Shown here: piece by piece, positions 1 through 64,000 of the stretch
Layout of the letters: every line of letters begins with the position of its first letter
How positions within the stretch are numbered: position 1 is the stretch's first letter
Source: Thermotogota bacterium
GTDB lineage: Bacteria; Thermotogota; Thermotogae; UBA12178
NCBI GenBank assembly: GCA_003538775.1
Contig: DPRG01000105.1
Coordinates: 12,476-76,475 of the forward strand
Direction: 5' to 3'
Length of the DNA stretch: 64,000 nucleotides
Notes under the pieces: model-generated
Seen by the model: the letters and a program-made list of their open reading frames with translations, nothing else
What the model was told of the DNA's origin: nothing
The model's database searches: none
Made by a program: the position numbers and the translations under genes

Positions 1-342
1 CCATTCAAAGCCACTTTTCAGTATTCTCACCAGCTGTATCAGCAGAGACGCTCCGGCAGTGGAAGCGGCGAATGAGTAATAAGTGAATGAAAAGCGTTTC
101 GTTTGTTTCATGAAGGCGCCGAATTGAAAGAAGAGCCCGGCGAGCCCAAGGAAAATGACAGCTCCAAGTGCCCATTTGGCGTCGTAAACACTCACTTCAA
201 GAAGGTTTCTCAACACAGGGGATAAGAATCGTATGACGGCGTAAACGGCTACCGCCATAAATCCCAGCAGAAAGGTGATTTCACCAAGAATCAGATGTAA
301 AGAAGAAACGAGGGAGCTGGTTTCGCGCTCCCTCTTATTCAT
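1..342 (-). CDS. hypothetical membrane protein (5' end present, 3' end runs off window); start ATG overlaps fmdB stop (ATGAATAA)
   Basis: Manual translation of minus strand gives MNKRERETSSLVSSLHLILGEITFLLGFMAVAVYAVIRF...ASTAGASLLIQLVRILKSGFEW, hydrophobic TM-like segments, open to position 1; not in ORF track because truncated. Confidence 0.4.
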   Translation of the reverse strand, partial: MNKRERETSSLVSSLHLILGEITFLLGFMAVAVYAVIRFLSPVLRNLLEVSVYDAKWALGAVIFLGLAGLFFQFGAFMKQTKRFSFTYYSFAASTAGASLLIQLVRILKSGFEW

Positions 343-574
343 CGGATTTTTCACTCTTTCCATTGGATTTCGAACTTACCGTTTCACTATTGTTAGACTT
401 TCGACTGTCTGTCACATAAAAACCCGAGCCTTTGAAAACGACGCCCACGCTACCAATTGTTTTGAGGAGTTTTCCACCACAGTGAGGACAGTACTTCAAT
501 GGTTCATCGGACATCTTCTGAAGGACTTCCACTTCCCTTTCACACACTGTGCAGACGTATTTGTAGATAGGCAT
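335..574 (-). CDS. FmdB-family zinc-ribbon protein (putative regulatory protein)
   Basis: MPIYKYVCTVCEREVEVLQKMSDEPLKYCPHCGG motif (CxxC...CPxCG); start moved to internal ATG at 574 preceded by GGAGGTGA; ORF track 335..655. Confidence 0.7.
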   Translation of the reverse strand: MPIYKYVCTVCEREVEVLQKMSDEPLKYCPHCGGKLLKTIGSVGVVFKGSGFYVTDSRKSNNSETVSSKSNGKSEKSDE

Positions 575-593
575 TATGTCACCTCCATCCATT

Positions 594-1469
594 TTAGAGG
601 TTTCGGATAATTTCTCTGACAAAGTTTGGCAACGCGAACGCCGCTTTATGCACATCAGAATTATAATACTTCAATTCTTTCCTGAAGTTTTCAACCTTTT
701 GAGGGTCGAAGTCTTCGACTGGATCCGCACCTTTGGACGCAAAGGTGTACGACCAGCAGCCAGAGGGATAAGAGCTCATGAATCCAAGATAAAGTCTGGT
801 AACAGGAAAGACCTTCTTTATTCTTTTGTAGGCAAGCTTTACCCAGCTTGGATCGAGCACAGGGCTTTCGGTCTCGGCAGAGAAAACACCATTTTCCGTT
901 AGCGCTTCATAACATGCCTGATAAAATTTCTCCGTAAATAGATGTCCACCTTCTCCAGCTGTTGGATCCGTGGAATCCACAATTATAACGTCGAAGCTGT
1001 CTTTGAATTTCGCAACGAACTCTACACCGTTTTCATTGACGATCTTCGCCCTGGGGTTGTCGAATTCAACAGAGGTATTCAGGTATTTTCTGGCTGCTTC
1101 GATGACTTTAGGGTCTATTTCGCACAGTATGGCTTCTTCCACCGTGTCATGCTTGAGAACTTCCCTGAGCGATCCTCCATCTCCACCACCTATTATCAAC
1201 ACGCGTTTGGGATTGGGGTGTAAGAACATCGGTACATGGACAAGCATTTCGTGATACATGAACTCATCCAAGTCCGTCGTCATTATAATGCCGTCAAGAG
1301 CAAAAACCCTTCCGTACCTGTAGGTATCAAATATATCTATGCGCTGATATTGAGACCGCTCCGTGTGGAGGAAACGATCTACAAGCATAAAACGTCCGGC
1401 TGTATTCCCTGTGAAAAATTCTTTGAACCATATATGTGAACTTCTGTCGAGATCGTCCATTGCATTCAT
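594..1469 (-). CDS. speE: spermidine synthase (polyamine aminopropyltransferase)
   Basis: LWFKEFF..., VLIIGGGDGG, DVIIVDSTDP motifs typical of SpeE; start may be ATG at 1460. Confidence 0.9.
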   Translation of the reverse strand: MNAMDDLDRSSHIWFKEFFTGNTAGRFMLVDRFLHTERSQYQRIDIFDTYRYGRVFALDGIIMTTDLDEFMYHEMLVHVPMFLHPNPKRVLIIGGGDGGSLREVLKHDTVEEAILCEIDPKVIEAARKYLNTSVEFDNPRAKIVNENGVEFVAKFKDSFDVIIVDSTDPTAGEGGHLFTEKFYQACYEALTENGVFSAETESPVLDPSWVKLAYKRIKKVFPVTRLYLGFMSSYPSGCWSYTFASKGADPVEDFDPQKVENFRKELKYYNSDVHKAAFALPNFVREIIRNL

Positions 1470-1474
1470 TCATA

Positions 1475-1879
1475 TCACCCCGCGACTGGTGCGAATTTGT
1501 GTGGGGAGGATTCAGGGATACCTATCTCCTGGTATATACCCCTGAGATGTTCAGCAACGGAAGTGCGTTTCGCGCCGAGTTTTTCTTTCAGGTATTCGAA
1601 AGCCTTCCATGGATCAACGTCGTCCCCGCAGGTGAAGAGGTCCACTGCGGCATATCCGTACTCTGGCCATGTATGTATTGTCAGGTGTGATTCGGATATG
1701 ACGACGACTCCGCTAACGCCATAGGGTGCGAACTTATGAAATGTCGAGTTTACGATAGTTGCGCCAGCTTCGAGTGCTGCCTGGTTCATGTGCTTTTCGA
1801 TCTGTGCGACATTGTCGAGAGCGTTGGGTTCACAGTCGTAAAATTCCGCTATCAGGTGCCTGCCGAGTGCCTTCATCAT
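1475..1879 (-). CDS. speH: S-adenosylmethionine decarboxylase proenzyme (pyruvoyl-dependent)
   Basis: [15 protein letters not shown] self-cleavage motif (E|S), 134 aa; immediately upstream of speE. Confidence 0.85.
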
Positions 1880-1910
1880 ACATCCCTCCCCACGCAGAGT
1901 TTTTTGGTTT

Positions 1911-2444
1911 TCAATCTATCTCAATCCAGAGAATTACAGCCCTCTTCTTCTTATCCGGATTCTTTATCCTGTGCTTTTTATCCGCTTTGAAATAGAAACA
2001 ATCTCCAGCTTCCAGTTTATGCTTTGTGTCATCCAGCCAGAGTTCTATTTTGCCTTCAATCACGAATCCGAATTCTTCCCCTTCGTGGTACTCTTCTTCT
2101 TCCGTTTCGGCTTCCGGATCCAGAACAACATACAGAGGATCTATTTTCTTTGTTTCGACATCTGTCATCAATATCTGAGAGTGCACACCCTCCGGTTCGT
2201 CGTAGATGGGAACTCTTTCTTCTTTTTTAAAGACCACCTTTTCCTCTTTGAAGTCAGAAAAGAACTTTCTGAGATCACTTCCAAGGGCCCAGAGTATTTT
2301 TTCCAAAGTATCGAGTGACGGCGAAGTCTTGTTGGTTTCCAACTGGGAAATAAAACTTCTCGTCACATCCGCTCTTGTTGCGAGTTCCTCCTGAGTCAAA
2401 CCCCGCGATAAACGTAAACGGCGCAATTTTTCGCCTATCTGCAT
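1911..2444 (-). CDS. XRE-family HTH transcriptional regulator with C-terminal cupin domain
   Basis: N-terminal [33 protein letters not shown]_3; C-terminal cupin fold ([10 protein letters not shown]...LEAGDCFYF); heads the speH-speE operon. Confidence 0.8.
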
Positions 2445-2740
2445 TCGCTCACCGCCGCTTTCTTTTTAAGACCGATTTGTTCAGTATTTATTGACATGCC
2501 AAAACACGCATATCATGATATTTTGGGGATTGTCGATTCTTCCATAAAACCGAAAAATGACCCGAGTTTACGAGAAATAATGTTTGTAATACTGAACAAA
2601 CATGAAGAGTTTCATGAACATTATACCCCCCTCCCCCCTTCCTGTCAATCGTCGAAATCGATTGTTTTATTTTTGACATAAAAGTGTAATATTCGCAATC
2701 AAAAACCCGGTTTTTTGGAATTAGTTATTTTTGAAGCCGG

Positions 2741-2789
2741 ATGCAATAATATGCATGAATATGTTTGCACGAAGTGCATGATTTTGCAC
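2741..2789. promoter_or_regulatory. cluster of TGCA-containing palindromic boxes (ATGCAATAATATGCAT; TGCATGAATATGTTTGCAC; GTGCATGATTTTGCAC) in divergent intergenic region
   Basis: Inverted repeats GTGCA-N7-TGCAC and TGCA-N11-TGCA seen directly; ~100 nt upstream of aminotransferase start, in the intergenic region with the XRE-cupin regulator. Confidence 0.3.
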
Positions 2790-2895
2790 AGCGCGTTCCT
2801 ATGAAAAGGTTTTCACATCCGTTTTTTTCTCTTCGGTAATGTCTGGCACGATGTTGCTACAACTAATAACGGAAGATCCCGGAGGAGGTGCTCAT

Positions 2896-4128
2896 ATGGA
2901 TTTTGAATCCAAAGTGTCAGATCTCGCGAAGGGTATCAAATCTTCCATAATAAGAGAACTTTTAAAGTATGCCTCAGAGCCTGGCTTTATCTCTTTTGGC
3001 GGTGGCGTCCCAGATCCTGAAACCTTCCCAAGAAAGGAGCTTGCCGAAATAGCCAGAGAAGTCGTTGAAAAGGAATATCGGTTCGCCTTACAGTATGGTA
3101 CCACAGAGGGAGATCCCCTTTTGAAGGCTCAGTACATAAAGTACCTTGAAAGGTGGGAAGGGTTAAAGGATCTAAAAGAGAAGAACCTTTTGATAACAGT
3201 TGGATCACAGCAGGCACTCGATTTGATAGGTAGAACTTTTTTGGACAGCGAGAGCATCATCGCTATCAGTCAGCCAGCGTATCTGGGGGCTGTCTCGGCA
3301 TTTAAGATGAGAAACCCAAGATTCCTTACTATCCCTCTTTCTGATGACGGTATGGAAACGGAGATTCTTGAAAAGAAATTGAGGTCACTTACTGCGGCGG
3401 AGTTAAAGAAGTTTAAGTTCGTTTACACCGTTCCGAACTTCCATAACCCTGCTGGAGTGACTCTCACACTTGAAAGAAGAAAACATCTGCTTGAACTCGC
3501 AGAGAGATATGACTTTTTCGTAGTTGAAGACGATCCTTATGGCGCCTTGCGATTCGAGGGTGAACATATACCTTCTGTCTTCAAGCTCGGTGGTATGGAC
3601 AGAGTCGTGCTGCTTAACACCTTCAGTAAGGTTTTGAGCCCCGGATTGCGGATAGGCCTGGTGATCGCGCATGAAAGCGTCATATCAAAACTGGTGAAGG
3701 TGAAGCAAGGGGTTGATCTATGCTCTCCCAGTTTGACACAGAGGATCGCGGCGCGCTACATGGAGCGTTACGATATGCTTGAAAGACTCAGAAAGACTCT
3801 TGCCATATACAGGGAAAAGAAGGACGTTATGATGAAGGCTTTCGAGGAGCACCTCTCCGATTTAGACGCCCACTGGACGAGACCAAAAGGAGGACTCTTC
3901 AGCTGGGTGGTCTTGCCTGAGGGGTTTGACACTCTGGAAATGCTGGAACTTGGCAAGGAGTACAAAATTCTCTGGATCCCGGGTGCCGCTTTCCATGTAG
4001 ATGGAAGCGGTCAGAACACCATGAGGGTATCTTTCTGCCTCCCTTCCAAGGAAGAGATCGAAGAGGGTGTCAGACGAATCAGGAAAGTCGTAGAGGCTTA
4101 TAAATCTTCCAAAGTGATTTCGAGGTGA
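2896..4128 (+). CDS. PLP-dependent aminotransferase, class I/II fold (2-aminoadipate/aromatic/branched-chain type)
   Basis: Aminotransferase_1_2-like sequence (GGGVPDPETFP..., NPAGVT, FSKVLSPGLRIG with Lys); start moved to ATG 2896 after GGAGGAGG. Confidence 0.8.
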   Translation: MDFESKVSDLAKGIKSSIIRELLKYASEPGFISFGGGVPDPETFPRKELAEIAREVVEKEYRFALQYGTTEGDPLLKAQYIKYLERWEGLKDLKEKNLLITVGSQQALDLIGRTFLDSESIIAISQPAYLGAVSAFKMRNPRFLTIPLSDDGMETEILEKKLRSLTAAELKKFKFVYTVPNFHNPAGVTLTLERRKHLLELAERYDFFVVEDDPYGALRFEGEHIPSVFKLGGMDRVVLLNTFSKVLSPGLRIGLVIAHESVISKLVKVKQGVDLCSPSLTQRIAARYMERYDMLERLRKTLAIYREKKDVMMKAFEEHLSDLDAHWTRPKGGLFSWVVLPEGFDTLEMLELGKEYKILWIPGAAFHVDGSGQNTMRVSFCLPSKEEIEEGVRRIRKVVEAYKSSKVISR

Positions 4129-4132
4129 TGGT

Positions 4133-5220
4133 GTGTACAGGATACTCGTTATAAATCCCGGTTCTACGTCCACAAAAGTTGCGATCTTTGAAGATGAAAG
4201 AAAGGTAAGCGAAGAAAAGCTTACACACAGACCTGATGAGCTCGAAAAGTATGGAAGAATAGCCGATCAGGAACCTATGAGGCGCGCCGCTGTTGAAGCG
4301 TTTATAAGTTCTCAGGGATATCGTATCGAAGATTTCCATGCGATAGCAGCGCGCGGCGGTGTCTTAAAACCCATACCAAGCGGTACCTACAGGGTTGATG
4401 AATACATGGTGGATTATCTTCTGCATCGTGTTCCAGTGGAACACGCTTCCAATCTCGCGGCGGTAATTGGATACAGGCTTGGACATCCACACGGGATCCC
4501 CTGTTTTATAACCGATCCGGTCTCTGTGGATGAAATGTGGGATGAGGCGAGATTTTCGGGTATTCCCGATATCGAAAGAAAGAGTTACTCTCATGCCCTC
4601 AACACGAAAGCGGTTGCCAGAAAAGTGGCAGAGGAACTTGGCAAATCCTATGAAGAGTTAAAGATGGTCATAGTTCATCTTGGTTGTGGGATCTCAGTCA
4701 GCGCTCATATGAACGGTCGGATGGTGGATGTTAACAACGCCAACGATGAAGGGCCGTTCAGTCCGGAAAGGACAGGGGAACTTCCTGTAGGTGACGTTGT
4801 GAGAGAGGCTTATTCGGGAAAATACACAGCAAGAGAACACAAGAAACGGTTTGTAGGAAAAGGTGGGCTTGTAGCCTATCTCGGTACGAACGATCTTCGC
4901 GAGGCTTTTGAAAAGGCGGAGAGTTCGGAGAACGCCCGGCTTGTACTGGAAGCGATGGCCTATCAGATAGCCAAAGAAATTGGTGGAATGTGTGCAATCC
5001 TTGGATCGAATCCTGATGCGATTGTGATCACAGGTGGAATGGCACATAGTCAGCGGTTTGTTCAGATGATTTTACCTTATATATCAAGATTTGGATTGGT
5101 GACAGTGGTTCCAGGCGAATTCGAAATGGAGGCATTGGCACTGGGAGCCTTGAGAGTTCTCAGGGGTGAGGAATCTGCCAGGGACTATAAAGAAGCAGTG
5201 CAAGGGAGGGAGACGGAAGG

Positions 5221-5224
<4 letters not shown>
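4133..5224 (+). CDS. buk: butyrate (branched-chain fatty acid) kinase
   Basis: [22 protein letters not shown]-terminus, acetate/butyrate kinase family; GTG start after GGTGA. Confidence 0.9.
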
Positions 5225-7258
<2,034 letters not shown>

Positions 7259-7259
7259 G

Positions 7260-7928
7260 ATGATACATATACTTACTGGACCATTTGGCAGCGGAAAAAC
7301 GGAAATTTCTATAAACCTCGCTCTTCGTTTGAAAGAAGTGGCAGAAGATGTGAGTTTGCTGGATCTCGATGTTATAACACCTTATTTCAGGATAAGGGAC
7401 GTCGCTGATTTACTTGGTGAGATGGGTATCGATGTGGTAACAGTGAAAAGAGAGTTGAAATATATGGATTTGCCCATAATTCCGGGACGCCTTACAGAGC
7501 TTTTTTCTAAGGATAACGCACACATTGTGGTGGATCTTGGCGGAGACGATGACGGCGCAAGGGTCATAAGTTCTCTGAAATCCTTACTGGATGGCAAGCG
7601 TATTAGCGTGTATTTCGTGGTTAACGTTTTCAGGCCTTTCAATGAAACGGTAGATGAGATCTGCTATAACATCGAAAGGCTTTCTTCGAGATCGAGACTG
7701 AAGTTTGATGCCATAATCAACAACTCCAACCTCGGTGACTTAAGCACAGAAGAAGTTGTTTTGAAAGGTGAAGATGTAGTCACACGGGTTTCCGAGATCA
7801 CAGGCATTCCGGTAAAATGGACCGTTTTAGATGAAGCACTCGCAAAACACGCAGACATTTCAGGTTTTAAATATCCCGTCTTTTTGATAAAGAGATTCCT
7901 GGGGACACCATGGGAGGGCAGGAGGTGA
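7260..7928 (+). CDS. uncharacterized P-loop NTPase/kinase-like protein
   Basis: Walker A GPFGSGKT near N-terminus, VVDLGGDDDG Walker-B-like; translationally coupled between buk2 and the VOR ferredoxin gene. Confidence 0.55.
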   Translation: MIHILTGPFGSGKTEISINLALRLKEVAEDVSLLDLDVITPYFRIRDVADLLGEMGIDVVTVKRELKYMDLPIIPGRLTELFSKDNAHIVVDLGGDDDGARVISSLKSLLDGKRISVYFVVNVFRPFNETVDEICYNIERLSSRSRLKFDAIINNSNLGDLSTEEVVLKGEDVVTRVSEITGIPVKWTVLDEALAKHADISGFKYPVFLIKRFLGTPWEGRR

Positions 7929-7932
7929 GAGT

Positions 7933-8175
7933 ATGGCCAAGGTAGAGGGATATATCGAGATCGACGCCGAAAGGTGTAAGGGTTGTGGATTGTGTATCAA
8001 CGCATGTCCGGTGAACGTGATCGAGTTTTCCGAGGACTTCAATTCAAAGGGCTACCACCCCGCCAGGTACAAAGGTGAGGGCTGTATCGCCTGCGGTTTC
8101 TGCTATTTGAGTTGTCCGGACGTGTGTATAACGGTTTTCCGCGGCGCTCGAAAGAAGAGCCCTGTTAATGTGTAA
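7933..8175 (+). CDS. vorD: 2-oxoacid:ferredoxin oxidoreductase delta subunit (2x[4Fe-4S] ferredoxin)
   Basis: CKGCGLCINACP and CIACGFCYLSCP cysteine motifs, 80 aa. Confidence 0.8.
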   Translation: MAKVEGYIEIDAERCKGCGLCINACPVNVIEFSEDFNSKGYHPARYKGEGCIACGFCYLSCPDVCITVFRGARKKSPVNV

Positions 8176-8190
8176 GGAGAGAGAACGAGT

Positions 8191-9243
8191 ATGAAAAAGC
8201 TCATGATGAAAGGCAATGAGGCTATAGCAGAAGCCGCTATAAGGGCGGGGTGTAGACTTTATTTCGGCTATCCCATAACCCCCCAAAGTGAGATAGCGGA
8301 ATACATGTCCAGACGACTTCCCGAAGTTGGTGGAACCTTTCTTCAAACGGAAAGCGAAGTGGCAACGGTCAACATGGTCTATGGTGCCGCATGTACTGGA
8401 AAAAGAGTTATGACCTCAACTTCTTCTCCCGGTTTCAGTCTAATGCAGGAAGGTATCTCCTATATCGCCGGTGCAGAGCTTCCTTGCGTGTTTGTGAACG
8501 TCGTGCGTGGTGGTCCGGGGTTGGGTGATATACAGCCCGCCCAGAGCGATTATTTTCAAGCCACAAAGGGCGGAGGACATGGAGATTATCGTCTTCTTGT
8601 ACTCGCGCCTTCGACCCTTCAGGAAGCGATTGAGTTGACAATGCTGGCTTTTGATCTGGCGGATAAATACAGGAATCCAGCGCTGATTCTCGCTGATGGG
8701 ATGATAGGACAGATGATGGAACCCGTTGAACTACCTCCGATGAGGGATCTGTCAACACTACCCGATCATTCCAGCTGGGCATTAACCGGTGCTGAGGGAA
8801 GAGCGCCGCGTAAAGTAACGTCATTCAATATAGACCCGTACGGCCTGGAGGAGATGAACAAACGGTATCAGGAAAAATACAGGCGTGTGGAGCGCGAAGA
8901 ACAGCGATGGGAAGAGTACAAAACGGAGAATGCAGAGTATCTGCTTGTGGGTTATGGCACCATGGGAAGGATCTTGAAGAGCGTCGCTGACAGACTGGAA
9001 GAAGAAGGACTTGCGGTGGGAGTCTTCAGGCCAATCTCGCTATGGCCATTCCCTGATAGACGATTGAAGGAACTTTCAGAAAAAGTCCGGTTCGTTTTCA
9101 CCGTGGAAATGAGCAGCGGACAGATGGTGGAGGATGTCCGCCTTGCTGTTGACGGAAGGATTCCGGTACATTTCTACGGTCGCATGGGCGGAGTCGTTCC
9201 AACACCCGAAGAAGTTATCAGGGCTTTCAAGAAGCTCCTTTGA
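8191..9243 (+). CDS. vorA: 2-oxoacid (ketoisovalerate):ferredoxin oxidoreductase alpha subunit
   Basis: POR/VOR alpha family, 350 aa, follows delta subunit. Confidence 0.85.
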
Positions 9244-9255
9244 GGAGGCGATAAG

Positions 9256-10005
9256 GTGGAAGTACGTGTGGCTTTTAGCGGTCCAAAATCGTTGAGTGGA
9301 AAGGAATTTACTTACTGCCCTGGTTGTCATCATGGAATCATTCACCGTCTGGTTGCTGAGGTGATAGACGAGCTTGGCATACAGGAAAAGACAATAATGG
9401 TGGCTCCGGTGGGATGTTCCGTGTTCGCGTATGAGTTCTTCGATGTCGATGGCACTGTTGCACCTCATGGTAGAGCCCTTGCTGTGGCTACGGGAATGAA
9501 AAGAGCTCTTCCAGACAGGGTGGTTTTCACCTACCAGGGAGACGGTGATCTGGCGGCTATAGGAACGGCTGAGACTGTACATGCGGCAAATAGAGGAGAG
9601 AAGCTCACGACGATCTTCGTGAACAACGCGGTGTATGGTATGACAGGTGGACAGATGGCACCTACGACGCTTCTTGGTCAGAAAACAACAACCACACCTT
9701 ATGGCAGACGCGCCGAAAACGATGGTTATCCTATTCATATGTCCGAGATTCTGAGTACAATGCGGGGAGTTGCCTACCTCGAGCGTGTTACGGTGAGCAC
9801 TCCTCAGGATATAAGAAACGCCAAAAAAGCTATAAAAAAGGCCTTTCTTGCGCAGATAAAGAACATTGGATTCGGACTCGTTGAGGTGCTCAGCACCTGC
9901 CCCACGAACTGGGGTATGACCCCTGTAGAAGCTCAACAGTGGCTTCTTGAGAACATGACAAAGGAATTTCCTCCTAAGCTTTTCATTGACAGGGTGGGAG
10001 ATTGA
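9256..10005 (+). CDS. vorB: 2-oxoacid:ferredoxin oxidoreductase beta subunit (TPP-binding)
   Basis: CPGCHHG..., GDGD TPP motif; GTG start after GAGGAGG. Confidence 0.85.
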
Positions 10006-10553
10006 AGATGGCTTATCACGGCATAGTGATAGCGGGTTTTGGTGGACAGGGAGTTATGCTCATGGGGCAGATCATAGCCGAAGCGGCTGTGATTGAAGGT
10101 AAACATTCCACGTGGCTTCCTTCTTATGGCCCGGAAATGCGCGGTGGCACCGCGAATTGCACGGTGGTAGTTGATGAGAGACCGGTGGCTTCGCCTGTTA
10201 TCGATTCGCCGACTGAAGTGATTGCGATGAACTACCCTTCGATGGTAAAATTTGGCGGGAGGCTCCAGAGCGGGGGCATTCTTTTTGTGAATTCATCAGT
10301 GGTGGATAGAGATATCGAGCGGGATGATATTGAAATCATAAAGGTTCCCGTAAACGAGATAGCAGAAGAAGTGGGTAATCCAAGGGTATCGAACATGGTG
10401 ATGTTAGGAGCCTTCGTTGAAGTTACTGGTATTGTTGGCACTGAAGCGGTGAAGGAAGCATTGAAGCACAAACTCACCGGCTCAAAATCGGCTCTATTAG
10501 AGCTCAATTTTGAAGCGGTAAGAAGGGGAGCAGAATTCGTTAGAAGGAGGTGA
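10002..10553 (+). CDS. vorC: 2-oxoacid:ferredoxin oxidoreductase gamma subunit
   Basis: POR gamma family GFGGQGV motif; likely ATG 10008. Confidence 0.8.
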
Positions 10554-10577
10554 AGCCACCGTTTCGGTGGCGTATCC

Positions 10578-11822
10578 GTGAGCCTGTACGAAAACGCGTT
10601 GAAGCAGTTCAACAAAGCTGCTGATCTGATGAATCTTGATCCTGGCCTTAAAGAAGTTCTCTCATATCCAAAGAGAGAACTAACCGTGAACTTTCCTGTG
10701 AAGATGGATAACGGCGAAATACGTGTATTCACAGGCTACAGGGTTCAGCATAATCTCTCCAGAGGTCCAGCCAAAGGTGGTATCCGTTACCATCCGGATG
10801 TGACGCTCGATGAAGTCAAAGCCTTGGCGTTTTTGATGACCTGGAAGTGCGCAGTGGTGAACATTCCATACGGAGGTGCTAAAGGCGGTGTAAAGGTCGA
10901 TCCTTCAAAACTTTCAGAGGACGAGCTGGAGAGACTCAGTCGAAGGTACTTTTCAGAGATACGGATCATAGTCGGCCCTGACGAAGATATACCCGCTCCG
11001 GATGTGAACACGAATCCTAAAGTGATGGCGTGGTATATGGATACCTACAGCATGGATGTGGGACACACCGTGCTCAGCGTGGTAACTGGTAAGCCCCTCG
11101 ATATTGGTGGATCAGCGGGAAGGCTGGAGGCTACGGGAAGAGGGGTGAGAGTGGTCACCGAAGAGGCCGCGAATTATCTGGGGCTCGATACGAAGAATAT
11201 GACCGTGGCAGTTCAGGGGTTTGGAAATGTTGGATCACACGCTGCCCTCCTGATAAGCGAAGAACTTGGAAGCAAAGTTGTAGCTGTAAGCGATGTTAAC
11301 GGGGGTGTCTACAACCCTGAAGGTCTTGATATAGAAGAGTTGATAGCTTACAGGGATTCAAACGGAGGTACTATAAAGGGTTATCCTAAGGCTGAACCTA
11401 TTACCAACGAAGAACTGCTGACTATGGACGTTGACGTCTTGATTCCCGCTGCTCTGGAAAACGTGATAACTGCAGAAAACGCGGAAGAAATAAAAGCCAA
11501 ACTTGTGGTAGAAGGAGCTAACGGGCCGACCACACCGGAAGCCGATGAAATTTTACAAAAGAAAGGTATATTTGTTGTACCTGACATACTCGCAAACGCT
11601 GGCGGTGTAACGGTATCTTATTTCGAGTGGGTCCAGGGATTGCAGTGGTATTTCTGGGAGATCGACGACGTTAGAAAATCTCTTCACAAAGTCATGAAAA
11701 ACGCTTTTGCGGATGTTATGAAAGCACGCGCTCGTTTCAACTGCGATATGAGATCGGCAGCCTACACACTGGCCATAGAAAAAGTAGCTCTGGCCACAAA
11801 GCTCAGAGGGATATATCCATAA
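10578..11822 (+). CDS. gdhA: glutamate dehydrogenase (Glu/Leu/Phe/Val dehydrogenase family)
   Basis: GPAKGGIRYHP, GFGNVG motifs; GTG start. Confidence 0.9.
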   Translation: MSLYENALKQFNKAADLMNLDPGLKEVLSYPKRELTVNFPVKMDNGEIRVFTGYRVQHNLSRGPAKGGIRYHPDVTLDEVKALAFLMTWKCAVVNIPYGGAKGGVKVDPSKLSEDELERLSRRYFSEIRIIVGPDEDIPAPDVNTNPKVMAWYMDTYSMDVGHTVLSVVTGKPLDIGGSAGRLEATGRGVRVVTEEAANYLGLDTKNMTVAVQGFGNVGSHAALLISEELGSKVVAVSDVNGGVYNPEGLDIEELIAYRDSNGGTIKGYPKAEPITNEELLTMDVDVLIPAALENVITAENAEEIKAKLVVEGANGPTTPEADEILQKKGIFVVPDILANAGGVTVSYFEWVQGLQWYFWEIDDVRKSLHKVMKNAFADVMKARARFNCDMRSAAYTLAIEKVALATKLRGIYP

Positions 11823-11860
11823 TTTAAACTCTAAATACATCCAAAATACATCGAAGTGAG

Positions 11861-12943
11861 GTGTGGTCGGTGGATCTGTCTGTTGAAATCTGTGGACTTA
11901 AGTTCAGAAACCCGCTTCTTCCTGCTTCGGGTCCTCTTGTCGGCGACGCCGAGAAACTACTCTTTTTATACGAGCAGGGTGTTGGAGGCCTTGTTACAAA
12001 AACGATTTCAACGAAGGCAGCTGAGGTCCCACGGCCATGTATCTATGCTACCAGGGATCTTGTAATCAACGCAGAGTTGTGGTCTGAATATCCCCCAGAA
12101 TACTGGAAAAAAGAGGTTTTTCCAAAGATAAGAGATCTGGATATTCCCGTGATTGTCAGCCTTGGATACACGGAATCAGACGTGGATATTCTCGTACCCA
12201 TGTTCGACGAAAACGCTGATGCTTTCGAATTTTCGACGCATTATGTGGGGAAATCGCTTGATCCTATAGTTGCCGTGGTGAAAACCGCGAGGAAACACAC
12301 CAGAAAACCCATATTCATGAAACTGAGCCCTCACATGCCCGATCCCGTTGAATTTGCGAAGGTCGTTAAGGAAGCTGGTGCTGACGGGATAGTTGCGACC
12401 AACTCGCTTGGTCCGGTGTATGTGGCTGACAAAAAAACAGGAAAAAGCCCCCTTGGAAGCACGGGAGGTTATGGATGGATCTCAGGTCCGGTGTTGAAAC
12501 CCATCTCGCTGGCTATAGTCAGAAGAATAGCGGAAGAGGTGGATATCCCGATCATTGGCGTTGGTGGCGTGGCAAAAGCAGAGGATGTACTCGATTACCT
12601 GGAATCCGGAGCAAGCGCGGTCCAGATGCTTTCGGCAGCTTTGATATTTGGGAAGCAGCTTTATGGAAAGATAGTTTCCTCGCTTCCTCAGGTGCTCGAA
12701 AAGAAGGGTTATTCGAATGTCAAAGACGCAATAAAACGACCGATTCGATCCCAGGCAACCTACCAGAGGAATCTTCCAAGGGTCGATATGGAAAAATGCA
12801 CTCTATGTAGGCTATGTGAATACGTATGTCCATATTTCGCCATAACCGTTGCCGAAACCGTTATTGTCAACGAGGATGCCTGCTTTGGCTGTGGGTTGTG
12901 TCAATCGCGCTGCCCCGTTTCTGCTATTGAGGGAGTGTTCTAA
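11861..12943 (+). CDS. dihydroorotate dehydrogenase-family flavoprotein fused to C-terminal 2x[4Fe-4S] ferredoxin domain (PreA/DHOD-1B-like)
   Basis: N-term LKFRNPLLPASGPL DHOD fold; C-term CTLCRLCEYVCP...CFGCGLCQSRCP; GTG start. Confidence 0.7.
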   Translation: MWSVDLSVEICGLKFRNPLLPASGPLVGDAEKLLFLYEQGVGGLVTKTISTKAAEVPRPCIYATRDLVINAELWSEYPPEYWKKEVFPKIRDLDIPVIVSLGYTESDVDILVPMFDENADAFEFSTHYVGKSLDPIVAVVKTARKHTRKPIFMKLSPHMPDPVEFAKVVKEAGADGIVATNSLGPVYVADKKTGKSPLGSTGGYGWISGPVLKPISLAIVRRIAEEVDIPIIGVGGVAKAEDVLDYLESGASAVQMLSAALIFGKQLYGKIVSSLPQVLEKKGYSNVKDAIKRPIRSQATYQRNLPRVDMEKCTLCRLCEYVCPYFAITVAETVIVNEDACFGCGLCQSRCPVSAIEGVF

Positions 12944-12944
12944 A

Positions 12945-14183
12945 TTGAAGCATCTCCTTAAATGTGTAACCTGTGGAAGAGAGTTCGAGCCGGAGCCATC
13001 CCTTTACACCTGTCCCCATTGTGGGGACAGGTTTGGTACTTTGGAGGTTCTGTATGATTACGACAGAGCCCATTTCGACTCTCTTTCACCACACAGCGAA
13101 CTGGGCATTGGTCAGTTCCTTCCGCTTTTGCCGTTGGAGGGTCTTCCGGAACTTCCTTTTGTCGTGGGAAACACCCCTTTGATAAAACTCGAGAAGTTCG
13201 AAAGGCGTTATGGATTGAAGGCTTTCTATCTTAAAGACGACGGCAGAAATCCCACCGCCAGCTACAAGGATCGCGCCACGTACGTTGTCATAGGAAAGGC
13301 GCAGGAATGGGGTTTCAAAACGATCTTTGCCGCTTCCACAGGAAACGCTGCTACATCCCTTGCGGGCCTTACAGCGGCAGCTGGCCTGAAGGCCGTTGTT
13401 TTCGTCCCCGCGAGGATACCCGAAGGCAAACTCGCACAACTTCTCGTTTACGGCGCCACGGTTTTGATCGTCGACGGTTCGTACGATGATGCTTACGATC
13501 TCGCTGTGGAGGTGGGATTCAAGAAAGGATGGTACTGCAGGAATACCGCTATCAACCCCTATCTTCTGGAAGGCAAAAAGACAGGAGCTCTTGAACTTGC
13601 CTTGCAACTGAACTGGGACGTCCCGGATGTTGTTTTCGTTCCTGTGGGAGACGGCACGGTGATAAGCGGTATCTGTAAAGGTTTTATGGAGCTGAAAAAG
13701 ATAAGACGAATAGATACCATTCCAGCAGTTATTGGTGTGCAGGCAGAAGGCTCAGATATAGTCAAGCGTGTTTTCGAGCATTACATTGCAACAGGTGAGA
13801 TAGTTTTGATGGACAGAGAGGCTTCCACTATTGCAGACAGTATATCCGCTGGCAAGCCAAGGGATGTGGTTAAAGCCGTCAGGTATGTGAAGGAAACGGG
13901 CGGTACCTTTCTTTCCGTTAGTGACGAAGAGATTGGTACCGCGCTGGTGAGCCTGGCGAGGGAGACAGGCGTATTTGTGGAACCTGCCGCTGCTGCTTCA
14001 TATGCGGGATTTTTAAAGATGGCGGAGACAGGGGATTTGAAAAACAAAAGAGTTGCGGTTTTCGCGACAGGGAATGGTTTGAAGGATGTCAAAACCGCGC
14101 AGAGTTTTGTTGGGAAGGCTTTAAGGGTTTCCAACGATCCAGAAGAGGCCTTCCGCCTTTTGGATAAAATGGAGACTGTGTGA
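12945..14183 (+). CDS. thrC: threonine synthase with N-terminal zinc ribbon
   Basis: CVTCGREF...CPHCGD ribbon then PLP fold-type II with the PLP lysine in NPTASYKDRATY; TTG start 12945 after GAGGGAG (track 12849 overlaps upstream gene). Confidence 0.75.
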   Translation: MKHLLKCVTCGREFEPEPSLYTCPHCGDRFGTLEVLYDYDRAHFDSLSPHSELGIGQFLPLLPLEGLPELPFVVGNTPLIKLEKFERRYGLKAFYLKDDGRNPTASYKDRATYVVIGKAQEWGFKTIFAASTGNAATSLAGLTAAAGLKAVVFVPARIPEGKLAQLLVYGATVLIVDGSYDDAYDLAVEVGFKKGWYCRNTAINPYLLEGKKTGALELALQLNWDVPDVVFVPVGDGTVISGICKGFMELKKIRRIDTIPAVIGVQAEGSDIVKRVFEHYIATGEIVLMDREASTIADSISAGKPRDVVKAVRYVKETGGTFLSVSDEEIGTALVSLARETGVFVEPAAAASYAGFLKMAETGDLKNKRVAVFATGNGLKDVKTAQSFVGKALRVSNDPEEAFRLLDKMETV

Positions 14184-14186
14184 TGA

Positions 14187-14221
14187 GAATCGGGCGGATT
14201 AGCCGCCCGATTCTTTTGTTT
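14187..14221 (+). terminator. rho-independent terminator (11-bp GC-rich stem gaatcgggcgg/ccgcccgattc plus T-run)
   Basis: Perfect inverted repeat and TTTTGTTT tail immediately after thrC stop; convergent with E2 gene. Confidence 0.6.
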
Positions 14222-14266
14222 CAAGGATTGTCATTTGCCTTTTAAGATGAAAATGGGAGTGACTCT

Positions 14267-15514
14267 TTATAAAAGAGTTCTCAGGGGCATTTCGATCATA
14301 CGTTTGAGGTCTTGGAGGAACGCCGCACCTACAGCGCCATCTATCACTCTGTGATCGCAGGAAAGAGTCAGTCTGATAACGAGATGGATGTGTATCTCTC
14401 CATCTTCAACTATGGGTTCATCGTGGATCTTTCCAACAGCAAGAATCGCGGAAGCGGGAGGATTGATGATGGCTGTGAATTCTTCTATATCGAACATCCC
14501 GAGATTGCTTATCGTGAAGGTTGCACCTGTATATTCTTCTGGATTCAATCTACCTTGACGCGCTCTTTCAATCAGGTCTTTAAGTTCTTCGGATATTTTC
14601 AGTATGCCTTTGGACCCGCAATCACGTACCACTGGGGTGATCAGTCCATCTTCTTGAGCGACCGCGAGACCGATGTCTATGCGTTTATAAAGAAGGATTT
14701 TGTCTTCGCCCCATGAGGCGTTGATCCTTGGATGTTTTTTCAGCGCCTCCGCTACCAGCTTGATAAGGAATGCGTTAAAGGAAATCTTCATGCCTGTTTC
14801 TTCTTCGAGTATCCTTCTTGTCTTCATCAATTCATCCACTATCACCTTTGTTCTCAGGTAGTAATGTGGAGCGGAGAATTTAGATTCGGAGAGCCTTTTC
14901 GCAATGATCTTTCTCTTCTGGGTTATCGGTATCTCCTGTATTTCAGAGGTTTCAGCAGATGCTATCGCGGGTTTGATAATTCCAGCGGGCGGCGTCAAAG
15001 TGGTGGAACTGATTGCCGCCTCTATATCACGCTTTATTATCCTTCCTCCAGGGCCAGAACCTTTTATTTTGGAGACATCTATTCCGTGTTCTTCAGCCAG
15101 TTTTTTCGCCAGTGGGGATATCTTCAACCGTTTGGATTGTTCCTCAACGGTGGTTTCGTGAGCTTTCTCCGCTTTTTCTGGTGTTTTTTCAATGCTTGAT
15201 TTGGAGGCGCCTTCCACTTCAGCAGGTTGAGCTTCCACCTTTGGTTGTTCCTCTGTTTCTAAATCCAGGGTTTCACCTTCTTCACCCAGTATCGCGATTG
15301 GTTCACCCACTCGTGCGGTTTTTCCTTCGGGAACGAGAATTTTAAGGAGAACTCCCGAAGCAGGGGATTCGTATTCCATAGCGGCTTTATCCGTTTCGAC
15401 CTCACAGATCACTTCCCCCATTTCTACTTTTTCGCCTTCCTTTTTCTTCCAGCTGATTATGGTCCCTTCTTCCATGGTGGGAGAAAGGGCCAGCATGGGG
15501 AGCTTTTCGGCCAT
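14267..15514 (-). CDS. dihydrolipoamide acyltransferase E2 component of 2-oxoacid dehydrogenase complex
   Basis: Lipoyl domain (EVETDKA), peripheral subunit-binding domain, catalytic DHRVIDGA motif. Confidence 0.85.
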   Translation of the reverse strand: MAEKLPMLALSPTMEEGTIISWKKKEGEKVEMGEVICEVETDKAAMEYESPASGVLLKILVPEGKTARVGEPIAILGEEGETLDLETEEQPKVEAQPAEVEGASKSSIEKTPEKAEKAHETTVEEQSKRLKISPLAKKLAEEHGIDVSKIKGSGPGGRIIKRDIEAAISSTTLTPPAGIIKPAIASAETSEIQEIPITQKRKIIAKRLSESKFSAPHYYLRTKVIVDELMKTRRILEEETGMKISFNAFLIKLVAEALKKHPRINASWGEDKILLYKRIDIGLAVAQEDGLITPVVRDCGSKGILKISEELKDLIERARQGRLNPEEYTGATFTISNLGMFDIEEFTAIINPPASAILAVGKIHDEPIVEDGEIHIHLVIRLTLSCDHRVIDGAVGAAFLQDLKRMIEMPLRTLL

Positions 15515-15530
15515 GGTGTCACCTCCTTTC

Positions 15531-16508
15531 TCAAAGATATAGAACCTTCTTGATCGCAGACACTATCTTGTCTGTGGTTGGCTGAGCGGCAAGTTCCAGA
15601 GTGTGGTTGTAAGGCATGGGAACGTCTTCCATCGATACCAGTTCCACAGGTGCGTCGAGATAGTCAAACGTGTTTTTTGAGACGAGCCATCCCACGTAAG
15701 AGCCAAAGCTCGCCACCGGCCAGGCTTCTTCCACGATCACACATCTGTTGGTTTTTCTGACAGACCGGTATATCGTTTCTTCATCCAGGGGACGCAACGA
15801 TCTCAAATCGACTACCTCAACCTCTATACCTTCTTCTGATAAAGCGTCTACGGCTTCCATAACTGATTTTAATGGTTTGGAATAGGTGATTACCGTCACG
15901 TCCTTTCCTTCTCTTTTGATGTCAGCCTTTCCTATGGGGATGAGGTATTCCTCTTCAGGGACTTCTCCTTTCCACGAGTACATCAGTTCGGCTTCAAGAA
16001 AGATCACGGGGTTGTCGTCCCTTATAGCGGATTTTAAAAGACCCTTTGCATCGTAAGGCGTTGATGGTGCAACCACCTTCAAGCCAGGGACATGGGCGTA
16101 TATGCTCTGTAGGGCTTGTGAATGCTGAGCGGCAAGACATTCCGCTGGTCCGTTCGGCCCTCTGAAAACGATCGGTACATTGAACTGTCCGCCGGACATA
16201 TAAAGCATTTTGGCCGCGTTGTTTATCACCTGATCAATCGCCATAAGCGAGAAGTTGAATGTCATCCATTCGACTATGGGGCGCAAACCGGCTATAGCTG
16301 CTCCTACACCAATACCTGTGAAACCCTCTTCGGAAATGGGTGTATCTATAACCCTTTCGGGTCCGTATTTTTCGAGAAGCCCCTGGCTAACTTTGTAAGC
16401 GCCGTTGTATTCGCCAACTTCTTCGCCGATAAGTATCACACGTTCGTCCCTTGCCATCTCTTCGTCCATGGCCTGTCTCAGTGCTTCACGGAATGTTATC
16501 ATCGCCAT
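15531..16508 (-). CDS. 2-oxoacid dehydrogenase E1 beta subunit (transketolase-like)
   Basis: MAMITFREALRQAMDEEM... typical E1 beta. Confidence 0.9.
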   Translation of the reverse strand: MAMITFREALRQAMDEEMARDERVILIGEEVGEYNGAYKVSQGLLEKYGPERVIDTPISEEGFTGIGVGAAIAGLRPIVEWMTFNFSLMAIDQVINNAAKMLYMSGGQFNVPIVFRGPNGPAECLAAQHSQALQSIYAHVPGLKVVAPSTPYDAKGLLKSAIRDDNPVIFLEAELMYSWKGEVPEEEYLIPIGKADIKREGKDVTVITYSKPLKSVMEAVDALSEEGIEVEVVDLRSLRPLDEETIYRSVRKTNRCVIVEEAWPVASFGSYVGWLVSKNTFDYLDAPVELVSMEDVPMPYNHTLELAAQPTTDKIVSAIKKVLYL

Positions 16509-16512
16509 GTTC

Positions 16513-17487
16513 TCACCTCTCTTCTACCAGCACGTCTTTATAAAGTTCTTCAAGAGGTGGTTCGGGACTTTTCTCAGCGAATTGGACGGCTTCTTCAACC
16601 TGAGCGATCACACTCTTTTGAATCTGTTCGAATGCTTCTTGGGTTAAAACATTCCATTCGAGCATTTTGGATTTCAAACGTTCTATTGGATCGAGTTTGC
16701 GATACTCTTCTACCTCTTCTTTTGTGCGGTATTTCGCTGGATCGCTCATTGAGTGTCCTTTATAACGATAGGTTTTTATCTCGAAGAACATGGGGATCCT
16801 TTCTTTCCTGACGTTTTCCACCGCTGCCTTCATCTCCTCGTAAACGGTAAGAACATCCATCCCGTCGATAGTCTTTCCCGGAACATCGTAAGCCACGGTC
16901 ATCTTTGAAAACTCCGTGACGGCTGACACCCTTTTGTAAAAGGTACCCATGCCGTATTGGTTGTTCTCACAGATGTAGATGATTGGAAGGTTCCATATCC
17001 TTGCCATATTAAGGCTCTCGTGAAAGGCCCCCTGATGTATAGCGCCGTCGCCGAAAAAGCAGAGAACTACACCGTCTTCTTTCATGTTTCTTATCTTCAA
17101 TGCCACGCCAGTTGCCACGGGTATCTGACTTCCAACAATACCGTTTCCACCTAACATATGGTGCTCCGAGTCGAAGAAGTGCATGGAGCCACCTTTACCT
17201 TTGGAGCAGCCCGTTGCCTTTCCGAAAAGTTCAGCCATCGCGGCCTTTGGATCCATACCACATGCGAGGGCATGGCCGTGATCTCTGTAAGCTGCCACTA
17301 CGTAGTCCCTGGAGAGATCAAGGGCGGCAATAGAACCGACTGCCACTGCCTCCTGCCCGATGTAAAGGTGCAGAAAACCGCAGATTTTTCTCAGACCGTA
17401 CATCTGGGCAGCCTTTTCTTCGAAAAAGCGTATCAGCAACATCTTTTCGAGCAGGGTTTTCAGAAAAGAGGGTTCGTATTGGTTCAT
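16513..17487 (-). CDS. 2-oxoacid dehydrogenase E1 alpha subunit (TPP-dependent)
   Basis: YRDHGHA, GDGA...NN TPP motif region; E1 alpha family. Confidence 0.9.
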   Translation of the reverse strand: MNQYEPSFLKTLLEKMLLIRFFEEKAAQMYGLRKICGFLHLYIGQEAVAVGSIAALDLSRDYVVAAYRDHGHALACGMDPKAAMAELFGKATGCSKGKGGSMHFFDSEHHMLGGNGIVGSQIPVATGVALKIRNMKEDGVVLCFFGDGAIHQGAFHESLNMARIWNLPIIYICENNQYGMGTFYKRVSAVTEFSKMTVAYDVPGKTIDGMDVLTVYEEMKAAVENVRKERIPMFFEIKTYRYKGHSMSDPAKYRTKEEVEEYRKLDPIERLKSKMLEWNVLTQEAFEQIQKSVIAQVEEAVQFAEKSPEPPLEELYKDVLVEER

Positions 17488-17939
17488 TCCGATTCACCTC
17501 CATTAAAACGAGCGACCTTCAATTCACCTTTTAGTGGGATAAAGTAGGCCATCTCTTCTATGACTGTTTCGAGGACCAGCAGTTTTTGCAGATGGTCATG
17601 ACGTATCTTCCACAGTGTCGTCAACTTTCCACCTATAGATTCGAGAACCTCTGCACGAAGGGCCGGGTTATCGATAACGTTTACCTTGCCTCTCACGTTT
17701 ATTATCCGATCGAGGTTCCTGGACTGGAGTAACCATTCTACGTTTGGGTTTTCAGCTATCTGCTTCAGTTTGGGTGAGCTCTCGATAGTAACCGAAAAAA
17801 GAGCGCCAGGCCTTCCTTTTAGTATTCCCACCGTCATCCAACGAGCTCGCGGGTAACCGTTTTCTACGGTGGTCAATACGCCTACGTTTGTATCGTCAAC
17901 TATTTCCGAAAGCAGTCTCAACGCTTCTTCTCTCTTCAT
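17484..17939 (-). CDS. pyridoxamine 5'-phosphate oxidase-like FMN-binding protein
   Basis: PNPOx-like fold (general stress protein 26 family), 151 aa; ATGA-coupled to E1 alpha. Confidence 0.55.
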   Translation of the reverse strand: MKREEALRLLSEIVDDTNVGVLTTVENGYPRARWMTVGILKGRPGALFSVTIESSPKLKQIAENPNVEWLLQSRNLDRIINVRGKVNVIDNPALRAEVLESIGGKLTTLWKIRHDHLQKLLVLETVIEEMAYFIPLKGELKVARFNGGESE

Positions 17940-18840
17940 GATATCCCTCCTTTTTCGATATTTCCATTATATGTTTGAAAACGACGGGATCGAGCGTCAC
18001 ATCGAGAAAGTCCATGAAAGGGTTTTTATCACTGTCACTGAGAGGTTCTATTTGCCGTATGATTCCGTCAGCTATGGAGAAAACGAACCTTCCGATCATC
18101 AGTTTAAAATGAGGAGCATTACCGAAAATCCACTTTCTACTCGAAAACAACTTCAAGAGATCTTCCGTTTCATGAAACGTGTTTTTATCTATGTACATGA
18201 CTTCAGGGTCGCAATTCAGTGTTTTTGCGAGTGATCTCAAAAACGCTTCCAAAACATCAGATTCGTCTATGGGTATGAAGTCCGAAAGGTTGGCAACTTC
18301 AGAAGGGACGGATTTCACGGCACGGGAAACGACAAGATCGCTGAATACGGGCTTCAGGACCCTGCGGAGGCGATGAAGATCGCTCTTGATAAGCAACGTC
18401 CCGTGATGAATCGCCTTTTCTTTGGTGTATCGATAGGCGCTTCCGGATATTTTGTACCCGCCCACAATGATATCTTTTCGTTCATTTACACACGCTTCAA
18501 CTCCCAGCTTCCTCAACATTTGAATGAGGACGGAGAAGTTCTCTTCTATATTCAGATCGTTCTTCCAGTTTATGAAGCTGAAGTTCAGATTGCCGGGGTC
18601 ATGATACACCGCTCCGCCGCCAGAGGTTCTTCTCACGATATTGATTCCTTCTTCGTATGCCTTGAGTACATCAAATTCTGCCCATGGGATCTGGTGCTTT
18701 CCCATAACAACTGAGTCGGCGTTTGTCCATAAGAAGATGAACTGTCCCTTTGCGGAAAGGGTGTTGAAAAGTGTTTCTTCCAACGCTTGATTTAGATAGG
18801 GATCGCGTTCCTGTGATATGAAAACGGATACTTTTGACAT
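17896..18840 (-). CDS. lplA: lipoate-protein ligase A
   Basis: LplA/LipB family BPL_LplA_LipB domain (RRTSGGGAVYHD; lysine in GGYKISGSA); overlaps the downstream ORF by 44 nt. Confidence 0.8.
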   Translation of the reverse strand: MSKVSVFISQERDPYLNQALEETLFNTLSAKGQFIFLWTNADSVVMGKHQIPWAEFDVLKAYEEGINIVRRTSGGGAVYHDPGNLNFSFINWKNDLNIEENFSVLIQMLRKLGVEACVNERKDIIVGGYKISGSAYRYTKEKAIHHGTLLIKSDLHRLRRVLKPVFSDLVVSRAVKSVPSEVANLSDFIPIDESDVLEAFLRSLAKTLNCDPEVMYIDKNTFHETEDLLKLFSSRKWIFGNAPHFKLMIGRFVFSIADGIIRQIEPLSDSDKNPFMDFLDVTLDPVVFKHIMEISKKEGYHEERRSVETAFGNS

Positions 18841-18917
18841 AGTACAATTCTACCAGTTTTTGGACCGGGTGATGTAGAATTGAATTGTAAAGTTGAAGGT
18901 CGAAATGGGGGATACGA

Positions 18918-20261
18918 TTGGCTAAAAAACGCACGGTGTATGTCTGTGATAACTGCGGTTATGAATCGCCCAAATGGTTTGGTAGATGTCCCTCCTGCGG
19001 AGAATGGAATACGGCAAAGCAGTTTTCCGTTGAATCGGAGACCAAGAGCGAGCGCACCGGGGAGCTTTCACAACCTGTTTCCATTCTCGAGGTTCCAGAT
19101 ACAGAAAGTGAAAGGATCTCCACAGGATTCGTCGAGCTCGACAGGATACTCGGTGGTGGACTTGTCCCGGGGAGCGTTGTTCTCATTGGCGGTGAGCCTG
19201 GGATAGGAAAGAGTACTCTGATGATGCAGGTATCAGCTTCAATGGCCCTTCGAGGAAACGTTTACTATGTTTCTGGTGAGGAATCACCAGCTCAGTTGAA
19301 ATCGAGGGCGAGAAGGTTGAACGCGCTGAAGGAGAACATATACCTGAGCTCCGAGCCCGTGGTCGATAGGGTCACAAAGAGGTTTACATCCCCTGTTCTC
19401 GTTGTTTTTGATTCGCTTCAAACGTTGAGATTATCGACTCTCGAGACCTTTCCCGGAAGTGTTTCCCAGATCAGGGACAGCGTGATGAAAGTGATGGAGC
19501 TGGCGAAGGGTATGGGTGTGCCCGTTTTTCTTGTGGGCCACGTCACCAAAGAGGGCCAGATTGCTGGACCAAAACTCGTGGAGCATCTCGTTGACGTTGT
19601 GATCTATTTTGAGGGTGAAAGAAGAGAGGATTTGAGGATTCTCAGAACAACCAAAAATCGTTTCGGGCCGTCCGGTGAAGTGGCTTTGTTTGAGATGACT
19701 GATACTGGATTAAGAGAGATCACCAACCCTTCATTCATTCTTCCAGAAGGACTTTCAGGCGCGCCAGGAGCGGCGTTCGGCATCACCGTGGAGGGCACGA
19801 GGCCTATATGTATAGAAGTTCAGGCACTTGTGAGTAAGATGCAATTTGGCACACCAAGGAGAACAGCGCTTGGTCTTGATCCTATTCGCATGACAACATT
19901 GAGTGCGGTCCTTTCAAGACATCTGAAGTTACCCCTCGAATACAGGGATATCTATGCGAGCGTGATAGGTGGTTTGAGGGTTACGGATCCCGCGACGGAT
20001 CTCGCTATGGCCGGCGCAATGCTCAGTTCGCTTTTTGATATTCCTTTGCCTCCATCCACCGTTCTTGTGGGTGAGATAAGCCTCGATGGTAGTGTGAGAG
20101 CACCGTCAAACATCTTGAAACGCCTCAGGGCTGCCGAAGCTTCCGGCTTTGAAAGAGCGTGGTGCCCGGCAATGAAGGATAAATCCACCGGTATCGATGT
20201 GATCGAAATAAACAGTGTGAAAGATTTGGGAAGACTGGTAACGGAGCTAGCGAGGGGGTGA
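18918..20261 (+). CDS. radA: DNA repair protein RadA/Sms
   Basis: N-terminal C4 zinc finger (CDNCGYESPKWFGRCPSCGEWN), RecA-like Walker A GEPGIGKST, Lon-like C-terminus; TTG start after GGGGGA. Confidence 0.9.
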   Translation: MAKKRTVYVCDNCGYESPKWFGRCPSCGEWNTAKQFSVESETKSERTGELSQPVSILEVPDTESERISTGFVELDRILGGGLVPGSVVLIGGEPGIGKSTLMMQVSASMALRGNVYYVSGEESPAQLKSRARRLNALKENIYLSSEPVVDRVTKRFTSPVLVVFDSLQTLRLSTLETFPGSVSQIRDSVMKVMELAKGMGVPVFLVGHVTKEGQIAGPKLVEHLVDVVIYFEGERREDLRILRTTKNRFGPSGEVALFEMTDTGLREITNPSFILPEGLSGAPGAAFGITVEGTRPICIEVQALVSKMQFGTPRRTALGLDPIRMTTLSAVLSRHLKLPLEYRDIYASVIGGLRVTDPATDLAMAGAMLSSLFDIPLPPSTVLVGEISLDGSVRAPSNILKRLRAAEASGFERAWCPAMKDKSTGIDVIEINSVKDLGRLVTELARG

Positions 20262-21271
20262 AAAAGGTGCTCAGGGAGATTACTCTTGATCTGGTAAGGG
20301 TTACAGAAGCCGCGGCACTGGTCAGCAGCCTCCAACTTGGTAGAGGAGATAAGGAAGCGGTGGATCGGGCGGCTGTCGATGCTATGCGCGGCATGCTCGA
20401 TTACATTCCCATGAGGGCGACGGTGGTGATCGGTGAAGGTGAAAAGGATAAGGCCCCAATGTTGTATATTGGGGAAAAGGTAGGGACCTGGGAAGCTGAT
20501 TCTCCAGAATACGACATCGCTGTCGATCCGGTGGATGGGACGAGGTTGGTGGCCTATGGATTATCGAACGCGATAAGCGTACTCGCAGCAGCGGAAAAGG
20601 GTGCCATTACATACCTTCCAACTTTCTATAGCTGGAAGCTGGCCGTGGGGCCTGAACTGGCGGGAAAGCTCGATTTGAATTTGAGTATAACCGAAAATTT
20701 GAGAAGAGCCTCTGAAGTCCTTGGTGTTAAGATCTCGGAAATAACCGTTGTTGTCCTTAATCGAGATAGACACAGGGATATCATAGAGGAGATAAGAAGT
20801 GCCGGAGCCCGAATAAAGCTTATAAGCGATGGTGATGTAGCTGCTGCAATAGCCACAGCCATTCCAGAAAGCGGAGTGGATATTTATATGGGGATTGGCG
20901 GCTCTCCAGAGGCTATCCTTGCCGCAGCGGCCTTGAGATGCCTGGGTGGAGAGATGCAGTTGAGATTGTGGCCACACAGTCGAGAAGAAAAGGAAAAAGT
21001 TCTTTCGGATGGTTATGATCTCGAAAGGATTTACAGGACTGAGGAGCTTGTGAGCGGTGAAGACGTTGTTTTTGTGGCTACCGGGATTACATCAGGGGAT
21101 TTTTTGAAAGGTGTGAGGTACATGAGGGATAAGGTGATAACAGAATCCATTGCCATGAGAGCCAGAAGCCGCACGGTGAGGAAAATCACGGCGTATCATG
21201 ATGTGAAGCATAAACACGTACCTTTGAAATCTCGCGGAGGGGATGTGAGTTTCTTTGAACTTCAGCGTTGA
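20258..21271 (+). CDS. glpX: fructose-1,6-bisphosphatase class II
   Basis: GlpX family (LVRVTEAAAL, DPVDGT); GTG start overlapping radA stop. Confidence 0.85.
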   Translation: MKKVLREITLDLVRVTEAAALVSSLQLGRGDKEAVDRAAVDAMRGMLDYIPMRATVVIGEGEKDKAPMLYIGEKVGTWEADSPEYDIAVDPVDGTRLVAYGLSNAISVLAAAEKGAITYLPTFYSWKLAVGPELAGKLDLNLSITENLRRASEVLGVKISEITVVVLNRDRHRDIIEEIRSAGARIKLISDGDVAAAIATAIPESGVDIYMGIGGSPEAILAAAALRCLGGEMQLRLWPHSREEKEKVLSDGYDLERIYRTEELVSGEDVVFVATGITSGDFLKGVRYMRDKVITESIAMRARSRTVRKITAYHDVKHKHVPLKSRGGDVSFFELQR

Positions 21272-21306
21272 AAAATATGTCAAACTGATGGTAAGGGGTT
21301 CAAACC

Positions 21307-21867
21307 TTGAATGAGGAACGCCTTATTCAGGGATTGAAAAAAAGTGATAAAGAAGCGTTCGAGCGATTCTTTTACGAATATGCACCGAGGATAGGAAGCA
21401 TTGCAAAGTCTTATCTGGGCACCGACGATGTTGACGATATAGTTCAGGAAGTGTTCATTCATGTGCTGAAGGGTATAAAGCGCTTTAGAGGTGAATCGAA
21501 GCTTTCAACATGGCTGTACAGGATCATCATCAACGTGTGTAACGATTTTTTGAAAAAAAGGAAGAGGCACAGAGAGGAACTCGTTGACTTTGGGGATGAA
21601 GAAGAGCCACCCTACTTCGAGCCGGCATCAAACACAGACGTCGTGAAAGAGGTGTTGGAAGAACTGAGTATGGATGCTATGAATCGCATTATGAAAAAGC
21701 TTTCTCCCTCAGACAGACTACTTATAACGATGCGAGATGTTGATGGTCTCAGTTATGAAGAAATGGCGAATATACTGGGAGTTCCGATTGGAACGGTGAA
21801 GAGCCGACTCCACTACGCAAGAGGAAAATTGAGAAAGTTGTTACAGGGAAAGGATGGTGCAAAATGA
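21307..21867 (+). CDS. RNA polymerase sigma-70 factor, ECF subfamily
   Basis: Region 2 and region 4 motifs (DIVQEVFIHV..., SYEEMANILGVPIGTVKSRL); TTG start. Confidence 0.85.
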   Translation: MNEERLIQGLKKSDKEAFERFFYEYAPRIGSIAKSYLGTDDVDDIVQEVFIHVLKGIKRFRGESKLSTWLYRIIINVCNDFLKKRKRHREELVDFGDEEEPPYFEPASNTDVVKEVLEELSMDAMNRIMKKLSPSDRLLITMRDVDGLSYEEMANILGVPIGTVKSRLHYARGKLRKLLQGKDGAK

Positions 21868-22253
21868 AGGATTTATTCGATGAATACCTTGATGGTGATG
21901 CAATGGAAGTACCCTCGGAGCTCGAGGGTGAGGTTGAGCGATATAGAGCTTTTATAAAGATTTACGCCGCAAGGATCACTTACAGACCGAGCGAAAGATT
22001 ATACAGAAACGTGTTCAAAAGACGGAAATTCAAAACAAAGCTCGTTCTCGGTTTTGCGATTGCTATGGCGGCGCTGGTTGTGGGAATTTTTGGTTTCTGG
22101 AGGATCATGGACAGTTTGACCGTACAGAAAGAGTACGCACAGGTCGTTGAAAGCGCCATTGAGAAGTTTTCGAGTCAACCCATGGAGCTTCCGAAACCTG
22201 TTGCTGAAAAAGATTTTTTGAACATAATAGGTTTTGTGAGCGATGTTTATTGA
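21864..22253 (+). CDS. putative anti-sigma factor (single TM)
   Basis: ATGA overlap with the sigma gene; one hydrophobic helix (LVLGFAIAMAALVVGIFGFW). Confidence 0.5.
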   Translation: MKDLFDEYLDGDAMEVPSELEGEVERYRAFIKIYAARITYRPSERLYRNVFKRRKFKTKLVLGFAIAMAALVVGIFGFWRIMDSLTVQKEYAQVVESAIEKFSSQPMELPKPVAEKDFLNIIGFVSDVY

Positions 22254-22268
22254 TGGGAGGCCTTCCCT

Positions 22269-23135
22269 TTGAAAAATGTTATTTTGCTATCGTTCGTATT
22301 TTTAACTGTAATTTTGACGTTTGCAGCTCCTCTTGATGGAATACTCGAAAGGTATCAGAAAGCGTATTTTGAGGGAAGACGATTCCTTATAGACATGAAT
22401 TCGGGCAGTACTGTACGATACGAGCAGGTGGTAAAAGAGGGAAACGACAAGCTTGTCACGGTCATATCACCGGAGCGTATTGTCTGGTTGCGTTTTCAGG
22501 AGAGATATTACATACAAAAAGACACGGGACTCCTGGAGCTTTCGTTTCCCATATACGATCTGGAAGACTATTTGATGGACGTTCTAAAGCGTGGAGATTA
22601 CGAGCTCTTAGCACACAAACGTGATGGTTCAGGAGATGTTTATGTTTTGAAAAGTGGTGTTCAGGTTTTCACGATATGGGTAGGAGAAGATGGTTTCATT
22701 GACAAGATCGTGAGAGAGCTGCCGCCGGGCTACCGCAACGCTTTGATCTACGAATATCACCAGATAAAAGAACTGGGCGAAACTGTAAGAAGATACTGGC
22801 TTCAGCATCCAGTGGAAGGCAGGATAACATCGAGTCTTGCTCCAGTTCTCAGACGAATACCCAAGTACTTCGCATGGTCTGATCTGAGTTTTTTCAAGGT
22901 AAAAGATGAGAGCATTCCTGTTATTTATGGTATCACGAACGATGGTAACAAGGTGTCCATAATTGATCTGGACGGCTTAAGCGATTCGGTTGTCACACAG
23001 ATACTTCAGAGGTTTTCGGAAAAGGCGTTTTCTTTTTATGTCAGAAAGAATGAAGATGGATCGAAATTCCTGTTCGTGAGTGATTCGGATAGTGAGTATC
23101 TGGTAGAACTTGCCCGGAAGCTCTTTGAAGATTGA
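22269..23135 (+). CDS. secreted hypothetical protein (signal peptide) co-transcribed with ECF sigma/anti-sigma
   Basis: N-terminal signal peptide MKNVILLSFVFLTVILTFAAP; no recognisable catalytic motif. Confidence 0.5.
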   Translation: MKNVILLSFVFLTVILTFAAPLDGILERYQKAYFEGRRFLIDMNSGSTVRYEQVVKEGNDKLVTVISPERIVWLRFQERYYIQKDTGLLELSFPIYDLEDYLMDVLKRGDYELLAHKRDGSGDVYVLKSGVQVFTIWVGEDGFIDKIVRELPPGYRNALIYEYHQIKELGETVRRYWLQHPVEGRITSSLAPVLRRIPKYFAWSDLSFFKVKDESIPVIYGITNDGNKVSIIDLDGLSDSVVTQILQRFSEKAFSFYVRKNEDGSKFLFVSDSDSEYLVELARKLFED

Positions 23136-23144
23136 GCAGGTGGT

Positions 23145-23969
23145 TCAGCAGGGTTCATCGGTTTCGAAGTTTCGGAAAAGTGTATCTGGGATTCTACCAT
23201 TCAGCAACATTTTTATCGACTCGCTGGCTTCCTCCACGGCTTGTTCAAAAATCTCCAGGAAACTTTCATTCCTTTGCTTTTTAGTTACAGGATCTATCCA
23301 GGGTTTCTTTTCTTCGTTCAGTGGATCTTTGACCTTCTTCGGTGGAACAAGATGAGTGTAGTCTTTTCCTCCCAGAGAGAGTAGCCAGTAACGGAAGGCT
23401 CTTCTGCGCGTTTTTTCGATATCCTCGTACAACATTTTAAGAGTAGAGAAAGTCTTCGATATCGCGTATTCAAAGGTTTCACTTTTGAAGGATTTGTCGT
23501 TGAAAACGCGCCGGACCACCTTTGCGAACTCTGACGGGAGCTCTTTAAGCTCCACATCTTCAAAGAGCTTCCAGGGTTTGAGGTGATCATGACGTCGGTT
23601 CAGGAAACGCCGGATCATGCCGGCATCGATTGCCATCTCTTTGCGTTTATGTGCCTTGAAATCTTCGAAGTGGTTTATAAAACGATGGGCATATCTGTCC
23701 ATCACCTGATGACAGAGAAACCCGAAGGCATACTCTTTTGGCAGACGTTCGGAAGCAAAGAGTTCTTTCATGAATTGGCCGCACCTGCTTTGGTGGATCC
23801 GTGAGCCCCAGGCAACCACTTCGGGCCTGTCATAGGCGTAAAAGAAAATATCGGGGCCCTGTAATCCCATGAAAAAGAATCTGCGGTTTCTAAGCCAGGG
23901 TGTGTCTTTCAGGGTTTCCAGTACCTTCACACCATGTATTGTATGTGTCCAGAAATCAGCCATCGGCAT
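23145..23969 (-). CDS. hypothetical protein, possibly zinc-dependent phospholipase C / S1-P1 nuclease superfamily
   Basis: N-terminal DFWTHxxHG and later HQVMDRYAH histidine-rich motifs; weak resemblance only. Confidence 0.35.
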
Positions 23970-25368
23970 CCAGGGTGAACTGGGTACCCTGGGGGGTGTC
24001 CATCAGTTTTATTCCCAGTTTTTCCAGTTTATCTCTGATCTGATCGGCCAGCTCGTATTGTTTTTGTTTTCGAAGATGGTTTCTGGTATCCAGGATCACG
24101 TTCATCACGCTATCGAACAGGTTTTCTTCATCTGCTCTTTTCCTTTCTTCTTCCTGAAGGTCGAACAGGCCAAGCACCGGACCAAATCTTCTGACAATTA
24201 AATCGTACGCTCTGGCAGCCCTTTCTTCGTCGTTATTGTCGAGGGCTGTGTTAAGGATATTCACGAGCTCAAAGATCAGTGATACGGCTACAGGTGTGTT
24301 GAAGTCATCATCGAGTGCTTCTTCAAAACGGGACTCTACTTCCATTACCCAGGGGTCAGCCTTTACAAATTTTTCCGCGATTCCAGCGTTTTGAGCGCGT
24401 TTGAGGGTGTCTCTCACCCTTCGTGCGGCTTTTCGACTATCCTGAAGAAACTCTTCAGATAGATCTATAGGGCTGGTGTAGTGTTTCGATAGGAGAAAGA
24501 GTCTGACGGCATCTCTCCCGAACCTCATAACAGCTTCTCTGGCATTGAAAATATTTCCCACGGACTTAGCCATCTTTTCTCCTGAAAACCTGAGCATACC
24601 GTTGTGCATCCAGTATCTGGCGAAAGGTTTTCCGGTTAACGCTTCTGATTGGGCTTTTTCGTTTTCATGATGTGGAAACACCAAATCGTTCCCGCCAGCA
24701 TGAATATCAAAGCTTTCGCCCAGAAGGCTCATACTCATAGCAGAACATTCTATATGCCAGCCGGGTCTTCCATTTCCCCACGGACTTTCCCAGCTTGGTT
24801 CTCCAGGTTTTGCTGCCTTCCAAAGTGCGAAGTCCAGGGGAAATCTTTTGTTTTCTGAAGGATCGACGCGAGCACCTGAAAGCATCTCTTCGATTTTCCT
24901 GTTGGATAGTTCGCCGTATCTGGGAAAACTCTTAACGGAGAAATAAACGTCTCCATCTGCAACATAAGCGTGTCCTTTGACAATAAGGCGCTGGATGATA
25001 TCTATAATTTCGGGAAGGTAGTCAGTTGTTCTTGGATGAAAATTCGCCGCCCTCAATCCCAGAAGATGTGCGTCCACCCAGTATTCGGCGATAAATCTGT
25101 CCGCGTAACGTTTGTAGTCTACGCCGACAGCGTTGGCCGCGTTTATTATTTTGTCGTCTATATCCGTAAAATTCTGGACCATTGTGACTTTAAATCCTCT
25201 ATATTCAAGATAGCGTCTGAAGGCATCGAAAACCACAGCAGGTCTCGCGTTACCAAGATGTATTAGTCCGTAGACTGTTGGCCCGCAGACGTACATTCTA
25301 ACTTTGCCTTCTTCAAGAGGTATGAAGGGTTCCTTTTTCCCAGTATGAGTGTTGGTTATTCTCAGCAT
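23956..25368 (-). CDS. cysS: cysteinyl-tRNA synthetase
   Basis: HLGNARP (HIGH variant), KMAKSVGN (KMSKS) motifs. Confidence 0.9.
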
Positions 25369-25418
25369 CTTTCAACCTCCTGTATGCACAGCACCTGGCA
25401 GAATTCTACCATGGAGGT

Positions 25419-26666
25419 TTAAGTCGGAAGCTCCTTACCCCTCAGTGCAACTAAAAGCCCCACCGCTACAAGCAACGAAGATACCCCCACGCCGTAGTAG
25501 AGAAGGTGGACGGGAAATCTGTCAACTAAGTATCCGTAGATCACCGAACCCAACGGCATCATACCGTTGCTTACCATAATAAGAAAAGAGTAAGCTCTTG
25601 CCCTTACTTGAGAAGGTGTCATCTTTTGAAATGAGGTCTCCAGTGGCACGTTTACCAAAGGATTCAAAAAGCCCATCGCGAGGAAAAATGTGAAAAACAG
25701 TCCGAACATGATCAATTTTCCGAGCGCTGGAATGACCGAAGGCATCACCAATATCCCCATGAGTATTATTGGAATTTCCATCAGAAAGAGCGATACCTTT
25801 GCGATTTTCCAGGTGTTTTTTCTGGCAAAATAAACCACTATCATGAGGTTAGCAAAGAGCGCACCGAGTGTGAAGGCGGATTCGAGAATACCGAATGCCT
25901 GGGCGGAAAATCCCACAACCTCTCTGACGGTGTATGGATACACCACCATGAAGAGAGGCGAGACGAGGAAATTCAAGAACAGCGCAAAGATGAGAATAGT
26001 TCTTATCAAAGAATGATTCCACACGAACAAAAAGCCCTCTTTGAGATCTTCCAGAACCTGCGCAAGGCGAGATGATCTTTTTTTGATCTCCTGTTTGTAA
26101 ACAATGAAGATCTCACTCACCGCGGACAGGATGAAAGAAATGCCATTTGCAAGAAACACGACGGCGATTCCGTAGAATCCGTATAGCACACCGCCAATGG
26201 CGGGTCCAACTATTTGAGGAAATATCCTCACCATACCCATTATGGAATTTGCCCGCATCAGAAAATCTTTTGGAACGATGTCTGGGAACATCGCACCGGT
26301 TGGTATTTCAAAGAGGTTGTCCATGATCGCCATTGCTATCTGGGTGACGTAAAGGATGGGAAATGTTATCGAGTTTCTAAAGGCGAGAAGAGATAGAAAG
26401 CATACCATAAAACCACGTAGAAAGTCCATGGACACCATCAGAGATTTTCTCGACCATCTGTCTCCGATGATCCCTGCTATCGGCATGAAGAATACCCTTG
26501 GGATCATGTAAGCTATTGTCATCTTGGCTACAGCCGCTCCTGAATGTGTGAGATCGAGTACAAAAAGGGGAATCGCCACCGCCTGTATGGAGCTACCTAG
26601 TATGGAGACAAATCTTCCAAGTGCGAGCAGTACAAAGTTTCTTTTCCAGTACGTAGCCGACTCCAT
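25419..26666 (-). CDS. MFS transporter
   Basis: 12 predicted TM segments; motif GIIGDRWSRK (MFS loop 2-3). Confidence 0.8.
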   Translation of the reverse strand: MESATYWKRNFVLLALGRFVSILGSSIQAVAIPLFVLDLTHSGAAVAKMTIAYMIPRVFFMPIAGIIGDRWSRKSLMVSMDFLRGFMVCFLSLLAFRNSITFPILYVTQIAMAIMDNLFEIPTGAMFPDIVPKDFLMRANSIMGMVRIFPQIVGPAIGGVLYGFYGIAVVFLANGISFILSAVSEIFIVYKQEIKKRSSRLAQVLEDLKEGFLFVWNHSLIRTILIFALFLNFLVSPLFMVVYPYTVREVVGFSAQAFGILESAFTLGALFANLMIVVYFARKNTWKIAKVSLFLMEIPIILMGILVMPSVIPALGKLIMFGLFFTFFLAMGFLNPLVNVPLETSFQKMTPSQVRARAYSFLIMVSNGMMPLGSVIYGYLVDRFPVHLLYYGVGVSSLLVAVGLLVALRGKELPT

Positions 26667-26912
26667 TTGCTTTTCCCCCTCGTCAGGCTTTACAGCACTT
26701 TAGTGGAAACATCACCGAACACACAGAAACCTATTGCAAATATTCTAACATTAAACTCAAAATAGTCAAGTTTACATTTATATTTTATGATCTATAAATG
26801 AAAAAAATGTAAGATGCGGAGACTTTCTATTTTGGCAATCGGGAAATCTAATTTAAACGTTGGGAAGTATAATTGTCTTGTGTGATTTTCATGAAGAACA
26901 GGAGGAGACCAG

Positions 26913-27467
26913 ATGGCGGGGAAGATTACGGTCATAGTTGGTCCTATGTTTTCTGGGAAGACTTCTGAGCTACTTTCGTTTATTGAGATCTATCATCTGG
27001 GAAGGAAGGAGTATCTTGTCTTCAAACCCACGCTTGATACGCGGTATGGTATGGAGGCGGTGAAATCCCACTCTGGAAACGCCACAAAAGCGATCCCTAT
27101 ATCGAAACCGGAGGAAATATTGGCTTACATAAAGGATACGACAAAAGCGGTCTTTGTGGATGAGATTCAGTTTCTTGACAAATCGCTGGTTGAGGTGGCT
27201 CGAGGACTTTCAGATAGTGGTATAGATGTTTTCTGTGCAGGTCTTGATATGAGCTATCTTCGCAACCCTTTTGAGACCTCCGCGATGATGATGGCGATCG
27301 CAAACGAGGTGATAAAAAAGAGGGCGGTTTGCCACGTTTGCGGCGAGTATAATGCGACATTATCATACAAAACCAGAGGCGATGGTAGTGAAATCGATGT
27401 CGGAGGTAGTGAAAAATACATCGCCGTTTGTCCGGAATGTTATAAGCACTTGAAAGGCGAAGGTTAA
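26913..27467 (+). CDS. tdk: thymidine kinase
   Basis: GPMFSGKTSELL Walker A, C-terminal CxxC...CxxC zinc ribbon. Confidence 0.9.
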   Translation: MAGKITVIVGPMFSGKTSELLSFIEIYHLGRKEYLVFKPTLDTRYGMEAVKSHSGNATKAIPISKPEEILAYIKDTTKAVFVDEIQFLDKSLVEVARGLSDSGIDVFCAGLDMSYLRNPFETSAMMMAIANEVIKKRAVCHVCGEYNATLSYKTRGDGSEIDVGGSEKYIAVCPECYKHLKGEG

Positions 27468-27632
27468 TGTCTCGCATAAAGGATTTTCTTTTTCACGAGA
27501 AGCTGATGACCTCCTTGTAGCTTCCTGACACCACTTTTTGGAATGTTTAAAAACCTCTTATAAATAGCACTTTTAGAGAATTGCGGAAAAATCAATATCA
27601 TGTGCTTACCACCGAAGAGGAGGTAACGCTTT

Positions 27633-28121
27633 ATGGTCCCAGAACGCTTTGTTAAAGTCATAAAGATGATTCATGGTAAGCTAACGGGCAGTGATATCGT
27701 ATGGGCACTCACAGGCAGCACCAGTTTTGCCATCCAGGGTATTGACGTAGTGCCCAAGGATATCGACATCCAGACAGACAAAGAAGGAGCTTATAGAATA
27801 GAGGAGTTGTTCTCTGAATACGTTGTCGAAAGAGTCAAGTTCAAAGAGAGCGAACTCATTCGATCTCACTTTGGAAAGCTGGTGATCGATGGTATCGATG
27901 TCGAAATCATGGGAGACATCCAGAAGAAAGTGGACGGTAATTGGGAACCGCCTGTGAATCTACCGCAGTATATCCTTTTCGTTGATTTTCAAGGCCTTAA
28001 ACTGCCCGTACTTTCACTGGAATACGAAGCAGAGGCTTACAGGAAGCTGCATAGGTATGACAGAGCCAGGGTGCTGAGTGAATTCACTTCACGCTCTCAA
28101 CGCACCCAGTTTTCTCATTAA
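27633..28121 (+). CDS. nucleotidyltransferase-fold protein (pol-beta-like)
   Basis: hG[GS]-x10-DhDh signature: ALTGSTSFAIQGIDVVPKDIDIQ; 3' end overlaps the convergent FGGY kinase. Confidence 0.45.
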   Translation: MVPERFVKVIKMIHGKLTGSDIVWALTGSTSFAIQGIDVVPKDIDIQTDKEGAYRIEELFSEYVVERVKFKESELIRSHFGKLVIDGIDVEIMGDIQKKVDGNWEPPVNLPQYILFVDFQGLKLPVLSLEYEAEAYRKLHRYDRARVLSEFTSRSQRTQFSH

Positions 28122-29576
28122 CTCCACATAATTCTGATACACTCGCTCATATTCGGAAATGAGTTTGGAATCAGGTTCTACAGTCTTCCATTCAATCCAG
28201 TTCTTTATGGAGTCGGGTTCCCCGACCTCGCCCACTGCAAGTGCCGCCAAAAAGGCGTCGCCGTAGGGAGCATCCAAAGATGTAGGAAGTATCAGTAATT
28301 TTCGATTTACCACAGCTGCGGTTATTTTCAGCCAGAGCGGGTTGCGCGTTAATCCTCCTACCACTCGGAGTTCGGGTTCTAACTTGATTCCAATGTTTCC
28401 TGCCACATCCATGGAACTCCGCAATGAAAAGGCTATGGCTTCCAGCACAGCACGGAAAAGGTGAGCTGGACCATGGGACAAGCTCAATCCATGAAGGGTG
28501 GCCCTGGCTTCGGGCTTCCAGATCGGTGCCCGCTCTCCCATAAAGAAAGGAAGAAGAATTAGTCCGTCTGAGCCTACCGAGATCTTCTCAGCATGTTGGG
28601 TGATCTCTGAAAGATCACCAACACCCGTCAGCTTCTTGAACCATTCGATTATCGCGCCAGATGTTGTTGCTCCTCCAAATGAGTAAGTCACTTTCCTTCC
28701 ATTTGTGACATATGGAAAGTTGACAAGTCGCCAATCGATTCGATATCCCGTGTGGATTGAACCCCAGCACATGGAAGTGCCAACCATAGCCGCGTGTTCA
28801 CCGGGTTTTGTGACACCGGCAGCCAGTGTGGCCACCGCTGCATCTATGCCTCCTGCCACTATGGGAAGGCCTTCTTTCAAGCTCAATTTATTTGCCCAGA
28901 TAGAATTCAGCCTTCCCACTATTTCACTGGAATCGACCACGTGTTCCGGGAATTTTGAAAGTTCTATACCTAAAAGTTCTGCGGCCTCTTCGGACCATTT
29001 TTTCTTCCTAACGTCAAAAATTCCTCCTATGTTTCCCGCCGAAGATAGGTCGATAACAACTTCTCCAGTCAGAAGATAGATAACGTAGTCTTTGGGTGTG
29101 AGAAAAAGATGAGTTTTCTTCCAAACGTCAGGCTCGTGCTTTTTCAACCAGAGTAGTTTTGTATATCCAAAGTAAGGATCCGTGTAATTTCCCGTTAGTT
29201 CAAAAATTTTTTCCCATCCCAGATGTTCTTTCACCCACAGGGTTTCTTCCACAGCGCGTTTATCCATCCAGATTAACGCAGGATACAAGGGTTCAAAGTT
29301 TTCATCTACCGGTACACCTGTTCCGCCGTACAAACCGCTAATGCACATCGCTGTTATATTTTTCGAGGGAGTGTTCAGTTTTCCAAGAGCTCTCGTGACC
29401 GCTTCTTTAAATCCTTTCACCCACACTTCGGCATTTTGCTGAGCCCAGGCGGGTTTTGGCATCTCCACAATGTAAGTGTCGGATAGACCCTCGGCCAGGA
29501 TTTTCCCTTTTTCATTTACCACAACGGCCTTGGTTGAACTGGTTCCAATATCCACACCCAAAAAAAGCACCCTCAT
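28089..29576 (-). CDS. FGGY-family carbohydrate kinase (xylulokinase/glycerol kinase-like)
   Basis: N-term LGVDIGTSSTKAVV, FGGY_N/FGGY_C architecture, 495 aa; co-oriented immediately downstream of lacI-type regulator. Confidence 0.8.
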   Translation of the reverse strand: MRVLFLGVDIGTSSTKAVVVNEKGKILAEGLSDTYIVEMPKPAWAQQNAEVWVKGFKEAVTRALGKLNTPSKNITAMCISGLYGGTGVPVDENFEPLYPALIWMDKRAVEETLWVKEHLGWEKIFELTGNYTDPYFGYTKLLWLKKHEPDVWKKTHLFLTPKDYVIYLLTGEVVIDLSSAGNIGGIFDVRKKKWSEEAAELLGIELSKFPEHVVDSSEIVGRLNSIWANKLSLKEGLPIVAGGIDAAVATLAAGVTKPGEHAAMVGTSMCWGSIHTGYRIDWRLVNFPYVTNGRKVTYSFGGATTSGAIIEWFKKLTGVGDLSEITQHAEKISVGSDGLILLPFFMGERAPIWKPEARATLHGLSLSHGPAHLFRAVLEAIAFSLRSSMDVAGNIGIKLEPELRVVGGLTRNPLWLKITAAVVNRKLLILPTSLDAPYGDAFLAALAVGEVGEPDSIKNWIEWKTVEPDSKLISEYERVYQNYVELMRKLGALRA

Positions 29577-30595
29577 CCCCTCGCTTTCGTAAGATCTTTT
29601 ACCGAAGCCCTTTCAATGAAGCGCGTCTTCAAGACTACACCTTCAAGTTTCTTTTCGGGATAGCGTATCCTGTTCAACATCATGGTCGCTGCGATCATGC
29701 CAAGCTGCTCGGGATCCTGTGCAACACACGTGACAGGGGGCTCAAAAATCTGATTCCAGAAAGAATCATCAAAGGTTACGAGCGACATGTCTTCTGGTAC
29801 TTTCACTTTCAACTCTTTCAAAGCTCTTAAAACTCCCAGTGCCATAACGTTGTTACACACGAATAGCGCGGTTGGTAATTCAGAGCCTTTGAACAGCTCA
29901 AGCGCAGCTTTATAGGCCCCTGTTTCAGTTGACATGCCGTCTTTTATCCAGTCTGGTTTGATTTCAATTTTCAATTCCTTCGCCCTTTCAATTGCTGCTT
30001 CAAGTCGTTCCATGCCAGTGTACGATTCTCTGTGCAGGGTTATGACTCCAAGTGTTCGATGTCCCTTTTTCCAGAGATAATCAACAATGGTTGTAACAGC
30101 ACCTCTGTTATCGATGACGGCGTAGGGAGTCTCAATTGTCACCAATCTTCTGTCAAAAAATATCACTGGGATTCCCCGCTTCTGTACTTCTTTGTAAAGT
30201 TTCGTGTTTTTCACTCTGTCCACTGGAGCTGCAAGAATGCCATCCACCTTATAAGAGACAAGGTTTTCAAGGAGGACCTTTTCCTTCTCGCTATCTTCTT
30301 CGGTCACACACAGAAAGAAGCTGTATTCCAGGGGAAATAACACTTTTTCCATAGCGGAAACAGCCTGAGAAAAGAAAGGGTTTCCCATATCCGGTATGAC
30401 AATACCGATTATCTTTGTATGTCCCTGTCTAAGTGAGCGAGCTCGGGAATCCGGAAGATACCCCATTTCCTGTGCAAGGCTTATAATTTTTGCCCTCATC
30501 TCTTCACTCACACCCGGTTTACCACTTAGCGCTCTAGATACGGTGGAAGGATGAACTCCCAACGCTTGGGCTATCATTTTCAAAGTTGCTTTCAT
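29573..30595 (-). CDS. LacI-family transcriptional regulator
   Basis: N-term HTH IAQALGVHPSTVSRALSG and periplasmic-binding-like effector domain. Confidence 0.85.
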   Translation of the reverse strand: MKATLKMIAQALGVHPSTVSRALSGKPGVSEEMRAKIISLAQEMGYLPDSRARSLRQGHTKIIGIVIPDMGNPFFSQAVSAMEKVLFPLEYSFFLCVTEEDSEKEKVLLENLVSYKVDGILAAPVDRVKNTKLYKEVQKRGIPVIFFDRRLVTIETPYAVIDNRGAVTTIVDYLWKKGHRTLGVITLHRESYTGMERLEAAIERAKELKIEIKPDWIKDGMSTETGAYKAALELFKGSELPTALFVCNNVMALGVLRALKELKVKVPEDMSLVTFDDSFWNQIFEPPVTCVAQDPEQLGMIAATMMLNRIRYPEKKLEGVVLKTRFIERASVKDLTKARG

Positions 30596-30606
30596 TTCTC
30601 GACCTC

Positions 30607-30621
30607 CTCAAACGATTGCAT
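30607..30621. promoter_or_regulatory. putative LacI-type operator (CTCAAACGATTGCAT) overlapping the lacI RBS
   Basis: Shares the core CAAACGATTG with the two sites upstream of the TRAP operons; imperfect palindrome CAAaCG/CGaTTG. Confidence 0.45.
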
Positions 30622-30784
30622 AACCTTACTCTAAACGCGAATTCGTAAACGTTGAGGAGATTGTTAAGTAACGCTGGGCGTGTACACATTTAGTTATACC
30701 ACGAAATGCCGTCCGTACATTTCGTTTCTATTATATCTCACACTTGACAAATCTGCAAATCGATGATACTACAAAAGTAAAATC

Positions 30785-30803
30785 CGCAAACGATTGAGTT
30801 CAT
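30785..30803. promoter_or_regulatory. putative LacI-type operator CGCAAACGATTGAGTTCAT upstream of TRAP operon 1
   Basis: 19-nt identity with the site at 33903..33921. Confidence 0.5.
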
Positions 30804-30870
30804 GCTTCTTCGAATGAAAGGATACTATTTTCTATTCTTGGAGGTGGAAGATGAGAGGCGCAAAGCATTC

Positions 30871-31905
30871 AAAATGTTGGTAGTTACCTTGGTCTTGCTT
30901 GCTGCGATCATAGTTGTGGCCAAGGAGAAAGTCTACGTGCTGAAGTACAGCTGGATTTCTCCCCTTGAGCCCTTTGAACAGTGTTCAGGTGCTTACGCGA
31001 CAGTTTTCAAAAACGAGCTCGAGAGGCTTTCCGGCGGCAAAATCAAGGTTGAGCTCTATCCGTCGGCTCAACTTGGTGATCAGCGGGCTAGTATTGAGTT
31101 GCTAGTTCAGGGGATGATTCAAGGAGCAGATGTTGCATCCGGAGTGTTTGCGTCCTTGATGTATCCTCCACTTGAAATCGTGGATATGCCCTTCTTGTTC
31201 TCTTCCTACGAAGTAGCTTACCTCGCGCTTGGCCCGTACACAAATCCGTTTATGAAGAAGCTGGTAGAAGATTGCGCGAAAAAGACAGGGGTTCGGATTC
31301 TCAATATCTTGCCGTTCGGATTTCGACACATTTTGAATAGCAAAAGACCTATCAGAACTCCCGACGACCTCAAAGGTTTGAAGATAAGGACCATGGAGAT
31401 AGTACCGCACATAAAAATGATGGAAGCTCTCGGAGCCACCCCTGTTCCAATACCTTGGACGGAACTGTACACCAGCTTGCAGACAGGGGTCGTCGATGGA
31501 TTTGAGAATACCCCCCAAAACATTTTGCAGGGCAAGTTCTACCAAATCCAGAAATACTTGACACTTACTGGCCATGTAATGGGTGTAGGTGCAATTCTAA
31601 TCAGCGAGAAATGGTTCCAGTCCCTTCCCGATGAATTGAAGGTTGCGGTAATTGACGCAGGTAGGGCCGCTGCTAAAGCATACGTCGGGATAACTTTGAT
31701 TCAAGATGCCCTGGGTATTCAAGAGCTGAAAGCCAAGGGCATGAATGTTTACGCGCCTACACCAGGCGAACTGAAGCAGTTCAAAGATAGAGCAGTTCCG
31801 GCTGTGAAGGCGTATATGGAAGAAAGATTGGGTAGCGATTTTGTGAATGAATTCCTGAACTCCATTGAAGAAATCAAACAAAAAATGGCAGAGCTAGCCA
31901 AGTAG
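30871..31905 (+). CDS. TRAP transporter substrate-binding protein (DctP family)
   Basis: DctP-family SBP; start set to ATG 30871 (signal peptide MLVVTLVLLAAIIVVA); track start 30802 overlaps the operator; GTG 30844 is an alternative. Confidence 0.75.
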   Translation, partial: KMLVVTLVLLAAIIVVAKEKVYVLKYSWISPLEPFEQCSGAYATVFKNELERLSGGKIKVELYPSAQLGDQRASIELLVQGMIQGADVASGVFASLMYPPLEIVDMPFLFSSYEVAYLALGPYTNPFMKKLVEDCAKKTGVRILNILPFGFRHILNSKRPIRTPDDLKGLKIRTMEIVPHIKMMEALGATPVPIPWTELYTSLQTGVVDGFENTPQNILQGKFYQIQKYLTLTGHVMGVGAILISEKWFQSLPDELKVAVIDAGRAAAKAYVGITLIQDALGIQELKAKGMNVYAPTPGELKQFKDRAVPAVKAYMEERLGSDFVNEFLNSIEEIKQKMAELAK

Positions 31906-32056
31906 ACGGTTATTAGAAAAGGGAGGGAGCACTCCCTCCCTTTTAACTTCTTTTGGAATCATTGGCAAGATCCCTCATACACGAGAATGCAGTATGTAAT
32001 CTCCAAACATGATAGAGGAACACTCCATCGTTGGTTTACATCGAGGTGAGCAAAAC

Positions 32057-32527
32057 ATGTTGTCAAAATACGTGAAAGTTGTTGGGGTCTTAACAGGTAT
32101 GTGTCTGTTGTTGATGTTCGTAATAGTGACAGTAGCCGTAATAGCTCGTTACGTGTTTTCTTCTCCCATTTTCTGGGCTGGAGAATTTTCCAGATATCTC
32201 ATGTTTTACATGGTAATGTTAGGCAGTGGTTTGGCAATAAGAGATGACAAACATCCTTCTTTAACGTTCATAATAGAAAGATTTCCGCAGCGCTTGAAGA
32301 GGGTCTGGACCTATGTCGTTTACTTCTCTGTTCTCTTCGTTTCGGTGATAATACTCTGGCAGGGTTTCATAATGATGTCAAAATCTACCTTTTTGAGGAC
32401 TCCAGCGTTGAGAATCCCCTTTTCTTGGGTTTATGCAGGCCTTCCAATAGGAGGTGCCCTAATAAGCCTAGAAGCGGTACTCAAGGTTGCTTATACTTAC
32501 CTTTCCAGCAGGAGGAAAAGCTCATGA
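32057..32527 (+). CDS. TRAP transporter small permease (DctQ family)
   Basis: 4 TM helices, start ATG 32057 after GAGGTGA. Confidence 0.7.
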   Translation: MLSKYVKVVGVLTGMCLLLMFVIVTVAVIARYVFSSPIFWAGEFSRYLMFYMVMLGSGLAIRDDKHPSLTFIIERFPQRLKRVWTYVVYFSVLFVSVIILWQGFIMMSKSTFLRTPALRIPFSWVYAGLPIGGALISLEAVLKVAYTYLSSRRKSS

Positions 32528-33813
32528 ATGAAGGGCTAATTGTTGCTCTGATAACCTTTGGATTCATAATGTTCCTTGGAATTCCTCTGTCCTTTTCGAT
32601 GATCCTGAGTACGCTCATTTACCTCTTAACCAACGGTTTCTCTCTCTTCATCGTACCCCACAAGATATTCACAGGTATTGATACCTTTACGTTGATGGCG
32701 ATCCCGTTCTTCATGCTTGCAGGTGAATTGATGGTCATCTCCGGAGCTGCTGAAAGGATTTTAGAGTTCTCAAACGTTTTGGTTGGACGCTACAGAGGAG
32801 GACTGGCTTACGTCAACATATTGGCGAGCATGCTTTTTGGTGGGTGTTCTGGTTCAGCACTTGCAGACGTTGCAGGGCTTGGCAGACTCGAAATTTCCAT
32901 GATGGAAAAGGGAGGTTATACACGCTCTTTCAGTACTGCACTGACAATAACATCATCTGTCCAAGGCCCTATAATTCCACCCAGTATAATAATGGTCCTG
33001 ATTGGAGCGGCAACTAACACGTCTGTTGGTGCACTCTTATTGGGTGGAGCAATACCAGGAGTTCTGGTGGGATTAGCCCAATCTCTGGTGGTCTTCTTGA
33101 ATAGGAAGAAATTTCCACGATCACCGGTAGAGCTTCCTCTGAGGAAAAAGGTAATTGTCTTACTTTCCGCTTTGCCATTTTTGGCAATGCCCGTCATAAT
33201 CCTTGGAGGTATAATAAGCGGCGTTTTTACTCCCACAGAAGCTTCTGCTATTGCAGTTTTATACGGTTTCATACTGATATTCGTTTATCGAAAAGGAAAG
33301 GTGAATCTGTCGGAACTTGGAGGGTTGTTCAAAAGAGTGGGTATCACAACAGCGACTATTTTGATGTTGTCTGGAGGGTCAAATCTCTTTGGTTGGATGC
33401 TGGCCAATGAAAAGCTACCCCAAACCCTTGCGAATTTCCTTCTTTCCTTCACTGGCGACAAATATGTGTTTTTGATTATCATGAATATATTCCTCTTGCT
33501 GTGGGGAATGTTTATGGACGCTCTGCCAGCCATCTTGATACTCGCTCCCATATTCTTCCCAATAGCAAAACAAATGGGAGTTGATTCGATCCACTTCGGC
33601 GTCGTGATGGGATTCAACCTTGCTATAGGTCTTATCACACCGCCTTATGGCGCTGCGATATTCACAGGTGTGGTAGTCAGTGGACTTCCCATGGAAAAAT
33701 TGGTAAAGGAAATGGTTCCCTTCATTCTCGCTTCTATTGGAATTCTGATACTGGTTACCTATTTCCCAGAAGTAGTTTTGTATATTCCATCCTTGTTCGG
33801 TTTGTTGGACTAA
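32524..33813 (+). CDS. TRAP transporter large permease (DctM family)
   Basis: MNEGLIVALITFGFIMFLGIPL... DctM family; ATGA overlap with dctQ. Confidence 0.85.
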   Translation: MNEGLIVALITFGFIMFLGIPLSFSMILSTLIYLLTNGFSLFIVPHKIFTGIDTFTLMAIPFFMLAGELMVISGAAERILEFSNVLVGRYRGGLAYVNILASMLFGGCSGSALADVAGLGRLEISMMEKGGYTRSFSTALTITSSVQGPIIPPSIIMVLIGAATNTSVGALLLGGAIPGVLVGLAQSLVVFLNRKKFPRSPVELPLRKKVIVLLSALPFLAMPVIILGGIISGVFTPTEASAIAVLYGFILIFVYRKGKVNLSELGGLFKRVGITTATILMLSGGSNLFGWMLANEKLPQTLANFLLSFTGDKYVFLIIMNIFLLLWGMFMDALPAILILAPIFFPIAKQMGVDSIHFGVVMGFNLAIGLITPPYGAAIFTGVVVSGLPMEKLVKEMVPFILASIGILILVTYFPEVVLYIPSLFGLLD

Positions 33814-33902
33814 GCTGAACATACGGTAGTACGGTAATGCAAGGTAGTAGTGAGTGGCGCTTGACAAAAAATACGGTTGGTGGTAATATAATTTTGTTAT
33901 GA

Positions 33903-33921
33903 CGCAAACGATTGAGTTCAT
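33903..33921. promoter_or_regulatory. putative LacI-type operator CGCAAACGATTGAGTTCAT upstream of TRAP operon 2
   Basis: Identical 19-mer to 30785..30803; 22 nt upstream of dctP2 start. Confidence 0.5.
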
Positions 33922-33942
33922 TCCAAAGGGGAGGTGTTCGTC

Positions 33943-34941
33943 ATGAAAAAGTGGGCTGTGGTTTTATCGATTCTATTGTTAGTGAGTATTTTCGCATTTG
34001 CCGAGGTCAAGCCAGACTACGTGCTTCGATTCAACACAGTTGCCGCGCCCACCCAGCCTCAGGTGTTAGCCATGCAAAAGTTTGCGGAAATCGTGGAGGA
34101 GCTCAGCGGTGGCAAGATTAAGGTAGAGGTATACCATTCGGGACAGCTTGGAGATCAAAAGACTGCGCTGCTCGCGGTGATGAGGGGAGACCTTGAAATG
34201 ACCAGTGATGCTGCTCCGTCGTGGTTCGCCGATCTCGCAGCAATGCCAGAATTCGGTGTCTTCGAGGCTGCATACGTTTTCAAGGACTTGGATCATCTCT
34301 ATAGGGTTATGACCAGTAAGATGGTGCAGGAACTCTTCGATAAGATGGCAGCCAAGACAGGCTTGAGGGTGCTCGATATCTGGTACCTGGGCACCAGAGA
34401 GCTAAATCTCACTGCGAAAGTAGGCCCTGTAAGAAGACCGGAGGATCTCAAAGGCGTCAAGTTGAGGATGCCTAACAACAAGACCTTCTTGGATATGGGA
34501 AGAGCGCTCGGAGCAACGCCAACTCCCATGGGTTTCGGCGAAGTCTACCTCGCTCTCAAGACGGGGACTGTGGACGGTCAGGACAATCCACTTCCAACTG
34601 ACTTGGCAGCCAAGTTTGTTGAGGTGACTAAGTACATCGTTCTCACAGACCACCAGATTGGCATGCTGTGCCCTGTGATCAATGAAAAACTCTGGCAGAG
34701 TATGCCTGAAGAGTATAAAGTTTATATCAAAAAGGCCATGGAAGTAGCGCGATATTACATGAACGAAATGGTATTGGAGCAGGAAGCCAAGTTGCTCAAG
34801 TTATTCAAAGAGAAATACGGAATGGAGATCATCGTTCCCGACAAAGAAGCTTTCATGAAACACGCTCGTGAATACTACAGTCAGCCTGAGTTTGACAAGC
34901 TCTGGGGTAAAGGCATGTACGAAAAGATTCAAAACATGTGA
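33943..34941 (+). CDS. TRAP transporter substrate-binding protein (DctP family), second system
   Basis: MKKWAVVLSILLLVSIFAFA signal peptide; ATG 33943 after GGAGGTG. Confidence 0.8.
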   Translation: MKKWAVVLSILLLVSIFAFAEVKPDYVLRFNTVAAPTQPQVLAMQKFAEIVEELSGGKIKVEVYHSGQLGDQKTALLAVMRGDLEMTSDAAPSWFADLAAMPEFGVFEAAYVFKDLDHLYRVMTSKMVQELFDKMAAKTGLRVLDIWYLGTRELNLTAKVGPVRRPEDLKGVKLRMPNNKTFLDMGRALGATPTPMGFGEVYLALKTGTVDGQDNPLPTDLAAKFVEVTKYIVLTDHQIGMLCPVINEKLWQSMPEEYKVYIKKAMEVARYYMNEMVLEQEAKLLKLFKEKYGMEIIVPDKEAFMKHAREYYSQPEFDKLWGKGMYEKIQNM

Positions 34942-35021
34942 TGAGGAATGGAAAATGAGAAACGAACGAGGTGGGGCTTCCCCACCTCGTTTTAAATTCT
35001 ATGACCGGAGTGAGTGTGAAA

Positions 35022-35540
35022 ATGAAGGTGGCAAAGAAAATTCTGAAGACAGTTGTCGATATTGTAGAACAACACCTTTCGTCGATATTTTTGTTCTCTG
35101 TTTTCATCAGTATGTTTTTCCAGGTGTGGCTGAGGTACATCTTTAAGATGCCGTCACCGGAGCTTTACGAGATCACTCTGTATTCCTTCGCCTGGGCTGT
35201 TTTGCTCGGCGCTGCTTATGCCCACAGATATCGTGATCATATACGGTTTAACATCATTTATGAGAAACTGCCCAGAAAGGCACAACTGGTGATCGACATA
35301 GTTTTTGACGCTTTGCTAACGATTCTCTTTACGATTTCCCTTCGCCCAGTATTCCGACAGGCATTTTGGTACCATATGATCCGTTCCGAAGTGCTGGGAA
35401 TTCCCTGGACTTATCTCGTGTTCTGTTTGCCTCTTTTCATTATCCTTGTGATAGGTCACAATGTGGTCTTTCTTTACTACGAAATCCGCGAGTTGTTTAC
35501 GGGTAAACCCATGAATCTGGAGGAGAAACCGTGGCTTTGA
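35022..35540 (+). CDS. TRAP transporter small permease (DctQ family), second system
   Basis: start ATG 35022 after GGAGTGAGTG. Confidence 0.7.
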   Translation: MKVAKKILKTVVDIVEQHLSSIFLFSVFISMFFQVWLRYIFKMPSPELYEITLYSFAWAVLLGAAYAHRYRDHIRFNIIYEKLPRKAQLVIDIVFDALLTILFTISLRPVFRQAFWYHMIRSEVLGIPWTYLVFCLPLFIILVIGHNVVFLYYEIRELFTGKPMNLEEKPWL

Positions 35541-36826
35541 CAGTCTTTTTCCTCACCTTTGGTTTGATGTTCGTTTTGGGTTATCCAATTGTTTTTGCGA
35601 TGATAGCAGGTGGAATTCTGTACTTTCTGGTTACAGGCCTTGATCTTTCAAACCTCATAGATATCCTCGTGATTCACTTTTCGGCACAGGATGTGCTGAT
35701 CGCCGTCCCGCTGTTTATATTCACTGCCAACGTCATGAACGATTGTGATATCACCCACAAACTCTTCGACTTCATCCAAAAGGCCATGGGGAGAATCCGT
35801 GGAGGCCTCGGCTATGCGAACATAGTAGCCAGTATCATCTTTGCCGGGATGAGTGGCTCGGAGATCGCCGATGTTTCGGGTATAGGAAACATCGAAATAA
35901 AAGCGATGATGGATGCGGGGTATGATGGAAAATTCGCATGTGCTGTGACCGCTGCGTCGGCTACCATAGGACCCATCATTCCACCAAGCATTCCCATGGT
36001 CATATACTCCATGCTCACAGGGGCTTCGCTTGGATATCTCTTTCTTGCAGGTTTTTTGCCAGGACTTCTTTTGGGAATATTTGAAATGATCATGGTCTAC
36101 ATTCTCTCACGCGTGCGTAACTATCCTCGAGGGGAAAAAGTACCCTTTCCGATGCTGCTCAGAGCCTTTTGGAGTTCACTGCCTGCGCTTTTGGCACCTG
36201 CGATTCTGTTGATAGGTATTTACGGTGGTGTTTTCACTGCAACAGAAGCCGCTGCTGTAGTGGCAGGATATGTGATAATCATCAGTTTTTTGATTTATAG
36301 AAGCCTTGGATGGAAGAAGCTTTACAGGATATTGATGAAGAGTGCTGAATCTGTAGGATACATCAGCTTCATAGTGGCGTCGGCTTATATCGTAACCTAC
36401 GTGGTGGCCAGAGAACATGTGGCCCAACAGATTACAGAAGCGTTCATAGAATCTGGACTGCTTTCGAACAAGATTCTTCTCCTTTTGAGTATAAATTTAC
36501 TCTACTTCATTTTGGGCATGTTCATCGACGTTTCCATCATACAGCTTGTGGTGATCCCCATGGTATTTCCTTTGGTACAGGCGGCGGGGATCGACCCCGT
36601 GCATTTTGGAATCATCACCACGGTTAATTTGATGATGGCCTTAGACACCCCGCCTTATGGTCAGACCGGTTACATCACCAGCGCTTTGAGTGGTACGCCA
36701 CTTCGGGAGGTTTTCAAAGAAATGTTGAAGTACTGGATACCGACAGAGGTCGCTGCTTTGATGGTAATAACCTTCTGGCCGGACTTCGTGCTCTTCTTAC
36801 CTCATTTGTTTGGCTACTCTGGCTGA
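35531..36826 (+). CDS. TRAP transporter large permease (DctM family), second system
   Basis: DctM family; GTG start after GGAGGAG. Confidence 0.85.
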   Translation: MALTVFFLTFGLMFVLGYPIVFAMIAGGILYFLVTGLDLSNLIDILVIHFSAQDVLIAVPLFIFTANVMNDCDITHKLFDFIQKAMGRIRGGLGYANIVASIIFAGMSGSEIADVSGIGNIEIKAMMDAGYDGKFACAVTAASATIGPIIPPSIPMVIYSMLTGASLGYLFLAGFLPGLLLGIFEMIMVYILSRVRNYPRGEKVPFPMLLRAFWSSLPALLAPAILLIGIYGGVFTATEAAAVVAGYVIIISFLIYRSLGWKKLYRILMKSAESVGYISFIVASAYIVTYVVAREHVAQQITEAFIESGLLSNKILLLLSINLLYFILGMFIDVSIIQLVVIPMVFPLVQAAGIDPVHFGIITTVNLMMALDTPPYGQTGYITSALSGTPLREVFKEMLKYWIPTEVAALMVITFWPDFVLFLPHLFGYSG

Positions 36827-36847
36827 TAGTGGAAAGGAGGAAAAAGT

Positions 36848-38275
36848 ATGAAAAAGTACAGAGTTGGTGTTATTACCTTCTCCGACGGCCGTGAATTCGT
36901 ACACAGGGACTTGCTGGAAACCAACAAGAAGTTCGAAGATAGGTTGGTGAAAACTCTTGAAGATACCGGAGAAATAGAGGTGGTGAGGGCATCTGAAATT
37001 GTGTGGAAGCCATCGCTGGCTAAGAAAGCAGGCAAAGAGCTCATGAAAGCGGAAGTGGAAGTGACCGTATTCAATTACGCCATATGGTGCTGGCCTCATC
37101 TCTCGGTATTAGCTTCGCTCTTCGCACCGGGGCCGTTTCTACTCTACGGTCAAGTCAATCCCAGATATCCCGGCATGGTGGGACTTTTGGCAGCATCTGG
37201 AGCTTTAGAACAGGTGGGAATTTTCCATGAAAAGATCTGGGGCGAGCCCGAATCAGATGAAGTGAGAGAGAAGATCCTCACATTCGTGAGAGCTGCTGCA
37301 GCTACGAGCAGGTTGAAGGGAGAAAGATATGGGATGTTCGGCGGGCGCCCTATGGGTATGTACACTGCCGCAGCCAACGGAGATCAGTGGATGAAAGAGT
37401 TCGGAATTGATGTGGAGCAGATAGATCAGTATGAGCTGGTTCTCAGGGCTGAAAAGGTACCGAAGGAAAAGAAAGAAAGGGCACGTAAATGGCTTGAAGA
37501 GCTGGCTACAGTTGCTTACGATGGGAAACTCCTAACTCCCGAAATACTGGAGCGTCAGATAGCGCTTTACTACGCTGCGCGGGAGATCATCGAAGAGTAC
37601 GAACTTGACTTCGTTGGTTTCAAAGGCCAGCCAGAGATGACCAACAACTACGCTACCATGGACGTAGTGGAAGCTTTTTTGAACGACCCATATGATTGGG
37701 ATGGGCCGAAAGAACCTGTCGTCGCAGCCACAGAGACGGATATGGACGGAGCTTTAACAATGGAGATTTTCAAACACATAGCAAGGCAGCCAGTGCTCTT
37801 TGCCGATGTGCGCCACTATTTTGAAAGAGAGAACCTGCTCGATTTGTGTAACAGTGGAACACACGCCACCTATTTCGCCGCTCGTTCCTATGATCCAAGG
37901 GAAAACCTGAAGCACGTAACGTTTTACCCAGAAACGTTCTACTTCCCCGCAGGTGGCGCGGCGGTGAAACACGTAGCAGCGCCGGGCGAAGTCACATTGG
38001 CGAGGCTTACCAGAAAAAACGGAAAATACCACATGACCATCGTTCCCGCAGAATTCGTGCGTTTGTCAAAAGAAGAAGAGGAAAGGCTTATGAAAGAAGT
38101 ACAGGAGGAATGGCCTCATGCTTACGCAAGGCTCAAAACAGACATGGAGACATTCTTGAAGCATTATCCCTGTAACCACATCCACGGAGTTTACGGCAAC
38201 TATGTGAACGAACTCATCACCTTCTGCAAGATCAAAGGAATCAATTACACACTTCTCGATAAGGAGGGAATCTGA
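36848..38275 (+). CDS. L-fucose/L-arabinose isomerase-family protein (putative sugar isomerase)
   Basis: 475 aa, resemblance to COG2407 fucose-isomerase-like proteins; tentative assignment. Confidence 0.45.
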   Translation: MKKYRVGVITFSDGREFVHRDLLETNKKFEDRLVKTLEDTGEIEVVRASEIVWKPSLAKKAGKELMKAEVEVTVFNYAIWCWPHLSVLASLFAPGPFLLYGQVNPRYPGMVGLLAASGALEQVGIFHEKIWGEPESDEVREKILTFVRAAAATSRLKGERYGMFGGRPMGMYTAAANGDQWMKEFGIDVEQIDQYELVLRAEKVPKEKKERARKWLEELATVAYDGKLLTPEILERQIALYYAAREIIEEYELDFVGFKGQPEMTNNYATMDVVEAFLNDPYDWDGPKEPVVAATETDMDGALTMEIFKHIARQPVLFADVRHYFERENLLDLCNSGTHATYFAARSYDPRENLKHVTFYPETFYFPAGGAAVKHVAAPGEVTLARLTRKNGKYHMTIVPAEFVRLSKEEEERLMKEVQEEWPHAYARLKTDMETFLKHYPCNHIHGVYGNYVNELITFCKIKGINYTLLDKEGI

Positions 38276-39196
38276 ATGAAGATGGATGTTGTCGGTAAGT
38301 TCGGTCGAGTTCTTCTTCCATTGATCACGGTTTTCAAAGAGGACCAATCGGTGGACTACGCCATGACAAGAAAAGTGGCCAGATTCGTCGTCGACAAGGG
38401 ATACTGTGACTCTGTCATCGTGAGCGGCACCACAGGCGAATTCTATGTTATGAGCAAAGAAGAACGCATAAAGCTCTTTGAAGAGATCAAGGACGAATTG
38501 GGAGATTCCGTGCCTTTAATAGCTGGTACCGGAGCGGCCTTCGTTGGAGAAGCTATTGAACTCACTAAGGCTGCTGAAAGATTAGGTTACGACGCCGTCA
38601 TGGTTGTTGTACCCTACTACTGCCATCCTGAACAGGAAGGCATTTATCAACACTTCAAGAGAGTTGCAAAGAGTACTTCGCTGCCCGTTATGATCTACAA
38701 TATACCTCTTTTTGTTGGTGTGAATATTTCTCCGGATACGGTTGCGCGTTTGGCTGAGATAGACAACATCGTGGCAGTCAAGGACGAGGCAGGACTCCAT
38801 CCGTTGCAGACCACGGCGTTCATAAAAAAGACCAGAGGGCAACTCGCGGTGTATTCCGGAGACGATACCATGGTTCTCCAGGTATTGACACAGGGTGGTG
38901 TCGGTGTTGTCAGCGGAGGTGCCCACGTGGTGGGAGACATTATAAAAAAGATGATCGACGACTTCCTTTCAGGGAGAAATGACGACGCTACGGAAAAATT
39001 CCATACCTTGATGGATCTATATTCGGCCTTCCATGGGGTAGATGGGAAAAGAACAAATCCGACACCCTTGGTGAAAGCGGCTTTCGAAATGATTTCCGAT
39101 CTGCCAACTTCTCTTCCGAGGCTTCCACTGACGCCAGCCACTGAAGAAGAAAAGGAACGGTTGAAAGCGGCACTGAAACGCGTCGGGAAGCTTTGA
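38276..39196 (+). CDS. DapA/NAL-family lyase (dihydrodipicolinate synthase-like aldolase/dehydratase)
   Basis: VSGTTGEF, MIYNIP (Tyr), IVAVKDEAG (Schiff-base Lys) motifs. Confidence 0.75.
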   Translation: MKMDVVGKFGRVLLPLITVFKEDQSVDYAMTRKVARFVVDKGYCDSVIVSGTTGEFYVMSKEERIKLFEEIKDELGDSVPLIAGTGAAFVGEAIELTKAAERLGYDAVMVVVPYYCHPEQEGIYQHFKRVAKSTSLPVMIYNIPLFVGVNISPDTVARLAEIDNIVAVKDEAGLHPLQTTAFIKKTRGQLAVYSGDDTMVLQVLTQGGVGVVSGGAHVVGDIIKKMIDDFLSGRNDDATEKFHTLMDLYSAFHGVDGKRTNPTPLVKAAFEMISDLPTSLPRLPLTPATEEEKERLKAALKRVGKL

Positions 39197-39212
39197 GGAG
39201 GCAGACCAAGGG

Positions 39213-40172
39213 ATGCTCACGAGGGAAGAAGTCAAAGAGATTTACGTTCTGGTGCCCACACCCTTGGATTCAAAAGGACGGTTCGATGAGCACACTTTCC
39301 GAGAAAACATCAGAAAACTTTGCAAAAGCGGTGTGCACGGGATAGCCACTACGGGGACTGTTGGTGAATTTTACACACTATCCTGGGAAGATCACAAGCG
39401 GTTGATCGATGCATTGGTGGACGAAGCTTCCAAGTGTCGGCAAAGACTTGCGACTATTGTTGGATGCAGTGCTCTCAACACCAGAGAAACCATAGAAAAG
39501 ACATCCTATGCTGAAGAACGAGGTGTAGATGCGGTTATGAACGTGGTGCCTTTTTATCAAAAGCTGTTGGAATGGGAAGTTGTGGAATTTTGGAGTGATC
39601 TTGCGAAAGCTTGTCCAAATATTGGGATCTTCATCTACAACAATCCCATCACTGGACGGATTCTCCACACTCGAGAACTCTACAAAAAACTCGCAAAGTA
39701 TCCCAACATCCTTGGAAGCAAAGAAGTGGTAACCAACTTCGATCACTGGCTATCCCTGCGAGATACAGGTCTTGTTCATATGCACATAGACATTCTCTTC
39801 GTTCCCACCATGATGTGGGGAGCAAAAGGATGCTTTTCTGGTGGAGCTTGCATCCGTCCTGATTTGTTGCTCAAAACGTACGAGTTATGCAAGCAAGGTG
39901 AATGGGAAAAAGCGAAGGAATTGCAGTATCTCATAAACGATCTCATGGCTTGCCATGATCGCCATGATTATCCCATAACTCCAGGGGGTTCAGCTGCAGT
40001 TTATAAGGCCTTTGTTGAAGCGGGCGGTTTTTTGAGGTGTGGCGATCCAGGAAAACCGTATCTTCCAGTTGGAGAAAGTGTGAAGTTGAAGATCAAGAAG
40101 GAGTTGGAGAAGGTTCAAAAAAGAATCGATGAGGCATTATCCCGCTTGAGTGATTCTCAGGAGGTGAAATAA
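39213..40172 (+). CDS. DapA/NAL-family lyase, second paralog
   Basis: TTGTVGEF, IYNNP, ILGSKEV (Lys) motifs. Confidence 0.75.
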   Translation: MLTREEVKEIYVLVPTPLDSKGRFDEHTFRENIRKLCKSGVHGIATTGTVGEFYTLSWEDHKRLIDALVDEASKCRQRLATIVGCSALNTRETIEKTSYAEERGVDAVMNVVPFYQKLLEWEVVEFWSDLAKACPNIGIFIYNNPITGRILHTRELYKKLAKYPNILGSKEVVTNFDHWLSLRDTGLVHMHIDILFVPTMMWGAKGCFSGGACIRPDLLLKTYELCKQGEWEKAKELQYLINDLMACHDRHDYPITPGGSAAVYKAFVEAGGFLRCGDPGKPYLPVGESVKLKIKKELEKVQKRIDEALSRLSDSQEVK

Positions 40173-40177
40173 CGTTC

Positions 40178-41290
40178 ATGGAACTCAGAGAACTTTCAGA
40201 CGCGTATTTAAAAGCGGTAAATTTTCAGAATCCTCCGTGGATTCCAGGTAAGGTGGCATTTCTTCCAGCAACATGGAAAACGTATGGTAAGGAGTTGGAA
40301 AAGATTGTACTGACGTACAGAAAGCTCTTTCCAGAGTATCAACCAGGAGATTACAAACGTCTCGCTAAACCCCCACATCCTAGATACATGCCTGGAAAGT
40401 TTACTGACGCGTGGGGATGTGTCTGGAGCAACGATTACGAGGGACTTGCTGGGGTTGTAACGGAGAGCCCGCTCAAAAACTGGGGAAAACTCGAGAAGTT
40501 TTCGCCACCTGATCCCGAGGAGATGGACGACTACGGCGATCCCGTGGATTGGGAACATCGAAAAAGACAGGTGGAACGCATACACGAGCTTGGGGGGCTT
40601 GCGTTCGGCTATTTCATACACGGTTTTTTCTTCATGCGTCTCTTCTATCTTCGAGGATTTGAAGAGCTGATGCTCGATATGGCGATGGGTGAAGAAAAGG
40701 TTTGGACGCTCATAAAAATGGTCAGAGAATACAATCTTAAACTGGCAGAACTATGGCTGAAAACAGGGATCGATGTTATCTGGTTTGGTGATGATCTGGG
40801 AACCCAGGAATCGTTGATGATAAGCCCCAAAATGTTTCGTGAATACATTAAACCCTTCTACAAGGAGATTTTTGGATTGTTCAAAGATGCGGGAGTTTAC
40901 GTGTACTTTCACAGCGACGGTCGGATTGTCGATATTTTGGAAGATTTGATCGAATGCGGAGCCAGCATCGTCAATCCACAAATCGGGCCAAACACAGTGG
41001 AAGAACTTGAAAGATTCAAAGGACGTGTCTGTATGGACGTGGACCTTGACAGGCAGCTCTTTTCTACAGGTACACCAGATCAGATAAGAAAACATATCCA
41101 TACCGTCATAGAAACTTTGAAACAGGAAGAGGGAGGGCTCATGGCTTACGCAGAGTGCAGTCCAGAGGTACCTTTGGAAAATATCAAGGCTGTCTGTGCC
41201 ACCATGGCAGAACTTTGCGGTCCAACGGCGATGAAAGACTTTGTGCAGCTGCAGACAAGTCACATATCCTCAAAGCATGGAGGTGACTAA
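40178..41290 (+). CDS. uroporphyrinogen decarboxylase (URO-D) family protein, MtaA/CmuA-like methylcobamide methyltransferase candidate
   Basis: URO-D fold length and composition; not HemE-like at N-terminus; lacks the HxC zinc motif of methanogen MtaA (has HSDG). Confidence 0.65.
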   Translation: MELRELSDAYLKAVNFQNPPWIPGKVAFLPATWKTYGKELEKIVLTYRKLFPEYQPGDYKRLAKPPHPRYMPGKFTDAWGCVWSNDYEGLAGVVTESPLKNWGKLEKFSPPDPEEMDDYGDPVDWEHRKRQVERIHELGGLAFGYFIHGFFFMRLFYLRGFEELMLDMAMGEEKVWTLIKMVREYNLKLAELWLKTGIDVIWFGDDLGTQESLMISPKMFREYIKPFYKEIFGLFKDAGVYVYFHSDGRIVDILEDLIECGASIVNPQIGPNTVEELERFKGRVCMDVDLDRQLFSTGTPDQIRKHIHTVIETLKQEEGGLMAYAECSPEVPLENIKAVCATMAELCGPTAMKDFVQLQTSHISSKHGGD

Positions 41291-41291
41291 A

Positions 41292-41927
41292 GTGGAAACA
41301 CTAAGGAAATTACGAGATTCACTCATAGAAGGTGAAGTGGAAGAGGTGAAGCGTTACACGCGGCAAGCGTTAGATGAAGGTATACCCGCAAAAACAATAT
41401 TAGATCAAGGGTTGGTCGCGGGTATGGATGTAGTAGGCGTTAAGTTCAGGGAAGGTGAATACTTCTTGCCAGAAGTCTTGCTATGTGCGAAGGCGATGCA
41501 CGCTGGGCTTGATATACTCAAGCCACTTCTTGCTGGAGAAGGCGAGAAAAGCGTCGGTACCATTGTGCTGGGAACCGTCAAAGGTGATCTCCACGATATA
41601 GGAAAGCGCATAGTCAAGGCTATGTTAGAAGGTGCTGGATATGAGGTAATTGACATAGGTGTGGACGTGGATGCAGAAAAGTTTGTGGAAAGTGTCAAGA
41701 AATATAAACCGCTCGTACTGGGGATGTCGGCTCTTTTGACAACCACGATGCGTTATATGAAGACAGTAATAGATGCCTTGCAAGATGAAGGCATCAGAGA
41801 TAAGGTCAAAATTATCGTGGGCGGAGCACCTGTCAACGAGGAGTTTGCGAAGCTTATAGGAGCCGACGGTTACGCACCCAATGCCAGCGAAGCTGTAGAT
41901 CTTGTAAGGCGTTTGATAGCAGCATAG
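41292..41927 (+). CDS. corrinoid (cobalamin B12-binding) protein, MtaC/MtmC-like
   Basis: N-terminal four-helix cap plus Rossmann B12-binding domain with DxHxxG motif (GDLHDIGK) and GMSALLTTT; GTG 41292 after GGAGGTGA. Confidence 0.8.
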   Translation: METLRKLRDSLIEGEVEEVKRYTRQALDEGIPAKTILDQGLVAGMDVVGVKFREGEYFLPEVLLCAKAMHAGLDILKPLLAGEGEKSVGTIVLGTVKGDLHDIGKRIVKAMLEGAGYEVIDIGVDVDAEKFVESVKKYKPLVLGMSALLTTTMRYMKTVIDALQDEGIRDKVKIIVGGAPVNEEFAKLIGADGYAPNASEAVDLVRRLIAA

Positions 41928-41938
41928 GAGGCTTGAAA

Positions 41939-43306
41939 ATGGGAGAAATGGCGTACAGTAGTGCTCGGGAGATGATCTTTGGATTTGCCAAAAAGCCGGT
42001 GAACGTGGGAAACGAGCTTATCATCGGAAATGGGAGAGTGATTCCAGAGGTCAATTTCACCCTTCCATCTGTGAATCTGGATGAAGAGAATGTTCCAGAA
42101 ATCAGAGAAAGATTCAAAGATATTGCGAACCGAATCATGAAAAGATGTGTGGAGTTACAACAGGAGGAAGTGGTAATTGAGTTCGAGCATTTGTTTGATA
42201 TGACCGAAAGACCGGATTTTGGTGCACAGCTCACGAAGGATCTCAAAGAAGTCATTGAGAAGTACTATCAATCACACGGCATCAAAGCTGCTCTGAGAGT
42301 TACCATAGCTGATATTCGTGACAGAGTCCGACCGCCCAGGATGAGAAGTGGCAGAGAGATTGAGACGATGCTACGTTCATTCGAGCTCTGCGCTGATGCG
42401 GGCGCCGATATACTGTCCATCGAAAGTACCGGCGGAAAAGAGATTTCCGATAACGCTTTGATGATGGGGGACGTGGAAGGAGTGTTGTTCGCACTCGGTG
42501 TTTTGGGACCAAGAGATATGGAGTTCTTGTGGAACGAGATAGTTTCGATAGCTCATCGTTATGACGCTGTCCCAGGAGGAGATACGGCATGCGGTTTTGC
42601 CAACACTGCCATGCAATTGGCACATCAGGGGTTGTTACCGAAGGTGCTGGCCGCCGTTGTGCGTCTTATGAGCGCTCCGCGGTCTTTGGTGGCAGTGGAA
42701 GTGGGAGCAGTTGGCCCGCTCAAAGACTGTGGGTATGAGAACCCGGTAATCAAGGCTATCACAGGGGTTCCCATTAGCATGGAAGGTAAGACAAGCGCGT
42801 GCGCTCATTCGTCGCCCTTAGGAAACATCGCGGCTGCGGTGTGCGATCTTTGGAGCAACGAGTCTGTCCAGGATGTAAAACTTCTAAGCGGCAATACACC
42901 CGAAGTCTTCACCGAGATGCTCATCTACGACTGCAGGCTGATGAACACAGCCATAAAAGCGGGCAAGGCCGAATCTTTGCGAGACCTTATGGTGGATTCT
43001 GATCGTTTTCTCGATCCACAGGCCCTGGTTCTCGATCCAGAAATCATGTATGAAGCGGCTCATGTGGTCGTCAGAGTGGGGGAAGATAAATACAAACAAA
43101 CAGTTGCCGTTTCAAGATATGCCTATGAAGTTGTGAAAGAAGCTGAAACGACCGGCAAGGTAAAACTACGCGATGTTGAAAAGAAATGGCTTGAGAAAGT
43201 AGGAAAAATCCTGGAACACCTACCTGAAGAAGAGGAAGAGTTCTATGCTAAGGTAAAGGCAAGATATGAAGGACATTTTGTCCCCGAAGAGTACGGACTG
43301 AAGTGA
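41939..43306 (+). CDS. MtaB-family methanol:corrinoid methyltransferase-like protein (MT1)
   Basis: N-term MAYSSAREMIFGFAKKPV...IPEVNF and internal SAPRSLVAVEVGAVGPLKDCGYEN, MEGKTSACAHS motifs characteristic of MtaB TIM-barrel zinc enzymes. Confidence 0.7.
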   Translation: MGEMAYSSAREMIFGFAKKPVNVGNELIIGNGRVIPEVNFTLPSVNLDEENVPEIRERFKDIANRIMKRCVELQQEEVVIEFEHLFDMTERPDFGAQLTKDLKEVIEKYYQSHGIKAALRVTIADIRDRVRPPRMRSGREIETMLRSFELCADAGADILSIESTGGKEISDNALMMGDVEGVLFALGVLGPRDMEFLWNEIVSIAHRYDAVPGGDTACGFANTAMQLAHQGLLPKVLAAVVRLMSAPRSLVAVEVGAVGPLKDCGYENPVIKAITGVPISMEGKTSACAHSSPLGNIAAAVCDLWSNESVQDVKLLSGNTPEVFTEMLIYDCRLMNTAIKAGKAESLRDLMVDSDRFLDPQALVLDPEIMYEAAHVVVRVGEDKYKQTVAVSRYAYEVVKEAETTGKVKLRDVEKKWLEKVGKILEHLPEEEEEFYAKVKARYEGHFVPEEYGLK

Positions 43307-43328
43307 TAGGTCAATCGAGGTGCTGAGC

Positions 43329-45140
43329 TTGAATAAGATCAAGGTAAAGATCGCTGAAACGAATAGAGAGGTCTTTTGTGATAAGAATTCAAACCTTTTA
43401 CACTGTCTTCAGAATGCGGGATTTGCTCTACCTGGTGAGTGTGGAGGCCATGGAGTTTGTGGAAAATGTAAGGTTAAGGTATTATCTCCCCAGTCTCTAA
43501 CACCACCCAGCGACGCCGAAAAACGTTTATTAACACAAGAAGTGCTTAAAAGCGGTGTTCGTCTTGCTTGTCAGGTAAGATTGATTCGAGATACCAAAAT
43601 CGCTGTGTCCACCTCTGTAAAAATCGATAATACCATTCGCTTGACAGGGGAAACCCAACGCTGTGAACAGGATCCAACGTTGATCGCGAAGGCGTTTGTC
43701 ATATCTCCTGAATCTTTTGGAACTTCAAAAAGCATGCTTGAAGATTTAGAAAACACTTTGAAGGCTCGAGCCGGATCTCTGCTTGTGATAAAAACTCTTC
43801 CCCTACTTTTGGGGAAAAACGAACATCATGGCAAAGCGATAATTTACAACGACGAAATCCTGGATTTGTTACCAGCAGATTCGTCTCGTAGGCTACTCGG
43901 CCTCGCTATAGATCTTGGAACAACGACTATCGTTGGGTATTTGGACAACCTCGAAAATGGTGAGAACCTCGCGGCTTCAGTGCGGTTGAACCCGCAGCGT
44001 GCTTGGGGAGCCGATATCATTTCACGTATCTCGATCGTGATGGAAAAAACCAAACATCTGGGAAAAATGCAAAAGGCAGTTGTAAACGCCATCAATGAAA
44101 TGGCCAAAGAGTTGTGTTACAAAGCCAACGTCTCTTGTAAGGATATCTATCGCATAGTCGTGGTTGGTAATCCCACGATGGTACACATTTTGGCTGGTGT
44201 AAACCCATCCAGCATTGCAATGGCGCCATTTACCCCAGTGTTTTTGAGATATTTAGAATTTCCTGCCAAAGAACTCGGTATTTCACAGGTAAACCCTGCT
44301 TGCAAAGTTTCACTCATGCCACATGCGTCATCATACATTGGATCGGATATACTTGCGGGGCTTATCAGCTCGGAATTCTTAGAAGAAACGACAGCGCTTT
44401 ATATAGATCTTGGCACAAATGGTGAAATCGTTCTCAAAGCCGACAAACAGATTTTCGCTACTTCTACAGCAGCAGGCCCTGCTTTCGAAGGTGCGACCAT
44501 AAAGCGAGGATCTGTAGCCTGGCCAGGAGCGGTAGATCATGTCTGGATTGAGAACGACAAGCTAGGATATTCTGTGATAGGAGAACGTGAAGCCGAAACC
44601 ATTTGCGGTTCTGGTATTGTGGACTTGATCGCTATAGCTCTTAAATTAGGACTGATAGATCCCCAGGGGAAAATCGCTTCATCTCCACAAGACGAATTTG
44701 AAGGGTTCGTATGCGAAGTTGATGGGGAACGAGCTATTAGATTGTCGGAGAAGGTGTATTTAACGCAGTCTGATATTCGACAGATACAGTTAGCGAAAGC
44801 AGCCATAAGCGCTGGCGCAAGTATTCTTGTTAAAGAAAGTGGTGTTTCATTGGATGCACTCAAGATATACATTACTGGCACTTTTGGTGCCAGGCTAAAC
44901 ATCAAAAATGCGTTCAAAATAGGCTTGTTGCCCTTAGTTTCGGAGAAAAATGTTGTTCAACTTGGAAACGCTGCGGGTCTGGGTGCAAGGATGATACTTC
45001 ATAGTCGAACTCGCGAGAAACAAATCAACGAGCTCAGATCGTGTATAACAATCCTGGAACTGTCGACCGATCCTCGTTTTTCAGATGCGTTTATCGAGCA
45101 TATGCCCTTTCCCAGCGAGGACATTCAGAATAGTTTGTAA
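43329..45140 (+). CDS. RamA/RACo-type reductive activator of corrinoid proteins (N-terminal 2Fe-2S ferredoxin + ASKHA ATPase domain)
   Basis: CGGHGVCGKCKV...C plant-type ferredoxin motif followed by DUF4445/ASKHA domain (LAIDLGTTT, DLGTNGE); ~600 aa; likely TTG 43329 (track GTG 43320). Confidence 0.75.
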   Translation: MNKIKVKIAETNREVFCDKNSNLLHCLQNAGFALPGECGGHGVCGKCKVKVLSPQSLTPPSDAEKRLLTQEVLKSGVRLACQVRLIRDTKIAVSTSVKIDNTIRLTGETQRCEQDPTLIAKAFVISPESFGTSKSMLEDLENTLKARAGSLLVIKTLPLLLGKNEHHGKAIIYNDEILDLLPADSSRRLLGLAIDLGTTTIVGYLDNLENGENLAASVRLNPQRAWGADIISRISIVMEKTKHLGKMQKAVVNAINEMAKELCYKANVSCKDIYRIVVVGNPTMVHILAGVNPSSIAMAPFTPVFLRYLEFPAKELGISQVNPACKVSLMPHASSYIGSDILAGLISSEFLEETTALYIDLGTNGEIVLKADKQIFATSTAAGPAFEGATIKRGSVAWPGAVDHVWIENDKLGYSVIGEREAETICGSGIVDLIAIALKLGLIDPQGKIASSPQDEFEGFVCEVDGERAIRLSEKVYLTQSDIRQIQLAKAAISAGASILVKESGVSLDALKIYITGTFGARLNIKNAFKIGLLPLVSEKNVVQLGNAAGLGARMILHSRTREKQINELRSCITILELSTDPRFSDAFIEHMPFPSEDIQNSL

Positions 45141-45394
45141 TGTTTTCTTACCGGTTTTTTCACCTTCCACACGCACTTAAGACCTTTGGGAAAGGTGGCA
45201 AGGTCTCCTGCCTGTATGTGATATGTCTTCCCGTCAGGGGTTTCCACCTCGACTTCGCCTTCGAGAAAGTAACATGTTTCGTTGGTGTCGTAGTACCAGT
45301 CAAAAGTGGAGACTTCCTTGGTCCAGATAGGCCACTCCTTGACTTTCAGCTCCTCGAGTTTTTCTTGTGTGGGTTTTTCGATCTTCACTTCCAT
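45125..45394 (-). CDS. small cupin-domain protein
   Basis: 89 aa, cupin_3/DUF861-like beta-barrel signature (CYFLEGEVEVETPDG...AGD); overlaps activase 3' end by 16 nt. Confidence 0.55.
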   Translation of the reverse strand: MEVKIEKPTQEKLEELKVKEWPIWTKEVSTFDWYYDTNETCYFLEGEVEVETPDGKTYHIQAGDLATFPKGLKCVWKVKKPVRKHYKLF

Positions 45395-45510
45395 ATTTTC
45401 ACCTCCAGGTTTTCAGATGTTCATTTCAATGATAACACTGGTTTTCAAAAGTGTTTTGAACCACTTTTCGTTTTTCAACGTCTTACATTTTGGCAGGGAG
45501 GTGGATAAAA

Positions 45511-46704
45511 ATGCGTTCCAGGATATTGGTGTTAGGATTCTTTTTGTTGATTTTGACGAATTCACTGGTTTTTGCTGTTAAGGAAGATATTTCGCTTGAG
45601 AAAATCATAATAGTACCGAAACCCTCGGAGTTCAAGGTGGATTTGTGGTTCGACAAGAAGGAAGGTGCCACCTATAAACCTGGCGAAGATTTTACAGTCT
45701 TTGTGAAGCCTTCTCATAGCTCTTACATATATGTATTCGATATAACCCCTGATGGTGAGGTACGTCTGCTGTTTCCCAACAAGTACGAATCGAATAATTT
45801 TGTTTCCGCCAATACGATTAAGAGAATCCCAGATCCACAGTCTCAATATTCTTTGAAGGTTTCAGGAAAGCCCGGAAAAGAGATCGTGCAGGTGATAGCT
45901 GTTAAGAGTAAGCTCCGACTTGTACCGATCCCCTTGATTGAAGAGATTCCGATTCTTTCCAGGGAACCCCTGAAGTTTTTCACCGATGTGATTAAAAAAC
46001 AACTTCTGGAGGATTGGACCTCTGCAACTTCTTATTTTTACGTGGGAATTGTTCCAACCCAGGGAACGGTGGTTCTCGAATCCGAACCCCGTGGAGCATA
46101 TGTATACGTTGATGGAAGATATAGAGGCACAACCCCATTGAGGATCACACTTGACTCCGGTGATCATTTTGCTGTCTTCTATCTTGAAGGTTATGAGCCA
46201 ATAGTTCGTGATTTTGAGGTTAAATCCAACAGAGTGACGACAGTGGAAGCCATCTTCGAGAAACCCAAACGGACGGGACGGATCACAATTCGTTCGGAGC
46301 CTTTGGGGGCCCAGGTATATGTAAACGGTGTTTACAGAGGTACCACTCCTTTAGAGATTACACTGGAAGAAGGTGAGTATGAACTGAGGGTAGTCCATCC
46401 AGACTACGTGGAAGAGTATAAGCTGAATTTCGGCATTTCTCAAGGATCAAACGTGGTGTACACGTTTCCTTTCTATCAAAAAAAGCAAAAGTTAGGTACG
46501 CTTGAGATTTACAGCAATCCTCTGGGTGCGAAGGTCTTCTTAAACGGAAAGTACTATGGCGATACACCGCTAACCGTACAGATCAACGAGGGTGAATACG
46601 AGCTTGTCCTTATAAAGGAAGGTTACAGGGCTTATGTTACTCAAATAGAAGTCGATGCCAACATCCGCCAGGTAGTTTCGGTCAATTTGACAAGGATAGA
46701 ATAA
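45511..46704 (+). CDS. secreted PEGA-domain protein (DUF4384-like N-terminal domain + 3 PEGA repeats)
   Basis: Signal peptide; three repeats of Y-V-x-V/L-N/D-G-x-Y-x-G-x-TPL-x-I-x-L-x-x-G-x-Y/H (PEGA); start ATG 45511 after GGGAGGTGG. Confidence 0.7.
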   Translation: MRSRILVLGFFLLILTNSLVFAVKEDISLEKIIIVPKPSEFKVDLWFDKKEGATYKPGEDFTVFVKPSHSSYIYVFDITPDGEVRLLFPNKYESNNFVSANTIKRIPDPQSQYSLKVSGKPGKEIVQVIAVKSKLRLVPIPLIEEIPILSREPLKFFTDVIKKQLLEDWTSATSYFYVGIVPTQGTVVLESEPRGAYVYVDGRYRGTTPLRITLDSGDHFAVFYLEGYEPIVRDFEVKSNRVTTVEAIFEKPKRTGRITIRSEPLGAQVYVNGVYRGTTPLEITLEEGEYELRVVHPDYVEEYKLNFGISQGSNVVYTFPFYQKKQKLGTLEIYSNPLGAKVFLNGKYYGDTPLTVQINEGEYELVLIKEGYRAYVTQIEVDANIRQVVSVNLTRIE

Positions 46705-46750
46705 CGCCTGGGTTCAACCTTTCCCTTTATAAATAAAAACACCCTATTAA

Positions 46751-46773
46751 GCCCCCAGAATGGGGGCTTTTTT
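46751..46773 (+). terminator. rho-independent terminator (GCCCCC-agaat-GGGGGC + T6)
   Basis: Seen directly downstream of PEGA gene. Confidence 0.7.
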
Positions 46774-46780
46774 AGTTTGT

Positions 46781-46810
46781 TTGGGTAAGGTGGTGCTACA
46801 CTGGTATAAT
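46781..46810 (+). promoter_or_regulatory. candidate sigma-70 promoter (TTGGGT-N18-TG-n-TATAAT) for amino-acid ABC operon
   Basis: Extended -10 TGgTATAAT at 46802..46810. Confidence 0.45.
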
Positions 46811-46850
46811 TAAAACATGGTAACTCTCACTAAAACGGGAGGTGGCGAGT

Positions 46851-47591
46851 ATGAAAAAGTGGCTTGCGGTTTTGTTGGTAACGGTGATAGGAGTATCCCT
46901 GATGGCTGGCATCCTTGAGGAGATCAAAGCTCGCGGGTACATAGTTATGGGGACTGAAGCAACCTTTCCACCGTTTGAGTTTCGGAATGAGAAAAACGAA
47001 GTTGTTGGATTTGACATCGACATTGGTAAGAAGATCGCAGAAGCGCTTGGTGTTGAACTCAGAATCGTTGACATGCCGTTTGATAGTTTGATTCCCTCCC
47101 TTATCACTAAGAAGATCGATATAGCCATTGCAGCCATGACAATCACCGAAGAGCGCAAGAAGTCAGTGAACTTTTCAGATCCTTATTTCAAGGCAGGACA
47201 GGTAATAGTGGTTAGGAGAGGAGCACCGGCTATCAAAACCCTTGAGGAACTCAAGGGCAAAAAGGTGGCAGTGCAGCAGGGCACAACAGGTGATCTGATA
47301 GTTTCAGAGATCGAGGGAGTAAAGATAAGCCGCTTTGCTCGATTCACAGATGCCTTTCTTGAACTCATGAACGGACGTGTGGATGCCGTGGTCCTTGATT
47401 TTGCGCCGGCGAGAGCGTATGTGGCCATGTATCCTCAGCTTGTGATAACCAGCGATGTGCTTTCGGAAGAAGAGTACGGAATTGCGGTTAGAAAGGAAGA
47501 CACGGATCTCCTTGAGTTCATAAACAGTGTACTGCGAAACATGAAGAAGAGTCCTTACGATCTTCTGGTTGAAAAGTGGTTCTCGGAATGA
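46851..47591 (+). CDS. polar amino-acid ABC transporter substrate-binding protein
   Basis: SBP_bac_3 family; signal peptide; ATG 46851 after GGGAGGTGG. Confidence 0.8.
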   Translation: MKKWLAVLLVTVIGVSLMAGILEEIKARGYIVMGTEATFPPFEFRNEKNEVVGFDIDIGKKIAEALGVELRIVDMPFDSLIPSLITKKIDIAIAAMTITEERKKSVNFSDPYFKAGQVIVVRRGAPAIKTLEELKGKKVAVQQGTTGDLIVSEIEGVKISRFARFTDAFLELMNGRVDAVVLDFAPARAYVAMYPQLVITSDVLSEEEYGIAVRKEDTDLLEFINSVLRNMKKSPYDLLVEKWFSE

Positions 47592-47619
47592 ACAAGAATT
47601 GTCGGGGTTGATGAATTGA

Positions 47620-48273
47620 ATGCCGTACTGGCTGGAAGCGGTAATCGATTCGTTTCCTTATCTTCTTTCTGGAGCATTGATAACCCTTGAAATAACAGCT
47701 CTGGCCATCCTTCTTGGATTGCTTATAGGAACCTTTGTTGGAATGGCTCGTTTATCGAAAAAACGCTGGATAAATGCCCCTGCAACCGTTTATGTTGAGT
47801 TTATCCGAGGTACACCGCTTCTCGTACAGATATTCATCATATACTTCGGTCTTCCATCGCTGGGCATTTACATCGACCGATTCCCTGCGGGGGTGCTGGC
47901 ACTGGGTATCAACAGCGGGGCATATGTGGCAGAGATCGTCCGAGCGGGCATACAGTCGGTCAGCAAGGGGCAGTACGAAGCAGCTCGCTCTCTGGGCCTG
48001 AGCCATTGGCAGGCTATGAGATATGTCGTGCTGCCCCAGGCCTTTCGTAATATTCTTCCTGCCCTGGGTAACGAGTTCATAACATTGACAAAAGACAGCT
48101 CTCTCGTGTCGGTCATCGCGATAGAAGAGCTTTTGAGAAGGGGAACAATAGTAATAAGCAGAACCTTTCAATCTTTTTCGGTTTATTCCGCGGTTGCTTT
48201 GCTGTATTTTGTCATGACCTTTTCACTCTCGAGGTTAACGAGATGGGTGGAAAAGAGGCTGGCGATACCATGA
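47620..48273 (+). CDS. amino-acid ABC transporter permease (HisM/GlnP family)
   Basis: EAA loop region ...[21 protein letters not shown]. Confidence 0.85.
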
Positions 48274-49004
48274 GCGTACTTCTGGAAGTGGAGGATCTGT
48301 GGAAGTCTTTTGGCGATCTCCAGGTGCTTAAGGGAGTGAATATGAGTTTAAAACCGGGAGAGGTGCTCGTTGTAATTGGCCCGAGTGGAGGAGGGAAGAG
48401 CACTTTTTTGCGCTGTATTAACCACCTGGAGGTTCCCGATAGAGGTCGTGTGGTTTTCGATGGCATAGAGGTAAAAGAAGGGAAAAACATAAATCTTATA
48501 AGATCAAAGATTGGAATGGTTTTCCAGCAGTTCAACCTTTTCCCTCACTTGACTGTTCTTGAAAATCTGATACTGGCACCTGTGAAAGTGAAGGGCATGG
48601 ATGAGGTCGAAGCAAAAGATAAGGCGAAGAAACTCTTGAAAAGAGTGGGACTTCTTGAAAAAGCAGACGCTTATCCTTCACAGCTTTCTGGTGGTCAGCA
48701 GCAGCGTGTGGCCATTGCGAGAGCGTTGATGATGGATCCCAAACTGATGCTTTTCGATGAGCCCACGTCGGCGCTCGATCCTGAGCTGGTGGCTGAGGTG
48801 CTTGAAGTCATGAAGACACTCGCAATGGATGGAATGACGATGATCGTGGTGACGCATGAAATGGGATTTGCAAAAGAGGTAGCCGATAGAGTATGCTTCA
48901 TGGACGGTGGGGTGATTGTTGAAGAGGCTCCTCCTGAAGTTTTTTTCACCAGTCCAAGGAACCCAAGAACCAGAGAATTTCTTTCGAAGATTCTGGGTGT
49001 GTGA
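48270..49004 (+). CDS. amino-acid ABC transporter ATP-binding protein
   Basis: GPSGGGKST Walker [16 protein letters not shown] signature, [12 protein letters not shown] Walker B. Confidence 0.9.
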
Positions 49005-49136
49005 TTATACTGGGAAGCTGCTTGCGAGAGTTTTGATTTTTTTATAGTTTGCCAGGATGATACCCACACCTCACACTATTTATCACTGACAATGGAATGG
49101 TCTCCTGTAATAACCTGAAATTCTCCAATGTATAAC

Positions 49137-49164
49137 AGCGGCTCATTAGAGCCGCTTTTTCTTT
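49137..49164 (+). terminator. rho-independent terminator (AGCGGCTC-atta-GAGCCGCT + TTTTTCTTT)
   Basis: Seen directly after ABC ATPase gene. Confidence 0.65.
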
Positions 49165-49237
49165 ATATCAAATTTTTCGGTTCGTGTATAATAGATGTGT
49201 AGTTTTTTCGTGTTTTGAAAAAAAGGGGGAGATGCGA

Positions 49238-50449
49238 ATGGTCAGACGATTGGAAGATTACCGGCAGATCGTGGGAGATGAAGTGGTGTCGAGGATCTTG
49301 AGAAAAATGAGGCAGTTGTATGGAAAGAGCGTTCAGCACATCAATTCGACCTTTCAGGGCGGTGGTGTCGCAGAAATGCTTTGGTCCCTCATACCCTTAA
49401 AGAATGATGTCGGACTTCGTGCGGACTGGAGAATAATACACGCGAGTCCTGCCTTTTTTGAGGTTACAAAGAGTTTTCATAACGGTCTTCAAGGAGAAGA
49501 GATAAAACTCAGTGAGGATAGAAAATCTCTGTATTTGGCCACTAATGAGGAATTTTCGCGTTTTGCTCACATCGATGACAGGGATTTCATTGTCGTGCAC
49601 GACCCTCAGCCACTGGCAATGGTTTCAAATTACAGAAAGAAACAGCCGTGGATCTGGCGATGCCATATCGATCTTTCCCACCCCAACCCTATGTTGTGGA
49701 ACTTTTTGAAACCTTTCATCCTGCGTTATGATGTCGTGATAGTCTCACACGAAAGATATAAAAAAGAGGATCTTCCGGTTGAGTACAGAATAATCCATCC
49801 GGCTATAGATCCTTTAACGCCGAAGAATTCACCTCTTCCAAAAGATGAATCCAGAACTATCCTTGAACGTTACGGTGTGCGGCTTGACAAACCTTTGCTT
49901 GTTCAGATCTCGAGGTTTGACAAGTGGAAGGATCCCTTAGGAGTGCTCGAAGTGTACAAAAGGGTACGTTCAGAAGAGGACTGCAGACTGGTGCTTTGTG
50001 GTAGCATGGCGCCAGATGACCCAGAGGGTCTGCAGATTTACAACGAAGTACTGGAAAACGCAAAAGATTTGATCGAAAAAGGCGACGTGGTAACCATCAC
50101 AGCTCAGGACGATCTTCTGGTTAACGCCCTTCAGAGTCTTGCGGATGTGGTTATCCAGAAGTCCACAAGGGAAGGGTTCGGACTGACCGTGACCGAAGCT
50201 CTCTGGAAGGGGACACCTGTAGTTGCTTCGAACGTAGGAGGGATTCCGCTGCAGATTGACGATGGAATCAACGGTTTCTTGCACGAACCGAAGGATTACG
50301 ATGGTTTTGCGGATACGATCTTGAAGCTGCTGAGAGATAGAAAACTTGCAGAAAAAGTGGGTAGGGCAGGACGTGAGAAGGTTAGAGAAAAGTTTTTAAT
50401 AACAAGATTGCTTGAGGATTACATCACCCTGTTGAACGAACTGAGTTAA
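49238..50449 (+). CDS. treT: trehalose synthase, glycosyl-transferring (TreT, GT4)
   Basis: Strong collinear similarity to archaeal/Thermotoga TreT (LEDYRQIVG, HINSTFQGGGVAEML, PWIWRCHIDLS, REGFGLTVTEALWKG); ATG 49238 after GGGGGAG. Confidence 0.8.
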   Translation: MVRRLEDYRQIVGDEVVSRILRKMRQLYGKSVQHINSTFQGGGVAEMLWSLIPLKNDVGLRADWRIIHASPAFFEVTKSFHNGLQGEEIKLSEDRKSLYLATNEEFSRFAHIDDRDFIVVHDPQPLAMVSNYRKKQPWIWRCHIDLSHPNPMLWNFLKPFILRYDVVIVSHERYKKEDLPVEYRIIHPAIDPLTPKNSPLPKDESRTILERYGVRLDKPLLVQISRFDKWKDPLGVLEVYKRVRSEEDCRLVLCGSMAPDDPEGLQIYNEVLENAKDLIEKGDVVTITAQDDLLVNALQSLADVVIQKSTREGFGLTVTEALWKGTPVVASNVGGIPLQIDDGINGFLHEPKDYDGFADTILKLLRDRKLAEKVGRAGREKVREKFLITRLLEDYITLLNELS

Positions 50450-50569
50450 GGTTTGTGTGGTTGTTGTATTATGGTTCTTTTACTAACTGTGACATCAGAT
50501 GTGATTTCATAGCTGCAAAATTCTGGTAGAATACTCCAGAAGGATTGAACTCGAACTGGAGGTAGAAGC

Positions 50570-51775
50570 ATGGAAAAGTACTGTTCTTTTTGTGGCAAAA
50601 GCGCATCACATGTGGAAAGATTGATCGCTGGTCCTGGTGTGTACATATGTAACGAGTGTGTGGAGCTATTTCATGAACTCCTTGAAGAGTCGCATCAAGT
50701 CAGGTACGTTTCACAAAAGCTTCCCACGCCGAAGGAAATAAAACAGGAACTCGACAAGTATGTCATAGGCCAGGAACAGGCCAAGAAGGTTATATCTGTG
50801 GCTGTGTACAATCATTACAAGCGTATCGCCAATCACCGTAACTCGGATGTACCGATAGAGAAGTCGAACATCCTCATGATCGGCCCTACTGGATGCGGTA
50901 AAACCCTTATTGCAAGAGTCCTCGCCAAGATCCTTGACGTTCCCTTTGCCATAGCGGACGCAACACCCCTCACCGAGGCGGGGTATGTGGGTGAAGATGT
51001 TGAAAATGTGATTCTCAGGCTCTTGCAGGCTTGTAACTACGATGTGGAGAGAGCAGAGAGAGGAATTATATACATAGATGAGATTGACAAACTCGCCAAG
51101 AAGAGTCCGAACGTTTCCATAACCCGCGATGTTTCAGGAGAAGGTGTTCAGCAGGCGTTGCTTAAACTCCTTGAGGGAACCGTTGCGAATGTTCCGCCGC
51201 AGGGAGGTAGGAAGCACCCGTATCAGGAATTCATACGCGTTGATACGACCAACATACTTTTCATAGCTGGTGGAGCTTTCGATGGTCTGGAAGATATCAT
51301 AAAACAAAGGATACAGAGTACCACCATGGGTTTTGGCTCAGAGGTTAAGAGTAAAAAGGATTTCAAGATTGGTGAGGTTCTCTCTCATGTGACTCCTGAC
51401 GACCTGATACAGTACGGTTTCATTCCTGAATTTGTGGGAAGATTTCCTGTATTCACCACGCTTCATGAACTTGACGAAGAAGCTCTGGTGCGGATTCTTG
51501 TGGAACCGACTAACTCTATCGTGAAGCAGTACACGCATCTTCTGGAACTCGATGGTGTTGAGCTCGAAGTGACCGAAGATGCACTGCGCGCCTTTGCAAG
51601 AAAGGCGTTGAGCAGAGGGACAGGAGCACGGGCTTTGAAATCGGTTTTTGAGGAAACGATGATCGATATCATGTTTGAACTACCTTCTATGAAGGACGTT
51701 GAGAAGGTTGTTATAACCGCAGATGTAGTGGAACGGGGAGTTAAGCCTGTAGTGGTGAAGCGTGAATCAGCATGA
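50570..51775 (+). CDS. clpX: ATP-dependent Clp protease ATP-binding subunit ClpX
   Basis: N-terminal C4 zinc finger CSFCGK...CNEC, Walker [12 protein letters not shown]+. Confidence 0.95.
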
Positions 51776-52772
51776 ATCTTCTCCTGTGATAGTGGGGATA
51801 GAAACTTCCTGTGATGAAACGGCTGTTGGCGTGCTGGAAGGACCCAAAAGGGTCCTTTCTAATGTTGTTGTTTCTCAGATTCTGGAGCATGCCAGATACG
51901 GCGGAGTGGTACCGGAAATAGCCTCTCGCCAGCATGCGAAACTCATAGATGAGGTTTTCCAGAAAGCGATTGCTGATGCTGGTATTGGTTTAGAGGATAT
52001 TTCGGCTGTGGCAGTTACGGAAGGGCCTGGGCTTGTAGGGGCATTGCTTGTCGGTATATCCTTTGCGAAGGCGCTGGCATACGCTATAAACAAACCTATC
52101 ATAGCTGTAAACCATCTCATGGCGCATATTTACGTTAACTTTCTTTTCTTCGAAGAGCTTTCTCCTCCCTTTCTGGTTCTTCTGGTTTCCGGTGGTCACA
52201 CTGAACTTCTGGAGTTTCGTAGTTATGGTGATATAGTTCTTCTGGGTAGGACGCGTGACGATGCAGCTGGAGAGGCTTTCGATAAGGTGGCGAGATTGCT
52301 CAATCTTGGCTATCCTGGCGGTCCAGCGATCGAAAAAGCGGCGGAGAGCGGTGAAGCCGTGTATCGTTTTCCCAGAGCTCTGCTAGATGAGGATACTTTT
52401 GACTTTAGTTTCAGCGGTTTGAAGACATCGGTCCTGTATTTTTTGAAGGAACATCCCGAGGCGAAGATAGAAGACGTTGCAGCCTCGTTTCAGGAAGCCG
52501 TTGTTGATACGCTTATATCGAAGCTGGAACATGCAATCAGAAAACGAGGTTCGAAGAAAGTAGTCCTTGCTGGTGGTGTCGCGGCAAATAAACTCTTGAG
52601 AAAAAGAGTAGAGCAACTTTCGAATAAGTATGGTTTCCAGTCCTTCTTCCCACCTGTATCCCTGTGTACTGACAACGGCATAATGGTCGCAAGGGCGGGT
52701 TTTGAAAAATATCTGAGAAAAGAGTTTTCCGATCTTAGCTTGAGCGCTTCTCCCTCTCTCTTGCTTTTTTGA
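51762..52772 (+). CDS. tsaD: tRNA N6-adenosine threonylcarbamoyltransferase
   Basis: [13 protein letters not shown], Kae1/TsaD family; start ATG 51762 (overlaps clpX) or GTG 51786. Confidence 0.9.
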
Positions 52773-54135
52773 TACCACTTTGAACTGCCTGACCGGCGTA
52801 GCGGGGCACTGCGATCATCTTTCGACCAACTGCTGCGAGCACTGCTTGTACGACTATCCGTGGTTTTTCGTATTTTCTCACTTTAACCTTTCTAAGCACA
52901 AACAGAGAGGCAATACGCAAAGTTCCTGAAGTTAGAAACATCAGTTTGATACCTTCGAAGTCGAAGCCTATGAACGAGAAATGCTTGTCTACGAAGATCT
53001 CTCCTAAATATCCTCCTGCTAAAGATCCCGCTATTGACCCGAAAGCCACGCTGGAAAAAAAGAGGGAGAAGTAAGCAGAGGAATGAAATCCTGCGACTTC
53101 AAATGCCAGTGAGAATACTGCAAGGTTAACTGCAGCCCAGCCAATGCCGGCGGTGATGGCGTCTATAGGAAGGAGGGATCTCATAGTTGATTCGGCCATG
53201 AAAAGCCATAAAAATGGTAGCCATGATACGGTGAAAATCCCTATCTGTGCAACGACTTTACTGCCGTATTTGTCCACCGTGGTTCCCCAAATGTAGTAAG
53301 CGGGTAAGGCAACGGCACCAGAAAGAATGGAATAGAAGCCTATAATTGAGTAGCTTAGCTTCAGAAAGCGTATCTGGTAGAGAGTGAAATACGGTGCTGA
53401 TACGTAGATCGCGAAGTTCCAGAGGAAGGCGTAAAACATGAATTTTCGAAAGTTTGCATCTTTCAAACAGGCTTTGAGCCCCGCAAGTGCACCGAACACG
53501 CGCGATGGTGGTTCGTACTGTATTGTCAGCAACCCAAGAGAAAGAAATCCAAAGATCAGACCTATCGATATAACAAGTAGATAATTGTAAGGTTCAACGA
53601 CAGCGTCTAAGATATTCGAATAAAGAAGAGTGGCAAAGATGGTTACAAGGGAACTCCCAAGATTTCTGATTCCGAAGAACCTTCCTCTGAGATTTTCAGG
53701 TACAAGGCCTCTTATCCAGGAATTCCAGGCGTTGCCGGCAAATGTCAACGCGACTTGAGAGATCATGAACATGTATAAAAAGAGCTTTGCATCCCTAAGA
53801 CCTATGGAAACCGCGACTGCCAGAACAATCCATGGAAGGCGTGATATCAGGGACGAAACAACCACAATTTTCTTGCGACTTTTTATCCTGTCCAAGATAA
53901 ACGGGGTGAAGAGCTGGAAAAACTGGAAGGCTACTGGTAGTGCAAAAGCCAGACTGAGAATTAACTCTGAGGCGTTGAAATAAAGACCAAGGGACGTGAG
54001 TAAGAATCCCTGAGAAAGCAGGAAAAACCCGGTGTAGAAAGCGCCTTCAAATATAGAAACGTTTATAGCTTTTCTGATTTGTGGATCTAAGGGAGTTTCT
54101 TCCAGTTCGCCGTTATTCGTTTCAAAGTCAGCCAT
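52735..54135 (-). CDS. MFS transporter
   Basis: 12-14 TM segments, 466 aa. Confidence 0.7.
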   Translation of the reverse strand: MADFETNNGELEETPLDPQIRKAINVSIFEGAFYTGFFLLSQGFLLTSLGLYFNASELILSLAFALPVAFQFFQLFTPFILDRIKSRKKIVVVSSLISRLPWIVLAVAVSIGLRDAKLFLYMFMISQVALTFAGNAWNSWIRGLVPENLRGRFFGIRNLGSSLVTIFATLLYSNILDAVVEPYNYLLVISIGLIFGFLSLGLLTIQYEPPSRVFGALAGLKACLKDANFRKFMFYAFLWNFAIYVSAPYFTLYQIRFLKLSYSIIGFYSILSGAVALPAYYIWGTTVDKYGSKVVAQIGIFTVSWLPFLWLFMAESTMRSLLPIDAITAGIGWAAVNLAVFSLAFEVAGFHSSAYFSLFFSSVAFGSIAGSLAGGYLGEIFVDKHFSFIGFDFEGIKLMFLTSGTLRIASLFVLRKVKVRKYEKPRIVVQAVLAAVGRKMIAVPRYAGQAVQSGIKKAREREKRSS

Positions 54136-54691
54136 TGTAGTCCATATCTTTCACAATGTCAGGATCTTCAATTGGGACCCTGTGCAAAAGCTCCGGCCTA
54201 TTCTTTATGAGTTGTTTGATACCTTCATCCCCTCTTAAAGAGAGTATGTATGGAAAAGCCGGCGATTTTACAACAGTGGGAAAGCCTTTCGTGTCGTGGA
54301 AATAAGCTGAAACAATTGGCTTTTCCGAGTTTTGAGCTTCTTCTATCACTTTTTTTATCACTTCAGTTTTCACCAGGGGCATATCGCCAAGGAGAAACAT
54401 CACTGTATCGCAGTTCTCAGCGGCTCCCGCAGAAACGGCTGCTCTCACCGAGGAGGCTATTCCTTCCTCGTAGTTTAAGTTATAAACCACCTCAAGATCG
54501 AAAAGTGTGAATCTATCTCTGATTTCTTTCCATAAAGGATTGACAATGATGATCTTTCTTCGTGCGTCCAGAGGTGCGACGTTATCGATTATCCATTGGA
54601 GCATCGGTTTGCCGTTGAAGTCGGCGACGAGTTTATGGGAACCAAAACGTTCCGATTTGCCCGCGGCGAGAATGGCAACGCAGAGATTCAA
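54128..54691 (-). CDS. MobA/MocA-like nucleotidyltransferase (molybdenum cofactor cytidylyl/guanylyltransferase family)
   Basis: LAAGKSERFG NTP_transf_3 motif; TTG start after AAGGAGGG. Confidence 0.6.
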   Translation of the reverse strand: MNLCVAILAAGKSERFGSHKLVADFNGKPMLQWIIDNVAPLDARRKIIIVNPLWKEIRDRFTLFDLEVVYNLNYEEGIASSVRAAVSAGAAENCDTVMFLLGDMPLVKTEVIKKVIEEAQNSEKPIVSAYFHDTKGFPTVVKSPAFPYILSLRGDEGIKQLIKNRPELLHRVPIEDPDIVKDMDYNG

Positions 54692-54693
54692 CT

Positions 54694-55155
54694 TTATCCC
54701 TCCTTGGTGATAAGGTTTTCCACCGCTTCAAGTATTTTAACGTAGCCTGTGCAACGGCAAAGGTTTCCCTCTAATGCTTTGTATATTTCTTCTCTGGAAG
54801 GTCGGGGGTTTTTCATTAAAAGGGCTTTTGTTGACATCACAAAACCGGGTGTGCAGAATCCACACTGGACAGCTCCGGCATCGACGAAGGCTTTCTGTAT
54901 TGGGTCGGGTTCGTCGTCTTTTGAGAGTCCTTCTATGGTGATGACGTCACGGCCGTCAAGCTCTGGCGCGAGCATCAGGCAGGAATTCACAGCTCTGCCG
55001 TCAACGATGATAGTGCACGCACCACACTCTCCCTCTCCGCAGCCTTCTTTCGTACCTGTGAGTCCCAGCTCTTCTCGAAGAAGGTCCAGAACCCTTTGAT
55101 CTTCTCTAACATCCATTTCTAAACGCTCACCATTCAGTGTGAATCTTATCTTCAT
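54694..55155 (-). CDS. (2Fe-2S)-binding small subunit of a xanthine dehydrogenase/aldehyde oxidoreductase-family molybdoenzyme
   Basis: CGEGECGACT and ...C.C.GY..I cysteine motifs; start at internal ATG 55155 after GGAGG. Confidence 0.8.
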   Translation of the reverse strand: MKIRFTLNGERLEMDVREDQRVLDLLREELGLTGTKEGCGEGECGACTIIVDGRAVNSCLMLAPELDGRDVITIEGLSKDDEPDPIQKAFVDAGAVQCGFCTPGFVMSTKALLMKNPRPSREEIYKALEGNLCRCTGYVKILEAVENLITKEG

Positions 55156-55171
55156 TTTCCTGGGCCTCCTT

Positions 55172-55933
55172 TTATACGAGCAGGCGTTTAACAACCTCCT
55201 CAACGGGAATGTCCTGCACGTTTATATTTTCACCCAGCTCCACCTTCAGTGCATGTATGGTGGGTTCATCCGCTACGAGTGCGTTGATTCCAAGATGTGT
55301 TCTATTTATGGAGAAAAGGCGGAACCTTTCAAGCCCTTTCACATCGGTGGGTAGTGAAATTTGACGAAAGTTCGAGAGCAGGTCTATTGGACCATTGAAA
55401 AGCACCTTTCTACCCTTGAAAATCACCAGTCGATCACATAATTTCAACAAGGAAAAGGGGTTCGTTGAAGATACAAAAAAACCAGAAGCGCTTTCTTTTT
55501 TCTCCTTAATAAGGGGCAAAAAACGTTCTTTGAAAGCCGATCCCATGGTATCGATTATGGAGTCTAAAATCAAGAGATCAATCTTCATGGCCATACCTAA
55601 AACTCCGTATAAGAACGCAATCATTTCGTCTGAAAGTTCTTCAAGGGGAGTTTTCATAGAAACACCGAGATGAGAAATTTCGTGGAAGAAGAGGGCTTCG
55701 TCGAGTTTACCCATTCGCCTGAAGAACTTGAAGATCTTTTCCAGATTCCATTTTGGATTAAGATCTTCGGGATTTTTAAGATATAGCTTTCTCACACCTT
55801 TCCCCGATTTAACTTTCAGACCTTCGATCGATCCAAGTTCAGCAGCGCATTTCAATATACCCGACGCCAGATCGCCGCGATCTGCAAGAACAAGCATTTC
55901 ACCTTTGGAGATTTCAAGATTCAATTCTCCCAA
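55172..55933 (-). CDS. degenerate ABC-ATPase-like protein (all nucleotide-binding motifs lost)
   Basis: Collinear with ABC NBD, but Walker A is ADRGDLASG, signature is LSDEMIAFLYG, Walker B is LLILDSIID and the H-loop is absent; possible N-terminal extension to CTG 55984. Confidence 0.5.
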   Translation of the reverse strand: MGELNLEISKGEMLVLADRGDLASGILKCAAELGSIEGLKVKSGKGVRKLYLKNPEDLNPKWNLEKIFKFFRRMGKLDEALFFHEISHLGVSMKTPLEELSDEMIAFLYGVLGMAMKIDLLILDSIIDTMGSAFKERFLPLIKEKKESASGFFVSSTNPFSLLKLCDRLVIFKGRKVLFNGPIDLLSNFRQISLPTDVKGLERFRLFSINRTHLGINALVADEPTIHALKVELGENINVQDIPVEEVVKRLLV

Positions 55934-55980
55934 ACCTTCGACAGGGAGGTTTTCGATTTTTAAAAGAACGTTCGACTTGC

Positions 55981-56880
55981 TCAGTCGAGGTCACTCCTCA
56001 ATCCAAAGGTTGAGAGGATGATACTGTCGCGGTTTCTCCACTTCTCTTTTGTTTTCACTCTCAATTCGAGAAATACTCTTCGCCCAAGAAGAAATTCAAT
56101 ATCTTTTCTCGAAAGTGTACCGATCTCTTTAATCATTCGACCTCCTTTGCCAATTATAATGCCCTTTTGTGAATCTCGTTCCACGTATATAGTGGCGAGA
56201 ATGTAAACCACACCGTTCTCTCTTTCTTCTAAAGCATCCACGCTAACACCGGTTGAATGCGGAACCTCCTGAGACGTTAAATTGAAGATCTTTTCACGGA
56301 TGAGCTCTGCTATCATGAATTCCAGCGGCCTGTCTGTGACCATATCCTCCGGATAATACTGGGGTCCTTCAGGAAGCCTATCCAGGATTTTCTGCAAAAG
56401 AACGTCCAGGTTTTCACCGGTGATGGAAGAACAACAAACTGCATCCACTATTTGAGTGGTATACGTTTTTGCCATGTTCTCTATTCTTTGACAGACTTCT
56501 CTATCTTTGACGAGGTCGATCTTGTTTATTACGAGTATGGTATCGACTTTCGCTTCTTCTATGTACCTGGCAACATAGGCTTCCGGTTTGCCAAAGCCTT
56601 CAGAAGCGTCCACAACGAACAGGATTAAATCGACCCCCTGCATTGCCCTCACTGCTATTTTAACCATGTATTCGCCAAGTTTATGTAGTGGTTTGTGAAT
56701 ACCGGGTGTGTCAGTGAATACTATCTGAAAATCTTTCCCCGTTAATATGCAGTTGATCCTGTTGCGTGTGGTTTGGGGTTTGTCAGAAACGATAACCACC
56801 TTTCGCTTCATGAGTGCGTTTATAAGTGTGGATTTTCCAACATTGGGTTTTCCCGCGACCGCAACAAACCCGCTCTTCAA
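55981..56880 (-). CDS. era: GTPase Era
   Basis: G1 [11 protein letters not shown]3 DTPG, G4 NKID, C-terminal KH domain; TTG start 56880 after AGAGGTGA (track 56931). Confidence 0.9.
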
Positions 56881-56962
56881 ATTATCACCTCTGTCCGTAC
56901 TGTATATTTGTATAAAAGTGATATACTTCAAACGAGATTATAACATCGAAAGGGGTCTTTCA

Positions 56963-57676
56963 ATGGGTAAAAGAACGCTGAGATTGTCGTTAACATTGAT
57001 GATAGAAGCACTGATTTTCTTCCTGCTTTTGAATTTTCACGCTCGCTTGGTTGGATTTTTAGACCTCATACCGCGGAACGTTCTGGAATTTCTTCTTGGC
57101 CTGAAGCAACAATGGCTGGGTTCGCTGAAGTATGATCTTCAAGTTTTTATGTGGTTCACATGGTTTTCCGTACTTCTACCCTTGATTGTTTTGATAACCG
57201 CTTCTATAACTTCGCAGCGTTATTTAAGGGAACCTCAAAGTACTTTAGATAAGGCATATCTTTCGAAACGTACCAGATTTGGCTTTTACACTCTGGGATG
57301 GTACAAAATGATCGTGGATGTGGGGCTTGTGTCGTTGGCTGGAGGCTTTTTGAACTTTTTTGTATCAACGCCCATGGAAATTCGTTATCCTGCTTTGATT
57401 TCCATCGTTATTGGAAGTTGGTTCATTGCAGCCATTTCGGCTTTGATTGTGGTTATCATGGGAACTCGAGCGGTGGGAGTGGTCCTCGCTGTGCTTGCGG
57501 GTATGGGAATGGTATTTGTTTTGCCTGATTTCCTCCCTATTGGTCTGCTTCGCTATGGTTGTCTTCAATCTGCCTTGAATATACCCGAATATCTCCTCAC
57601 CTATGCCATGGTGGAAGGAATTCATTTAATTGTGATATTGCTTAAACAAAGATTACCGAGAATAGTCATCGATTGA
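56963..57676 (+). CDS. hypothetical integral membrane protein
   Basis: 6-7 hydrophobic segments; start ATG 56963 (track ORF extends antisense through era). Confidence 0.45.
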   Translation: MGKRTLRLSLTLMIEALIFFLLLNFHARLVGFLDLIPRNVLEFLLGLKQQWLGSLKYDLQVFMWFTWFSVLLPLIVLITASITSQRYLREPQSTLDKAYLSKRTRFGFYTLGWYKMIVDVGLVSLAGGFLNFFVSTPMEIRYPALISIVIGSWFIAAISALIVVIMGTRAVGVVLAVLAGMGMVFVLPDFLPIGLLRYGCLQSALNIPEYLLTYAMVEGIHLIVILLKQRLPRIVID

Positions 57677-58208
57677 CAGCATTGCGAAATACCTGGCCGG
57701 AGGCGTCTATCCAGACAAATAGAGGAAGATCGCGGACTTCGATAAGTCTGATCGCTTCGGGGCCCAGTTCTTCGAAAGCCAGAATATCGCTTTTCACTAC
57801 ACACGAGGCAAGCAGAGCGGCTACTCCAGAGGGTGTGACAAAATAAACCCTTCTGTATCTTTTGTTAAGCTCTTTTACGTATTCTGAACGATCACCTTTT
57901 CCTATGGTAGCGAGGACGCCCTGAAGGTAAAGAAATTCCAGATATTTGTCCATTCTCTTACTTGTAGTAGGGCCTATAGCTCCAGCAGGCATTGTGGGAA
58001 TGGGTTTTGCGGGTCCCGCGTAAAAAACGACGGTGTTGCTCAGGTCGATCGGGAGATTCTCACCTTTTTCTTTCATGTCAAAAAGTTTTTTCTGTGCCTG
58101 ATCACGCATGACCAGCACGTGTCCGCATAAAAGAACATGCTCACCCGCGTGTAAGTTTTTAAAAGATTCCAGACTGTAAGGTGGCAAAATGCGAGTGACC
58201 TCCCTCAT
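57666..58208 (-). CDS. fumB: class-I fumarate hydratase (Fe-S hydro-lyase) beta subunit
   Basis: TtdB/FumA_C family, 180 aa, overlaps alpha subunit by 4 nt. Confidence 0.8.
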   Translation of the reverse strand: MREVTRILPPYSLESFKNLHAGEHVLLCGHVLVMRDQAQKKLFDMKEKGENLPIDLSNTVVFYAGPAKPIPTMPAGAIGPTTSKRMDKYLEFLYLQGVLATIGKGDRSEYVKELNKRYRRVYFVTPSGVAALLASCVVKSDILAFEELGPEAIRLIEVRDLPLFVWIDASGQVFRNAVNR

Positions 58209-59047
58209 AGTGAAATCCTCCCCACTCGACAGAGAAAGCAGTCTACGGCAAGTGCAATGGGTAATACGGCTATGTGTCTTGGAAGTGTCAAGATATGCAC
58301 ATCCAGAACACTTGGACCCTCCCCAAATCCCTGGACACCTATCTTCAGTTCGTTAAGACGCGAAACTAATGTTCTTTCCAATCTCGCTATAGCCGGATCA
58401 TCGTTTCTTTTACCCAATTTTATCGTCAGCGCCTTTTTCGCTAATAACACCGCTGTATCGGCACTACCACCGATTCCTACACCTACGTGTAAGGGCGGAC
58501 AGGATTGACCCCCTCTGGCCTGTATGTGTTTGGTCACCAGCTCTATGATCTCTTCAACAGAAGTAGTTGGAAGGAGCATCCAGAGGGCGCTCAGGTTTTC
58601 AGATCCTCCACCTTTAACATGCGCGGTGATCACGAGATCTTGACCATCCCGTTGTTCGATATGTACAAAAGCAGGGGTATTATCTTTGGTGTTTGCTGAC
58701 TCGCCGATTGGAGGATTAACCATAGAGGTCCTGAAGGGTAGGGTAGAATAGGTTTTTGAAACAGCTCTATTGAGTGTTTTATCAATGGGTTCCTCCAGAA
58801 CAACACTAGTACCCAGTTCGACAAAGAATTCAACAAAACCTGTGTCCTGACACAGTGGTAACCCTTTCTTTTCAGCTATTTCGGCGTTTTCTTTAAACAG
58901 TTCGCACAGGTATCTGTTGTATTCGCCCGTTATGTTGCCGCAGCTTATTTTGAAAACGTCATTGTTGAAATGGGTATTCAGTTTTTTTAAAAGTTCAAAC
59001 GTTCTTTTCTCGATTTCCGTGGAACTAATCAGTTTCATCTTCGTCAC
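58205..59047 (-). CDS. fumA: class-I fumarate hydratase alpha subunit
   Basis: Fumerase N-terminal catalytic domain with conserved Cys (PLCQDTG, GVGIGGSAD). Confidence 0.8.
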   Translation of the reverse strand: MTKMKLISSTEIEKRTFELLKKLNTHFNNDVFKISCGNITGEYNRYLCELFKENAEIAEKKGLPLCQDTGFVEFFVELGTSVVLEEPIDKTLNRAVSKTYSTLPFRTSMVNPPIGESANTKDNTPAFVHIEQRDGQDLVITAHVKGGGSENLSALWMLLPTTSVEEIIELVTKHIQARGGQSCPPLHVGVGIGGSADTAVLLAKKALTIKLGKRNDDPAIARLERTLVSRLNELKIGVQGFGEGPSVLDVHILTLPRHIAVLPIALAVDCFLCRVGRISL

Positions 59048-59528
59048 TCCTGTAACGAGAACATATTTTATTCGAACATTCAGGTTTTATGGATTTCAAA
59101 ATATCTTCTCCAATTGGGTTTGGAATGCCTGCAAGGTAGCTTGCGACGTGCAGATGCAAACATTTAACGTTGAGAGGGTTCCTTACGCCTCCTATACCAA
59201 GTTCTTCGATCCAGGCGGTTTCACCTTGTAGTGTTTTGGATAGCTCTTTTTTCCTTTTTCTATCTGCTTCCACAGCCTCAAGAAAAAGCCGGCGAAAAAC
59301 GGGGGATACTTTCAGTATTTCCTGGTAGCGCTTTATATGTCCCTCGGCTTCCAGACGTGAAATCTCCTTGCGTAAATGCGGACATGTCAGCCAGTGAAGT
59401 GTGGGAAAAGGTTTGCCATCGACCAATGGAGATGTTTCTATGACCACGGGGTATCCAAAGCTGCAACGTTTTACTATTGTGAACGTTCCTCGTGGAGTTC
59501 TTCCCAATTGCCATGCGATGATGTTCAT
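59025..59528 (-). CDS. conserved hypothetical protein (Cys/His-rich, TLHWLTCP motif)
   Basis: No assignable function; start probably ATG 59528 forming ATGA with prmA stop (track GTG 59549). Confidence 0.45.
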   Translation of the reverse strand: MNIIAWQLGRTPRGTFTIVKRCSFGYPVVIETSPLVDGKPFPTLHWLTCPHLRKEISRLEAEGHIKRYQEILKVSPVFRRLFLEAVEADRKRKKELSKTLQGETAWIEELGIGGVRNPLNVKCLHLHVASYLAGIPNPIGEDILKSIKPECSNKICSRYRSDEDETD

Positions 59529-60352
59529 TTCTTCAGAAGCAGAGCGCACCAGTCTTCTTCCTCCAGTTCCTTTATTACATGTAATCTTTTTTCGGAAGCC
59601 TTAGCACTTATCTGATCAAGTTTTTCTTTCACTATGCCTGAAAGTACCACTCTTCCGTTTTCTTTTAAATGAGAATCTATTTGATCTAAAAGCTTCAAAA
59701 GCACTTCAGCGTATATGTTGGCAATTATAAGATCGAATGTTTCACTCACATTGTCAAGTAAATTGTTTTCAATAACCTCAATGTCTGCGTCGTTCTCTTT
59801 GGCTGTTTCCTTTGCCTTCAAAACAGCAACCGGGTCGTTGTCTATTGCAACAACTTTGGAAGCACCCAGCTTTTTTGCCAGCACAGCCAGTATTCCTGAG
59901 CCGCATCCGACATCCGCTACTGAGTCACCTGAATGCAGTGTTTCTTTCATCAACATTGCGGTCATCCTTGTTGTAGGATGAAGACCTGTTCCAAAAGCGG
60001 CACCTGGGGTTAATTTTATCAGTATACGATCGTTTGCTGCTTTGTAGTCGGTATATTGTTGAACGTTTGGGATTACAACAACGCCCGGTATCATCTCAAA
60101 CGGTTTAAAAGTATCCAGAAATTTCTTGAGCCAGTCATCTGGTTTTACCACTTTTCTGCTGACTTCTCTTAGTTCTCTCAGTGGCGGAGGTATATCTTCG
60201 TTCTCATGGAGGTAGACTCTGAGAAAAGTTTTCCCTGATACCCATTCTACAAAGAATCTGTTGAATCCTTCAATACCCAGGGATTCTTCGATTTGGCTTA
60301 CCTCAACATTTTCCAGATCGAAAGTGATCTCAACAAATTTCAACATTTTCAC
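59525..60352 (-). CDS. prmA: ribosomal protein L11 methyltransferase
   Basis: GTGLHPTTRM and DVGCGSGILA SAM-binding motifs. Confidence 0.85.
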   Translation of the reverse strand: MKMLKFVEITFDLENVEVSQIEESLGIEGFNRFFVEWVSGKTFLRVYLHENEDIPPPLRELREVSRKVVKPDDWLKKFLDTFKPFEMIPGVVVIPNVQQYTDYKAANDRILIKLTPGAAFGTGLHPTTRMTAMLMKETLHSGDSVADVGCGSGILAVLAKKLGASKVVAIDNDPVAVLKAKETAKENDADIEVIENNLLDNVSETFDLIIANIYAEVLLKLLDQIDSHLKENGRVVLSGIVKEKLDQISAKASEKRLHVIKELEEEDWCALLLKK

Positions 60353-60364
60353 CTCTTTGAAATT

Positions 60365-61636
60365 TCACTTCAATTCTTTACTTAAGGCCATCATGTTCTT
60401 TTGAAGGACACTCACATCTTTGGCGAAATAGAAAGCCAGGATAAAGAGCAGAATCGCACATATGATCCAGAAATAAGCTGAAACCTTAAGGGCAGCTCCA
60501 AGGGAACCTAAGCTCAACGAAAGCGCGCCCCCTACGAACTTTCCAAATCCACTGCCAAGTGAGTCGGTTAAGTTGAAAATCGAAAAGATTCTTCCTCTGT
60601 CCTGAGGTTCGTTCACGTTCAGCAGCATAAATTTCACGTTTGGACCGGTAAGACTTGCCATGAATGATGCAAGGAATCCCATTAAGCTGAGAGATGTTAG
60701 TGGTCCAATGAAGTCAAGCGTTAATACCGTGAACAGAACTCCTGCAGCAGTGGTCAAAGAACAAAAGATGGGGACGTAAACCCGTGACTTTTCATAGAGT
60801 CTTGCACCCATCCATCCACCAAAAACTATTCCAACAATGTTTCCTAAACCAAAAACAATAAATACAAGCGTCGCGCTTTCAACTGAAAGGTTTCTTTCTC
60901 TTCTAAAGAATTCGACAAGGAAGTAAGGAATCGCACCCCAAGGCACCGTACCCGCTATGCCCTGGAAGAAAAGGAGAAGGTTCGTTTTAACCTTTATGAG
61001 TTTTGCGTAATCTGAAAGTCTGGGGACCTTTGGATAAGTATAGCCTGATCTTATGAGTTCACCTATTCCTTTTTCAAAGGCTCCTCTTTTTGGCTCTTTC
61101 AGTATGAATATGGAAACGATGGCTAAAATCACGTTGGGCAGAGAGACCAAGATGAAGGGGATTCGCCAGCCAAAATTCGGCCCTGCAAAACCACCTATTA
61201 CCATTCCGAGTATTCCACCAACAGAAATGGCAGAAGAAAGAAGCGCTACCACTTTTCCTCTTGAAACCTCGTCAAACATGTCTCCTACCATGGAGTAAAC
61301 GATGGGAAAGGAGGCACCAATTCCGATTCCTGTGAGAGCCCTCCAGAAAAAGAGTTCACCATACGAACTTGAAAACGCGGTCATAAAGCACGGAATTTCT
61401 CCTATTAGGACTGAATAAATCAGAAGATTTTTCCGACTGTACTTGTCTGCAAGATATCCCCACAGGAGACTTATAAGGGCACCAATGATGGTGAAAGAAG
61501 AAGCCACCACTCCAATATGCGCATCCGTTATACCTAACTCTTCTTCGATAGCTCCTATGTTTGGTGACATGACCATTTGATCGGCGTTCAACAAAACCAA
61601 CAGCAAAAACAGGAATGCAATAGCGAGGTTTTTCAT
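60365..61636 (-). CDS. MFS transporter
   Basis: 12 TM, motif ...GYLADKYSRK. Confidence 0.8.
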   Translation of the reverse strand: MKNLAIAFLFLLLVLLNADQMVMSPNIGAIEEELGITDAHIGVVASSFTIIGALISLLWGYLADKYSRKNLLIYSVLIGEIPCFMTAFSSSYGELFFWRALTGIGIGASFPIVYSMVGDMFDEVSRGKVVALLSSAISVGGILGMVIGGFAGPNFGWRIPFILVSLPNVILAIVSIFILKEPKRGAFEKGIGELIRSGYTYPKVPRLSDYAKLIKVKTNLLLFFQGIAGTVPWGAIPYFLVEFFRRERNLSVESATLVFIVFGLGNIVGIVFGGWMGARLYEKSRVYVPIFCSLTTAAGVLFTVLTLDFIGPLTSLSLMGFLASFMASLTGPNVKFMLLNVNEPQDRGRIFSIFNLTDSLGSGFGKFVGGALSLSLGSLGAALKVSAYFWIICAILLFILAFYFAKDVSVLQKNMMALSKELK

Positions 61637-61990
61637 GATTTGTCCTCCTCACGTCTGTGCCTTTCACAATTCTAACAAAAATTTTGGACTTAAGCATAGG
61701 ATATGAGTGAGTTCGAAAAGTCGTCGAAATGTAGAATGCTTATTTCGAGAAATAAAGCAAGGCTCGAAATGATTTGATCAACGGTTGATTATTCGCTTTT
61801 TTCCGACTTCGAACCAATAAAGTGGTTCGCGTGAGGATTTAACGTCCTGTTTCAGCCTCGCTTTTCGTCGCATCCTGCGACTTCAGGGTCATTTTATTTG
61901 GATTCTCAGTCGGCGCTCGTGAATGCCGTTGATCAGATCGGTTCGAACTTCATCTACCTTTCGGTGATTTTTCAAACACACCATAGGGTA

Positions 61991-62019
61991 TTGACATTTG
62001 GTGATATATCATATATCAT
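61991..62019 (+). promoter_or_regulatory. candidate sigma-70 promoter TTGACA-N17-TATCAT overlapping tandem ATATATCAT repeats
   Basis: Consensus -35 and 5/6 -10 with 17-nt spacer, seen directly. Confidence 0.5.
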
Positions 62020-62058
62020 ATATTATGCAGGACCATTTGGTTATGGAGGTGTAGTTTT

Positions 62059-62721
62059 CTGGTAACTAAGCAAACCCTCACGGAGCAGGTCTACCAGTAT
62101 TTGAAGAATGAAATCACAAACTTGTCTCTACCACCTGGAACAAAGATTGAGATAAATAAAATTACTAAGAAATTGGGTGTTAGTCCCACTCCTGTACGTG
62201 AAGCTATTCACAAGTTGATCCAGCGAGGGCTTGTGGTGGCCAGACCTTATACTGGCTTTTTCGTTGTAAGGCTTTCACCTAAAGACGTTGAAGAGCTTTT
62301 TGATTTGCGTAAGGCTCTTGAGCTGTTGGCTATGCGTTATGTAATGCAAGACCTTGATGAACAAAAGGTTGAGCATCTCCTTTACAAAATAGATCGACTC
62401 ATAGAAAAAGCGAGTAACGAGGAGCTCATAGAGGGTGTCAGGGAATTCGATGAGGAGTTCCATCTGAAATTTCTCATAGGGACTTCTGGAAATAGATGGT
62501 TGACCAAGATGGCAAATGGTGTGATCGATCTGGTGAAAATGACAACTCGAATGACTTTGAATCCTCATGTTGCTTGTAAAGAACACAAAGATATTTTAGA
62601 GGCAATGAGAGCAAAAAAACCCGAACTCGCTGGTTCACTTCTTGAAAAACACTTGGATAGGTCGAAACAGGACGCTGTTGAAGCAATTAAAAAGGCAATG
62701 CTGGAGGGACTTCATTTATGA
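62059..62721 (+). CDS. GntR-family (FadR/VanR-type) transcriptional regulator
   Basis: HTH ITKKLGVSPTPVREAIHKL and FCD C-terminal domain; N-terminus (QTLTEQVYQYLKNEI) requires a start upstream of the track TTG 62101; only CTG 62059 after GGAGGTG is available in frame. Confidence 0.7.
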   Translation: MVTKQTLTEQVYQYLKNEITNLSLPPGTKIEINKITKKLGVSPTPVREAIHKLIQRGLVVARPYTGFFVVRLSPKDVEELFDLRKALELLAMRYVMQDLDEQKVEHLLYKIDRLIEKASNEELIEGVREFDEEFHLKFLIGTSGNRWLTKMANGVIDLVKMTTRMTLNPHVACKEHKDILEAMRAKKPELAGSLLEKHLDRSKQDAVEAIKKAMLEGLHL

Positions 62722-63977
62722 AAGCGGGTGCTTCATCTGTTTGTATAACTCCTCCTTCGGGGGTGGTACTTGAGGGTTATGCGTCGCGTAGGGGTGTAGC
62801 GTACGGTGTCCACGATGACCTTTACGTGTCATCTCTTTGGCTTGAAGTGGGCGGCAAAACGTTTGTTTTTTCATCACTTGATGTGCTAGGGATTCCGAAT
62901 ACCTTGGATTCTGTAGTTCGCTCGAGAGTTTTGGAAGAATTTGGAGTTTCTCCTGACAATCTAATGTTGACGGCAACACATACTCACTCTGGACCAGCTT
63001 TGCTTGGACTGCAAGAAGGGAACCAGTTGAACGAATTCTGGCTGAAGTTGCTTCCAGAGCATATTTTAGGAAGTATCAGAATGGCAAAGCATGCAGCCGA
63101 GAGTTGTTTCATGACGACAGGAACAACAAGTGAACCAGAGATTGGAAAAAACAGAAGAAAGCCAGGAGGACCTACCGATCCTACTTTGACTGCAGTGGCA
63201 TTTTGGAAAAAAGGAACAAAAGATTGCATAGCTGTGCTGATCAATTATGCATGCCATGCTACGGTGTTGGATCACAATAACTTGCTAATATCTTCTGATT
63301 TTGTCGGACCGCTAAGGGAAACAATACTAAATATGAAGGAATTCAAAGGCAGTGTTGTGTTGTTTTTCAACGGAGCAGAAGGTGATGTGAACATAGGCTA
63401 TTCTGCTGAAAAAAGTGCTTTAGGAAAGTCTGTGGAAGTCCGGAGAGACTTTGAAACAGCGGTGAGGATCGGAAAAGTTCTCGCCTTAGATGCGCTCCTG
63501 GCTTTGGAAAAAGGGACAAAAGTGGATGGAGAATTTCCTGTTTTCTCCTTATACAGGAGAATTCGAGTGCCAGCAAGAAAACCAAGAGATGTGGAAGAAA
63601 TTAAAAGAGATCTCACGTCCACTACCGACGAATTAGAAAAATTCTTCCTTAGCGAAGAATTGAAAGTTAGCGGATCTCTTCCACAGGAGGTCGATCTTCC
63701 GCTTCATTTAATAAGATTGCCAAATTTGACCATCTTTGCTCTTCCGGTTGAACCGTTTTCCGAGATTGGATTGCGTTTGAGAGCGTTGGTGAAAAACGGC
63801 AACGTTATGATCGTAAGCATGGCAAATGGATGGTATGGTTATCTACCAACCAAAGAGGCTTTCCAAGAGGGGGGTTACGAAACTCGTTTGGGACGATGGT
63901 CGTATCTTTCTGAAGATGCTGCCAATGAGATTGTCAATAAGCTCAAAACTATGTTGGAAGGGAGAGTGAACGTGTGA
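62718..63977 (+). CDS. neutral/alkaline ceramidase N-terminal-domain family hydrolase
   Basis: AGASSVCITPP...LEGY..R, HDDL, TATHTHSGP motifs of the neutral ceramidase family; ATGA overlap with gntR. Confidence 0.55.
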   Translation: MKAGASSVCITPPSGVVLEGYASRRGVAYGVHDDLYVSSLWLEVGGKTFVFSSLDVLGIPNTLDSVVRSRVLEEFGVSPDNLMLTATHTHSGPALLGLQEGNQLNEFWLKLLPEHILGSIRMAKHAAESCFMTTGTTSEPEIGKNRRKPGGPTDPTLTAVAFWKKGTKDCIAVLINYACHATVLDHNNLLISSDFVGPLRETILNMKEFKGSVVLFFNGAEGDVNIGYSAEKSALGKSVEVRRDFETAVRIGKVLALDALLALEKGTKVDGEFPVFSLYRRIRVPARKPRDVEEIKRDLTSTTDELEKFFLSEELKVSGSLPQEVDLPLHLIRLPNLTIFALPVEPFSEIGLRLRALVKNGNVMIVSMANGWYGYLPTKEAFQEGGYETRLGRWSYLSEDAANEIVNKLKTMLEGRVNV

Positions 63978-64000
63978 AGCTCAATCTGTGTTGGTTGTAC

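Follow-up and report, generated by a model that had tools for sequence, protein, structure and literature searches.

A SIMIBI-class P-loop NTPase encoded beside VorB-type OFOR genes in bacteria: a candidate accessory factor

INTRODUCTION

Several NTPases of the SIMIBI class serve a particular client; HypB (including its ATPase type), UreG, CooC, Ind1/NUBPL, the GPN-loop GTPases, and FlhF are examples. Within the MinD/ParA/Mrp group, CooC and Ind1 are enzyme-specific maturation factors, the former for CODH and the latter for complex I. The ATPase-type HypB has a deviant Walker A motif with a signature lysine and works together with HypA on nickel, and GPN-loop GTPases have been described in archaea and eukaryotes.

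OFORs have a central place in anaerobic amino acid fermentation, in the formation of branched-chain fatty acids in guts and digesters, and, when they run in reverse, in CO2 fixation. To our knowledge, and as far as our searches show, they are regarded as requiring just the general Fe-S and TPP machinery. Some OFOR operons do contain extra genes: PorE and PorF of Methanococcus maripaludis, described by Lin and Whitman, are reportedly Cys-rich Fe-S proteins encoded in this way. The POR and OGOR of Aquificales have a fifth subunit that is CdhB-like and resembles the epsilon subunit of CODH/ACS (PMC10052474). Full-text literature searches for the P-loop protein described below, or for any OFOR-associated NTPase, returned nothing relevant.

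Here, we analyze a P-loop protein encoded in a 64,000-nucleotide stretch of DNA from a member of the Thermotogota (the window). An earlier note on this DNA had placed the gene in a branched-chain fermentation operon and had suggested a dedicated role there, either as a maturation or assembly factor for the VOR oxidoreductase or as a kinase handling CoA or nucleotides.

RESULTS

A tightly packed gene upstream from the OFOR subunits

The P-loop ORF, read from the earliest start codon in its frame (ATG), encodes 222 amino acids, and its translation confirmed the Walker A motif GPFGSGKT (residues 7 to 14) and the strand VVDLGGDDDG (residues 90 to 99) that had been pointed out before. The genes and elements around it are as follows (positions in the window).

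2839–7258, + strand: upstream genes of the same transcription unit (family matches; same order in Thermosipho and Fervidobacterium), namely the next four
2839–4128, + strand: aminotransferase
4133–5224, + strand: butyrate kinase 1
5221–6138, + strand: phosphate butyryltransferase
6143–7258, + strand: butyrate kinase 2 (buk2)
7243–7250, + strand: Shine-Dalgarno-like GGTGAGGT in the 3' end of buk2, about 10 nt 5' of the P-loop ATG (direct sequence read)
7260–7928, + strand: P-loop NTPase gene, 222-residue SIMIBI-class product (ORF and translation, homologues, AlphaFold2 model, fold matches)
7933–8175, + strand: OFOR delta subunit, a 2x[4Fe-4S] ferredoxin (NCBIfam OGOR_delta/PorD matches; adjacency, median gap of 33 nt)
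8191–9243, + strand: OFOR alpha subunit, VorB type (NF005507 "VorB", 568 bits against a cutoff of 399)
9256–10005, + strand: OFOR beta subunit, TPP binding (NCBIfam beta-subunit models)
10002–10553, + strand: OFOR gamma subunit (NCBIfam PorC_KorC, 85.3 bits against a cutoff of 81.1)
10578–14215, + strand: downstream genes and hairpin (family matches, hairpin scan), namely the next four
10578–11822, + strand: glutamate dehydrogenase
11861–12943, + strand: DHOD/PreA-like protein with a ferredoxin domain
12849–14183, + strand: ThrC-like ORF
14185–14215, + strand: strong terminator-like hairpin with a 13-bp stem and 8 G-C pairs, the best formed on the + strand of the scanned stretch

The flanking genes were thus as the earlier note had named them, with two butyrate kinases and a phosphate butyryltransferase on one side and the delta, alpha, beta, and gamma subunits on the other. 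Packing is tight on both sides. The TGA stop codon of buk2 (positions 7256 to 7258) is separated from the P-loop ATG by 1 nt, which corrects an earlier value of 2 nt, and the sequence confirmed that the delta-ferredoxin gene starts 4 nt past the P-loop stop codon. A second Shine-Dalgarno-like sequence, AGGAGGTGA, was read 5' of the delta-ferredoxin start; both GGTGAGGT and AGGAGGTGA are putative as ribosome-binding elements. The hairpin scan revealed no terminator-like hairpin beside the P-loop gene or in the gaps that separate it from its neighbors, and an Rfam scan of the window gave no matches.

As judged from sequence comparison, the ORF is a coding gene and no chance frame, because a protein identical to its product is present in Thermotogota MAGs (annotated "hypothetical protein"), a word-indexed search retrieved 277 homologues, and the family comprises 2,994 representative clusters at E ≤ 1e-3, of which 1,079 remain at E ≤ 1e-30. 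The clusters are taken at 50% identity, and with about 1,080 of them the family is large. Public databases name the members "hypothetical protein," "nucleotide-binding protein," or "CobQ/CobB/MinD/ParA domain protein," and every named source of a homologue was bacterial in both the homologue and the locus searches.

The protein is a stand-alone G domain of the SIMIBI class

An AlphaFold2 model of the P-loop NTPase, calculated with 32 homologues as input, had a pLDDT of 88 and a pTM of 0.88. It has the features by which SIMIBI proteins are recognized: a seven-stranded, mostly parallel P-loop fold with a Walker A motif, an Asp after strand 2, and a Walker B Asp followed by Gly. The Foldseek search that had been proposed as a check recovered this fold, and its top matches in the PDB were the G domains of SRP54, FtsY, and FlhF (E of about 1e-6, TM scores of 0.55 to 0.59), followed by the ATPase-type HypB and then by Mrp-like proteins and a GPN-loop GTPase. 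Structural likeness to all known SIMIBI families is modest, with TM scores below 0.6 and identities of 13 to 26%. On the predicted structure, the P-loop NTPase is a stand-alone SIMIBI G domain that is closest to the SRP-type GTPases, and it belongs to none of the described SIMIBI families.

Sequence profiles gave a compatible, if fainter, picture. Matches to Pfam and NCBIfam models (ParA/NUBPL, CbiA, MrpORP, MinD, and APS kinase) were all below threshold and confined to about the first 40 residues. Two of these were ParA (PF10609)/NUBPL, with an E value of 3.4e-4 over residues 2 to 41 (20.6 bits against a gathering cutoff of 27.1), and CbiA (PF01656), with 18.1 against a gathering cutoff of 25.4. 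Among 32 relatives, 24 matched CbiA and 18 matched ParA at E ≤ 1e-3; Pfam SRP54 was matched by 1 of these 32 and not by the window protein. In a PDB sequence search, the best E value was 0.05 for the single sequence and 4.5e-5 for the family profile, the matched region being the P-loop and strand 2, and no solved close relative was retrieved. The earlier statement that the protein matches no family is imprecise in view of the subthreshold ParA/NUBPL and CbiA matches and the clear SIMIBI fold. An assignment to a kinase or other housekeeping family was considered and rejected, as the Pfam, NCBIfam, and PDB sequence searches matched at the level of the P-loop only. Alignments made by hhalign against approximate E. 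coli sequences were short: that with MinD covered the first 38 residues only, and that with FtsY, an N-terminal alignment with a probability of only 52%, placed the PYFR motif described below on the DTFR (G2) motif of FtsY. They are of use for locating motifs and not for assigning the family.

Family motifs and the lack of conserved Cys and His

Conservation was assessed in an alignment of 257 family members. Ten residues are invariant (G10, G12, K13, D35, D37, D92, G94, G95, G99, and N122), and R125, R44, P72, F43, and N155 are conserved in at least 96% of the sequences. The family consensus reads G-[HN]-[YF]-GSGKTE ... D-L-D-[IV]-V-N-P-Y-F-R ... D-L-P ... D-V-G-G-[DN]-x-x-G-A and continues with V-V-N-x-x-R-P ... 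I-N-N-[TS]-[NH]-L ... T-G-I-P ... [YF]-[ML]-x-x-P-W. In the window protein, the motifs are located as follows.

7278–7304, + strand: Walker A/P-loop, G7-PFGSGKT-E15 (consensus G-[HN]-[YF]-G-S-G-K-T-E; S11, T14, and E15 are 94 to 97% conserved)
7362–7400, + strand: D35-L-D37-VITPYFR44-IRD, a DxD motif (Walker A') followed by PYFR (D35 and D37 invariant, F43 96%, R44 98%)
7467–7475, + strand: D70-L-P72 loop, an inserted segment of lower confidence (D70 90%, with E in the rest; P72 98%; pLDDT 69 to 76)
7527–7556, + strand: Walker B/switch II strand, V90-VDLGGDDDG99 (D92, G94, G95, and G99 invariant)
7623–7637, + strand: N122-VF-R125-P126 at the end of strand 4, the family-specific VVNxxRP (N122 invariant, R125 in 256 of 257, P126 91%)
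7719–7733, + strand: N154-N155-S-N157-L158 after strand 5 (N155 96%; residue 157 is N in 80% and H in 20%; strands taken from the AlphaFold2 model)
7896–7913, + strand: C-terminal tail, F213-LGTP-W218 (consensus [YF]-[ML]-x-x-P-W; W218 81%, F or Y instead in another 13%; pLDDT 66, then 37)

The model also has a helix-strand insertion at residues 45 to 60, and the conserved Trp tail is predicted to be flexible. In our reading of the predicted topology, the NNxN motif would sit at the place of the NKxD/TKxD motif of GTPases; with NNxN in that place, base specificity is therefore not readable from the sequence. At position 8, where MinD-type proteins have the signature lysine, the 257 sequences have H (126), N (56), A (19), M (13), or G (12), and the window protein has P.

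No Cys column is conserved among the 257 sequences: the highest reaches 12%, the median is one Cys per protein, and the window protein is free of cysteine. His is likewise not conserved, exceeding one-fifth of the sequences only at Walker A position 8 and at column 157, and no CxxC, CxC, His-rich, or NKxD motif is found in the aligned family.

The P-loop gene is linked to one OFOR subfamily

For the forward scan, 589 relatives were taken with one genome per species, and the best 80 loci were analyzed; 4 of these ended too early, leaving 76 testable loci. The P-loop gene lies immediately upstream from delta-ferredoxin and VorB-type alpha genes on the same strand in 66 of the 76 (87%), and the alpha subunits of these loci are 50 to 70% identical to that of the window. 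Three additional loci have the cassette at 3 to 7 kb, so that an OFOR cassette is found within 7 kb in 69 of the 76. The linked loci span at least 9 phyla and include Thermotogota, Atribacterota, Desulfobacterota, Zixibacteria, Chloroflexota, Sumerlaeota, Acidobacteriota, Bradymonadales, and Bacillota (Neobacillus, Clostridia, Desulforamulus, Thermoanaerobacterales, and Halanaerobiales). Delta-ferredoxin is the next gene after the P-loop gene in nearly all loci, with a median distance of 33 nt from stop to start, and the P-loop gene is still found 5' of delta in two loci (L052 and L064) in which the subunit order is rearranged to delta-beta-gamma-alpha. The linkage is restricted to the VorB-type OFOR subfamily.

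All-against-all clustering of the neighboring genes in the 80 loci revealed no second conserved neighbor: beyond the four OFOR subunit genes, the commonest cluster occurred in only 15 of them. An ORF of about 367 residues follows the cassette in 15 loci, and from its N-terminal sequence we take it to be HisC-like. Linkage to buk and ptb occurs only in Thermotogota, Atribacterota, some Bacillota, and some Chloroflexota. Thermosipho and Fervidobacterium have the order aminotransferase-buk-ptb-buk-P-loop-vorDABC, with a P-loop orthologue that is 42 to 44% identical, while the cassettes of Desulfobacterota and Neobacillus are without buk and ptb and are followed by other genes. Placement of the gene directly after buk2 and ahead of VOR is thus a layout of the Thermotogota type, and what is conserved is the P-loop gene together with delta, alpha, beta, and gamma. 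A connection with buk2 and a fermentation operon, drawn at first, is present in the window but is lineage specific and not conserved across the family.

Operons and family members outside the linkage

The reverse scan used a VorB-type alpha profile to retrieve 80 loci from metagenomes, 63 of which were testable and 17 too short. The P-loop gene was directly upstream in 40 of the 63, and 23 (37%) had no family member within 6 kb; no replacement gene was found at the P-loop position in the latter. Since these 23 operons are without one, a VorB-type OFOR can evidently exist without a cis-encoded P-loop copy. In the alpha-subunit tree, operons without the gene fall mostly into one clade, with a few scattered losses.

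Conversely, 7 of the 76 forward loci are unlinked; they belong to Cloacimonadota, Christensenellales, and one other Clostridia MAG. The Christensenellales gene is placed after cdaA-ybbR, and vor genes are described in a preprint as absent or patchy in Cloacimonadota. Calls of VOR and KOR based on KO terms are, however, unreliable for the VorB-type subfamily, whose members often carry the JGI label 2-oxoglutarate oxidoreductase. The unlinked genes form small lineage-specific clades nested inside linked ones. Three representative clusters (667 to 672 residues) are FolC::P-loop fusions in a valS-folC context, and among the 150 best representatives there were no fusions to OFOR subunits, only the FolC fusions and unannotated N-terminal extensions. 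The unlinked and FolC-fused members argue for caution, as they leave room for a function that need not depend on OFORs.

DISCUSSION

Our results suggest, with about an even chance in our judgment, that the P-loop NTPase is a nucleotide-dependent, dimeric accessory factor that acts in the assembly or regulation of VorB-type OFORs. A dedicated OFOR role is supported because the gene adjoins VOR delta and alpha in 66 of 76 loci from at least 9 phyla. Fold class, NTP-binding motifs, the lack of conserved Cys and His, and the OFOR gene linkage are the demonstrated parts of this proposal. With respect to mechanism, Mg-NTP would be bound via K13/T14, D35/D37, and D92, with D35, D37, and D92 as probable ligands of Mg2+ and water, and the protein would form a nucleotide-dependent dimer by analogy with other SIMIBI proteins, in which R44 of the PYFR motif might serve as a catalytic arginine. 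In the NTP state, the NTPase would engage the OFOR, possibly via its flexible C-terminal Trp tail; this engagement might aid assembly or maturation of the multisubunit, three-cluster enzyme, or it might keep the enzyme in an active state or free it from one. Upon NTP hydrolysis, the NTPase would dissociate, and it would itself carry neither a metal nor an Fe-S cluster. The dedicated VOR role put forward in the earlier note is therefore supported by genomic context, but a maturation factor that carries a metal or cluster is unlikely, as Cys and His are not conserved.

An alternative is that the protein is a regulatory NTPase or protein kinase that switches the OFOR, or phosphorylates one of its subunits, according to energy charge, in the manner of the 2-oxoacid dehydrogenase kinases or BY-kinases. 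We consider this unlikely: the protein is without a C-terminal tyrosine cluster, a DxDxR motif, and a transmembrane partner as activator, its fold is matched best by SRP-type GTPases and not by kinases, and no phosphatase partner appears among the conserved neighbors.

It is slightly less probable that the protein is an ATP-dependent ligase or kinase of the BioD/CobQ/CTP-synthase type with one of the substrates or cofactors of VOR as its target, for instance, a carboxylate or carbamate, TPP, or CoA. Proteins of these types score below SRP, Get3, and Mrp proteins, the pathway that the window encodes needs no further step, and apart from the OFOR no conserved neighbor hints at a substrate. The related option of a CoA or nucleotide kinase, raised at the outset, finds no backing in fold or motifs. 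Dephospho-CoA and nucleotide kinases are not SIMIBI proteins, and against such an activity stands the lack of fold support, the Pfam kinase matches having E values of at least 0.05 and covering the P-loop only. A housekeeping kinase that lacks any linkage to VOR would have spoken against the earlier note's reading; we found kinase matches at the Walker A loop only, and the linkage is as given above, so that the reading was not refuted in this way.

If the gene served the cell in some general way that has nothing to do with the OFOR, and hitchhiked ahead of the vor cassette, this would account for the unlinked members by cdaA-ybbR, for the FolC fusions beside valS, for the unlinked members in Cloacimonadota, where vor is patchy according to the preprint, and for the 37% of VorB-type operons that have no P-loop gene. 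We nevertheless regard it as improbable: adjacency in 87% of loci with short gaps, across at least 9 phyla and through rearranged subunit orders, far exceeds usual hitchhiking, the unlinked members are nested as small clades among linked ones, and the linkage is particular to one OFOR subfamily.

Very improbable, in our view, is a stoichiometric fifth subunit in which NTP hydrolysis is coupled to catalysis or electron transfer, for instance, to drive an unfavorable reductive carboxylation. The gene is translationally coupled, first in the cassette, and directly 5' of the electron-entry subunit delta, and it occurs also in nonfermentative lineages (Desulfobacterota and Neobacillus), whose loci are without buk and ptb; these points would suit a subunit. 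We know, however, of no purified OFOR with a subunit of the P-loop NTPase type, ligands for a redox cofactor are absent, and many operons of the same subfamily are without the gene. Identity with the known fifth subunit of Aquificales OFORs was rejected, as that subunit is a different, CdhB-like protein (PMC10052474). A part in supplying the OFOR with clusters, as an Fe-S carrier or metallochaperone akin to Mrp/NBP35/ApbC, CooC, or G3E proteins, is effectively refuted, since conserved Cys and His are absent from the 257 aligned sequences (Cys columns at or below 12%; no CxxC, CxC, His-rich motif, or NKxD) and the Walker B residue is Asp where G3E proteins have Glu.

If the NTPase is an accessory factor of VorB-type OFORs, a dedicated NTPase coinherited with a widespread OFOR subfamily would represent an unexamined layer of maturation or control, and it could explain the weak activity of such OFORs in heterologous hosts. 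The family would also be a new, structurally unsolved SIMIBI branch with an odd base-recognition region (NNxN instead of NKxD/TKxD). A bolder version, which we hold to be very improbable, is that VorB-type OFORs are five-component, nucleotide-dependent enzymes in which the NTPase uses ATP or GTP hydrolysis to gate delta-ferredoxin docking and electron transfer, or to activate or repair the enzyme. Were this so, the NTPase would parallel, without a cluster of its own, the partners that drive nitrogenase-like and radical enzymes with ATP, and it would tune the direction between 2-oxoacid synthase and oxidase in a reaction for which no energy input has been considered necessary.

Comparison with known systems

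The closest folds are those of the SRP GTPases, and the differences from them are considerable. SRP54/Ffh, FtsY/SR-alpha, and FlhF have a four-helix N domain, which is absent here, the protein beginning at strand 1 (residues 2 to 6). Their TKxD and DARGG motifs are both missing from the P-loop family, which has I-N-N-[ST]-[NH]-L in place of TKxD; identity to the window protein is only 13 to 22%; and SRP GTPases act in protein targeting, whereas the context here is that of a cytoplasmic oxidoreductase. SRP GTPases also have, after strand 2, an insertion box with DTxR; in this region the window protein has PYFR, aligned with DTFR at the 52% probability given above, and the helix-strand insertion at residues 45 to 60. 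Among the nearest folds after the SRP types is the ATPase-type HypB of Thermococcus kodakarensis (PDB 3vx3/5auq), from which the family differs in having H, N, or A at the signature-lysine position and OFOR genes as its sole conserved partner.

By sequence, the nearest group is MinD/ParA/Mrp-NBP35-Ind1(NUBPL)/CooC, with which the family shares the DxD Walker A' motif. The P-loop NTPase is, however, without the signature lysine (xKGGxGK[ST]), CxxC, and CxC and remains below the Pfam cutoffs of this group; Mrp/NBP35/ApbC proteins and CooC use a conserved CxxC or CxC to hold a bridging cluster or metal where the two subunits of the dimer meet, and the family has no such motif. GPN-loop GTPases (Npa3/Gpn1 and PAB0955) are distinguished by the GPN motif and NKxD, both missing here. 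The G3E GTPases (UreG, HypB, CobW, and MeaB) have a Walker B Glu (ExxG), NKxD, and metal-binding Cys or His, none of which is present in the P-loop family with its invariant D92. BY-kinases (Wzc/CapB/VpsO) have DxDxR and a Tyr cluster, whereas the window protein has D35-L-D37-V-I without the Arg at +2, and the family ends in [YF]-[ML]-x-x-P-W. Nucleotide and small-molecule kinases (APS kinase, CoaE-like proteins, and zeta toxin) would be recognized by an HMM match extending beyond the P-loop and by a fold of the NMP-kinase type with a lid, and the protein has neither.

Among OFOR systems, PorE/PorF and the Aquificales fifth subunit are likewise products of extra OFOR operon genes that are needed for, or copurify with, the enzyme, and neither is a P-loop NTPase. 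The P-loop NTPase is most aptly viewed as founding a new family within a known class. Its proposed role, that of a client-specific accessory NTPase, is known for other metalloenzymes and would be new for OFORs.

Operon content and borders in the window

Two butyrate kinase (buk) paralogues, 52% identical to each other, lie upstream of the P-loop gene, one on either side of the phosphate butyryltransferase (ptb) gene. The same buk-ptb-buk order is seen again in P-loop loci from Thermotogota and Atribacterota (L001, L002, L005, L009, and L010) and likewise in loci L083 and L084. Downstream, the genes for a dehydrogenase-like protein and a ThrC-like protein appear to form one transcription unit with the P-loop operon, ending at a hairpin.

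4133-5224, butyrate kinase
6143-7258, butyrate kinase
11861-12943, dihydroorotate/dihydropyrimidine-dehydrogenase-like protein with a C-terminal 2x[4Fe-4S] ferredoxin domain
12849-14183, ThrC-like ORF, next after the dehydrogenase-like gene
14185-14215, hairpin

The ThrC-like protein has a zinc-ribbon-like N terminus with two CxxC pairs; the mechanically listed TTG start gives a 95-nt overlap with the dehydrogenase-like gene, and the real start codon probably lies further into the ORF. At 2620-2648, immediately before the operon, the minus strand carries a perfect 12/12 sigma-70-type consensus (TTGACA, 17 nt, TATAAT) that is directed away from the operon. An Rfam scan of the whole 64-kb window (1-64000) returned no family at gathering score.

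Linkage of the P-loop gene to OFOR cassettes

Locus L064, from an acidobacterial metagenome-assembled genome, holds two tandem VorB-type 2-oxoacid:ferredoxin oxidoreductase (OFOR) cassettes, one ordered delta-beta-gamma-alpha and the other delta-alpha-beta-gamma, at about +825 and +7398; the locus has a single P-loop gene (10001-10672), which is placed ahead of the first cassette. A single clade of the alpha-subunit tree, known from metagenome contigs, comprises VorB-type operons with no P-loop gene within 6 kb and no substitute gene upstream of delta (14 loci: L123, L127, L136, L141, L143, L144, L148, L149, L152, L154, L158, L159, L161, and L162).

Other settings of the P-loop family

Within three representative clusters (P0178, P0186, and P0216), the P-loop domain is naturally fused to a complete FolC (folylpolyglutamate/dihydrofolate synthase, TIGR01499), giving proteins of 667-672 aa encoded between valS and a SPOR-domain gene.

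L081, 568-2571, FolC::P-loop fusion
L082, 23-2026, FolC::P-loop fusion

Because three distinct 50%-identity clusters have the same architecture, the fusion is not an assembly artefact.

In Christensenellales-like Clostridia (L022, L041, and L065; also L042 and L053), the P-loop gene lies 3' of two ORFs and not 5' of OFOR; judged by their N-terminal sequences only, these ORFs read as diadenylate cyclase cdaA and the regulator ybbR. The OFOR cassette follows 3.7-5.2 kb further downstream in L042 and L053.

Among the Desulfobacterota loci (within L014-L062), buk and ptb are both absent from the P-loop-vorDABC loci. Relative to the P-loop gene, the ORFs after the cassette lie at about +3.4 to +5.5 kb. 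Judged solely by N-terminal sequences and lengths, they resemble a HisC-like aminotransferase in 15 loci, cytidylate kinase in 10, and ribosomal protein S1 (roughly 600 aa) in 9. This hints that the module operates there in an anabolic or otherwise different physiological setting.

Follow-up and report, generated by a model that had tools for sequence, protein, structure and literature searches.

A methanol-type corrinoid methyltransferase set within a LacI-controlled sugar-acid locus of an uncultured Thermotogota bacterium

The window analysed here is a 64,000-nt stretch of DNA from an uncultured Thermotogota bacterium. Pfam and NCBIfam searches recovered all of the genes named in an earlier note on this DNA, and the observation on which that note was built (genes, order, tight spacing and an exact 19-nt repeat) was confirmed. 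The minus strand carries a xylulokinase-like FGGY sugar kinase (28089-29576; FGGY_N/FGGY_C), which falls outside the start given earlier, and a LacI-family repressor (29573-30595; LacI HTH and Peripla_BP_3); the two genes share a 4-nt overlap and are co-transcribed. On the plus strand, the DctPQM1 TRAP system (30802-33813) consists of the solute-binding protein DctP1 (30802-31905; Pfam DctP, 237.6 bits), whose true start is likely the ATG at 30874, DctQ1 (32057-32527) and DctM1 (32524-33813), the latter two assigned by Pfam and gene call. It is followed by the DctPQM2 TRAP system (33943-36826), with DctP2 (33943-34941; 253.8 bits), DctQ2 (about 35022-35540) and DctM2 (35531-36826), also from Pfam. 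Downstream lie a short-form L-fucose/D-arabinose-type isomerase of the FucI family (36848-38275; three FucI Pfam domains) and two class I lyases: DHDPS1 of the NAL/DHDPS family (38276-39196; Pfam DHDPS, 266.8 bits) and the KDG-aldolase-like DHDPS2 (39213-40172; Pfam DHDPS, 131 bits; Arch_KDGaldase, 104.5 bits). The remaining genes encode a URO-D-fold protein (40178-41290; Pfam URO-D, 60 bits), an MtaC-type corrinoid protein (41292-41927; B12-binding_2, B12-binding and TIGR02370), an MtaB-family zinc methyltransferase (41939-43306; Pfam MtaB, 582 bits) and a RACo-type reductive activase of corrinoid proteins with 2Fe-2S and ASKHA ATPase parts (43320-45140; Fer2, Raco_middle and RACo_C_ter). The operon ends at 45140, facing a convergent EutQ-like cupin gene on the minus strand (45125-45394; gene call and Pfam); a plus-strand ORF at 45140-45508 is spurious.

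From dctM2 to the RACo gene the intergenic gaps are 21, 0, 16, 5, 1, 11 and 13 nt, and the 3' end of DHDPS2 contains the Shine-Dalgarno sequence for the URO-D gene. The spacing of 0-21 nt claimed earlier from dctP2 onwards thus holds for this part and fails at the dctP2-dctQ2 junction, where the gap is 29 nt to the GTG of the longest ORF and 59-80 nt to the ATGs. A strong plus-strand hairpin (34965-34991; 12-bp, GC-rich, then TTTTAAATT) lies there, a possible attenuator or mRNA stabiliser. Promoter-like and terminator-like hits within the operon did not exceed their frequency in shuffled sequence, and co-transcription of the compact genes is structurally plausible. The 19-mer CGCAAACGATTGAGTTCAT occurs exactly twice on the plus strand, each time directly downstream of a sigma-70-like promoter: operator O1 (30785-30803; core GCAAACGATTGA) follows TTGACA-17-TACTAC, and O2 (33903-33921) follows TTGACA-17-TAATAT with a TG extension (33861-33889) before dctP2. 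A terminator-like hairpin (31917-31944, plus strand; 12-bp stem, T-rich tail) stands 3' of dctP1. Because a second promoter and operator precede dctP2, the locus is a regulon whose three transcription units answer to one repressor, rather than the single 14-gene operon proposed earlier. The related site noted before over the lacI ribosome-binding site (GCAATCGTTTGAG, 30607-30619, minus strand) is operator-like and suggests autoregulation.

The operator extends well beyond this genome. Of 37 loci from other lineages, 23 have its 12-bp palindrome, GCAA(A/T)CG(A/T)TTGC, upstream of LacI, FucI, DctP or DHDPS genes; the exact core was counted 11 times where 0.8 were expected, and only once, where 2 were expected, in a 1.03-Mb control set. 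Both operator positions are kept in the Thermotogota locus L009, with CCAAACGTTTGC at the position equivalent to the lacI site and GCAAACGTTTGT downstream of its dctP2 promoter, and the L009 LacI orthologue (70% identical) has the same divergent position. These results confirm the LacI control that the note had proposed. Since the operator marks LacI-FucI clusters in so many other-lineage loci, it was an old regulon of the fucose/arabinose type that took in the Mta cassette.

The block DctPQM2-FucI-DHDPS1-DHDPS2-URO-D-MtaC-MtaB-RACo was found in two more Thermotogota lineages, so relatives share the synteny of methyltransferase, TRAP and lyase genes that the earlier reading required. Amino acid identity is 78-98% in L007/L115; in L009 it is 90% for DctP2, 81% for FucI, 75% for DHDPS1, 66% for DHDPS2 and URO-D, 60% for MtaB, 58% for MtaC and 37% for RACo. 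The sugar module without Mta genes is widespread elsewhere (DctPQM-DHDPS-FGGY-LacI-FucI in L094, DHDPS1-DctPQM-IclR-LacI-FucI in L105, and also L100 and L116), and most MtaB and URO-D family members are found away from the sugar genes. For the URO-D-like family, which numbers at least 1168 proteins, none of 76 other-lineage loci had MtaB or RACo nearby and only four had an MtaC-like gene within 10 kb, with heterogeneous neighbours. The DctP1 system is absent from L009; in L129 it is a pseudogene, DctPQM1 remnants lie immediately upstream of DHDPS2, and a remnant of MtaC is also present. The L129 region is prone to rearrangement.

The earlier note's fucose-isomerase-like protein does belong to the FucI family. 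Proteins 69-81% identical to it occur in 37 metagenome loci of other lineages, beside GH29 alpha-L-fucosidase, FucU, PfkB/FGGY fucose-type kinases and LacI; because of this company, the sugar trunk is of the fucose/D-arabinose type and not of the uronate type suggested before. The kinase is XylB-like rather than FucK-like by its NCBIfam scores (XylB 339.6 bits, below the cut-off of 380; FucK only 130 bits), and its homologues (45-63%) occur in FucI clusters of other lineages. Both lyases retain the Schiff-base Lys and the catalytic Tyr and lack the DapA Arg. DHDPS1 keeps T44/Y107/Y133/K161 and has Phe in place of DapA R138, and it is no true DapA; its homologues (59-63%) adjoin TRAP/FucI genes in L105 and L100. 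DHDPS2 is rare (61 relatives found), its relatives (50-57%) neighbour AFOR, UxuA and an enolase-type dehydratase, and it is the first gene of the Thermotogota-specific add-on. The nearest PDB relatives of DctP1 are 4p47, 4ngu and 4p9k. DctP2, 67-75% identical to its counterparts in non-Thermotogota FucI loci, matches 4pf6 best and then the SiaP sialic-acid binders; its LRMP and NPLPT motifs align and the carboxylate-binding Arg/Asn motifs are retained. SiaP proteins bind 2-keto-3-deoxy acids, and Kdo is the ligand that we take 4pf6 to hold. In the PDB comparison C4-dicarboxylate binders, the alternative raised in the earlier note, are the closest relatives of neither DctP, and neither is close to 4x8r or 4n8y, which bind glucuronate or galacturonate (PMC11668362).

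Among the methyl-transfer proteins, MtaB is 49% identical to Methanosarcina barkeri MtaB (2i2x; 361.8 bits), with the zinc-ligand positions and the ESxGGKE, GDTxC and KDCGYEN segments conserved. As an MtaB, the substrate methyltransferase is of the methanol type rather than an aromatic O-demethylase. The MtaB clade of saccharolytic phyla carries GDTACGF beside the zinc cysteine, in place of the GDTDCA(Q/H) of M. barkeri and basal SAR202/Nitrospinota MtaB. MtaC scores 217 bits against the TIGR02370 cut-off of 215 and has the DxHxxG motif as GDLHDIG. The AF2 model of the URO-D-fold protein (pLDDT 93) is best matched by MtaA (4ay7/4ay8; TM 0.62-0.68), and an HMM alignment places H245-x-D247 where MtaA has its zinc H-x-C; the protein is a distant MtaA relative. 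The corrinoid methyltransferase module claimed earlier is thus present in a sugar-acid context. Because methanol is, to our knowledge, the only substrate shown so far for MtaB, we infer O-demethylation rather than observe it.

A second association was seen in a Dictyoglomaceae MAG (L133), in which a single 9.6-kb contig carries one operon, ABC transporter-MtaC-RACo-MtaB-GH67 alpha-glucuronidase-URO-D, with gaps of 11-16 nt; NJ analysis placed this MtaB as the sister of the Thermotogota MtaBs. GH67 releases 4-O-methyl-glucuronate, and the operon lends unexpected support to the earlier note's proposal of this sugar acid as a substrate. Across cluster types MtaB is 59-66% and MtaC 55-62% identical, and the URO-D partners share 21-25% identity or no detectable similarity, several of them with H-x-D at the MtaA zinc position. 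Outside Thermotogota, the nearest MtaBs are frequently orphans. In L089 and L135, a homocysteine S-methyltransferase domain accompanies MtaC and an MtaB of the same clade, which looks like an inlet there.

We tentatively read the locus as a repressor-controlled catabolic island of two modules for acidic sugars, including O-methylated ones demethylated through a corrinoid. Module A (DctPQM2, isomerase, DHDPS1 and the divergent LacI-FGGY pair), old and widely distributed, would take up a 2-keto-3-deoxy sugar acid, with Kdo, the presumed 4pf6 ligand, as the best guess; the NAL-like lyase would cleave it to pyruvate and a fucose/D-arabinose-configured aldose, which the isomerase would convert to a ketose for phosphorylation by the xylulokinase-like kinase. 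Module B (DHDPS2, URO-D-fold protein, MtaC, MtaB and RACo), a Thermotogota-specific add-on probably associated ancestrally with DctPQM1, would let an O-methylated acidic sugar be used. The methyl group would move from the sugar oxygen to Co(I) of MtaC and then be discharged, with RACo re-reducing the corrinoid upon oxidation. Most likely the variable URO-D-fold enzyme would be the substrate-specific methyltransferase and the invariant MtaB the outlet, running the methanol/methyl-cobalt reaction near equilibrium. Overall, a sugar methyl ether would be hydrolysed to sugar and methanol, which would make a C1 pathway unnecessary. We likewise infer the substrates, the enzyme that touches the sugar, and the direction of flow and fate of the methyl group. 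We know of no described physiological reverse operation of MtaB, and of corrinoid O-demethylases of the URO-D family for aryl methyl ethers only; an alkoxide is a far worse leaving group. The 76 URO-D-like loci, the orphan and inlet settings of the nearest MtaBs, the methanogen-like active-site segments of MtaB, the distance of both DctPs from 4x8r and 4n8y and the single contig behind the GH67 link also speak against this reading.

Methanol salvage, with MtaB acting on free methanol in the canonical direction, is possible but on the unlikely side. The methanol could be set free intracellularly from a sugar acid that is methylated or methyl-esterified, for instance by DHDPS2 Schiff-base-assisted beta-elimination or an esterase, or diffuse in during pectin/xylan breakdown; the URO-D-fold protein would then be a second methyltransferase passing the methyl to a thiol, homocysteine or folate. 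This is the simplest annotation transfer, given the MtaB score, zinc ligands and identity and MtaA as the nearest structure to the URO-D protein. The L089/L135 arrangement suggests methanol-to-methionine flow, and the DHDPS family includes dehydratases that eliminate a 4-substituent (KdgD matches). However, the genes are controlled by a sugar-specific LacI operator and not a methanol-responsive element, the URO-D site is not the Cys-rich one of MtaA, and Pfam/NCBIfam searches of the operon found no acceptor-side enzyme (pterin-binding methyl-THF methyltransferase or S-methyl_trans). The position of the L133 cassette, with an ABC importer on one side and GH67 on the other, is easier to understand if the cassette serves to unblock the sugar, and one methyl per sugar is a small gain for a fermenter.

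We consider it improbable that the enzyme binding the O-methyl sugar acid via zinc is the MtaB-clade protein itself, which would pass the methyl to MtaC for discharge to an acceptor by the URO-D-fold protein. With methanol, MtaB does activate an aliphatic C-O bond through zinc, the GDTACGF signature separates this clade from M. barkeri and the basal enzymes, and MtaB immediately adjoins GH67 in L133. Yet MtaB is equally conserved beside GH67, TRAP/DHDPS, a homocysteine methyltransferase or no partner, which argues for one constant small substrate, and the external methyl acceptor still required is not encoded in the operon. Very unlikely, in turn, is a fortuitous fusion, in which an independent operon for methanol methyltransferase landed downstream of the sugar-acid operon and is read through without a metabolic link. 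Either module is widely found without the other and L129 indicates a rearrangement-prone region, but order and compactness are retained in lineages with Mta proteins only 37-60% identical, the add-on brings its own lyase (DHDPS2) after which the URO-D gene follows at 5 nt with its Shine-Dalgarno sequence inside, GC and GC3 are in line with the remaining genome, and Dictyoglomaceae show a second, independent sugar-acid association.

The interpretation given in the earlier note is thus partly supported. A B12-dependent methanol-type methyl-transfer set is wired into an operon for the uptake and cleavage of sugar acids under a fucose-type repressor in an uncultured Thermotogota bacterium, an arrangement that hints at an undescribed anaerobic demethylation of methylated plant or microbial sugars; our literature search, in agreement with that note, found no described pathway of such architecture. 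Acetogen systems include a pterin-binding methyl-THF methyltransferase (PMC13391211), whereas the operon here goes without one. MtaA has a Cys-rich thiol-activating site, and the URO-D-fold protein has His/Asp instead; the active-site segments of MtaB are nearly the same as those of the methanogen enzyme.

We mapped the locus from six-frame ORFs together with Pfam and NCBIfam family scans. The island, whose flanks carry housekeeping genes (CysRS, thymidine kinase, ClpX and TsaD), opens on the minus strand with a xylulokinase-like FGGY kinase (28089-29576, by family scan) that overlaps by 4 nt a LacI repressor (29573-30595; HTH and sugar-binding domains in Pfam). On the plus strand follow two TRAP transporters with all P, Q and M components recognized by Pfam, DctP1/Q1/M1 (30802-33813) and DctP2/Q2/M2 (33943-36826), and a short-form FucI-family isomerase (36848-38275; Pfam FucI N1, N2 and C domains). 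Next come two DHDPS-family proteins, DHDPS1 (38276-39196) and DHDPS2 (39213-40172), and a URO-D-family protein (40178-41290), all from family scans, then an MtaC-type corrinoid protein (41292-41927; Pfam and TIGR02370), MtaB (41939-43306; Pfam PF12176, with its start at ATG 41939, not TTG) and a RACo activase (43320-45140; Pfam). A convergent cupin gene on the minus strand (45125-45394) overlaps the RACo stop codon and marks the 3' limit of the operon. A plus-strand ORF at 45140-45508 was rejected as a fifteenth gene: it has no family match, and the conserved cupin is encoded on the opposite strand. Beyond the cupin gene, 45490-46704 encodes a secreted DUF4384 protein with three PEGA domains, followed by a clean terminator (46749-46769); this protein is only 74-76% identical in the otherwise near-identical contigs L002-L004 and in the related locus L007/L115, and so evolves faster than its neighbors. 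Upstream, a plus-strand cluster (2839-14183) resembles an amino-acid fermentation unit, with genes for an aminotransferase, two butyrate-kinase-like proteins, a phosphotransacylase, a 2-oxoacid:ferredoxin oxidoreductase, glutamate dehydrogenase, a DHODH-like Fe-S protein and a PLP enzyme. Identical contigs came from an oil-production facility and other metagenomes, and the proteins were found only under "Thermotogota bacterium" MAGs.

The earlier note had read the locus as a single 14-gene operon with gaps of 0-21 nt or overlaps from dctP2 to the activase. The locus instead forms a three-unit regulon made up of lacI-FGGY, dctPQM1 and the stretch from dctP2 to RACo. From dctM2 to RACo the gaps are as tight as described (21, 0, 16, 5, 1, 11 and 13 nt), and the Shine-Dalgarno sequence of the URO-D gene, AGGAGGTG, sits within the 3' end of DHDPS2; dctP2 and dctQ2, however, are separated by 29-80 nt filled by a GC-rich hairpin of 12 bp and its T-rich tail (34965-34991). 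A second such hairpin lies 3' of dctP1 (31917-31944). A hairpin after dctP is a common means of making more binding protein than membrane subunits, and hairpins after binding-protein genes usually modulate read-through without abolishing it; the two seen here could attenuate all downstream genes, the mta genes included. There is no promoter 3' of the dctP hairpins, so the genes beyond must be transcribed by read-through. In the operon interior, promoter-like and terminator-like matches were no commoner than in shuffled sequence, which holds also between DHDPS2 and the URO-D gene, where the earlier note had considered an internal promoter or terminator. An Rfam search of 26000-48000 returned no riboswitch or other element. 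At dctP1, a strong Shine-Dalgarno sequence (GGAGGTGG, in the 30841-30884 region) precedes an out-of-frame 10-codon ORF (ATG 30852, MRGAKHSKCW, stop 30882-30884) that overlaps the likely dctP1 start at 30874, itself without a good Shine-Dalgarno of its own; the short ORF may be a coupling or leader ORF.

Regulation of the three units by the LacI protein is predicted from repeated operators. The identical 19-mer reported before both TRAP units was recovered exactly at 30785 and 33903, each copy a few bases 3' of a promoter-like element (TTGACA-17-TAATAT before dctP2), and the related operator-like site over the lacI ribosome-binding site is also present as the third site of the window. The repressor combines its HTH and sugar-binding domains with palindromes bearing a central CG at promoters, and GCAAACGATTGC is its candidate operator sequence. 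We found isomerase homologues (69-81% identity) at 37 metagenome loci of other lineages (GC 30-52% where measured), where a LacI gene lies directly upstream and the other neighbors encode ribose-type sugar ABC importers, GH29 alpha-L-fucosidase, FucU mutarotase, PfkB and FGGY kinases and a TAL/FSA-like protein. The palindrome GCAA(A/T)CG(A/T)TTGC lies just upstream of LacI, FucI, DctP or DHDPS genes in 23 of the 37 loci. With 0.8 occurrences expected, the exact core CAAACGATTG was counted 11 times in these loci; a control set of unrelated loci totalling 1.03 Mb had one occurrence where 2 were expected. In L009, a divergent Thermotogota locus, CAAACGTTTG stands at both positions matching those of the window. 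Because the palindrome is kept in 23/37 loci and in L009, the window operators are genuine members of a conserved regulon. Judged from its neighborhoods, the same regulon elsewhere would control fucose/arabinose-type sugar use, and the repressor is predicted to be old and of the fucose type.

We refer to DctPQM2, the isomerase, DHDPS1 and the divergent LacI-FGGY pair as module A. The isomerase is assigned to the L-fucose/D-arabinose isomerase family on its domains and on its 69-81% relatives beside GH29, FucU and kinases; the kinase is XylB-like (339.6 bits) and far from FucK in NCBIfam. In an alignment of DHDPS1, DHDPS2 and homologues, T44, Y107, Y133 and K161, which cover the Schiff-base Lys and the catalytic Tyr/Thr, are invariant. 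Where DapA has Arg138 (E. coli numbering), the residue that binds aspartate semialdehyde, DHDPS1 carries Phe and DHDPS2 carries Thr. A housekeeping DapA role for DHDPS1 was rejected: it passes the TIGR00674 cut-off, yet it has Phe at Arg138 and its homologues stand beside TRAP/FucI genes. Both proteins are therefore predicted to be NAL/KDG-aldolase-type class I pyruvate lyases, not lysine-pathway enzymes. Loci of several lineages combine the isomerase with a DctP2-type TRAP system (67-75% identical) and a DHDPS-family lyase and carry no corrinoid genes, as in L094 (DctPQM-DHDPS-FGGY-LacI-FucI) and L105 (DHDPS1-DctPQM-IclR-LacI-FucI-TAL-PfkB-FGGY); L100 and L116 also hold module A-type sets with corrinoid genes absent. 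In the minimal set of L094, the imported acid must be the lyase substrate itself, and the aldose product should pass to the isomerase.

DctP2 keeps the carboxylate-binding Arg of TRAP proteins, its LRMP segment aligning to the Arg segment of SiaP/4pf6. The earlier note had proposed carbohydrate-acid uptake as opposed to C4-dicarboxylates alone, and sequence comparison agrees for DctP2, whose closest relatives are 4pf6 and then the SiaP sialic-acid binders rather than C4-dicarboxylate or uronate binders (ligands of 4x8r, 4n8y and 7bbr from PMC11668362). A single-sequence AlphaFold model of DctP2 reached a pLDDT of 41.6. Module A would thus take up a 2-keto-3-deoxy acid, which would be split into pyruvate and a D-arabinose/L-fucose-configured aldose; the isomerase would convert the aldose, and the resulting pentulose would be phosphorylated at C5. 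Kdo, with D-arabinose as product, fits best as the imported acid, an assignment that leans on the 4pf6 ligand, presumably Kdo.

The remaining genes, DHDPS2, URO-D, MtaC, MtaB and RACo, form module B. MtaB matched PF12176 over its full length (582 bits, residues 3-455) and scored 501.7 bits against the NCBIfam archaeal equivalog, below the 720 cut-off; against M. barkeri MtaB it gave 362 bits and 49% identity. Its LSIESTGGKE, GDTACGF and KDCGYEN align to LSVESMGGKE, GDTDCAQ and KDCGYEN of 2i2x, in which the zinc ligands are presumably Glu164, Cys220 and Cys269, and by this alignment all three zinc-ligand segments are conserved. GDTACGF beside the zinc cysteine is a clade signature, M. barkeri and the basal SAR202/Nitrospinota sequences having GDTDCA(Q/H). 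The closest relatives (59-66%) belong to Armatimonadota, Dictyoglomaceae, Chloroflexota and similar saccharolytic groups, not to methanogens or acetogens, and tblastn of MtaB against plasmids gave no match. MtaC consists of a B12-binding_2 cap and a Rossmann B12-binding domain with DxHxxG as GDLHDIG (Pfam and translation), and scores 217.3 bits against the TIGR02370 cut-off of 215.3. RACo shows the N-terminal 2Fe-2S ferredoxin, RACo middle and ASKHA ATPase domains (Pfam Fer2, Raco_middle and RACo_C_ter). No operon protein matched a pterin-binding family in the Pfam/NCBIfam scans.

The URO-D fold of the third component was confirmed by an AF2 model (pLDDT 93), with Foldseek TM scores of 0.62-0.68 to MtaA and about 0.60 to HemE. 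Structural identity to MtaA is 16-17%, and the invariant H245-x-D247 (H245-S-D247) aligns with the H-x-C zinc motif of MtaA (4ay7). The protein scores 50.5 bits against the TIGR01463 cut-off of 235, lacks the H-x-C...C motif and falls far below the ~30% identity to CoM methyltransferases, which sets it apart from MtaA, MtbA and MtsA. The family to which it belongs numbers at least 1168 proteins and is widespread among MAGs of Planctomycetota, Anaerolineae, Armatimonadota, Latescibacterota and Atribacterota. Among 76 loci holding the family, none had MtaB or RACo nearby and 4 had an MtaC-like gene within 10 kb, with heterogeneous immediate neighbors; a Pfam survey of 90 such neighbors found no consistent partner and only scattered glycan-related genes (GH38, fucosidase, sulfatase, ABC permease). 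The homologues at loci L010-L085 are 41-53% identical and mostly lone genes, with GH38 mannosidase, fucosidase, sulfatase or sugar ABC genes as occasional neighbors. In one MAG group, three of these loci (L027, L032 and L072) share a conserved neighborhood of the URO-D-like gene with MtaC-like, PlsY, GpsA, MerR regulator, PurN and ArgG genes, and in L072 a second URO-D gene adjoins MtaC. In locus L114 (6639-9825), which belongs to another lineage, a 424-aa URO-D-family protein with an MtaA-like LHSCG motif is flanked by a sugar ABC importer under ROK regulation and by a FucI of 74% identity, with no corrinoid gene visible on the 10-kb contig.

Module B stands alongside module A in Thermotogota only. 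The synteny of methyltransferase and TRAP/lyase genes that the earlier note had set out is borne out in relatives, in L007/L115 (78-98% identical) and in L009 (URO-D 66%, DHDPS2 66%, MtaB 60%, MtaC 58%, RACo 37%). L009 has a single TRAP system, and its operon continues, through a 4-nt overlap with the RACo stop codon, into an IclR-family regulator gene (14913-15659 of L009) that the window lacks. The related locus L129 (GCA_000444765.1, AUNF01000055.1; 4000-17500) is decayed: MtaC is truncated, URO-D, MtaB, RACo and FucI are missing, and DctPQM2 and DHDPS1 remain intact elsewhere in the locus. Its DctPQM1 pseudogene fragments lie directly 5' of DHDPS2 (79%), which suggests that DctPQM1 was originally part of module B. 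Recent horizontal arrival of the cassette finds no support in composition, GC being 44-49% throughout. DHDPS2 is rare (61 relatives found); those at 50-57% identity have genes for aldehyde:ferredoxin oxidoreductase, UxuA and enolase-type dehydratases as neighbors, a context typical of 2-keto-3-deoxy-sugar-acid aldolases.

Gene contexts tallied for seven MtaB homologues outside Thermotogota fell into three arrangements. Orphan MtaB genes lie near GH127 and GH51 arabinofuranosidase genes (L086-L088, Armatimonadota; L134, Anaerolineae). In L089/L090 and L135-L138, MtaC, a homocysteine S-methyltransferase domain, MtaB and 2-3 URO-D proteins occur together, which has the look of a methionine synthase split over several proteins, independent of folate and supplied with methyl groups by methanol or other donors; the homocysteine S-methyltransferase domain protein there is of the MetH N-terminal type. 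The third arrangement, in a Dictyoglomaceae MAG (L133), is one tight operon with 11-16-nt gaps encoding Opp-type ABC permeases/ATPases, MtaC (62% identical to that of the window), RACo (36%), MtaB (60%), a GH67 alpha-glucuronidase and a URO-D protein. The product that GH67 enzymes free from xylo-oligosaccharides is 4-O-methyl-glucuronate. The MtaBs of Dictyoglomaceae and Thermotogota form sister groups in an NJ tree computed without bootstrapping. Across the arrangements MtaB and MtaC stay similar, whereas their URO-D partners share 21-25% identity or no similarity that could be detected, with H-x-D at the metal position common to several of them.

Four features, the sugar-type regulation, the dedicated extra lyase, the synteny kept in relatives and the link to GH67, suggest that the methyl group comes from a methylated acidic sugar. 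Because a constant MtaB is paired with varying URO-D partners and the operon encodes no acceptor enzyme, we favor a relay in which the variable URO-D enzyme would be the substrate-specific methyltransferase and MtaB the constant partner equilibrating methyl-cobalt with methanol. The net reaction would be ether hydrolysis with no C1 pathway required, and such a C1-independent outlet would suit fermentative Thermotogota and Dictyoglomota. The MtaB half-reaction amounts to only about -7 kJ/mol and so would run in either direction when methanol is low. Somewhat less likely than the relay is canonical methanol salvage, in which the sugar would lose methanol by elimination, perhaps through DHDPS2: the zinc-ligand segments of MtaB, the structural nearness of the URO-D protein to MtaA and the clusters with a homocysteine S-methyltransferase domain are in keeping with it, and the missing acceptor enzyme and the sugar-type LacI control speak against it. 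That MtaB itself acts on the sugar ether is improbable; its clade signature beside the zinc cysteine and its saccharolytic hosts would accord with this, and a URO-D partner that changes around a constant MtaB would not. Least probable of all is a fortuitous fusion of the modules, which matches the occurrence of module A without corrinoid genes and runs against the synteny kept in L007/L115 and L009.

Extending the favored relay, the portable MtaB/MtaC/RACo/URO-D cassette might be the anaerobic counterpart of oxidative sugar demethylases, relaying the O-methyl group of acidic sugars (xylan 4-O-methyl-glucuronate or methylated Kdo-type acids) over a corrinoid and releasing it as methanol for methylotrophic methanogens; we consider this broad proposal rather unlikely as it stands. 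If true, hemicellulose ethers would be a previously unrecognized methanol source for methylotrophic methanogens of anoxic habitats such as oil reservoirs and sediments, and MtaB/URO-D methyltransferase chemistry would reach carbohydrates, beyond methanol and aryl ethers. It would also explain the common MtaB homologues in saccharolytic, non-methylotrophic Thermotogota, Dictyoglomota, Armatimonadota and Chloroflexota. Sugar methyl ethers include 4-O-methyl-glucuronate in xylan and 2-O-methyl sugars in pectin; we know of no route by which strict anaerobes handle such plant and microbial ethers, and to our knowledge the described sugar demethylases all require oxygen, a gap that a corrinoid-based route would fill. 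Even on the ordinary reading, this would be the first known case of methanol methyltransferase genes under a sugar repressor. The earlier statement that no pathway of this architecture has been described agrees with the literature searched, which contained no such combination of components, nothing relevant on MtaB in Thermotogae/Armatimonadota or on corrinoid-dependent demethylation of sugars or 4-O-methyl-glucuronate, and neither control of the cassette by a conserved fucose-type LacI operator nor a GH67-linked parallel operon. All components belong to known families.

Among known systems, the locus shares with Methanosarcina MtaABC (2i2x; MtaA 4ay7) an MtaB with conserved zinc-site segments, an adjacent DxHxxG MtaC, a URO-D-fold third component and the need for ATP-dependent reactivation. 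In contrast to that system, identity of the URO-D-fold protein to MtaA is no more than 16-17%, with H-x-D for H-x-C, coenzyme M is lacking in the fermentative bacterial host, the activase is of the bacterial RACo type, and the genes sit within a LacI-controlled sugar-acid operon. The MtaABC systems of the acetogens Moorella, Acetobacterium and Eubacterium likewise have a bacterial MtaB and MtaC pair and a RACo-type activase, but their MtaA is a 29.7-kDa methyl-corrinoid:THF methyltransferase feeding the Wood-Ljungdahl pathway (PMC13391211); the operon here has no such ~30-kDa gene, which separates it from acetogen-type methanol methyltransferases, and its regulation and neighbors differ. Type 1 mlp clusters, defined by at least Mlp2 and Mlp3 of the UroD superfamily, a corrinoid protein and RACE, carry 2-3 Mlps ~30% identical to CoM methyltransferases (SCMTs) and no MtaB, with a proposed role in methyl-sulfur or methyl-selenium metabolism (Kountz and Balskus, PMC10418091). 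UroD-superfamily homologues, a corrinoid protein, RACE/RACo, non-methanogenic anaerobic hosts and the lack of a folate methyltransferase are common to both, whereas the present locus falls outside that definition with one very divergent URO-D protein, an MtaB and a carbohydrate setting. The aromatic O-demethylases (Odm/Mtv) of Acetobacterium, Desulfitobacterium and Moorella, which cleave ethers, follow the same four-component logic of a URO-D-family substrate methyltransferase, corrinoid protein, second methyltransferase and activase; they differ in their aryl methyl ether substrates, in a pterin-binding second methyltransferase, in working without MtaB and in having no link to sugar transport or aldolases.

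On the carbohydrate side, SiaPQM and NanA clusters also set a SiaP-branch TRAP importer beside a DHDPS/NAL-family pyruvate lyase. NanK and NanE are absent here and a fucose/arabinose-type isomerase and a xylulokinase-like kinase stand downstream, which points to a 2-keto-3-deoxy acid different from sialic acid. The LacI-controlled L-fucose clusters of the metagenome loci share the isomerase (69-81%), the 12-bp operator and the LacI-FGGY pairing, but use ribose-type ABC importers with TAL/FSA-like and PfkB enzymes and lack corrinoid genes. We regard the locus as a variant among corrinoid three-component methyltransferases that may realistically serve a new biochemical function.

Follow-up and report, generated by a model that had tools for sequence, protein, structure and literature searches.

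Why do two TRAP-transporter operons, lying one behind the other next to a gene for a LacI-family regulator, share an exact 19-mer in their leaders, and what reads it? The sequence in question, CGCAAACGATTGAGTTCAT, occurs at 30785–30803 and 33903–33921 of a 64-kb stretch of DNA from an uncultured Thermotogota bacterium (64,000 nucleotides, here called the window), with a spacing of 3,118 bp and no further window match at up to three mismatches. Two exact matches compare with 0.03 expected, and 0 of 100 shuffles gave two. The first-pass annotation had placed both copies 20–70 nt before dctP starts, and this is borne out: the ATG of dctP2 (33943) lies 22 nt past its copy and dctP1 starts 48–70 nt past the other, depending on the start chosen. 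Equally correct was its observation of a third core copy overlapping the lacI Shine–Dalgarno (SD) sequence, which reads TGCAATCGTTTGAGGAGGtcgagaaATG on the minus strand (30607–30619). The 10-mer core CAAWCGWTTG has three exact matches in 64 kb (at 30609, 30787 and 33905; 0.42 expected), and the 13-mer GCAAWCGWTTGAG exactly three perfect matches (30607–30619, minus strand; 30786–30798 and 33904–33916, plus strand), each running 5′ to 3′ along the sense strand of the downstream gene. The idea that the motif is a fragment of a dispersed intergenic repeat (REP- or MITE-like) fails, with two exact copies in the window and only six in the metagenome collection, all unrelated (DNA of 42–59% GC, no homology to the locus proteins, chance-like).

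Table 1. Genes, predicted control elements and inserted segment at the lacI/TRAP locus (window coordinates).
Feature	Position	Strand	Basis and remarks
FGGY-family sugar kinase	28089–29576	−	Family match; overlaps lacI stop
LacI-family regulator (lacI), 340 aa	29573–30595	−	LacI-family models match over full length; RbsR and PurR best
Predicted operator O-lacI, TTATGCAATCGTTTGAGGAG (minus strand)	30604–30623	−	Central CG 30613/30614; overlaps lacI SD
Predicted promoter P-lacI	30730–30759	−	TTTGCA, 18 nt, TATAAT; consensus scan; back-to-back with and overlapping P1
Predicted promoter P1	30744–30772	+	TTGACA, 17 nt with TGn, TACTAC; read by eye
Predicted operator O1, ATCCGCAAACGATTGAGTTC	30782–30801	+	Central CG 30791/30792; between P1 and TRAP1 operon
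TRAP1 operon	30802–33813	+	dctQ1 32009–32527, dctM1 32425–33813; family matches
dctP1	30814 or 30874 (candidate starts) to 31905	+	Family match
TRAP1 + P2 segment	30804–33902	+	Bounded by the two 19-mers; flank homology test
Predicted promoter P2	33861–33889	+	TTGACA, 17 nt with TGn, TAATAT; consensus scan 10/12, with TG
Predicted operator O2, TGACGCAAACGATTGAGTTC	33900–33919	+	Central CG 33909/33910; between P2 and dctP2
TRAP2 operon core	33943–40172	+	dctP2 33943–34941, dctQ2 34971–35540, dctM2 35531–36826; family matches
TRAP2 core, enzymes	FucI-like isomerase 36848–38275; DHDPS-family 38276–39196 and 39213–40172	+	Family matches
Probable distal part of TRAP2 operon	40178–45140	+	URO-D/MtaA-like methyltransferase, corrinoid protein, MtaB-like protein, RACo-type activase

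A weight matrix built from 15 sites of orthologous loci (17.5 bits; window sites excluded) ranks O2 (24.3 bits), O1 (22.0 bits) and O-lacI (18.9 bits) as the top three sites in the 64 kb, and these are the only ones of at least 17 bits, all at the lacI/TRAP locus (Table 1). Maxima of 100 shuffles under the same matrix average 13.8 bits and reach 19.4 at the highest; O1 exceeds them all, and the O-lacI score is reachable by 1 of 100, so that O-lacI rests on conservation and position, not on score. The first-pass annotation had also proposed a fourth variant at 30645; the sequence GTAAACGTTGAG is there, but it scores only 3.1 bits against 19–24 for the real sites, and we rejected the site (30643–30658), which is one base short between its half-sites and whose corresponding stretch in the 91% relative L001 has diverged. 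Candidate auxiliary operators within dctM1 (32768–32783, 16.2 bits) and dctP2 (34072–34087, 14.7 bits) score near or below the top shuffles, no ortholog locus has a match of at least 13 bits at the equivalent place, and both are treated as chance or coding constraint. A 13.7-bit intergenic match (2652–2667), between an XRE-cupin regulator gene and an aminotransferase/butyrate-kinase-type operon of unrelated function, is at chance level.

Comparing the orthologous intergenic regions, as the annotation had suggested, across 11 Thermotogota loci that encode LacI relatives (38–91% identity) reveals a site that is kept at all 11, and at one remote operon, while its flanks diverge. At each of the 11 it adjoins the regulator gene, in an otherwise unalignable region upstream of lacI. 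The family consensus, tnACGCAAACGTTTGCGTna, is an even palindrome of 16–20 bp with a central CG; in a frequency table of 18 sites, all have C at position 10 and 17 have G at position 11, with symmetric halves GCAAA and TTTGC and flanks that reach tnAC...GTna. All nine loci with regulators of 45–91% identity have the site by the divergent FucI, TRAP or ABC operon, 7–15 nt past a −10-like hexamer, and in eight of them another lies before lacI; no other match of at least 13 bits occurs across the 130 kb of these loci. The more distant Kosmotoga (41%) and Defluviitoga (38%) relatives have one site each, between the lacI −10 and SD (24.0 and 21.9 bits). A site before lacI is thus present in 10 of 11 loci and absent in L007, a Pseudothermotoga MAG, and autoregulation is therefore not universal. 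The remote member is a Pseudothermotoga FucI–DHDPS–DctPQM (TRAP1-type)–LarA operon carrying the local variant CGCAAACGAATGCGT that also marks the lacI-adjacent site of a Pseudothermotoga MAG; the variant CGAATGCG is likewise common to this operon and the Pseudothermotoga lacI locus.

Mapped onto the window, the same arrangement is found. O1 begins 13 nt past the −10 of P1, and its ortholog in L001 differs by one base; O2 begins 14 nt past the −10 of P2, with its centre 33 nt from the dctP2 ATG, and has orthologous sites in L002, L003, L008, L006, L007 and L011. With P1 and P2 as promoters of the sigma-70 type, both operators would cover approximately +1 to +25 of the predicted TRAP transcripts. 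O-lacI lies between P-lacI and the lacI ATG (30595), as expected for autoregulation; its sequence GCAATCGTTTGAGGAGG is unchanged across L001, L002 and L003 despite diverged flanks, and lower-scoring yet recognisable counterparts occur in L008, L006, L009, L010, L011, L021 and L022. The window copies have a degenerate promoter-distal half (GATTGAGT). P1 is homologous to the promoter of L001, L002, L003 and L008 (TTGACA...TCGATGATAACAT) and is missing from a simple consensus scan because its −10 ends in C, without the usual final T. The TATAAT of P-lacI and its spacer TGTCAAG are kept in the same four loci.

The regulator can be aligned over its whole length with E. coli PurR (PurR residues 1–332, E 8.5e-43), including the helix-turn-helix (HTH) and the hinge ARSL, and its recognition helix (PSTVSRALSGKPGVS) is common, with few changes, to the relatives that have the same motif. 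The PUR box of E. coli PurR has the consensus ACGCAAACGTTTGCGT. The family consensus found here equals this box, a likeness that we treat as a lead, and the two proteins share the hinge helix whose leucine opens the central CpG. PurR, however, depends on a corepressor and governs nucleotide synthesis globally, whereas the window regulator is local to a carbohydrate-type locus, and the two differ at several residues in and after the HTH (PurR STTTVSHVINKTR, window regulator HPSTVSRALSGKP). The best NCBIfam model is that of RbsR (216 bits, below its 382-bit cut-off). Thermotogales RbsR (T. maritima TM0949; Rodionov et al. 2013, PMC3750489) is likewise a LacI-family regulator encoded alongside darA (TM0951), the gene of a FucI-like isomerase, and drlK (TM0952), that of an FGGY kinase, and the Kosmotoga and Defluviitoga relatives, which stand in RbsR-type operons, use the same motif. 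In contrast, the window regulator falls in a separate clade with TRAP-linked regulators, 36–41% identical to the rbsR-like clade (a comparison made with regulators of rbsR-like operons), and where RbsR controls rbsABC, rbsD and rbsK, the targets here are TRAP transporters and DHDPS-family enzymes; the window locus contains no rbs transporter, RbsD or ribokinase genes. The TRAP system UctMPQ of T. maritima answers to another regulator, UctR (TM0326), whose regulon is distinct and specific to Thermotoga.

The wider survey of local LacI sugar regulons (Ravcheev et al. 2014, PMC4052901) provides the closest general pattern: 1,251 of 1,303 motifs are even palindromes, 1,173 have a central CG, and 72% of the LacI-family regulators are autoregulated. 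The present locus shares the 16–20 bp even palindrome, the central CG and autoregulation, together with the majority arrangement of a regulator gene divergent from an adjoining operon for a transporter and catabolic enzymes. In the portion of its supplementary tables available to us there are no dctP or fucI entries, nor the window regulator with its TRAP, FucI-like and DHDPS targets; the available supplements of the regulon papers likewise give no site sequences for T. maritima RbsR or the present regulon. Palindrome, full-length regulator at the locus and conserved promoter or leader position agree in pointing to O1, O2 and O-lacI as, very probably, operators of the repressor encoded beside them. 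The earlier view of LacI-type operators with a central CG defining a small autoregulated regulon is thereby strongly supported, by footprinting across the relatives and by position relative to promoters, and we conclude that the lacI/TRAP locus is a LacI-family regulon of the local, autoregulated kind, with the Thermotogales RbsR group as its relative.

The same sites could instead be read by another protein, either a global CcpA-like regulator acting at cre sites or a second LacI paralog. Their core does resemble the general LacI/CcpA-type pattern TGnAAnCGnTTnCA. Second-clade relatives (rbsR-like operons, Kosmotoga and Defluviitoga, 38–41%) have the same motif and a nearly identical recognition helix, so that a paralog in the genome could cross-bind; in L011 a 10-kb stretch holds two paralogs of this kind. 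Against this, the site is confined, in the 130 kb of related loci and the 64-kb window, to operons that adjoin or functionally match the regulator locus, a local rather than global pattern; neither region contains the many sites at unrelated catabolic operons that typify cre, and nothing points to an HPr-type cofactor or a global role for the window regulator. The site adjoins the regulator gene in 11 of 11 lacI loci, and the CGAATGCG variant ties the Pseudothermotoga lacI locus to its remote operon. We consider another binder unlikely and retain the adjacent LacI protein.

The 19-mers also have a second significance, which had escaped the first-pass annotation: they flank a 3.1-kb segment. 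This segment (Table 1) is present in the window and in L001 and absent between lacI and dctP2 in L002, L003, L008 and L006. The single operator of L002 and L003 matches O1 in its upstream flank (z 5.8–6.9) and O2 in its downstream flank (z 7.6–9.0), not the reverse, and the promoter before it is not homologous to P2. Judged from these flank homologies, a 3.1-kb insertion consisting of the TRAP1 operon and P2 has its two junctions at the 19-mers. A recent TRAP duplication was rejected as the source of the repeat: TRAP1 and TRAP2 proteins are 34–35% identical (DctP1/DctP2 35%, DctM1/DctM2 34%) and the promoter flanks are unalignable (z 0.2 and 0.0). TRAP1 has a close ortholog only in L001 (93%; next nearest 57–60%), and synteny of TRAP2 with lacI is kept in L006, L007 and L011. 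In place of recent duplication we retain the view that an old paralog was inserted at the operator. Identical operators may have served as crossover points that captured an unlinked regulon member (P2–operator–TRAP1) into the lacI locus; if so, the promoters of the two TRAP operons were swapped. The insertion itself makes the locus a clean case of a regulon that gains an operon exactly at its operator, with both junctions staying operators.

Could the 19-mers be a mere recombination scar of this insertion, lacking a regulatory role? The two copies exactly bound the segment missing from L002, L003, L008 and L006, flank homologies switch at the repeat, and the identity extends 3–5 nt past the conserved operator positions (GAGTTCAT; frequency table), probably because these are the insertion junctions. 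But relatives without the insertion have the site as a single copy, distant relatives down to 38% regulator identity have it too, always between −10 and SD, and a third copy stands at lacI. A scar is not expected to be conserved where its surroundings are not; it explains the length of the identity and not the existence of the site, and as the whole account it is very improbable. Operators that doubled as junctions remain our reading.

A role at the RNA level, as a hairpin or an RNA/protein binding site controlling translation from three 5′ leaders, would account for the sense-strand orientation of all three GCAAWCGWTTGAG copies within predicted leaders and for the overlap of one with an SD. 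It would also suit the fixed distance of O-lacI to the SD among relatives, where its distance to the promoter −10 ranges from about 13 to 110 nt. The possible hairpin, however, has three base pairs around a 4-nt loop (CAA-ACGA-UUG), and the bases on either side of the central CG are A..A, T..T or A..T, with complementarity not kept, which suits protein recognition of A or T and not base pairing. In the distant relatives the site is a DNA palindrome that is symmetric and occurs in either orientation, and a scan of 30500–34100 gave no Rfam match at E ≤ 1. We give this possibility hardly any weight, and return to operators bound as DNA.

From position and family habit we infer a repressor rather than an activator, answering to an inducer rather than a corepressor. 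Without inducer, a regulator dimer would occupy each operator; on O1 and O2 it would block open-complex formation or promoter escape. At lacI the geometry is different: O-lacI is about 110 nt downstream of P-lacI, the sole conserved lacI promoter, an unusual distance if the promoter were simply occluded, so that either a roadblock or an unseen proximal promoter is needed. Directly upstream of O-lacI, L001 has a plausible candidate for such a proximal promoter (TTTACA-16-TAATAG); the one in the window is weak, and L002 and L003 have none. LacI-family dimers far downstream of a promoter can block elongating polymerase (CcpA cre, the purB operator, lac O2), and these intragenic operators share the roadblock that we propose, from the promoter distance only, for O-lacI; it would give negative autoregulation of lacI and of the FGGY kinase, whose overlap with the lacI stop makes the two one transcription unit (the gene order is repeated in L006 and L001). 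DNA looping between O-lacI and O1, whose centres are 178 bp (about 17 helical turns) apart, is not favoured: spacing across relatives (178, 114, 115, 90, 224, 193, 166 and 164 bp) is not conserved in phase, and the protein aligns with dimeric PurR, without a C-terminal extension.

The regulon appears to encode one pathway, comprising TRAP uptake, the FucI-like isomerase, the FGGY kinase and the DHDPS-family lyases, and one of its intermediates, a sugar or sugar acid, would release the repressor; the 3.1-kb insertion would have brought a second member (TRAP1 operon, promoter and operator) between lacI and TRAP2. The 40178–45140 genes follow after a 5-nt gap, with their SD inside the preceding gene, and keep their order in L006 (a 70% relative), from which we infer co-transcription with TRAP2. 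On a more speculative and rather doubtful extension, the operon would continue into this corrinoid set so that an O-methylated sugar acid, imported by TRAP, is demethylated before the isomerase, kinase and lyase steps; O-methylated sugar acids are not a known substrate class for MtaB-type systems. For a LacI clade that is widespread in Thermotogota but uncharacterised, the analysis supplies a usable model of the operator (ACGCAAACGTTTGCGT) and, with it, a regulon covering two TRAP transporters, the isomerase, the kinase, two DHDPS-family enzymes and possibly the corrinoid methyltransferase set, and tying these genes into one pathway testable with one purified protein. It leaves the understanding of LacI-family regulation unchanged; this is an ordinary kind of gene switch.

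The operators bear, finally, on the start of dctP1. The first-pass annotation called the start at ATG 30802 wrong because it lies inside the operator. The start is probably wrong, but not for that reason, as the lacI operator itself overlaps an SD; ATG 30802 has no SD, and in the L001 ortholog the start codon stands about 50 nt downstream of that position and follows a strong SD. In the window, ATG 30851 behind the dctP1 SD is out of frame, and the codon orthologous to the L001 start reads GAG.

Two exact copies of the 19-mer CGCAAACGATTGAGTTCAT lie 3118 bp apart in the 64-kb window, at 30785–30803 and 33903–33921 (0.03 matches expected by chance), with no further copies there at up to 3 mismatches. 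The 10-mer core CAAWCGWTTG is observed three times against 0.42 expected (30609, 30787 and 33905), and the 13-mer GCAAWCGWTTGAG has three perfect matches in the window, all sense-strand relative to the downstream gene. The third copy overlaps the lacI ribosome-binding site and reads TGCAATCGTTTGAGGAGGtcgagaaATG on the minus strand; both the repeat and this copy on the lacI Shine–Dalgarno sequence (SD) bear out the first-pass annotation. A fourth variant that it had placed at 30645 is rejected: its half-sites are one base too close, it scores 3.1 bits and it is not conserved in the related locus L001.

The sites are real, and are very probably operators of the adjacent LacI-family repressor; the predicted operators O1, O2 and O-lacI would, again very probably, control the two TRAP operons and the regulator's own lacI–kinase operon (see table). 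Comparison of orthologous intergenic regions covered MAGs L001, L002, L003 and L006 (regulator identity 91%, 86%, 84% and 70%), a Pseudothermotoga MAG (L007, 55%), metagenome contigs L008 (79%), L009 and L010 (both 52%) and L011 (45%), Kosmotoga (L021, 41%) and Defluviitoga tunisiensis (L022, 38%). The site is found upstream of lacI in all 11 loci, in surrounding DNA that cannot be aligned across them, and a copy stands before lacI in 10 (the exception is L007); the earlier proposal of LacI-type operators defining a small autoregulated regulon is thus upheld as a prediction. The regulator gene is divergent from a FucI-like isomerase and/or TRAP/ABC transporter operon in nine loci (L001–L003 and L006–L011), usually with DHDPS-family and FGGY genes in that operon too, and there a copy adjoins the target operon, 7–15 nt past a −10-like hexamer. 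The regulator gene of Kosmotoga and Defluviitoga instead stands first in such an operon. Pooled sites give the consensus tnACGCAAACGTTTGCGTna, whose central C never varies and whose partner G is kept in 17 of 18. Nearly all sites of the window and related loci have a perfect GCAAAC as the promoter-side half-site, and the distal one is degenerate (GATTGA, GTTTGT, GATTTC, GAATGC), possibly through overlap with SD or leader constraints. The three window copies share one orientation relative to transcription.

Genes and predicted regulatory features of the locus, in window coordinates
Feature	Position	Strand	Remark
FGGY sugar kinase	28089–29576	−	overlaps lacI stop
LacI-family regulator (lacI)	29573–30595	−	full length
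O-lacI, predicted operator	30604–30623	−	
P-lacI, predicted promoter	30759–30730	−	TTTGCA-18-TATAAT; conserved in close relatives
P1, predicted promoter	30744–30772	+	TTGACA-17(TGn)-TACTAC; read by eye
O1, predicted operator	30782–30801	+	
TRAP transporter 1 (dctPQM)	30802–33813	+	
Hairpin after dctP1	31917–31944		
P2, predicted promoter	33861–33889	+	TTGACA-17(TGn)-TAATAT
O2, predicted operator	33900–33919	+	
TRAP transporter 2 (dctPQM)	33943–36826	+	
Hairpin after dctP2	34965–34991		
FucI-family isomerase	36848–38275	+	
Two DHDPS-family genes	38276–40172	+	
URO-D/MtaA-like methyltransferase, corrinoid protein, MtaB-like protein, RACo-type activase	40178–45140	+	

A weight matrix (17.5 bits) built from 15 related-locus sites, with the window sites left out, puts the three window sites at the top (24.3, 22.0 and 18.9 bits); across 100 shuffled windows the highest score averages 13.8, with a maximum of 19.4. 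Over 130 kb of the nine divergent loci, an all-sites matrix gives no match of at least 13 bits except in the intergenic regions at lacI, and no Rfam family matches the operator region. That the 19-mer is a fragment of a dispersed repeat, the alternative raised by the first-pass annotation, is rejected: a metagenome collection holds only six exact matches, all in unrelated DNA (42–59% GC) that lacks homologs of the locus proteins.

The placement of O1 and O2 relative to the predicted promoters fits a repressor. The GCAA half-sites of O1 and O2 begin 13–14 nt after the −10 boxes of P1 and P2, so these operators would span approximately positions +1 to +25 of their transcripts, where repressors classically sit. 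Counterparts of the P1 −10 box in relatives read TACTAT or TAACAT. O-lacI sits on the SD, with ~110 nt between it and P-lacI upstream. P-lacI and P1 overlap back to back (30730–30772) and may compete for RNA polymerase; the P1 −35 element (TTGACA, 30744–30749) sits inside the P-lacI spacer as TGTCAA, conserved in L001, L002, L003 and L008.

E. coli PurR can be aligned with the regulator from end to end (E 8.5e-43), and the hinge helix ARSL is part of the match; in PurR–DNA structures the leucine of this helix opens the central CpG step. Unlike LacI, which tetramerises through a C-terminal extension, it has no such extension. The family consensus appears to match the E. coli PUR box, a resemblance only. 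The TRAP-linked clade and the rbsR-like clade (Kosmotoga, Defluviitoga) have nearly the same recognition-helix stretch, PSTVSRALSGKPGVS, which fits the motif common to both. Locus L011 carries a TRAP-linked regulator (10001–11008) and the regulator of an rbs-like operon (18505–19578) within 10 kb of one genome, and their nearly identical recognition helices raise the question of cross-talk; the region upstream of the second operon falls past the locus end. Among 1303 LacI-family regulators surveyed by Ravcheev et al. (PMC4052901), 1251 have even palindromes, 1173 a central CG and 72% are autoregulated. The window sites conform to this majority pattern, and as an operator–regulon case the locus is of a familiar type. 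Its closest described counterpart, the predicted Thermotogales RbsR regulon, likewise includes a FucI-like isomerase (darA) and an FGGY kinase (drlK) (PMC3750489), whereas the window regulator falls in a separate TRAP-linked clade and its locus lacks rbs genes. In the portions of the literature and supplements searched, neither this clade nor its TRAP/DHDPS regulon is described.

Only two features are unusual: an insertion with an operator at either end, and the corrinoid methyltransferase genes joined to the locus. In L002, L003 and L008 a single operator separates lacI from a TRAP2-type dctP. In L002 and L003, respectively, its upstream (promoter) flank aligns with the O1 side (z 5.8 and 6.9) versus z 1.5 and −0.1 for the O2 side, and its downstream (SD and start) flank with the O2 side (z 9.0 and 7.6) versus z 1.0 and 0.9 for the O1 side. 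This split homology therefore marks the 19-mers as junctions of an indel holding TRAP1 and P2. More distant L008 and L006 likewise have a TRAP2-type dctP next to lacI and no TRAP1 there, and among the loci compared only L001 (91%) shares TRAP1; the parsimonious reading is an insertion in the lineage of the window and L001. A donor operon of the form P2–operator–leader–dctPQM1 could have integrated via the operator sequence, swapping the promoters, and this simple model would yield exactly the arrangement observed. The two TRAP systems are old paralogs, only 35% (DctP) and 34% (DctM) identical, and no alignment is seen between their promoter regions (z 0.2 for the upstream part, 0.0 for the downstream part), which excludes a recent duplication.

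Outside this lineage, the closest matches to the TRAP1 binding protein are 55–58% identical and include a protein of a Pseudothermotoga FucI-like–DHDPS–DctPQM(TRAP1-type)–LarA operon, with no regulator gene nearby. This operon carries TTGACT...TTATTCT followed by TCGCAAACGAATGCGT (20.1 bits; L018 999–1014, L019 998–1013), and its unusual right half GAATGCG recurs in the lacI-adjacent site of the Pseudothermotoga MAG; TRAP1-type operons therefore belong to this regulon elsewhere too. Its LarA-like gene, of the lactate-racemase family, may point to epimerisation of a 2-hydroxy acid.

The corrinoid set follows the DHDPS genes by 5 nt, and one of the two TRAP operons probably extends to 45140. Its position beside the TRAP2 operon suggests that methyl-group removal is tied to an imported sugar acid; the MtaB-like protein, at 502 bits, stays under the MtaB cut-off of 720 bits. 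The same gene order recurs in the 70% relative L006 (1–3442) and not in L007, L011 or L018. Judging by its protein relatives, the window belongs to an uncultured Thermotogota lineage: those of the LacI protein at 84–91% identity come from 'Thermotogae/Thermotoga sp.' MAGs, and a 'Thermotogota bacterium' MAG encodes a protein that matches DctP1 at 100% identity.

The first-pass annotation had also called the dctP1 start at 30802 wrong. It probably is, because this ATG has no SD (it lies ~20 nt from the predicted transcript start) and the L001 ortholog starts further downstream, behind AGGAGGTGG, at an ATG that aligns to the window GAG 30853–30855. In-frame candidates for the correct start are ATG 30814, the NCBI start for an identical 363-aa protein, also without an SD, and ATG 30874. 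A strong SD, GGAGGTGG (30840–30847), precedes an out-of-frame ATG at 30851, which opens a 10-codon ORF ending at TAG 30881–30883 and overlapping ATG 30874. The GAG could be a misassembly or a genuine mutation of the start codon.

In a comparison of L002, L003, L006, L007 and L011 with the window, the TRAP2 proteins are far better conserved than the regulator: DctP2 keeps 79–90% identity in loci whose LacI protein is only 45–70% identical. The transporter cassette may have moved laterally, or the regulator may have evolved fast. In L008 a dctM-like sequence follows ~100 nt after the TRAP2-type dctP start (5450–6260), so that dctP–dctQ–dctM appear largely deleted or the contig chimeric; operator and promoter are intact despite this disruption. 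The Pseudothermotoga regulator in L007 is called with a CTG start (10001–10003), with an in-frame stop 9 nt upstream. Right after each window dctP, ahead of dctQ, lies a strong GC-rich hairpin with a T-rich tract; these could be partial terminators or mRNA stabilisers, raising binding protein over membrane subunits.

Follow-up and report, generated by a model that had tools for sequence, protein, structure and literature searches.

In the methanol methyltransferase system of Methanosarcina (MtaABC; MtaB/MtaC structure 2I2X, MtaA structure 4AY7), mtaC and mtaB are adjacent, MtaB is a TIM barrel with Glu/Cys/Cys zinc ligands, the corrinoid protein MtaC carries a DxHxxG motif, the second methyltransferase (MT2), MtaA, has a URO-D fold with an H-x-C...C thiol site, and reductive activation is of the RamA type. 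In acetogens (Moorella thermoacetica, Acetobacterium woodii, Eubacterium callanderi), MtaABC is a methanol:THF methyltransferase: the operon combines a bacterial MtaB, a ~22-kDa MtaC and a RACE-type activase, and its MtaA is a 29.7-kDa THF-methylating MT2 that feeds the Wood-Ljungdahl pathway (PMC13391211). From its size, we infer that the acetogen MtaA is not a URO-D-family protein (~40 kDa). Aryl methyl ether O-demethylases (acetogens, Desulfitobacterium; MtvABC, Odm/Vdm) consist of four components (MT1, corrinoid protein, MT2 and activase), cleave phenyl methyl ethers through Co(I) attack on the O-methyl ether, pass the methyl group to THF through a separate MT2, and have a non-Cys zinc site in MT1. 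Their ether-cleaving MT1 is a UroD-superfamily protein (PMC10418091). Type 1 mlp gene clusters, found mostly in Firmicutes, contain no MtaB and encode Mlps ~30% identical to CoM methyltransferases, with proposed methyl-sulfur or methyl-selenium substrates (Kountz & Balskus, PMC10418091).

The locus analysed here lies in the window, the whole 64,000-nucleotide stretch of DNA, on a contig from an uncultured Thermotogota MAG. The host is a heat-loving, uncultured, fermenting bacterium; the surrounding buk, ptb, VOR and TRAP genes, seen by translation and Pfam, bear out the fermenter-type Thermotogota host proposed in an earlier, sequence-only reading, and the window contains no methanogenesis genes. 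Like Methanosarcina MtaABC, the locus has adjacent mtaC and mtaB genes, a DxHxxG carrier, a URO-D-fold protein in the place of the second methyltransferase, and a reductive activase; it differs in that its URO-D partner lacks the H-x-C...C thiol site, its corrinoid protein is of a short MtbC/MtgC-like type, its activase is of a bacterial Fer2-RACo type, and the module lies inside a sugar operon.

A ten-gene operon with the methyltransferase genes at its distal end

The features of the region are as follows.

28089..29576, minus strand: FGGY-family sugar kinase, divergently transcribed (Pfam FGGY_N 194 bits, FGGY_C 92 bits)
29573..30595, minus strand: LacI-family regulator (Pfam LacI and Peripla_BP_1/3/4)
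30802..33813, plus strand: first TRAP transporter (DctP 30802-31905, 238 bits; DctQ 32009-32527, called as a DctQ-sized ORF; DctM 32425/32521-33813, 363 bits)
33861..33889, plus strand: promoter-like site (TTGACA-17-TAATAT with TG) that precedes the second dctP by 45 nt
33934..36826, plus strand: second TRAP transporter (DctP 33934-34941, 254 bits; DctQ 34971-35540, 78 bits; DctM 35531-36826, 317 bits)
36848..38275, plus strand: short-form L-fucose/D-arabinose isomerase, 475 aa (Pfam Fucose_iso_N1/N2/C)
38276..39196, plus strand: DHDPS/NAL-family class I aldolase 1 (Pfam DHDPS 267 bits)
39213..40172, plus strand: DHDPS/NAL-family class I aldolase 2, divergent (Pfam DHDPS 131 bits)
40178..41290, plus strand: URO-D-superfamily protein "URO-D-X", 370 aa (Pfam URO-D PF01208)
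41277..41927, plus strand: corrinoid methyl-carrier of MtaC/MtbC type (B12-binding PF02310 105 bits, B12-binding_2 PF02607 79 bits)
41939..43306, plus strand: MtaB-family methanol:corrinoid methyltransferase (PF12176)
43320..45140, plus strand: ATP-dependent reductive activase of RACo/RamA type (Fer2 39 bits, Raco_middle 182 bits, RACo_C_ter 240 bits)
45125-45394, minus strand: convergent cupin gene, which closes the operon

The ORF list and Pfam place four consecutive, tightly packed plus-strand genes at 40178-45140, as the sequence-only reading had described, and every junction among them is an overlap or a gap of 1-13 nt with a GGAGG-type ribosome-binding site. That reading missed their context: they are no free-standing methylotrophy module but close a ten-gene operon, with the order TRAP transporter, isomerase, two DHDPS-family aldolases, and module. 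The URO-D gene starts 5 nt past the upstream DHDPS gene, its ribosome-binding site (GGAGGTG) lies within the end of that gene, and no convincing terminator-like or promoter-like site was found between the sugar genes and the module. From this layout, the module is predicted to be co-transcribed with the TRAP transporter, the fucose-type isomerase and the two DHDPS-family genes, and co-transcription with sugar genes favours sugar demethylation over methanol methylotrophy. The promoter-like site at 33861..33889 is a candidate, by consensus match alone, for the start of the operon; the number of promoter-like sites across the region is not above shuffled expectation. A strong hairpin (31917-31944) lies 3' of the first TRAP binding-protein gene.

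The isomerase is 79% identical to a protein of Kosmotoga sp. DU53, encoded in a locus with an ABC transporter, an FGGY kinase, a class II aldolase, DeoR and FucU, and 60% identical to a protein of Thermotoga sp. 38H-to whose gene adjoins a GH29 fucosidase. The Thermotoga locus likewise carries an FGGY kinase, and the divergently transcribed kinase of the window is a candidate ketose kinase (fuculose/ribulose-type) belonging to the locus. Since neither the Kosmotoga nor the Thermotoga isomerase locus contains methyltransferase genes, the module resembles an add-on for a modified sugar. Aldolase 1 scores above the dapA model cut-off (246 vs 206 bits), and operon context leads us to guess that it may be a 2-keto-3-deoxy-acid aldolase; the nearest PDB structures of aldolase 2 are DHDPS, N-acetylneuraminate lyase and KDG aldolase. 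The binding protein of the second TRAP transporter is nearest to 4PF6 and SiaP-type sialic-acid binders (E 8e-53 to 1e-43). TRAP transporters usually carry carboxylates, whereas the isomerase points to a neutral deoxyhexose, so that transporter and isomerase suggest different substrate classes.

MtaB, corrinoid protein and activase

Profile searches for the MtaB, B12-binding, URO-D and RACo families all gave matches, with profile and structure E-values far beyond chance for the predicted family identities. For MtaB (ORF opening at TTG 41933; ATG 41939 preceded by AGGAGG), PF12176 scores 582 bits (E 1.2e-174, profile positions 4-460 of 460) and the M. barkeri MtaB structure 2I2X matches with E 2.8e-107; the window and Methanosarcina enzymes (41% identity) have in common the TIM barrel and the zinc ligands. 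The motifs quoted for MtaB in the sequence-only reading were located at 42671-42742 (SAPRSLVAVEVGAVGPLKDCGYEN) and 42779-42811 (MEGKTSACAHS), and the ligands E164, C220 and C266 (C269 in M. barkeri) fall in columns at least 97% conserved among 73 aligned homologues. MtaB nevertheless scores 502 bits on the methanogen equivalog model, under its 720 cut-off, and is placed in a bacterial clade marked by 34 substitutions specific to it, some of which flank Cys220.

The corrinoid protein probably starts at GTG 41292, with the ribosome-binding site GGAGGTGA 5 nt upstream (alternative, ATG 41277; further start, 41241), and scores 217.3 bits on the cognate corrinoid-protein model TIGR02370, above the cut-off of 215.3. 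Re-inspection located the predicted DxHxxG motif, D-L-H-D-I-G, at nt 41586-41603 and showed S-A-L and GG motifs after it. The activase (alternative start TTG 43329) scores 379 bits on the AcsV model and has the [2Fe-2S] pattern C41-x5-C47-x2-C50...C84, in agreement with the 2Fe-2S and ASKHA architecture proposed for it. These matches give MtaB, the corrinoid protein and the activase firm identities, and the ligands for zinc, cobalt and the FeS cluster are all predicted to be intact.

The URO-D-family protein and its candidate role

The sequence-only reading held that the four genes supply every component of a methanol/methyl-ether pathway, with MtaB as the methanol MT1 and the URO-D protein as a divergent MT2 to THF, a thiol or another nucleophile. 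The architecture is that of canonical MtaABC, conservation of MtaB is high and extends to its zinc ligands, and the AF2 model of URO-D-X (pLDDT 92.6) has the MT2 MtaA as its top predicted fold match. MtaA (4AY7) is also the sole PDB sequence relative of URO-D-X (E 4e-4 alone, 4e-5 with a family profile). However, PF01208 matches URO-D-X with 60 bits over residues 156-345 only (the C-terminal half), and the MtaA/CmuA model gives 50.5 bits, far under its cut-off of 235.4, a score that also sets URO-D-X apart from type 1 Mlps. URO-D-X lacks the Cys ligands required for thiol activation: as had been noted, the H-x-C zinc site is absent, with H-S-D in its place, and alignment of the subfamily shows that H245-x-D247-G248 and E326 are invariant and a distal Cys is not conserved. 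The acetogen THF-dependent MT2 is below URO-D-family size, and neither the window operon nor its syntenic copies contain a gene of that 29.7-kDa type (the acetogen system being compared by description). No folate-, CoM- or homocysteine-type MT2, and no other methyl sink, is visible in the scan of the operon and its flanks, which covered about 28-47 kb of the window, and CoM is, to our knowledge, not known from Thermotogota. There is, moreover, no obvious reason for methanol assimilation inside a sugar operon. Pseudothermotoga lettingae, a relative in culture, breaks down methanol through an unidentified route and reportedly lacks methanol methyltransferase genes (PMC7808614), and a scan of one genome per species confined MtaB to two uncultured Thermotogota. 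We conclude that URO-D-X is not recognisable from its sequence as an MtaA-type MT2 and that methanol consumption through it is very improbable; what stands of the sequence-only reading is the identity of MtaB, corrinoid protein and activase, and what falls is the complete pathway.

URO-D-X belongs to a large, unnamed subfamily found mostly in carbohydrate loci. Its relatives (42-53% identity) have as neighbours GH38, GH106, sugar ABC transporters, LacI, GFO/IDH/MocA and isomerase genes; in most cases the recovered DNA encodes no corrinoid protein, and tandem URO-D paralogues are frequent. HemE, the founding member of the superfamily, is a cofactor-free decarboxylase. URO-D-X could thus be a cofactor-independent sugar enzyme (decarboxylase, isomerase or eliminase) beside a separate MtaC-MtaB-RACo methanol unit with a partner elsewhere; the predicted fold has HemE structures as second-best matches, and B12-domain fusions number 0 among the 150 best representatives. 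Against this, all characterised non-HemE superfamily members known to us are corrinoid-dependent methyltransferases (see also PMC10418091), and among URO-D proteins encoded next to bacterial MtaB genes the H-x-D type is the most frequent. URO-D-X is also translationally coupled to mtaC, and its relatives in the L091 group and in L118, two further lineages, precede an adjoining MtaC 51-55% identical to that of the window. We regard the cofactor-independent role as decidedly unlikely. A corrinoid protein lies near subfamily members in only about three independent lineages (recovered flanks, a few hundred bases to 10 kb), and the corrinoid dependence of the subfamily is accordingly putative; for URO-D-X itself we infer such dependence, and propose it as a candidate ether-cleaving sugar:corrinoid methyltransferase (MT1), likened by description to OdmB/VdmB. 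The locus differs from aryl O-demethylases in its carbohydrate context, in having MtaB as second methyltransferase, and in the absence of a THF enzyme.

Comparable loci and the fate of the methyl group

The synteny of the window is kept in at least two further lineages, with two of those contigs from Thermotogota MAGs. The order TRAP-isomerase-DHDPS-DHDPS-UROD-MtaC-MtaB-RACo recurs in L001/L086 (MtaB 88% identical), is present in part in the truncated L002, and is kept in the more distant L081 (MtaB 61%), where an IclR regulator follows. An uncultured Dictyoglomota contig (L019) carries a tight operon of ABC transporter, MtaC, RACo, MtaB (59%), GH67 alpha-glucuronidase and a URO-D-family protein with H-N-D and no Cys. 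GH67 enzymes release 4-O-methyl-glucuronic acid, and L019 is an independent joining of the corrinoid module with a sugar-active gene. Glycoside hydrolases are not enriched around MtaB homologues in general.

In four to five loci of Verrucomicrobiota and Armatimonadota, a homocysteine S-methyltransferase (PF02574) lies beside MtaB, MtaC and URO-D genes, so that methanol consumption is the simpler reading there. Such loci suggest for the window a scheme in which URO-D-X (methylated sugar) and MtaB (methanol) both load a shared corrinoid protein and an MT2 outside the window (a MetH-like homocysteine methyltransferase or methyl-THF-forming enzyme, for example) unloads it toward methionine/SAM or oxidation. 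Some of these homocysteine S-methyltransferase loci (L020, L031), with up to three URO-D paralogues, MtaB and one MtaC, resemble many donors with one acceptor, and acetogen MT1 enzymes can share CoP and MT2 (PMC13391211). No homocysteine-type or methyl-THF-forming MT2, however, is found among the scanned window genes or in the conserved gene order of L001, L081 and L019; stoichiometric catabolic demethylation would outstrip biosynthetic methionine demand; and the scheme leaves unexplained a methanol MT1 co-transcribed with sugar genes in two unrelated fermenter phyla. We consider the two-donor scheme unlikely, though conceivable.

A proposed anaerobic sugar O-demethylase

Family identities, conserved catalytic residues, operon structure, synteny and comparative contexts are established; the class of substrate and, most of all, the direction in which MtaB works are inferred. 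In our best reading, the ten-gene operon serves to break down an O-methylated sugar or sugar acid, and its four distal genes carry out the demethylation; an O-methyl 6-deoxyhexose (2-O-methyl-L-fucose, for instance) and an O-methyl sugar acid are candidate substrates. We tentatively favour, at somewhat less than even confidence, an anaerobic O-demethylase in which URO-D-X cleaves the ether, MtaC carries the methyl group, and MtaB runs in reverse to methanol. Driven by ATP, the activase would pass a low-potential electron to the corrinoid protein and so bring its Co(II) to Co(I); URO-D-X would bind the methylated sugar at its His/Asp/Glu site, in place of the thiol-activating His/Cys/Cys zinc site of MtaA, and enable Co(I) to remove the methyl group from its ether oxygen, as in aryl O-demethylases; and the fucose-type isomerase, the kinase and the aldolases encoded in the locus could then act on the demethylated sugar. 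MtaB, docked on the same corrinoid protein, would run its near-equilibrium reaction in reverse, transferring methyl to water, releasing methanol and regenerating Co(I). The net reaction would be hydrolysis of a sugar methyl ether via a corrinoid relay, and discharge as methanol would make a folate, CoM, thiol or Wood-Ljungdahl sink unnecessary. We know of no physiological demonstration of the methanol-forming direction for MtaB. Its reaction is reported to be reversible in vitro in earlier work cited by PMC13488299.

The proposal and the P450 carbohydrate demethylases address a common physiological problem through unrelated protein families. The P450 route is oxygen-dependent, yields formaldehyde, and is closed to strict anaerobes. 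Methylated sugars block catabolism until demethylated, according to a study of marine aerobes that use a cytochrome P450 on 6-O-methyl-D-galactose (PMC6292453). If our reading is true, anaerobic demethylation of methylated sugars with methanol release would be a previously unrecorded route.

Four genes encode a corrinoid methyltransferase module

ORF calls and Pfam searches establish that the four open reading frames of the module lie on the plus strand at the coordinates proposed from the sequence alone, with agreement far beyond chance. The module genes, and the gene that closes the operon behind them, are as follows:

40178-41290, plus strand: URO-D-family protein, 370 aa (PF01208, 60 bits, residues 156-345 only)
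41241-41927 (ORF), plus strand: corrinoid protein (B12-binding_2 PF02607, 79 bits; B12-binding PF02310, 105 bits)
41933-43306 (ORF), plus strand: full-length MtaB (PF12176, 582 bits, E 1.2e-174)
43320-45140, plus strand: RACo-type activase, 606 aa (Fer2 39, Raco_middle 182, RACo_C_ter 240 bits)
45125-45394, minus strand: EutQ-like cupin, 89 aa, convergent with the activase gene and overlapping its last 16 nt

At the junctions between module genes there is either an overlap or a gap of no more than 13 nt. The corrinoid gene probably starts at GTG 41292, preceded by GGAGGTGA (alternative start, ATG 41277), and the likelier start of mtaB is ATG 41939, preceded by AGGAGG. The corrinoid protein carries D-L-H-D-I-G at nt 41586-41603, followed by S-A-L and G-G motifs, and with its two B12-binding domains it is the DxHxxG protein that had been predicted; it just passes the cut-off of TIGR02370, methyltransferase cognate corrinoid protein (217.3 vs. 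215.3 bits), and misses that of the MtaC_Meth equivalog (149 vs. 420 bits). The predicted 2Fe-2S and ASKHA activase is likewise confirmed: its three Pfam domains are accompanied by a C-x5-C-x2-C...C [2Fe-2S] cluster motif and a C-terminal ASKHA ATPase domain, the features of RACo/RACE/RamA-type proteins, and it misses the AcsV exception-level cut-off (379 vs. 800 bits). Proteins identical to the URO-D protein, activase, isomerase and CysRS of the window are found among HCZ06976-HCZ06994, encoded on a 78-kb contig of an uncultured Thermotogota MAG, and the database annotation of both module proteins looked up, the URO-D protein and the activase, is "hypothetical". No cobalamin riboswitch or any other Rfam RNA was found in the whole window.

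MtaB retains the zinc site of the methanol enzyme

The PF12176 match of MtaB far exceeds the cut-off of 25 and spans nearly the whole profile (4-460 of 460), and the structure of M. barkeri MtaB, 2I2X, is matched with E 2.8e-107 (41% identity to M. barkeri MtaB), which upholds the identity first assigned. All three residues that we take to be the M. barkeri zinc ligands, Glu164, Cys220 and Cys269 in the numbering of the 2I2X structure paper, are identical in the alignment to 2I2X, and the surrounding blocks are conserved as well; in an alignment of 73 MtaB homologues the ligands fall among 91 columns that are at least 97% conserved. The methanogen equivalog NF040651 is missed (501.7 bits vs. 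a cut-off of 720). On profile scores, MtaB is a member of the family but no methanogen-type equivalog. In the bacterial clade of this MtaB, 34 clade-conserved positions differ from M. barkeri, including A219, G221 and F222 around Cys220, differences that may mark either lineage or substrate. The simplest inference is that the substrates at the zinc site of MtaB would be methanol/water, whichever way the reaction runs. The MtaB reaction is only slightly exergonic toward methyl-cobalamin, so that low methanol concentration would favour release. PMC13488299 describes the reaction as reversible in vitro.

The closest relatives of the window's MtaB (47-63% identity) are from Armatimonadota, including the cultured Fervidibacter sacchari, Anaerolineae, Dictyoglomota, Verrucomicrobiota, Planctomycetota, Acidobacteriota, Bacteroidota and Bathyarchaeia. 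Within Thermotogota, a scan of one genome per species finds MtaB in only two species, both MAGs. Methanol degradation by Thermotogota was considered as an explanation and rejected, given this distribution and the reported lack of the methyltransferase genes in P. lettingae (PMC7808614). A literature search for mtaB together with Thermotogota returned no relevant paper, most matches being to an unrelated tRNA enzyme, MtaB.

The URO-D protein is no recognisable MtaA

In the sequence-only reading, MtaB was MT1, the methyltransferase that loads the corrinoid protein from the donor, and the URO-D protein was an MtaA-like MT2, which unloads it onto the acceptor. The second assignment is not supported. 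The URO-D protein reaches neither TIGR01463, the MtaA/CmuA methylcobamide:thiol methyltransferases (50.5 vs. 235.4 bits), nor the MtaA equivalog (36.7 vs. 400 bits), and it lacks the H-x-C...C thiol-activating zinc site, with H245-S-D247 in place of H-x-C, an absence that the same reading had correctly noted. Across 27 aligned members of URO-D-X, our name for the unnamed URO-D subfamily that holds this protein, H245-x-D247-G248, E326 and some 45 other residues are invariant, whereas three members have Ile or Ser at distal Cys327, the position that aligns with the distal MtaA zinc ligand. Judged by these scores and residues, the protein is no recognisable MtaA. With His/Asp/Glu where MtaA has His/Cys/Cys, the predicted site speaks against a thiol acceptor and is compatible, by inference, with binding of an oxygen ligand. 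MtaA is nonetheless the only PDB sequence relative (4AY7, E 4e-4; 4e-5 with the family profile), and the AF2 model (pLDDT 92.6) is a URO-D-type (beta/alpha)8 barrel with 4AY8/4AY7 as best PDB fold matches (E 1e-12, TM 0.59-0.68), ahead of HemE structures. The direction first proposed, methanol in and the URO-D protein as MT2, is in our judgement improbable. As for HemE, PF01208 covers only residues 156-345 of the protein (60 bits), sequence searches of the PDB found no HemE even with the URO-D-X family profile, and no haem genes were found among the neighbouring window genes scanned.

For URO-D-X, word-indexed searching gives 1168 matches, and 678 representative clusters fall within E ≤ 1e-30; the members are all single-domain proteins of about 350 aa. 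Relatives at 42-53% identity adjoin GH38 and GH106 glycosidases, sugar ABC transporters, LacI regulators, GFO/IDH/MocA oxidoreductases, xylose-isomerase-like barrels and isomerases, often with a tandem second URO-D paralogue. In such tandem cases among homologous loci on other contigs (L084/L085, L101, L117, L131, L139, L163) the paralogue is of H-C-C-G or H-T/I-D-G type, the setting is a sugar-utilisation locus (with GH38, GH106, ABC sugar permeases or GFO/IDH/MocA), and no corrinoid protein was found in the recovered flanks. Fusions to B12 domains, sought as evidence of corrinoid dependence, were absent from the best 150 representatives. A corrinoid protein lies near URO-D-X in only three independent lineages: the Thermotogota group; the L091-L100 group, with three URO-D paralogues and an MtaC 51% identical to that of the window; and L118, where an MtaC (55% identical) directly follows URO-D-X. 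By these neighbourhoods, the association of URO-D-X with corrinoid proteins is supported by few independent lineages. Only two ties of URO-D-X to O-demethylase MT1 enzymes are established, the fold of the superfamily and the location next to a corrinoid protein. That URO-D-X is no methyltransferase we consider improbable.

Methyltransferase genes at the end of a sugar operon

Ten plus-strand genes occupy 33934-45140 with no convincing terminator- or promoter-like site between them, in the order DctP, DctQ, DctM, fucose-isomerase-family protein (475 aa), two DHDPS/NAL proteins, URO-D protein, MtaC, MtaB and RACo. The URO-D gene starts 5 nt past the stop of the preceding DHDPS-family gene, within which the URO-D ribosome-binding site, GGAGGTG, is located. 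The best promoter-like site, 33861-33889, is just upstream of dctP. The arrangement indicates that the module forms the distal part of an operon for sugar use. The same gene order is found in L001/L086 (MtaB 88%, TRAP 96% identical to those of the window) and in the more distant L081 (TRAP 87%, isomerase 81%, URO-D 65%, MtaB 61%, RACo 36%), where an IclR regulator follows; the incomplete L002 shares the stretch from the first DHDPS gene through MtaB. The L081 activase (L081:7951-9768) is only 36% identical to that at 43320-45140, while transporter and isomerase are 81-87% identical, which suggests that the activase gene was replaced or is evolving much faster.

In Kosmotoga sp. DU53, a protein 79% identical to the isomerase is encoded in a fucose-type locus, together with an ABC transporter, FGGY kinase, class II aldolase, DeoR and FucU; in Thermotoga sp. 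38H-to, the gene for a 60% identical protein comes immediately behind that of a GH29 alpha-L-fucosidase. Methyltransferase genes are absent from both loci, which makes the module look as if it had been added to a fucose-like (6-deoxyhexose/pentose) route. Closest to the TRAP binding protein are 4PF6 and acid-sugar binders of the SiaP type, and the DHDPS proteins resemble DapA, NanA and KDG aldolases; a substrate of sialic-acid/Kdo type is kept as a weak lead only, because the isomerase relatives sit in fucose-type loci.

Another TRAP system lies upstream of the operon, as do a LacI regulator and an FGGY sugar kinase in divergent orientation. In this upstream TRAP system, immediately after its dctP (the first of the window) and before its dctQ/dctM, a strong 12-bp GC-rich hairpin (31917-31944) followed by a T-rich stretch looks like an intra-operon attenuator that may favour excess binding protein. 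Next after the cupin, comes a plus-strand gene (45490-46704) whose secreted product has one DUF4384 domain and three PEGA domains.

Elsewhere in the window, translation identifies two butyrate-kinase-like genes flanking a phosphotransbutyrylase-like gene, then four 2-oxoacid:ferredoxin oxidoreductase-like genes (4133-10553), followed by a Pfam-confirmed Glu/Leu/Phe/Val dehydrogenase (10578-11822); together these look like a branched-chain amino-acid fermentation block. The buk/ptb, oxidoreductase and TRAP genes around the locus agree with the fermenter host first proposed. On the minus strand, 14267-18840 encodes, by translation only, 2-oxoacid dehydrogenase complex-like proteins (E1 alpha, E1 beta, lipoyl-bearing E2) and a lipoate-protein ligase, a putative complex that would be unusual in a strictly fermentative Thermotogota genome.

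MtaB modules in other genomes

A tightly packed plus-strand operon in an uncultured Dictyoglomota (L019:1748-16470, CAZTGC010000004.1), independent of the window lineage, encodes an oligosaccharide ABC transporter (family-5 binding protein, two permeases, two ATPases), MtaC, RACo, MtaB, GH67, a URO-D protein and a transketolase-like protein. Identities to the window are 61% for MtaC, 37% for RACo and 59% for MtaB. The gene for the GH67 alpha-glucuronidase overlaps the MtaB stop, and a GH106-like gene lies downstream of the operon. GH67 enzymes release 4-O-methyl-D-glucuronic acid from xylo-oligosaccharides. By gene content, this operon is a second, independent link of an MtaB module with a methylated-sugar-releasing enzyme. 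Its URO-D protein is of another subfamily (22% identity), with H-N-D and without Cys; H-x-D is the commonest variant among 34 URO-D proteins within 7 kb of bacterial MtaB genes.

In the 71 loci with a called MtaB, neighbours include URO-D-family proteins (26), MtaC (23), AraC (about 10), RACo (8) and homocysteine S-methyltransferase (PF02574; 5), and DUF1638 also occurs; by tblastn, MtaC is present in about 31 and RACo in about 12 of all 80 MtaB loci. General enrichment of glycoside hydrolases around MtaB homologues was not found, the neighbour families being heterogeneous, and for that reason we claim a carbohydrate link only for the Thermotogota and Dictyoglomota operons and URO-D-X. Loci of Fervidibacter-type Armatimonadota (L005, L008-L012, L014, L018, L049), including Ca. 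Fervidibacter sacchari PD1, a species described as an aerobe, have an orphan MtaB (61-63% identical) in a housekeeping setting, flanked on one side by a glutamate-synthase-small-subunit-like gene and on the other by the gene of a ribosome hibernation factor, with no corrinoid protein, URO-D protein or activase within 7 kb. In L020, L031, L063, L077 and L079 (Armatimonadota/Verrucomicrobiota), a stand-alone PF02574 protein accompanies MtaB, MtaC and up to three URO-D paralogues (at least one); these clusters may encode a folate-independent methionine synthase drawing on methanol or other methyl donors.

A proposed route from methylated sugar to methanol

One carrier, one activase and two enzymes that are candidates for the half-reactions make up the cluster. 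The operon and flanking genes scanned yielded no methyltransferase of folate, CoM or homocysteine type, and no pterin-binding (MeTr/MtrH-like) MT2 was found there, among the called genes of L081, or in the family lists of L019 and similar loci. The reading that we favour, tentatively and from genomic data with neighbourhoods defined by a simple ORF caller on MAG contigs, is one of sugar demethylation. URO-D-X would demethylate an O-methylated sugar or sugar acid and load the methyl group onto Co(I)-MtaC, MtaB would transfer it from the corrinoid protein to water, the methyl group leaving as methanol, RACo would repair oxidised Co(II), and the freed sugar would enter the isomerase/kinase/aldolase route. 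Sugar demethylation with methanol release would account for three features: the co-transcription of a methanol enzyme with sugar genes in two fermenter phyla that are not related, a URO-D component that varies next to a conserved MtaB, and the lack of an encoded methyl sink. Its main rival, that URO-D-X and MtaB both load MtaC and an unlinked MT2 (e.g. MetH-like) unloads it, draws on the homocysteine-methyltransferase-containing MtaB clusters elsewhere, which suggest such an unlinked MT2; we regard it as unlikely. Extension of the demethylation reading to anaerobic saccharolytic bacteria at large (Thermotogota, Dictyoglomota, perhaps many others), with a sugar-specific URO-D protein and, in reverse, MtaB, the signature enzyme of methanogens and acetogens that consume methanol, carrying out corrinoid-relayed O-demethylation to methanol, is possible but a shade more doubtful than the reading itself.

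Comparison with published systems shows that the component families are known. The acetogen MtaA is a 29.7-kDa THF enzyme (PMC13391211), which by size we infer to be too small for a URO-D-family protein. The nearest published analogue of a URO-D/corrinoid/RACE cluster without a folate enzyme, the type 1 mlp clusters (PMC10418091), was rejected as the same system, since those clusters lack MtaB and have a URO-D protein of a different clade. The only sugar demethylase found in the literature searched is an aerobic, O2-dependent P450 enzyme (PMC6292453), and no paper in that literature links corrinoids with any methylated-sugar term. The combination of MtaB, an H-x-D URO-D protein, a short corrinoid protein and RACo in a fermenter carbohydrate operon is undescribed in the literature searched.

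The glycans of plants, algae and microbes commonly contain methylated sugars, which block normal catabolism; 4-O-methyl-glucuronate, 2-O-methyl-fucose or -xylose, O-methyl-rhamnose and 6-O-methyl-galactose are examples. Even on conservative readings, the results extend MtaB-type corrinoid methyl transfer to Thermotogota, in uncultured species only on a scan of one genome per species. If the proposed route is true, the module would constitute a cofactor-relayed "methyl ether hydrolase", would fill a gap in anoxic polysaccharide degradation, and would give a first, testable function to a large unnamed URO-D subfamily of 678 representative clusters. It would also make hemicellulose, pectin or algal glycans of anoxic, hot habitats a biological origin of methanol that had gone unrecognised, may partly explain the spread of MtaB homologues through non-methylotrophic heterotrophs, and would suggest a new cross-feeding link, from fermenter methanol to methylotrophic methanogens.
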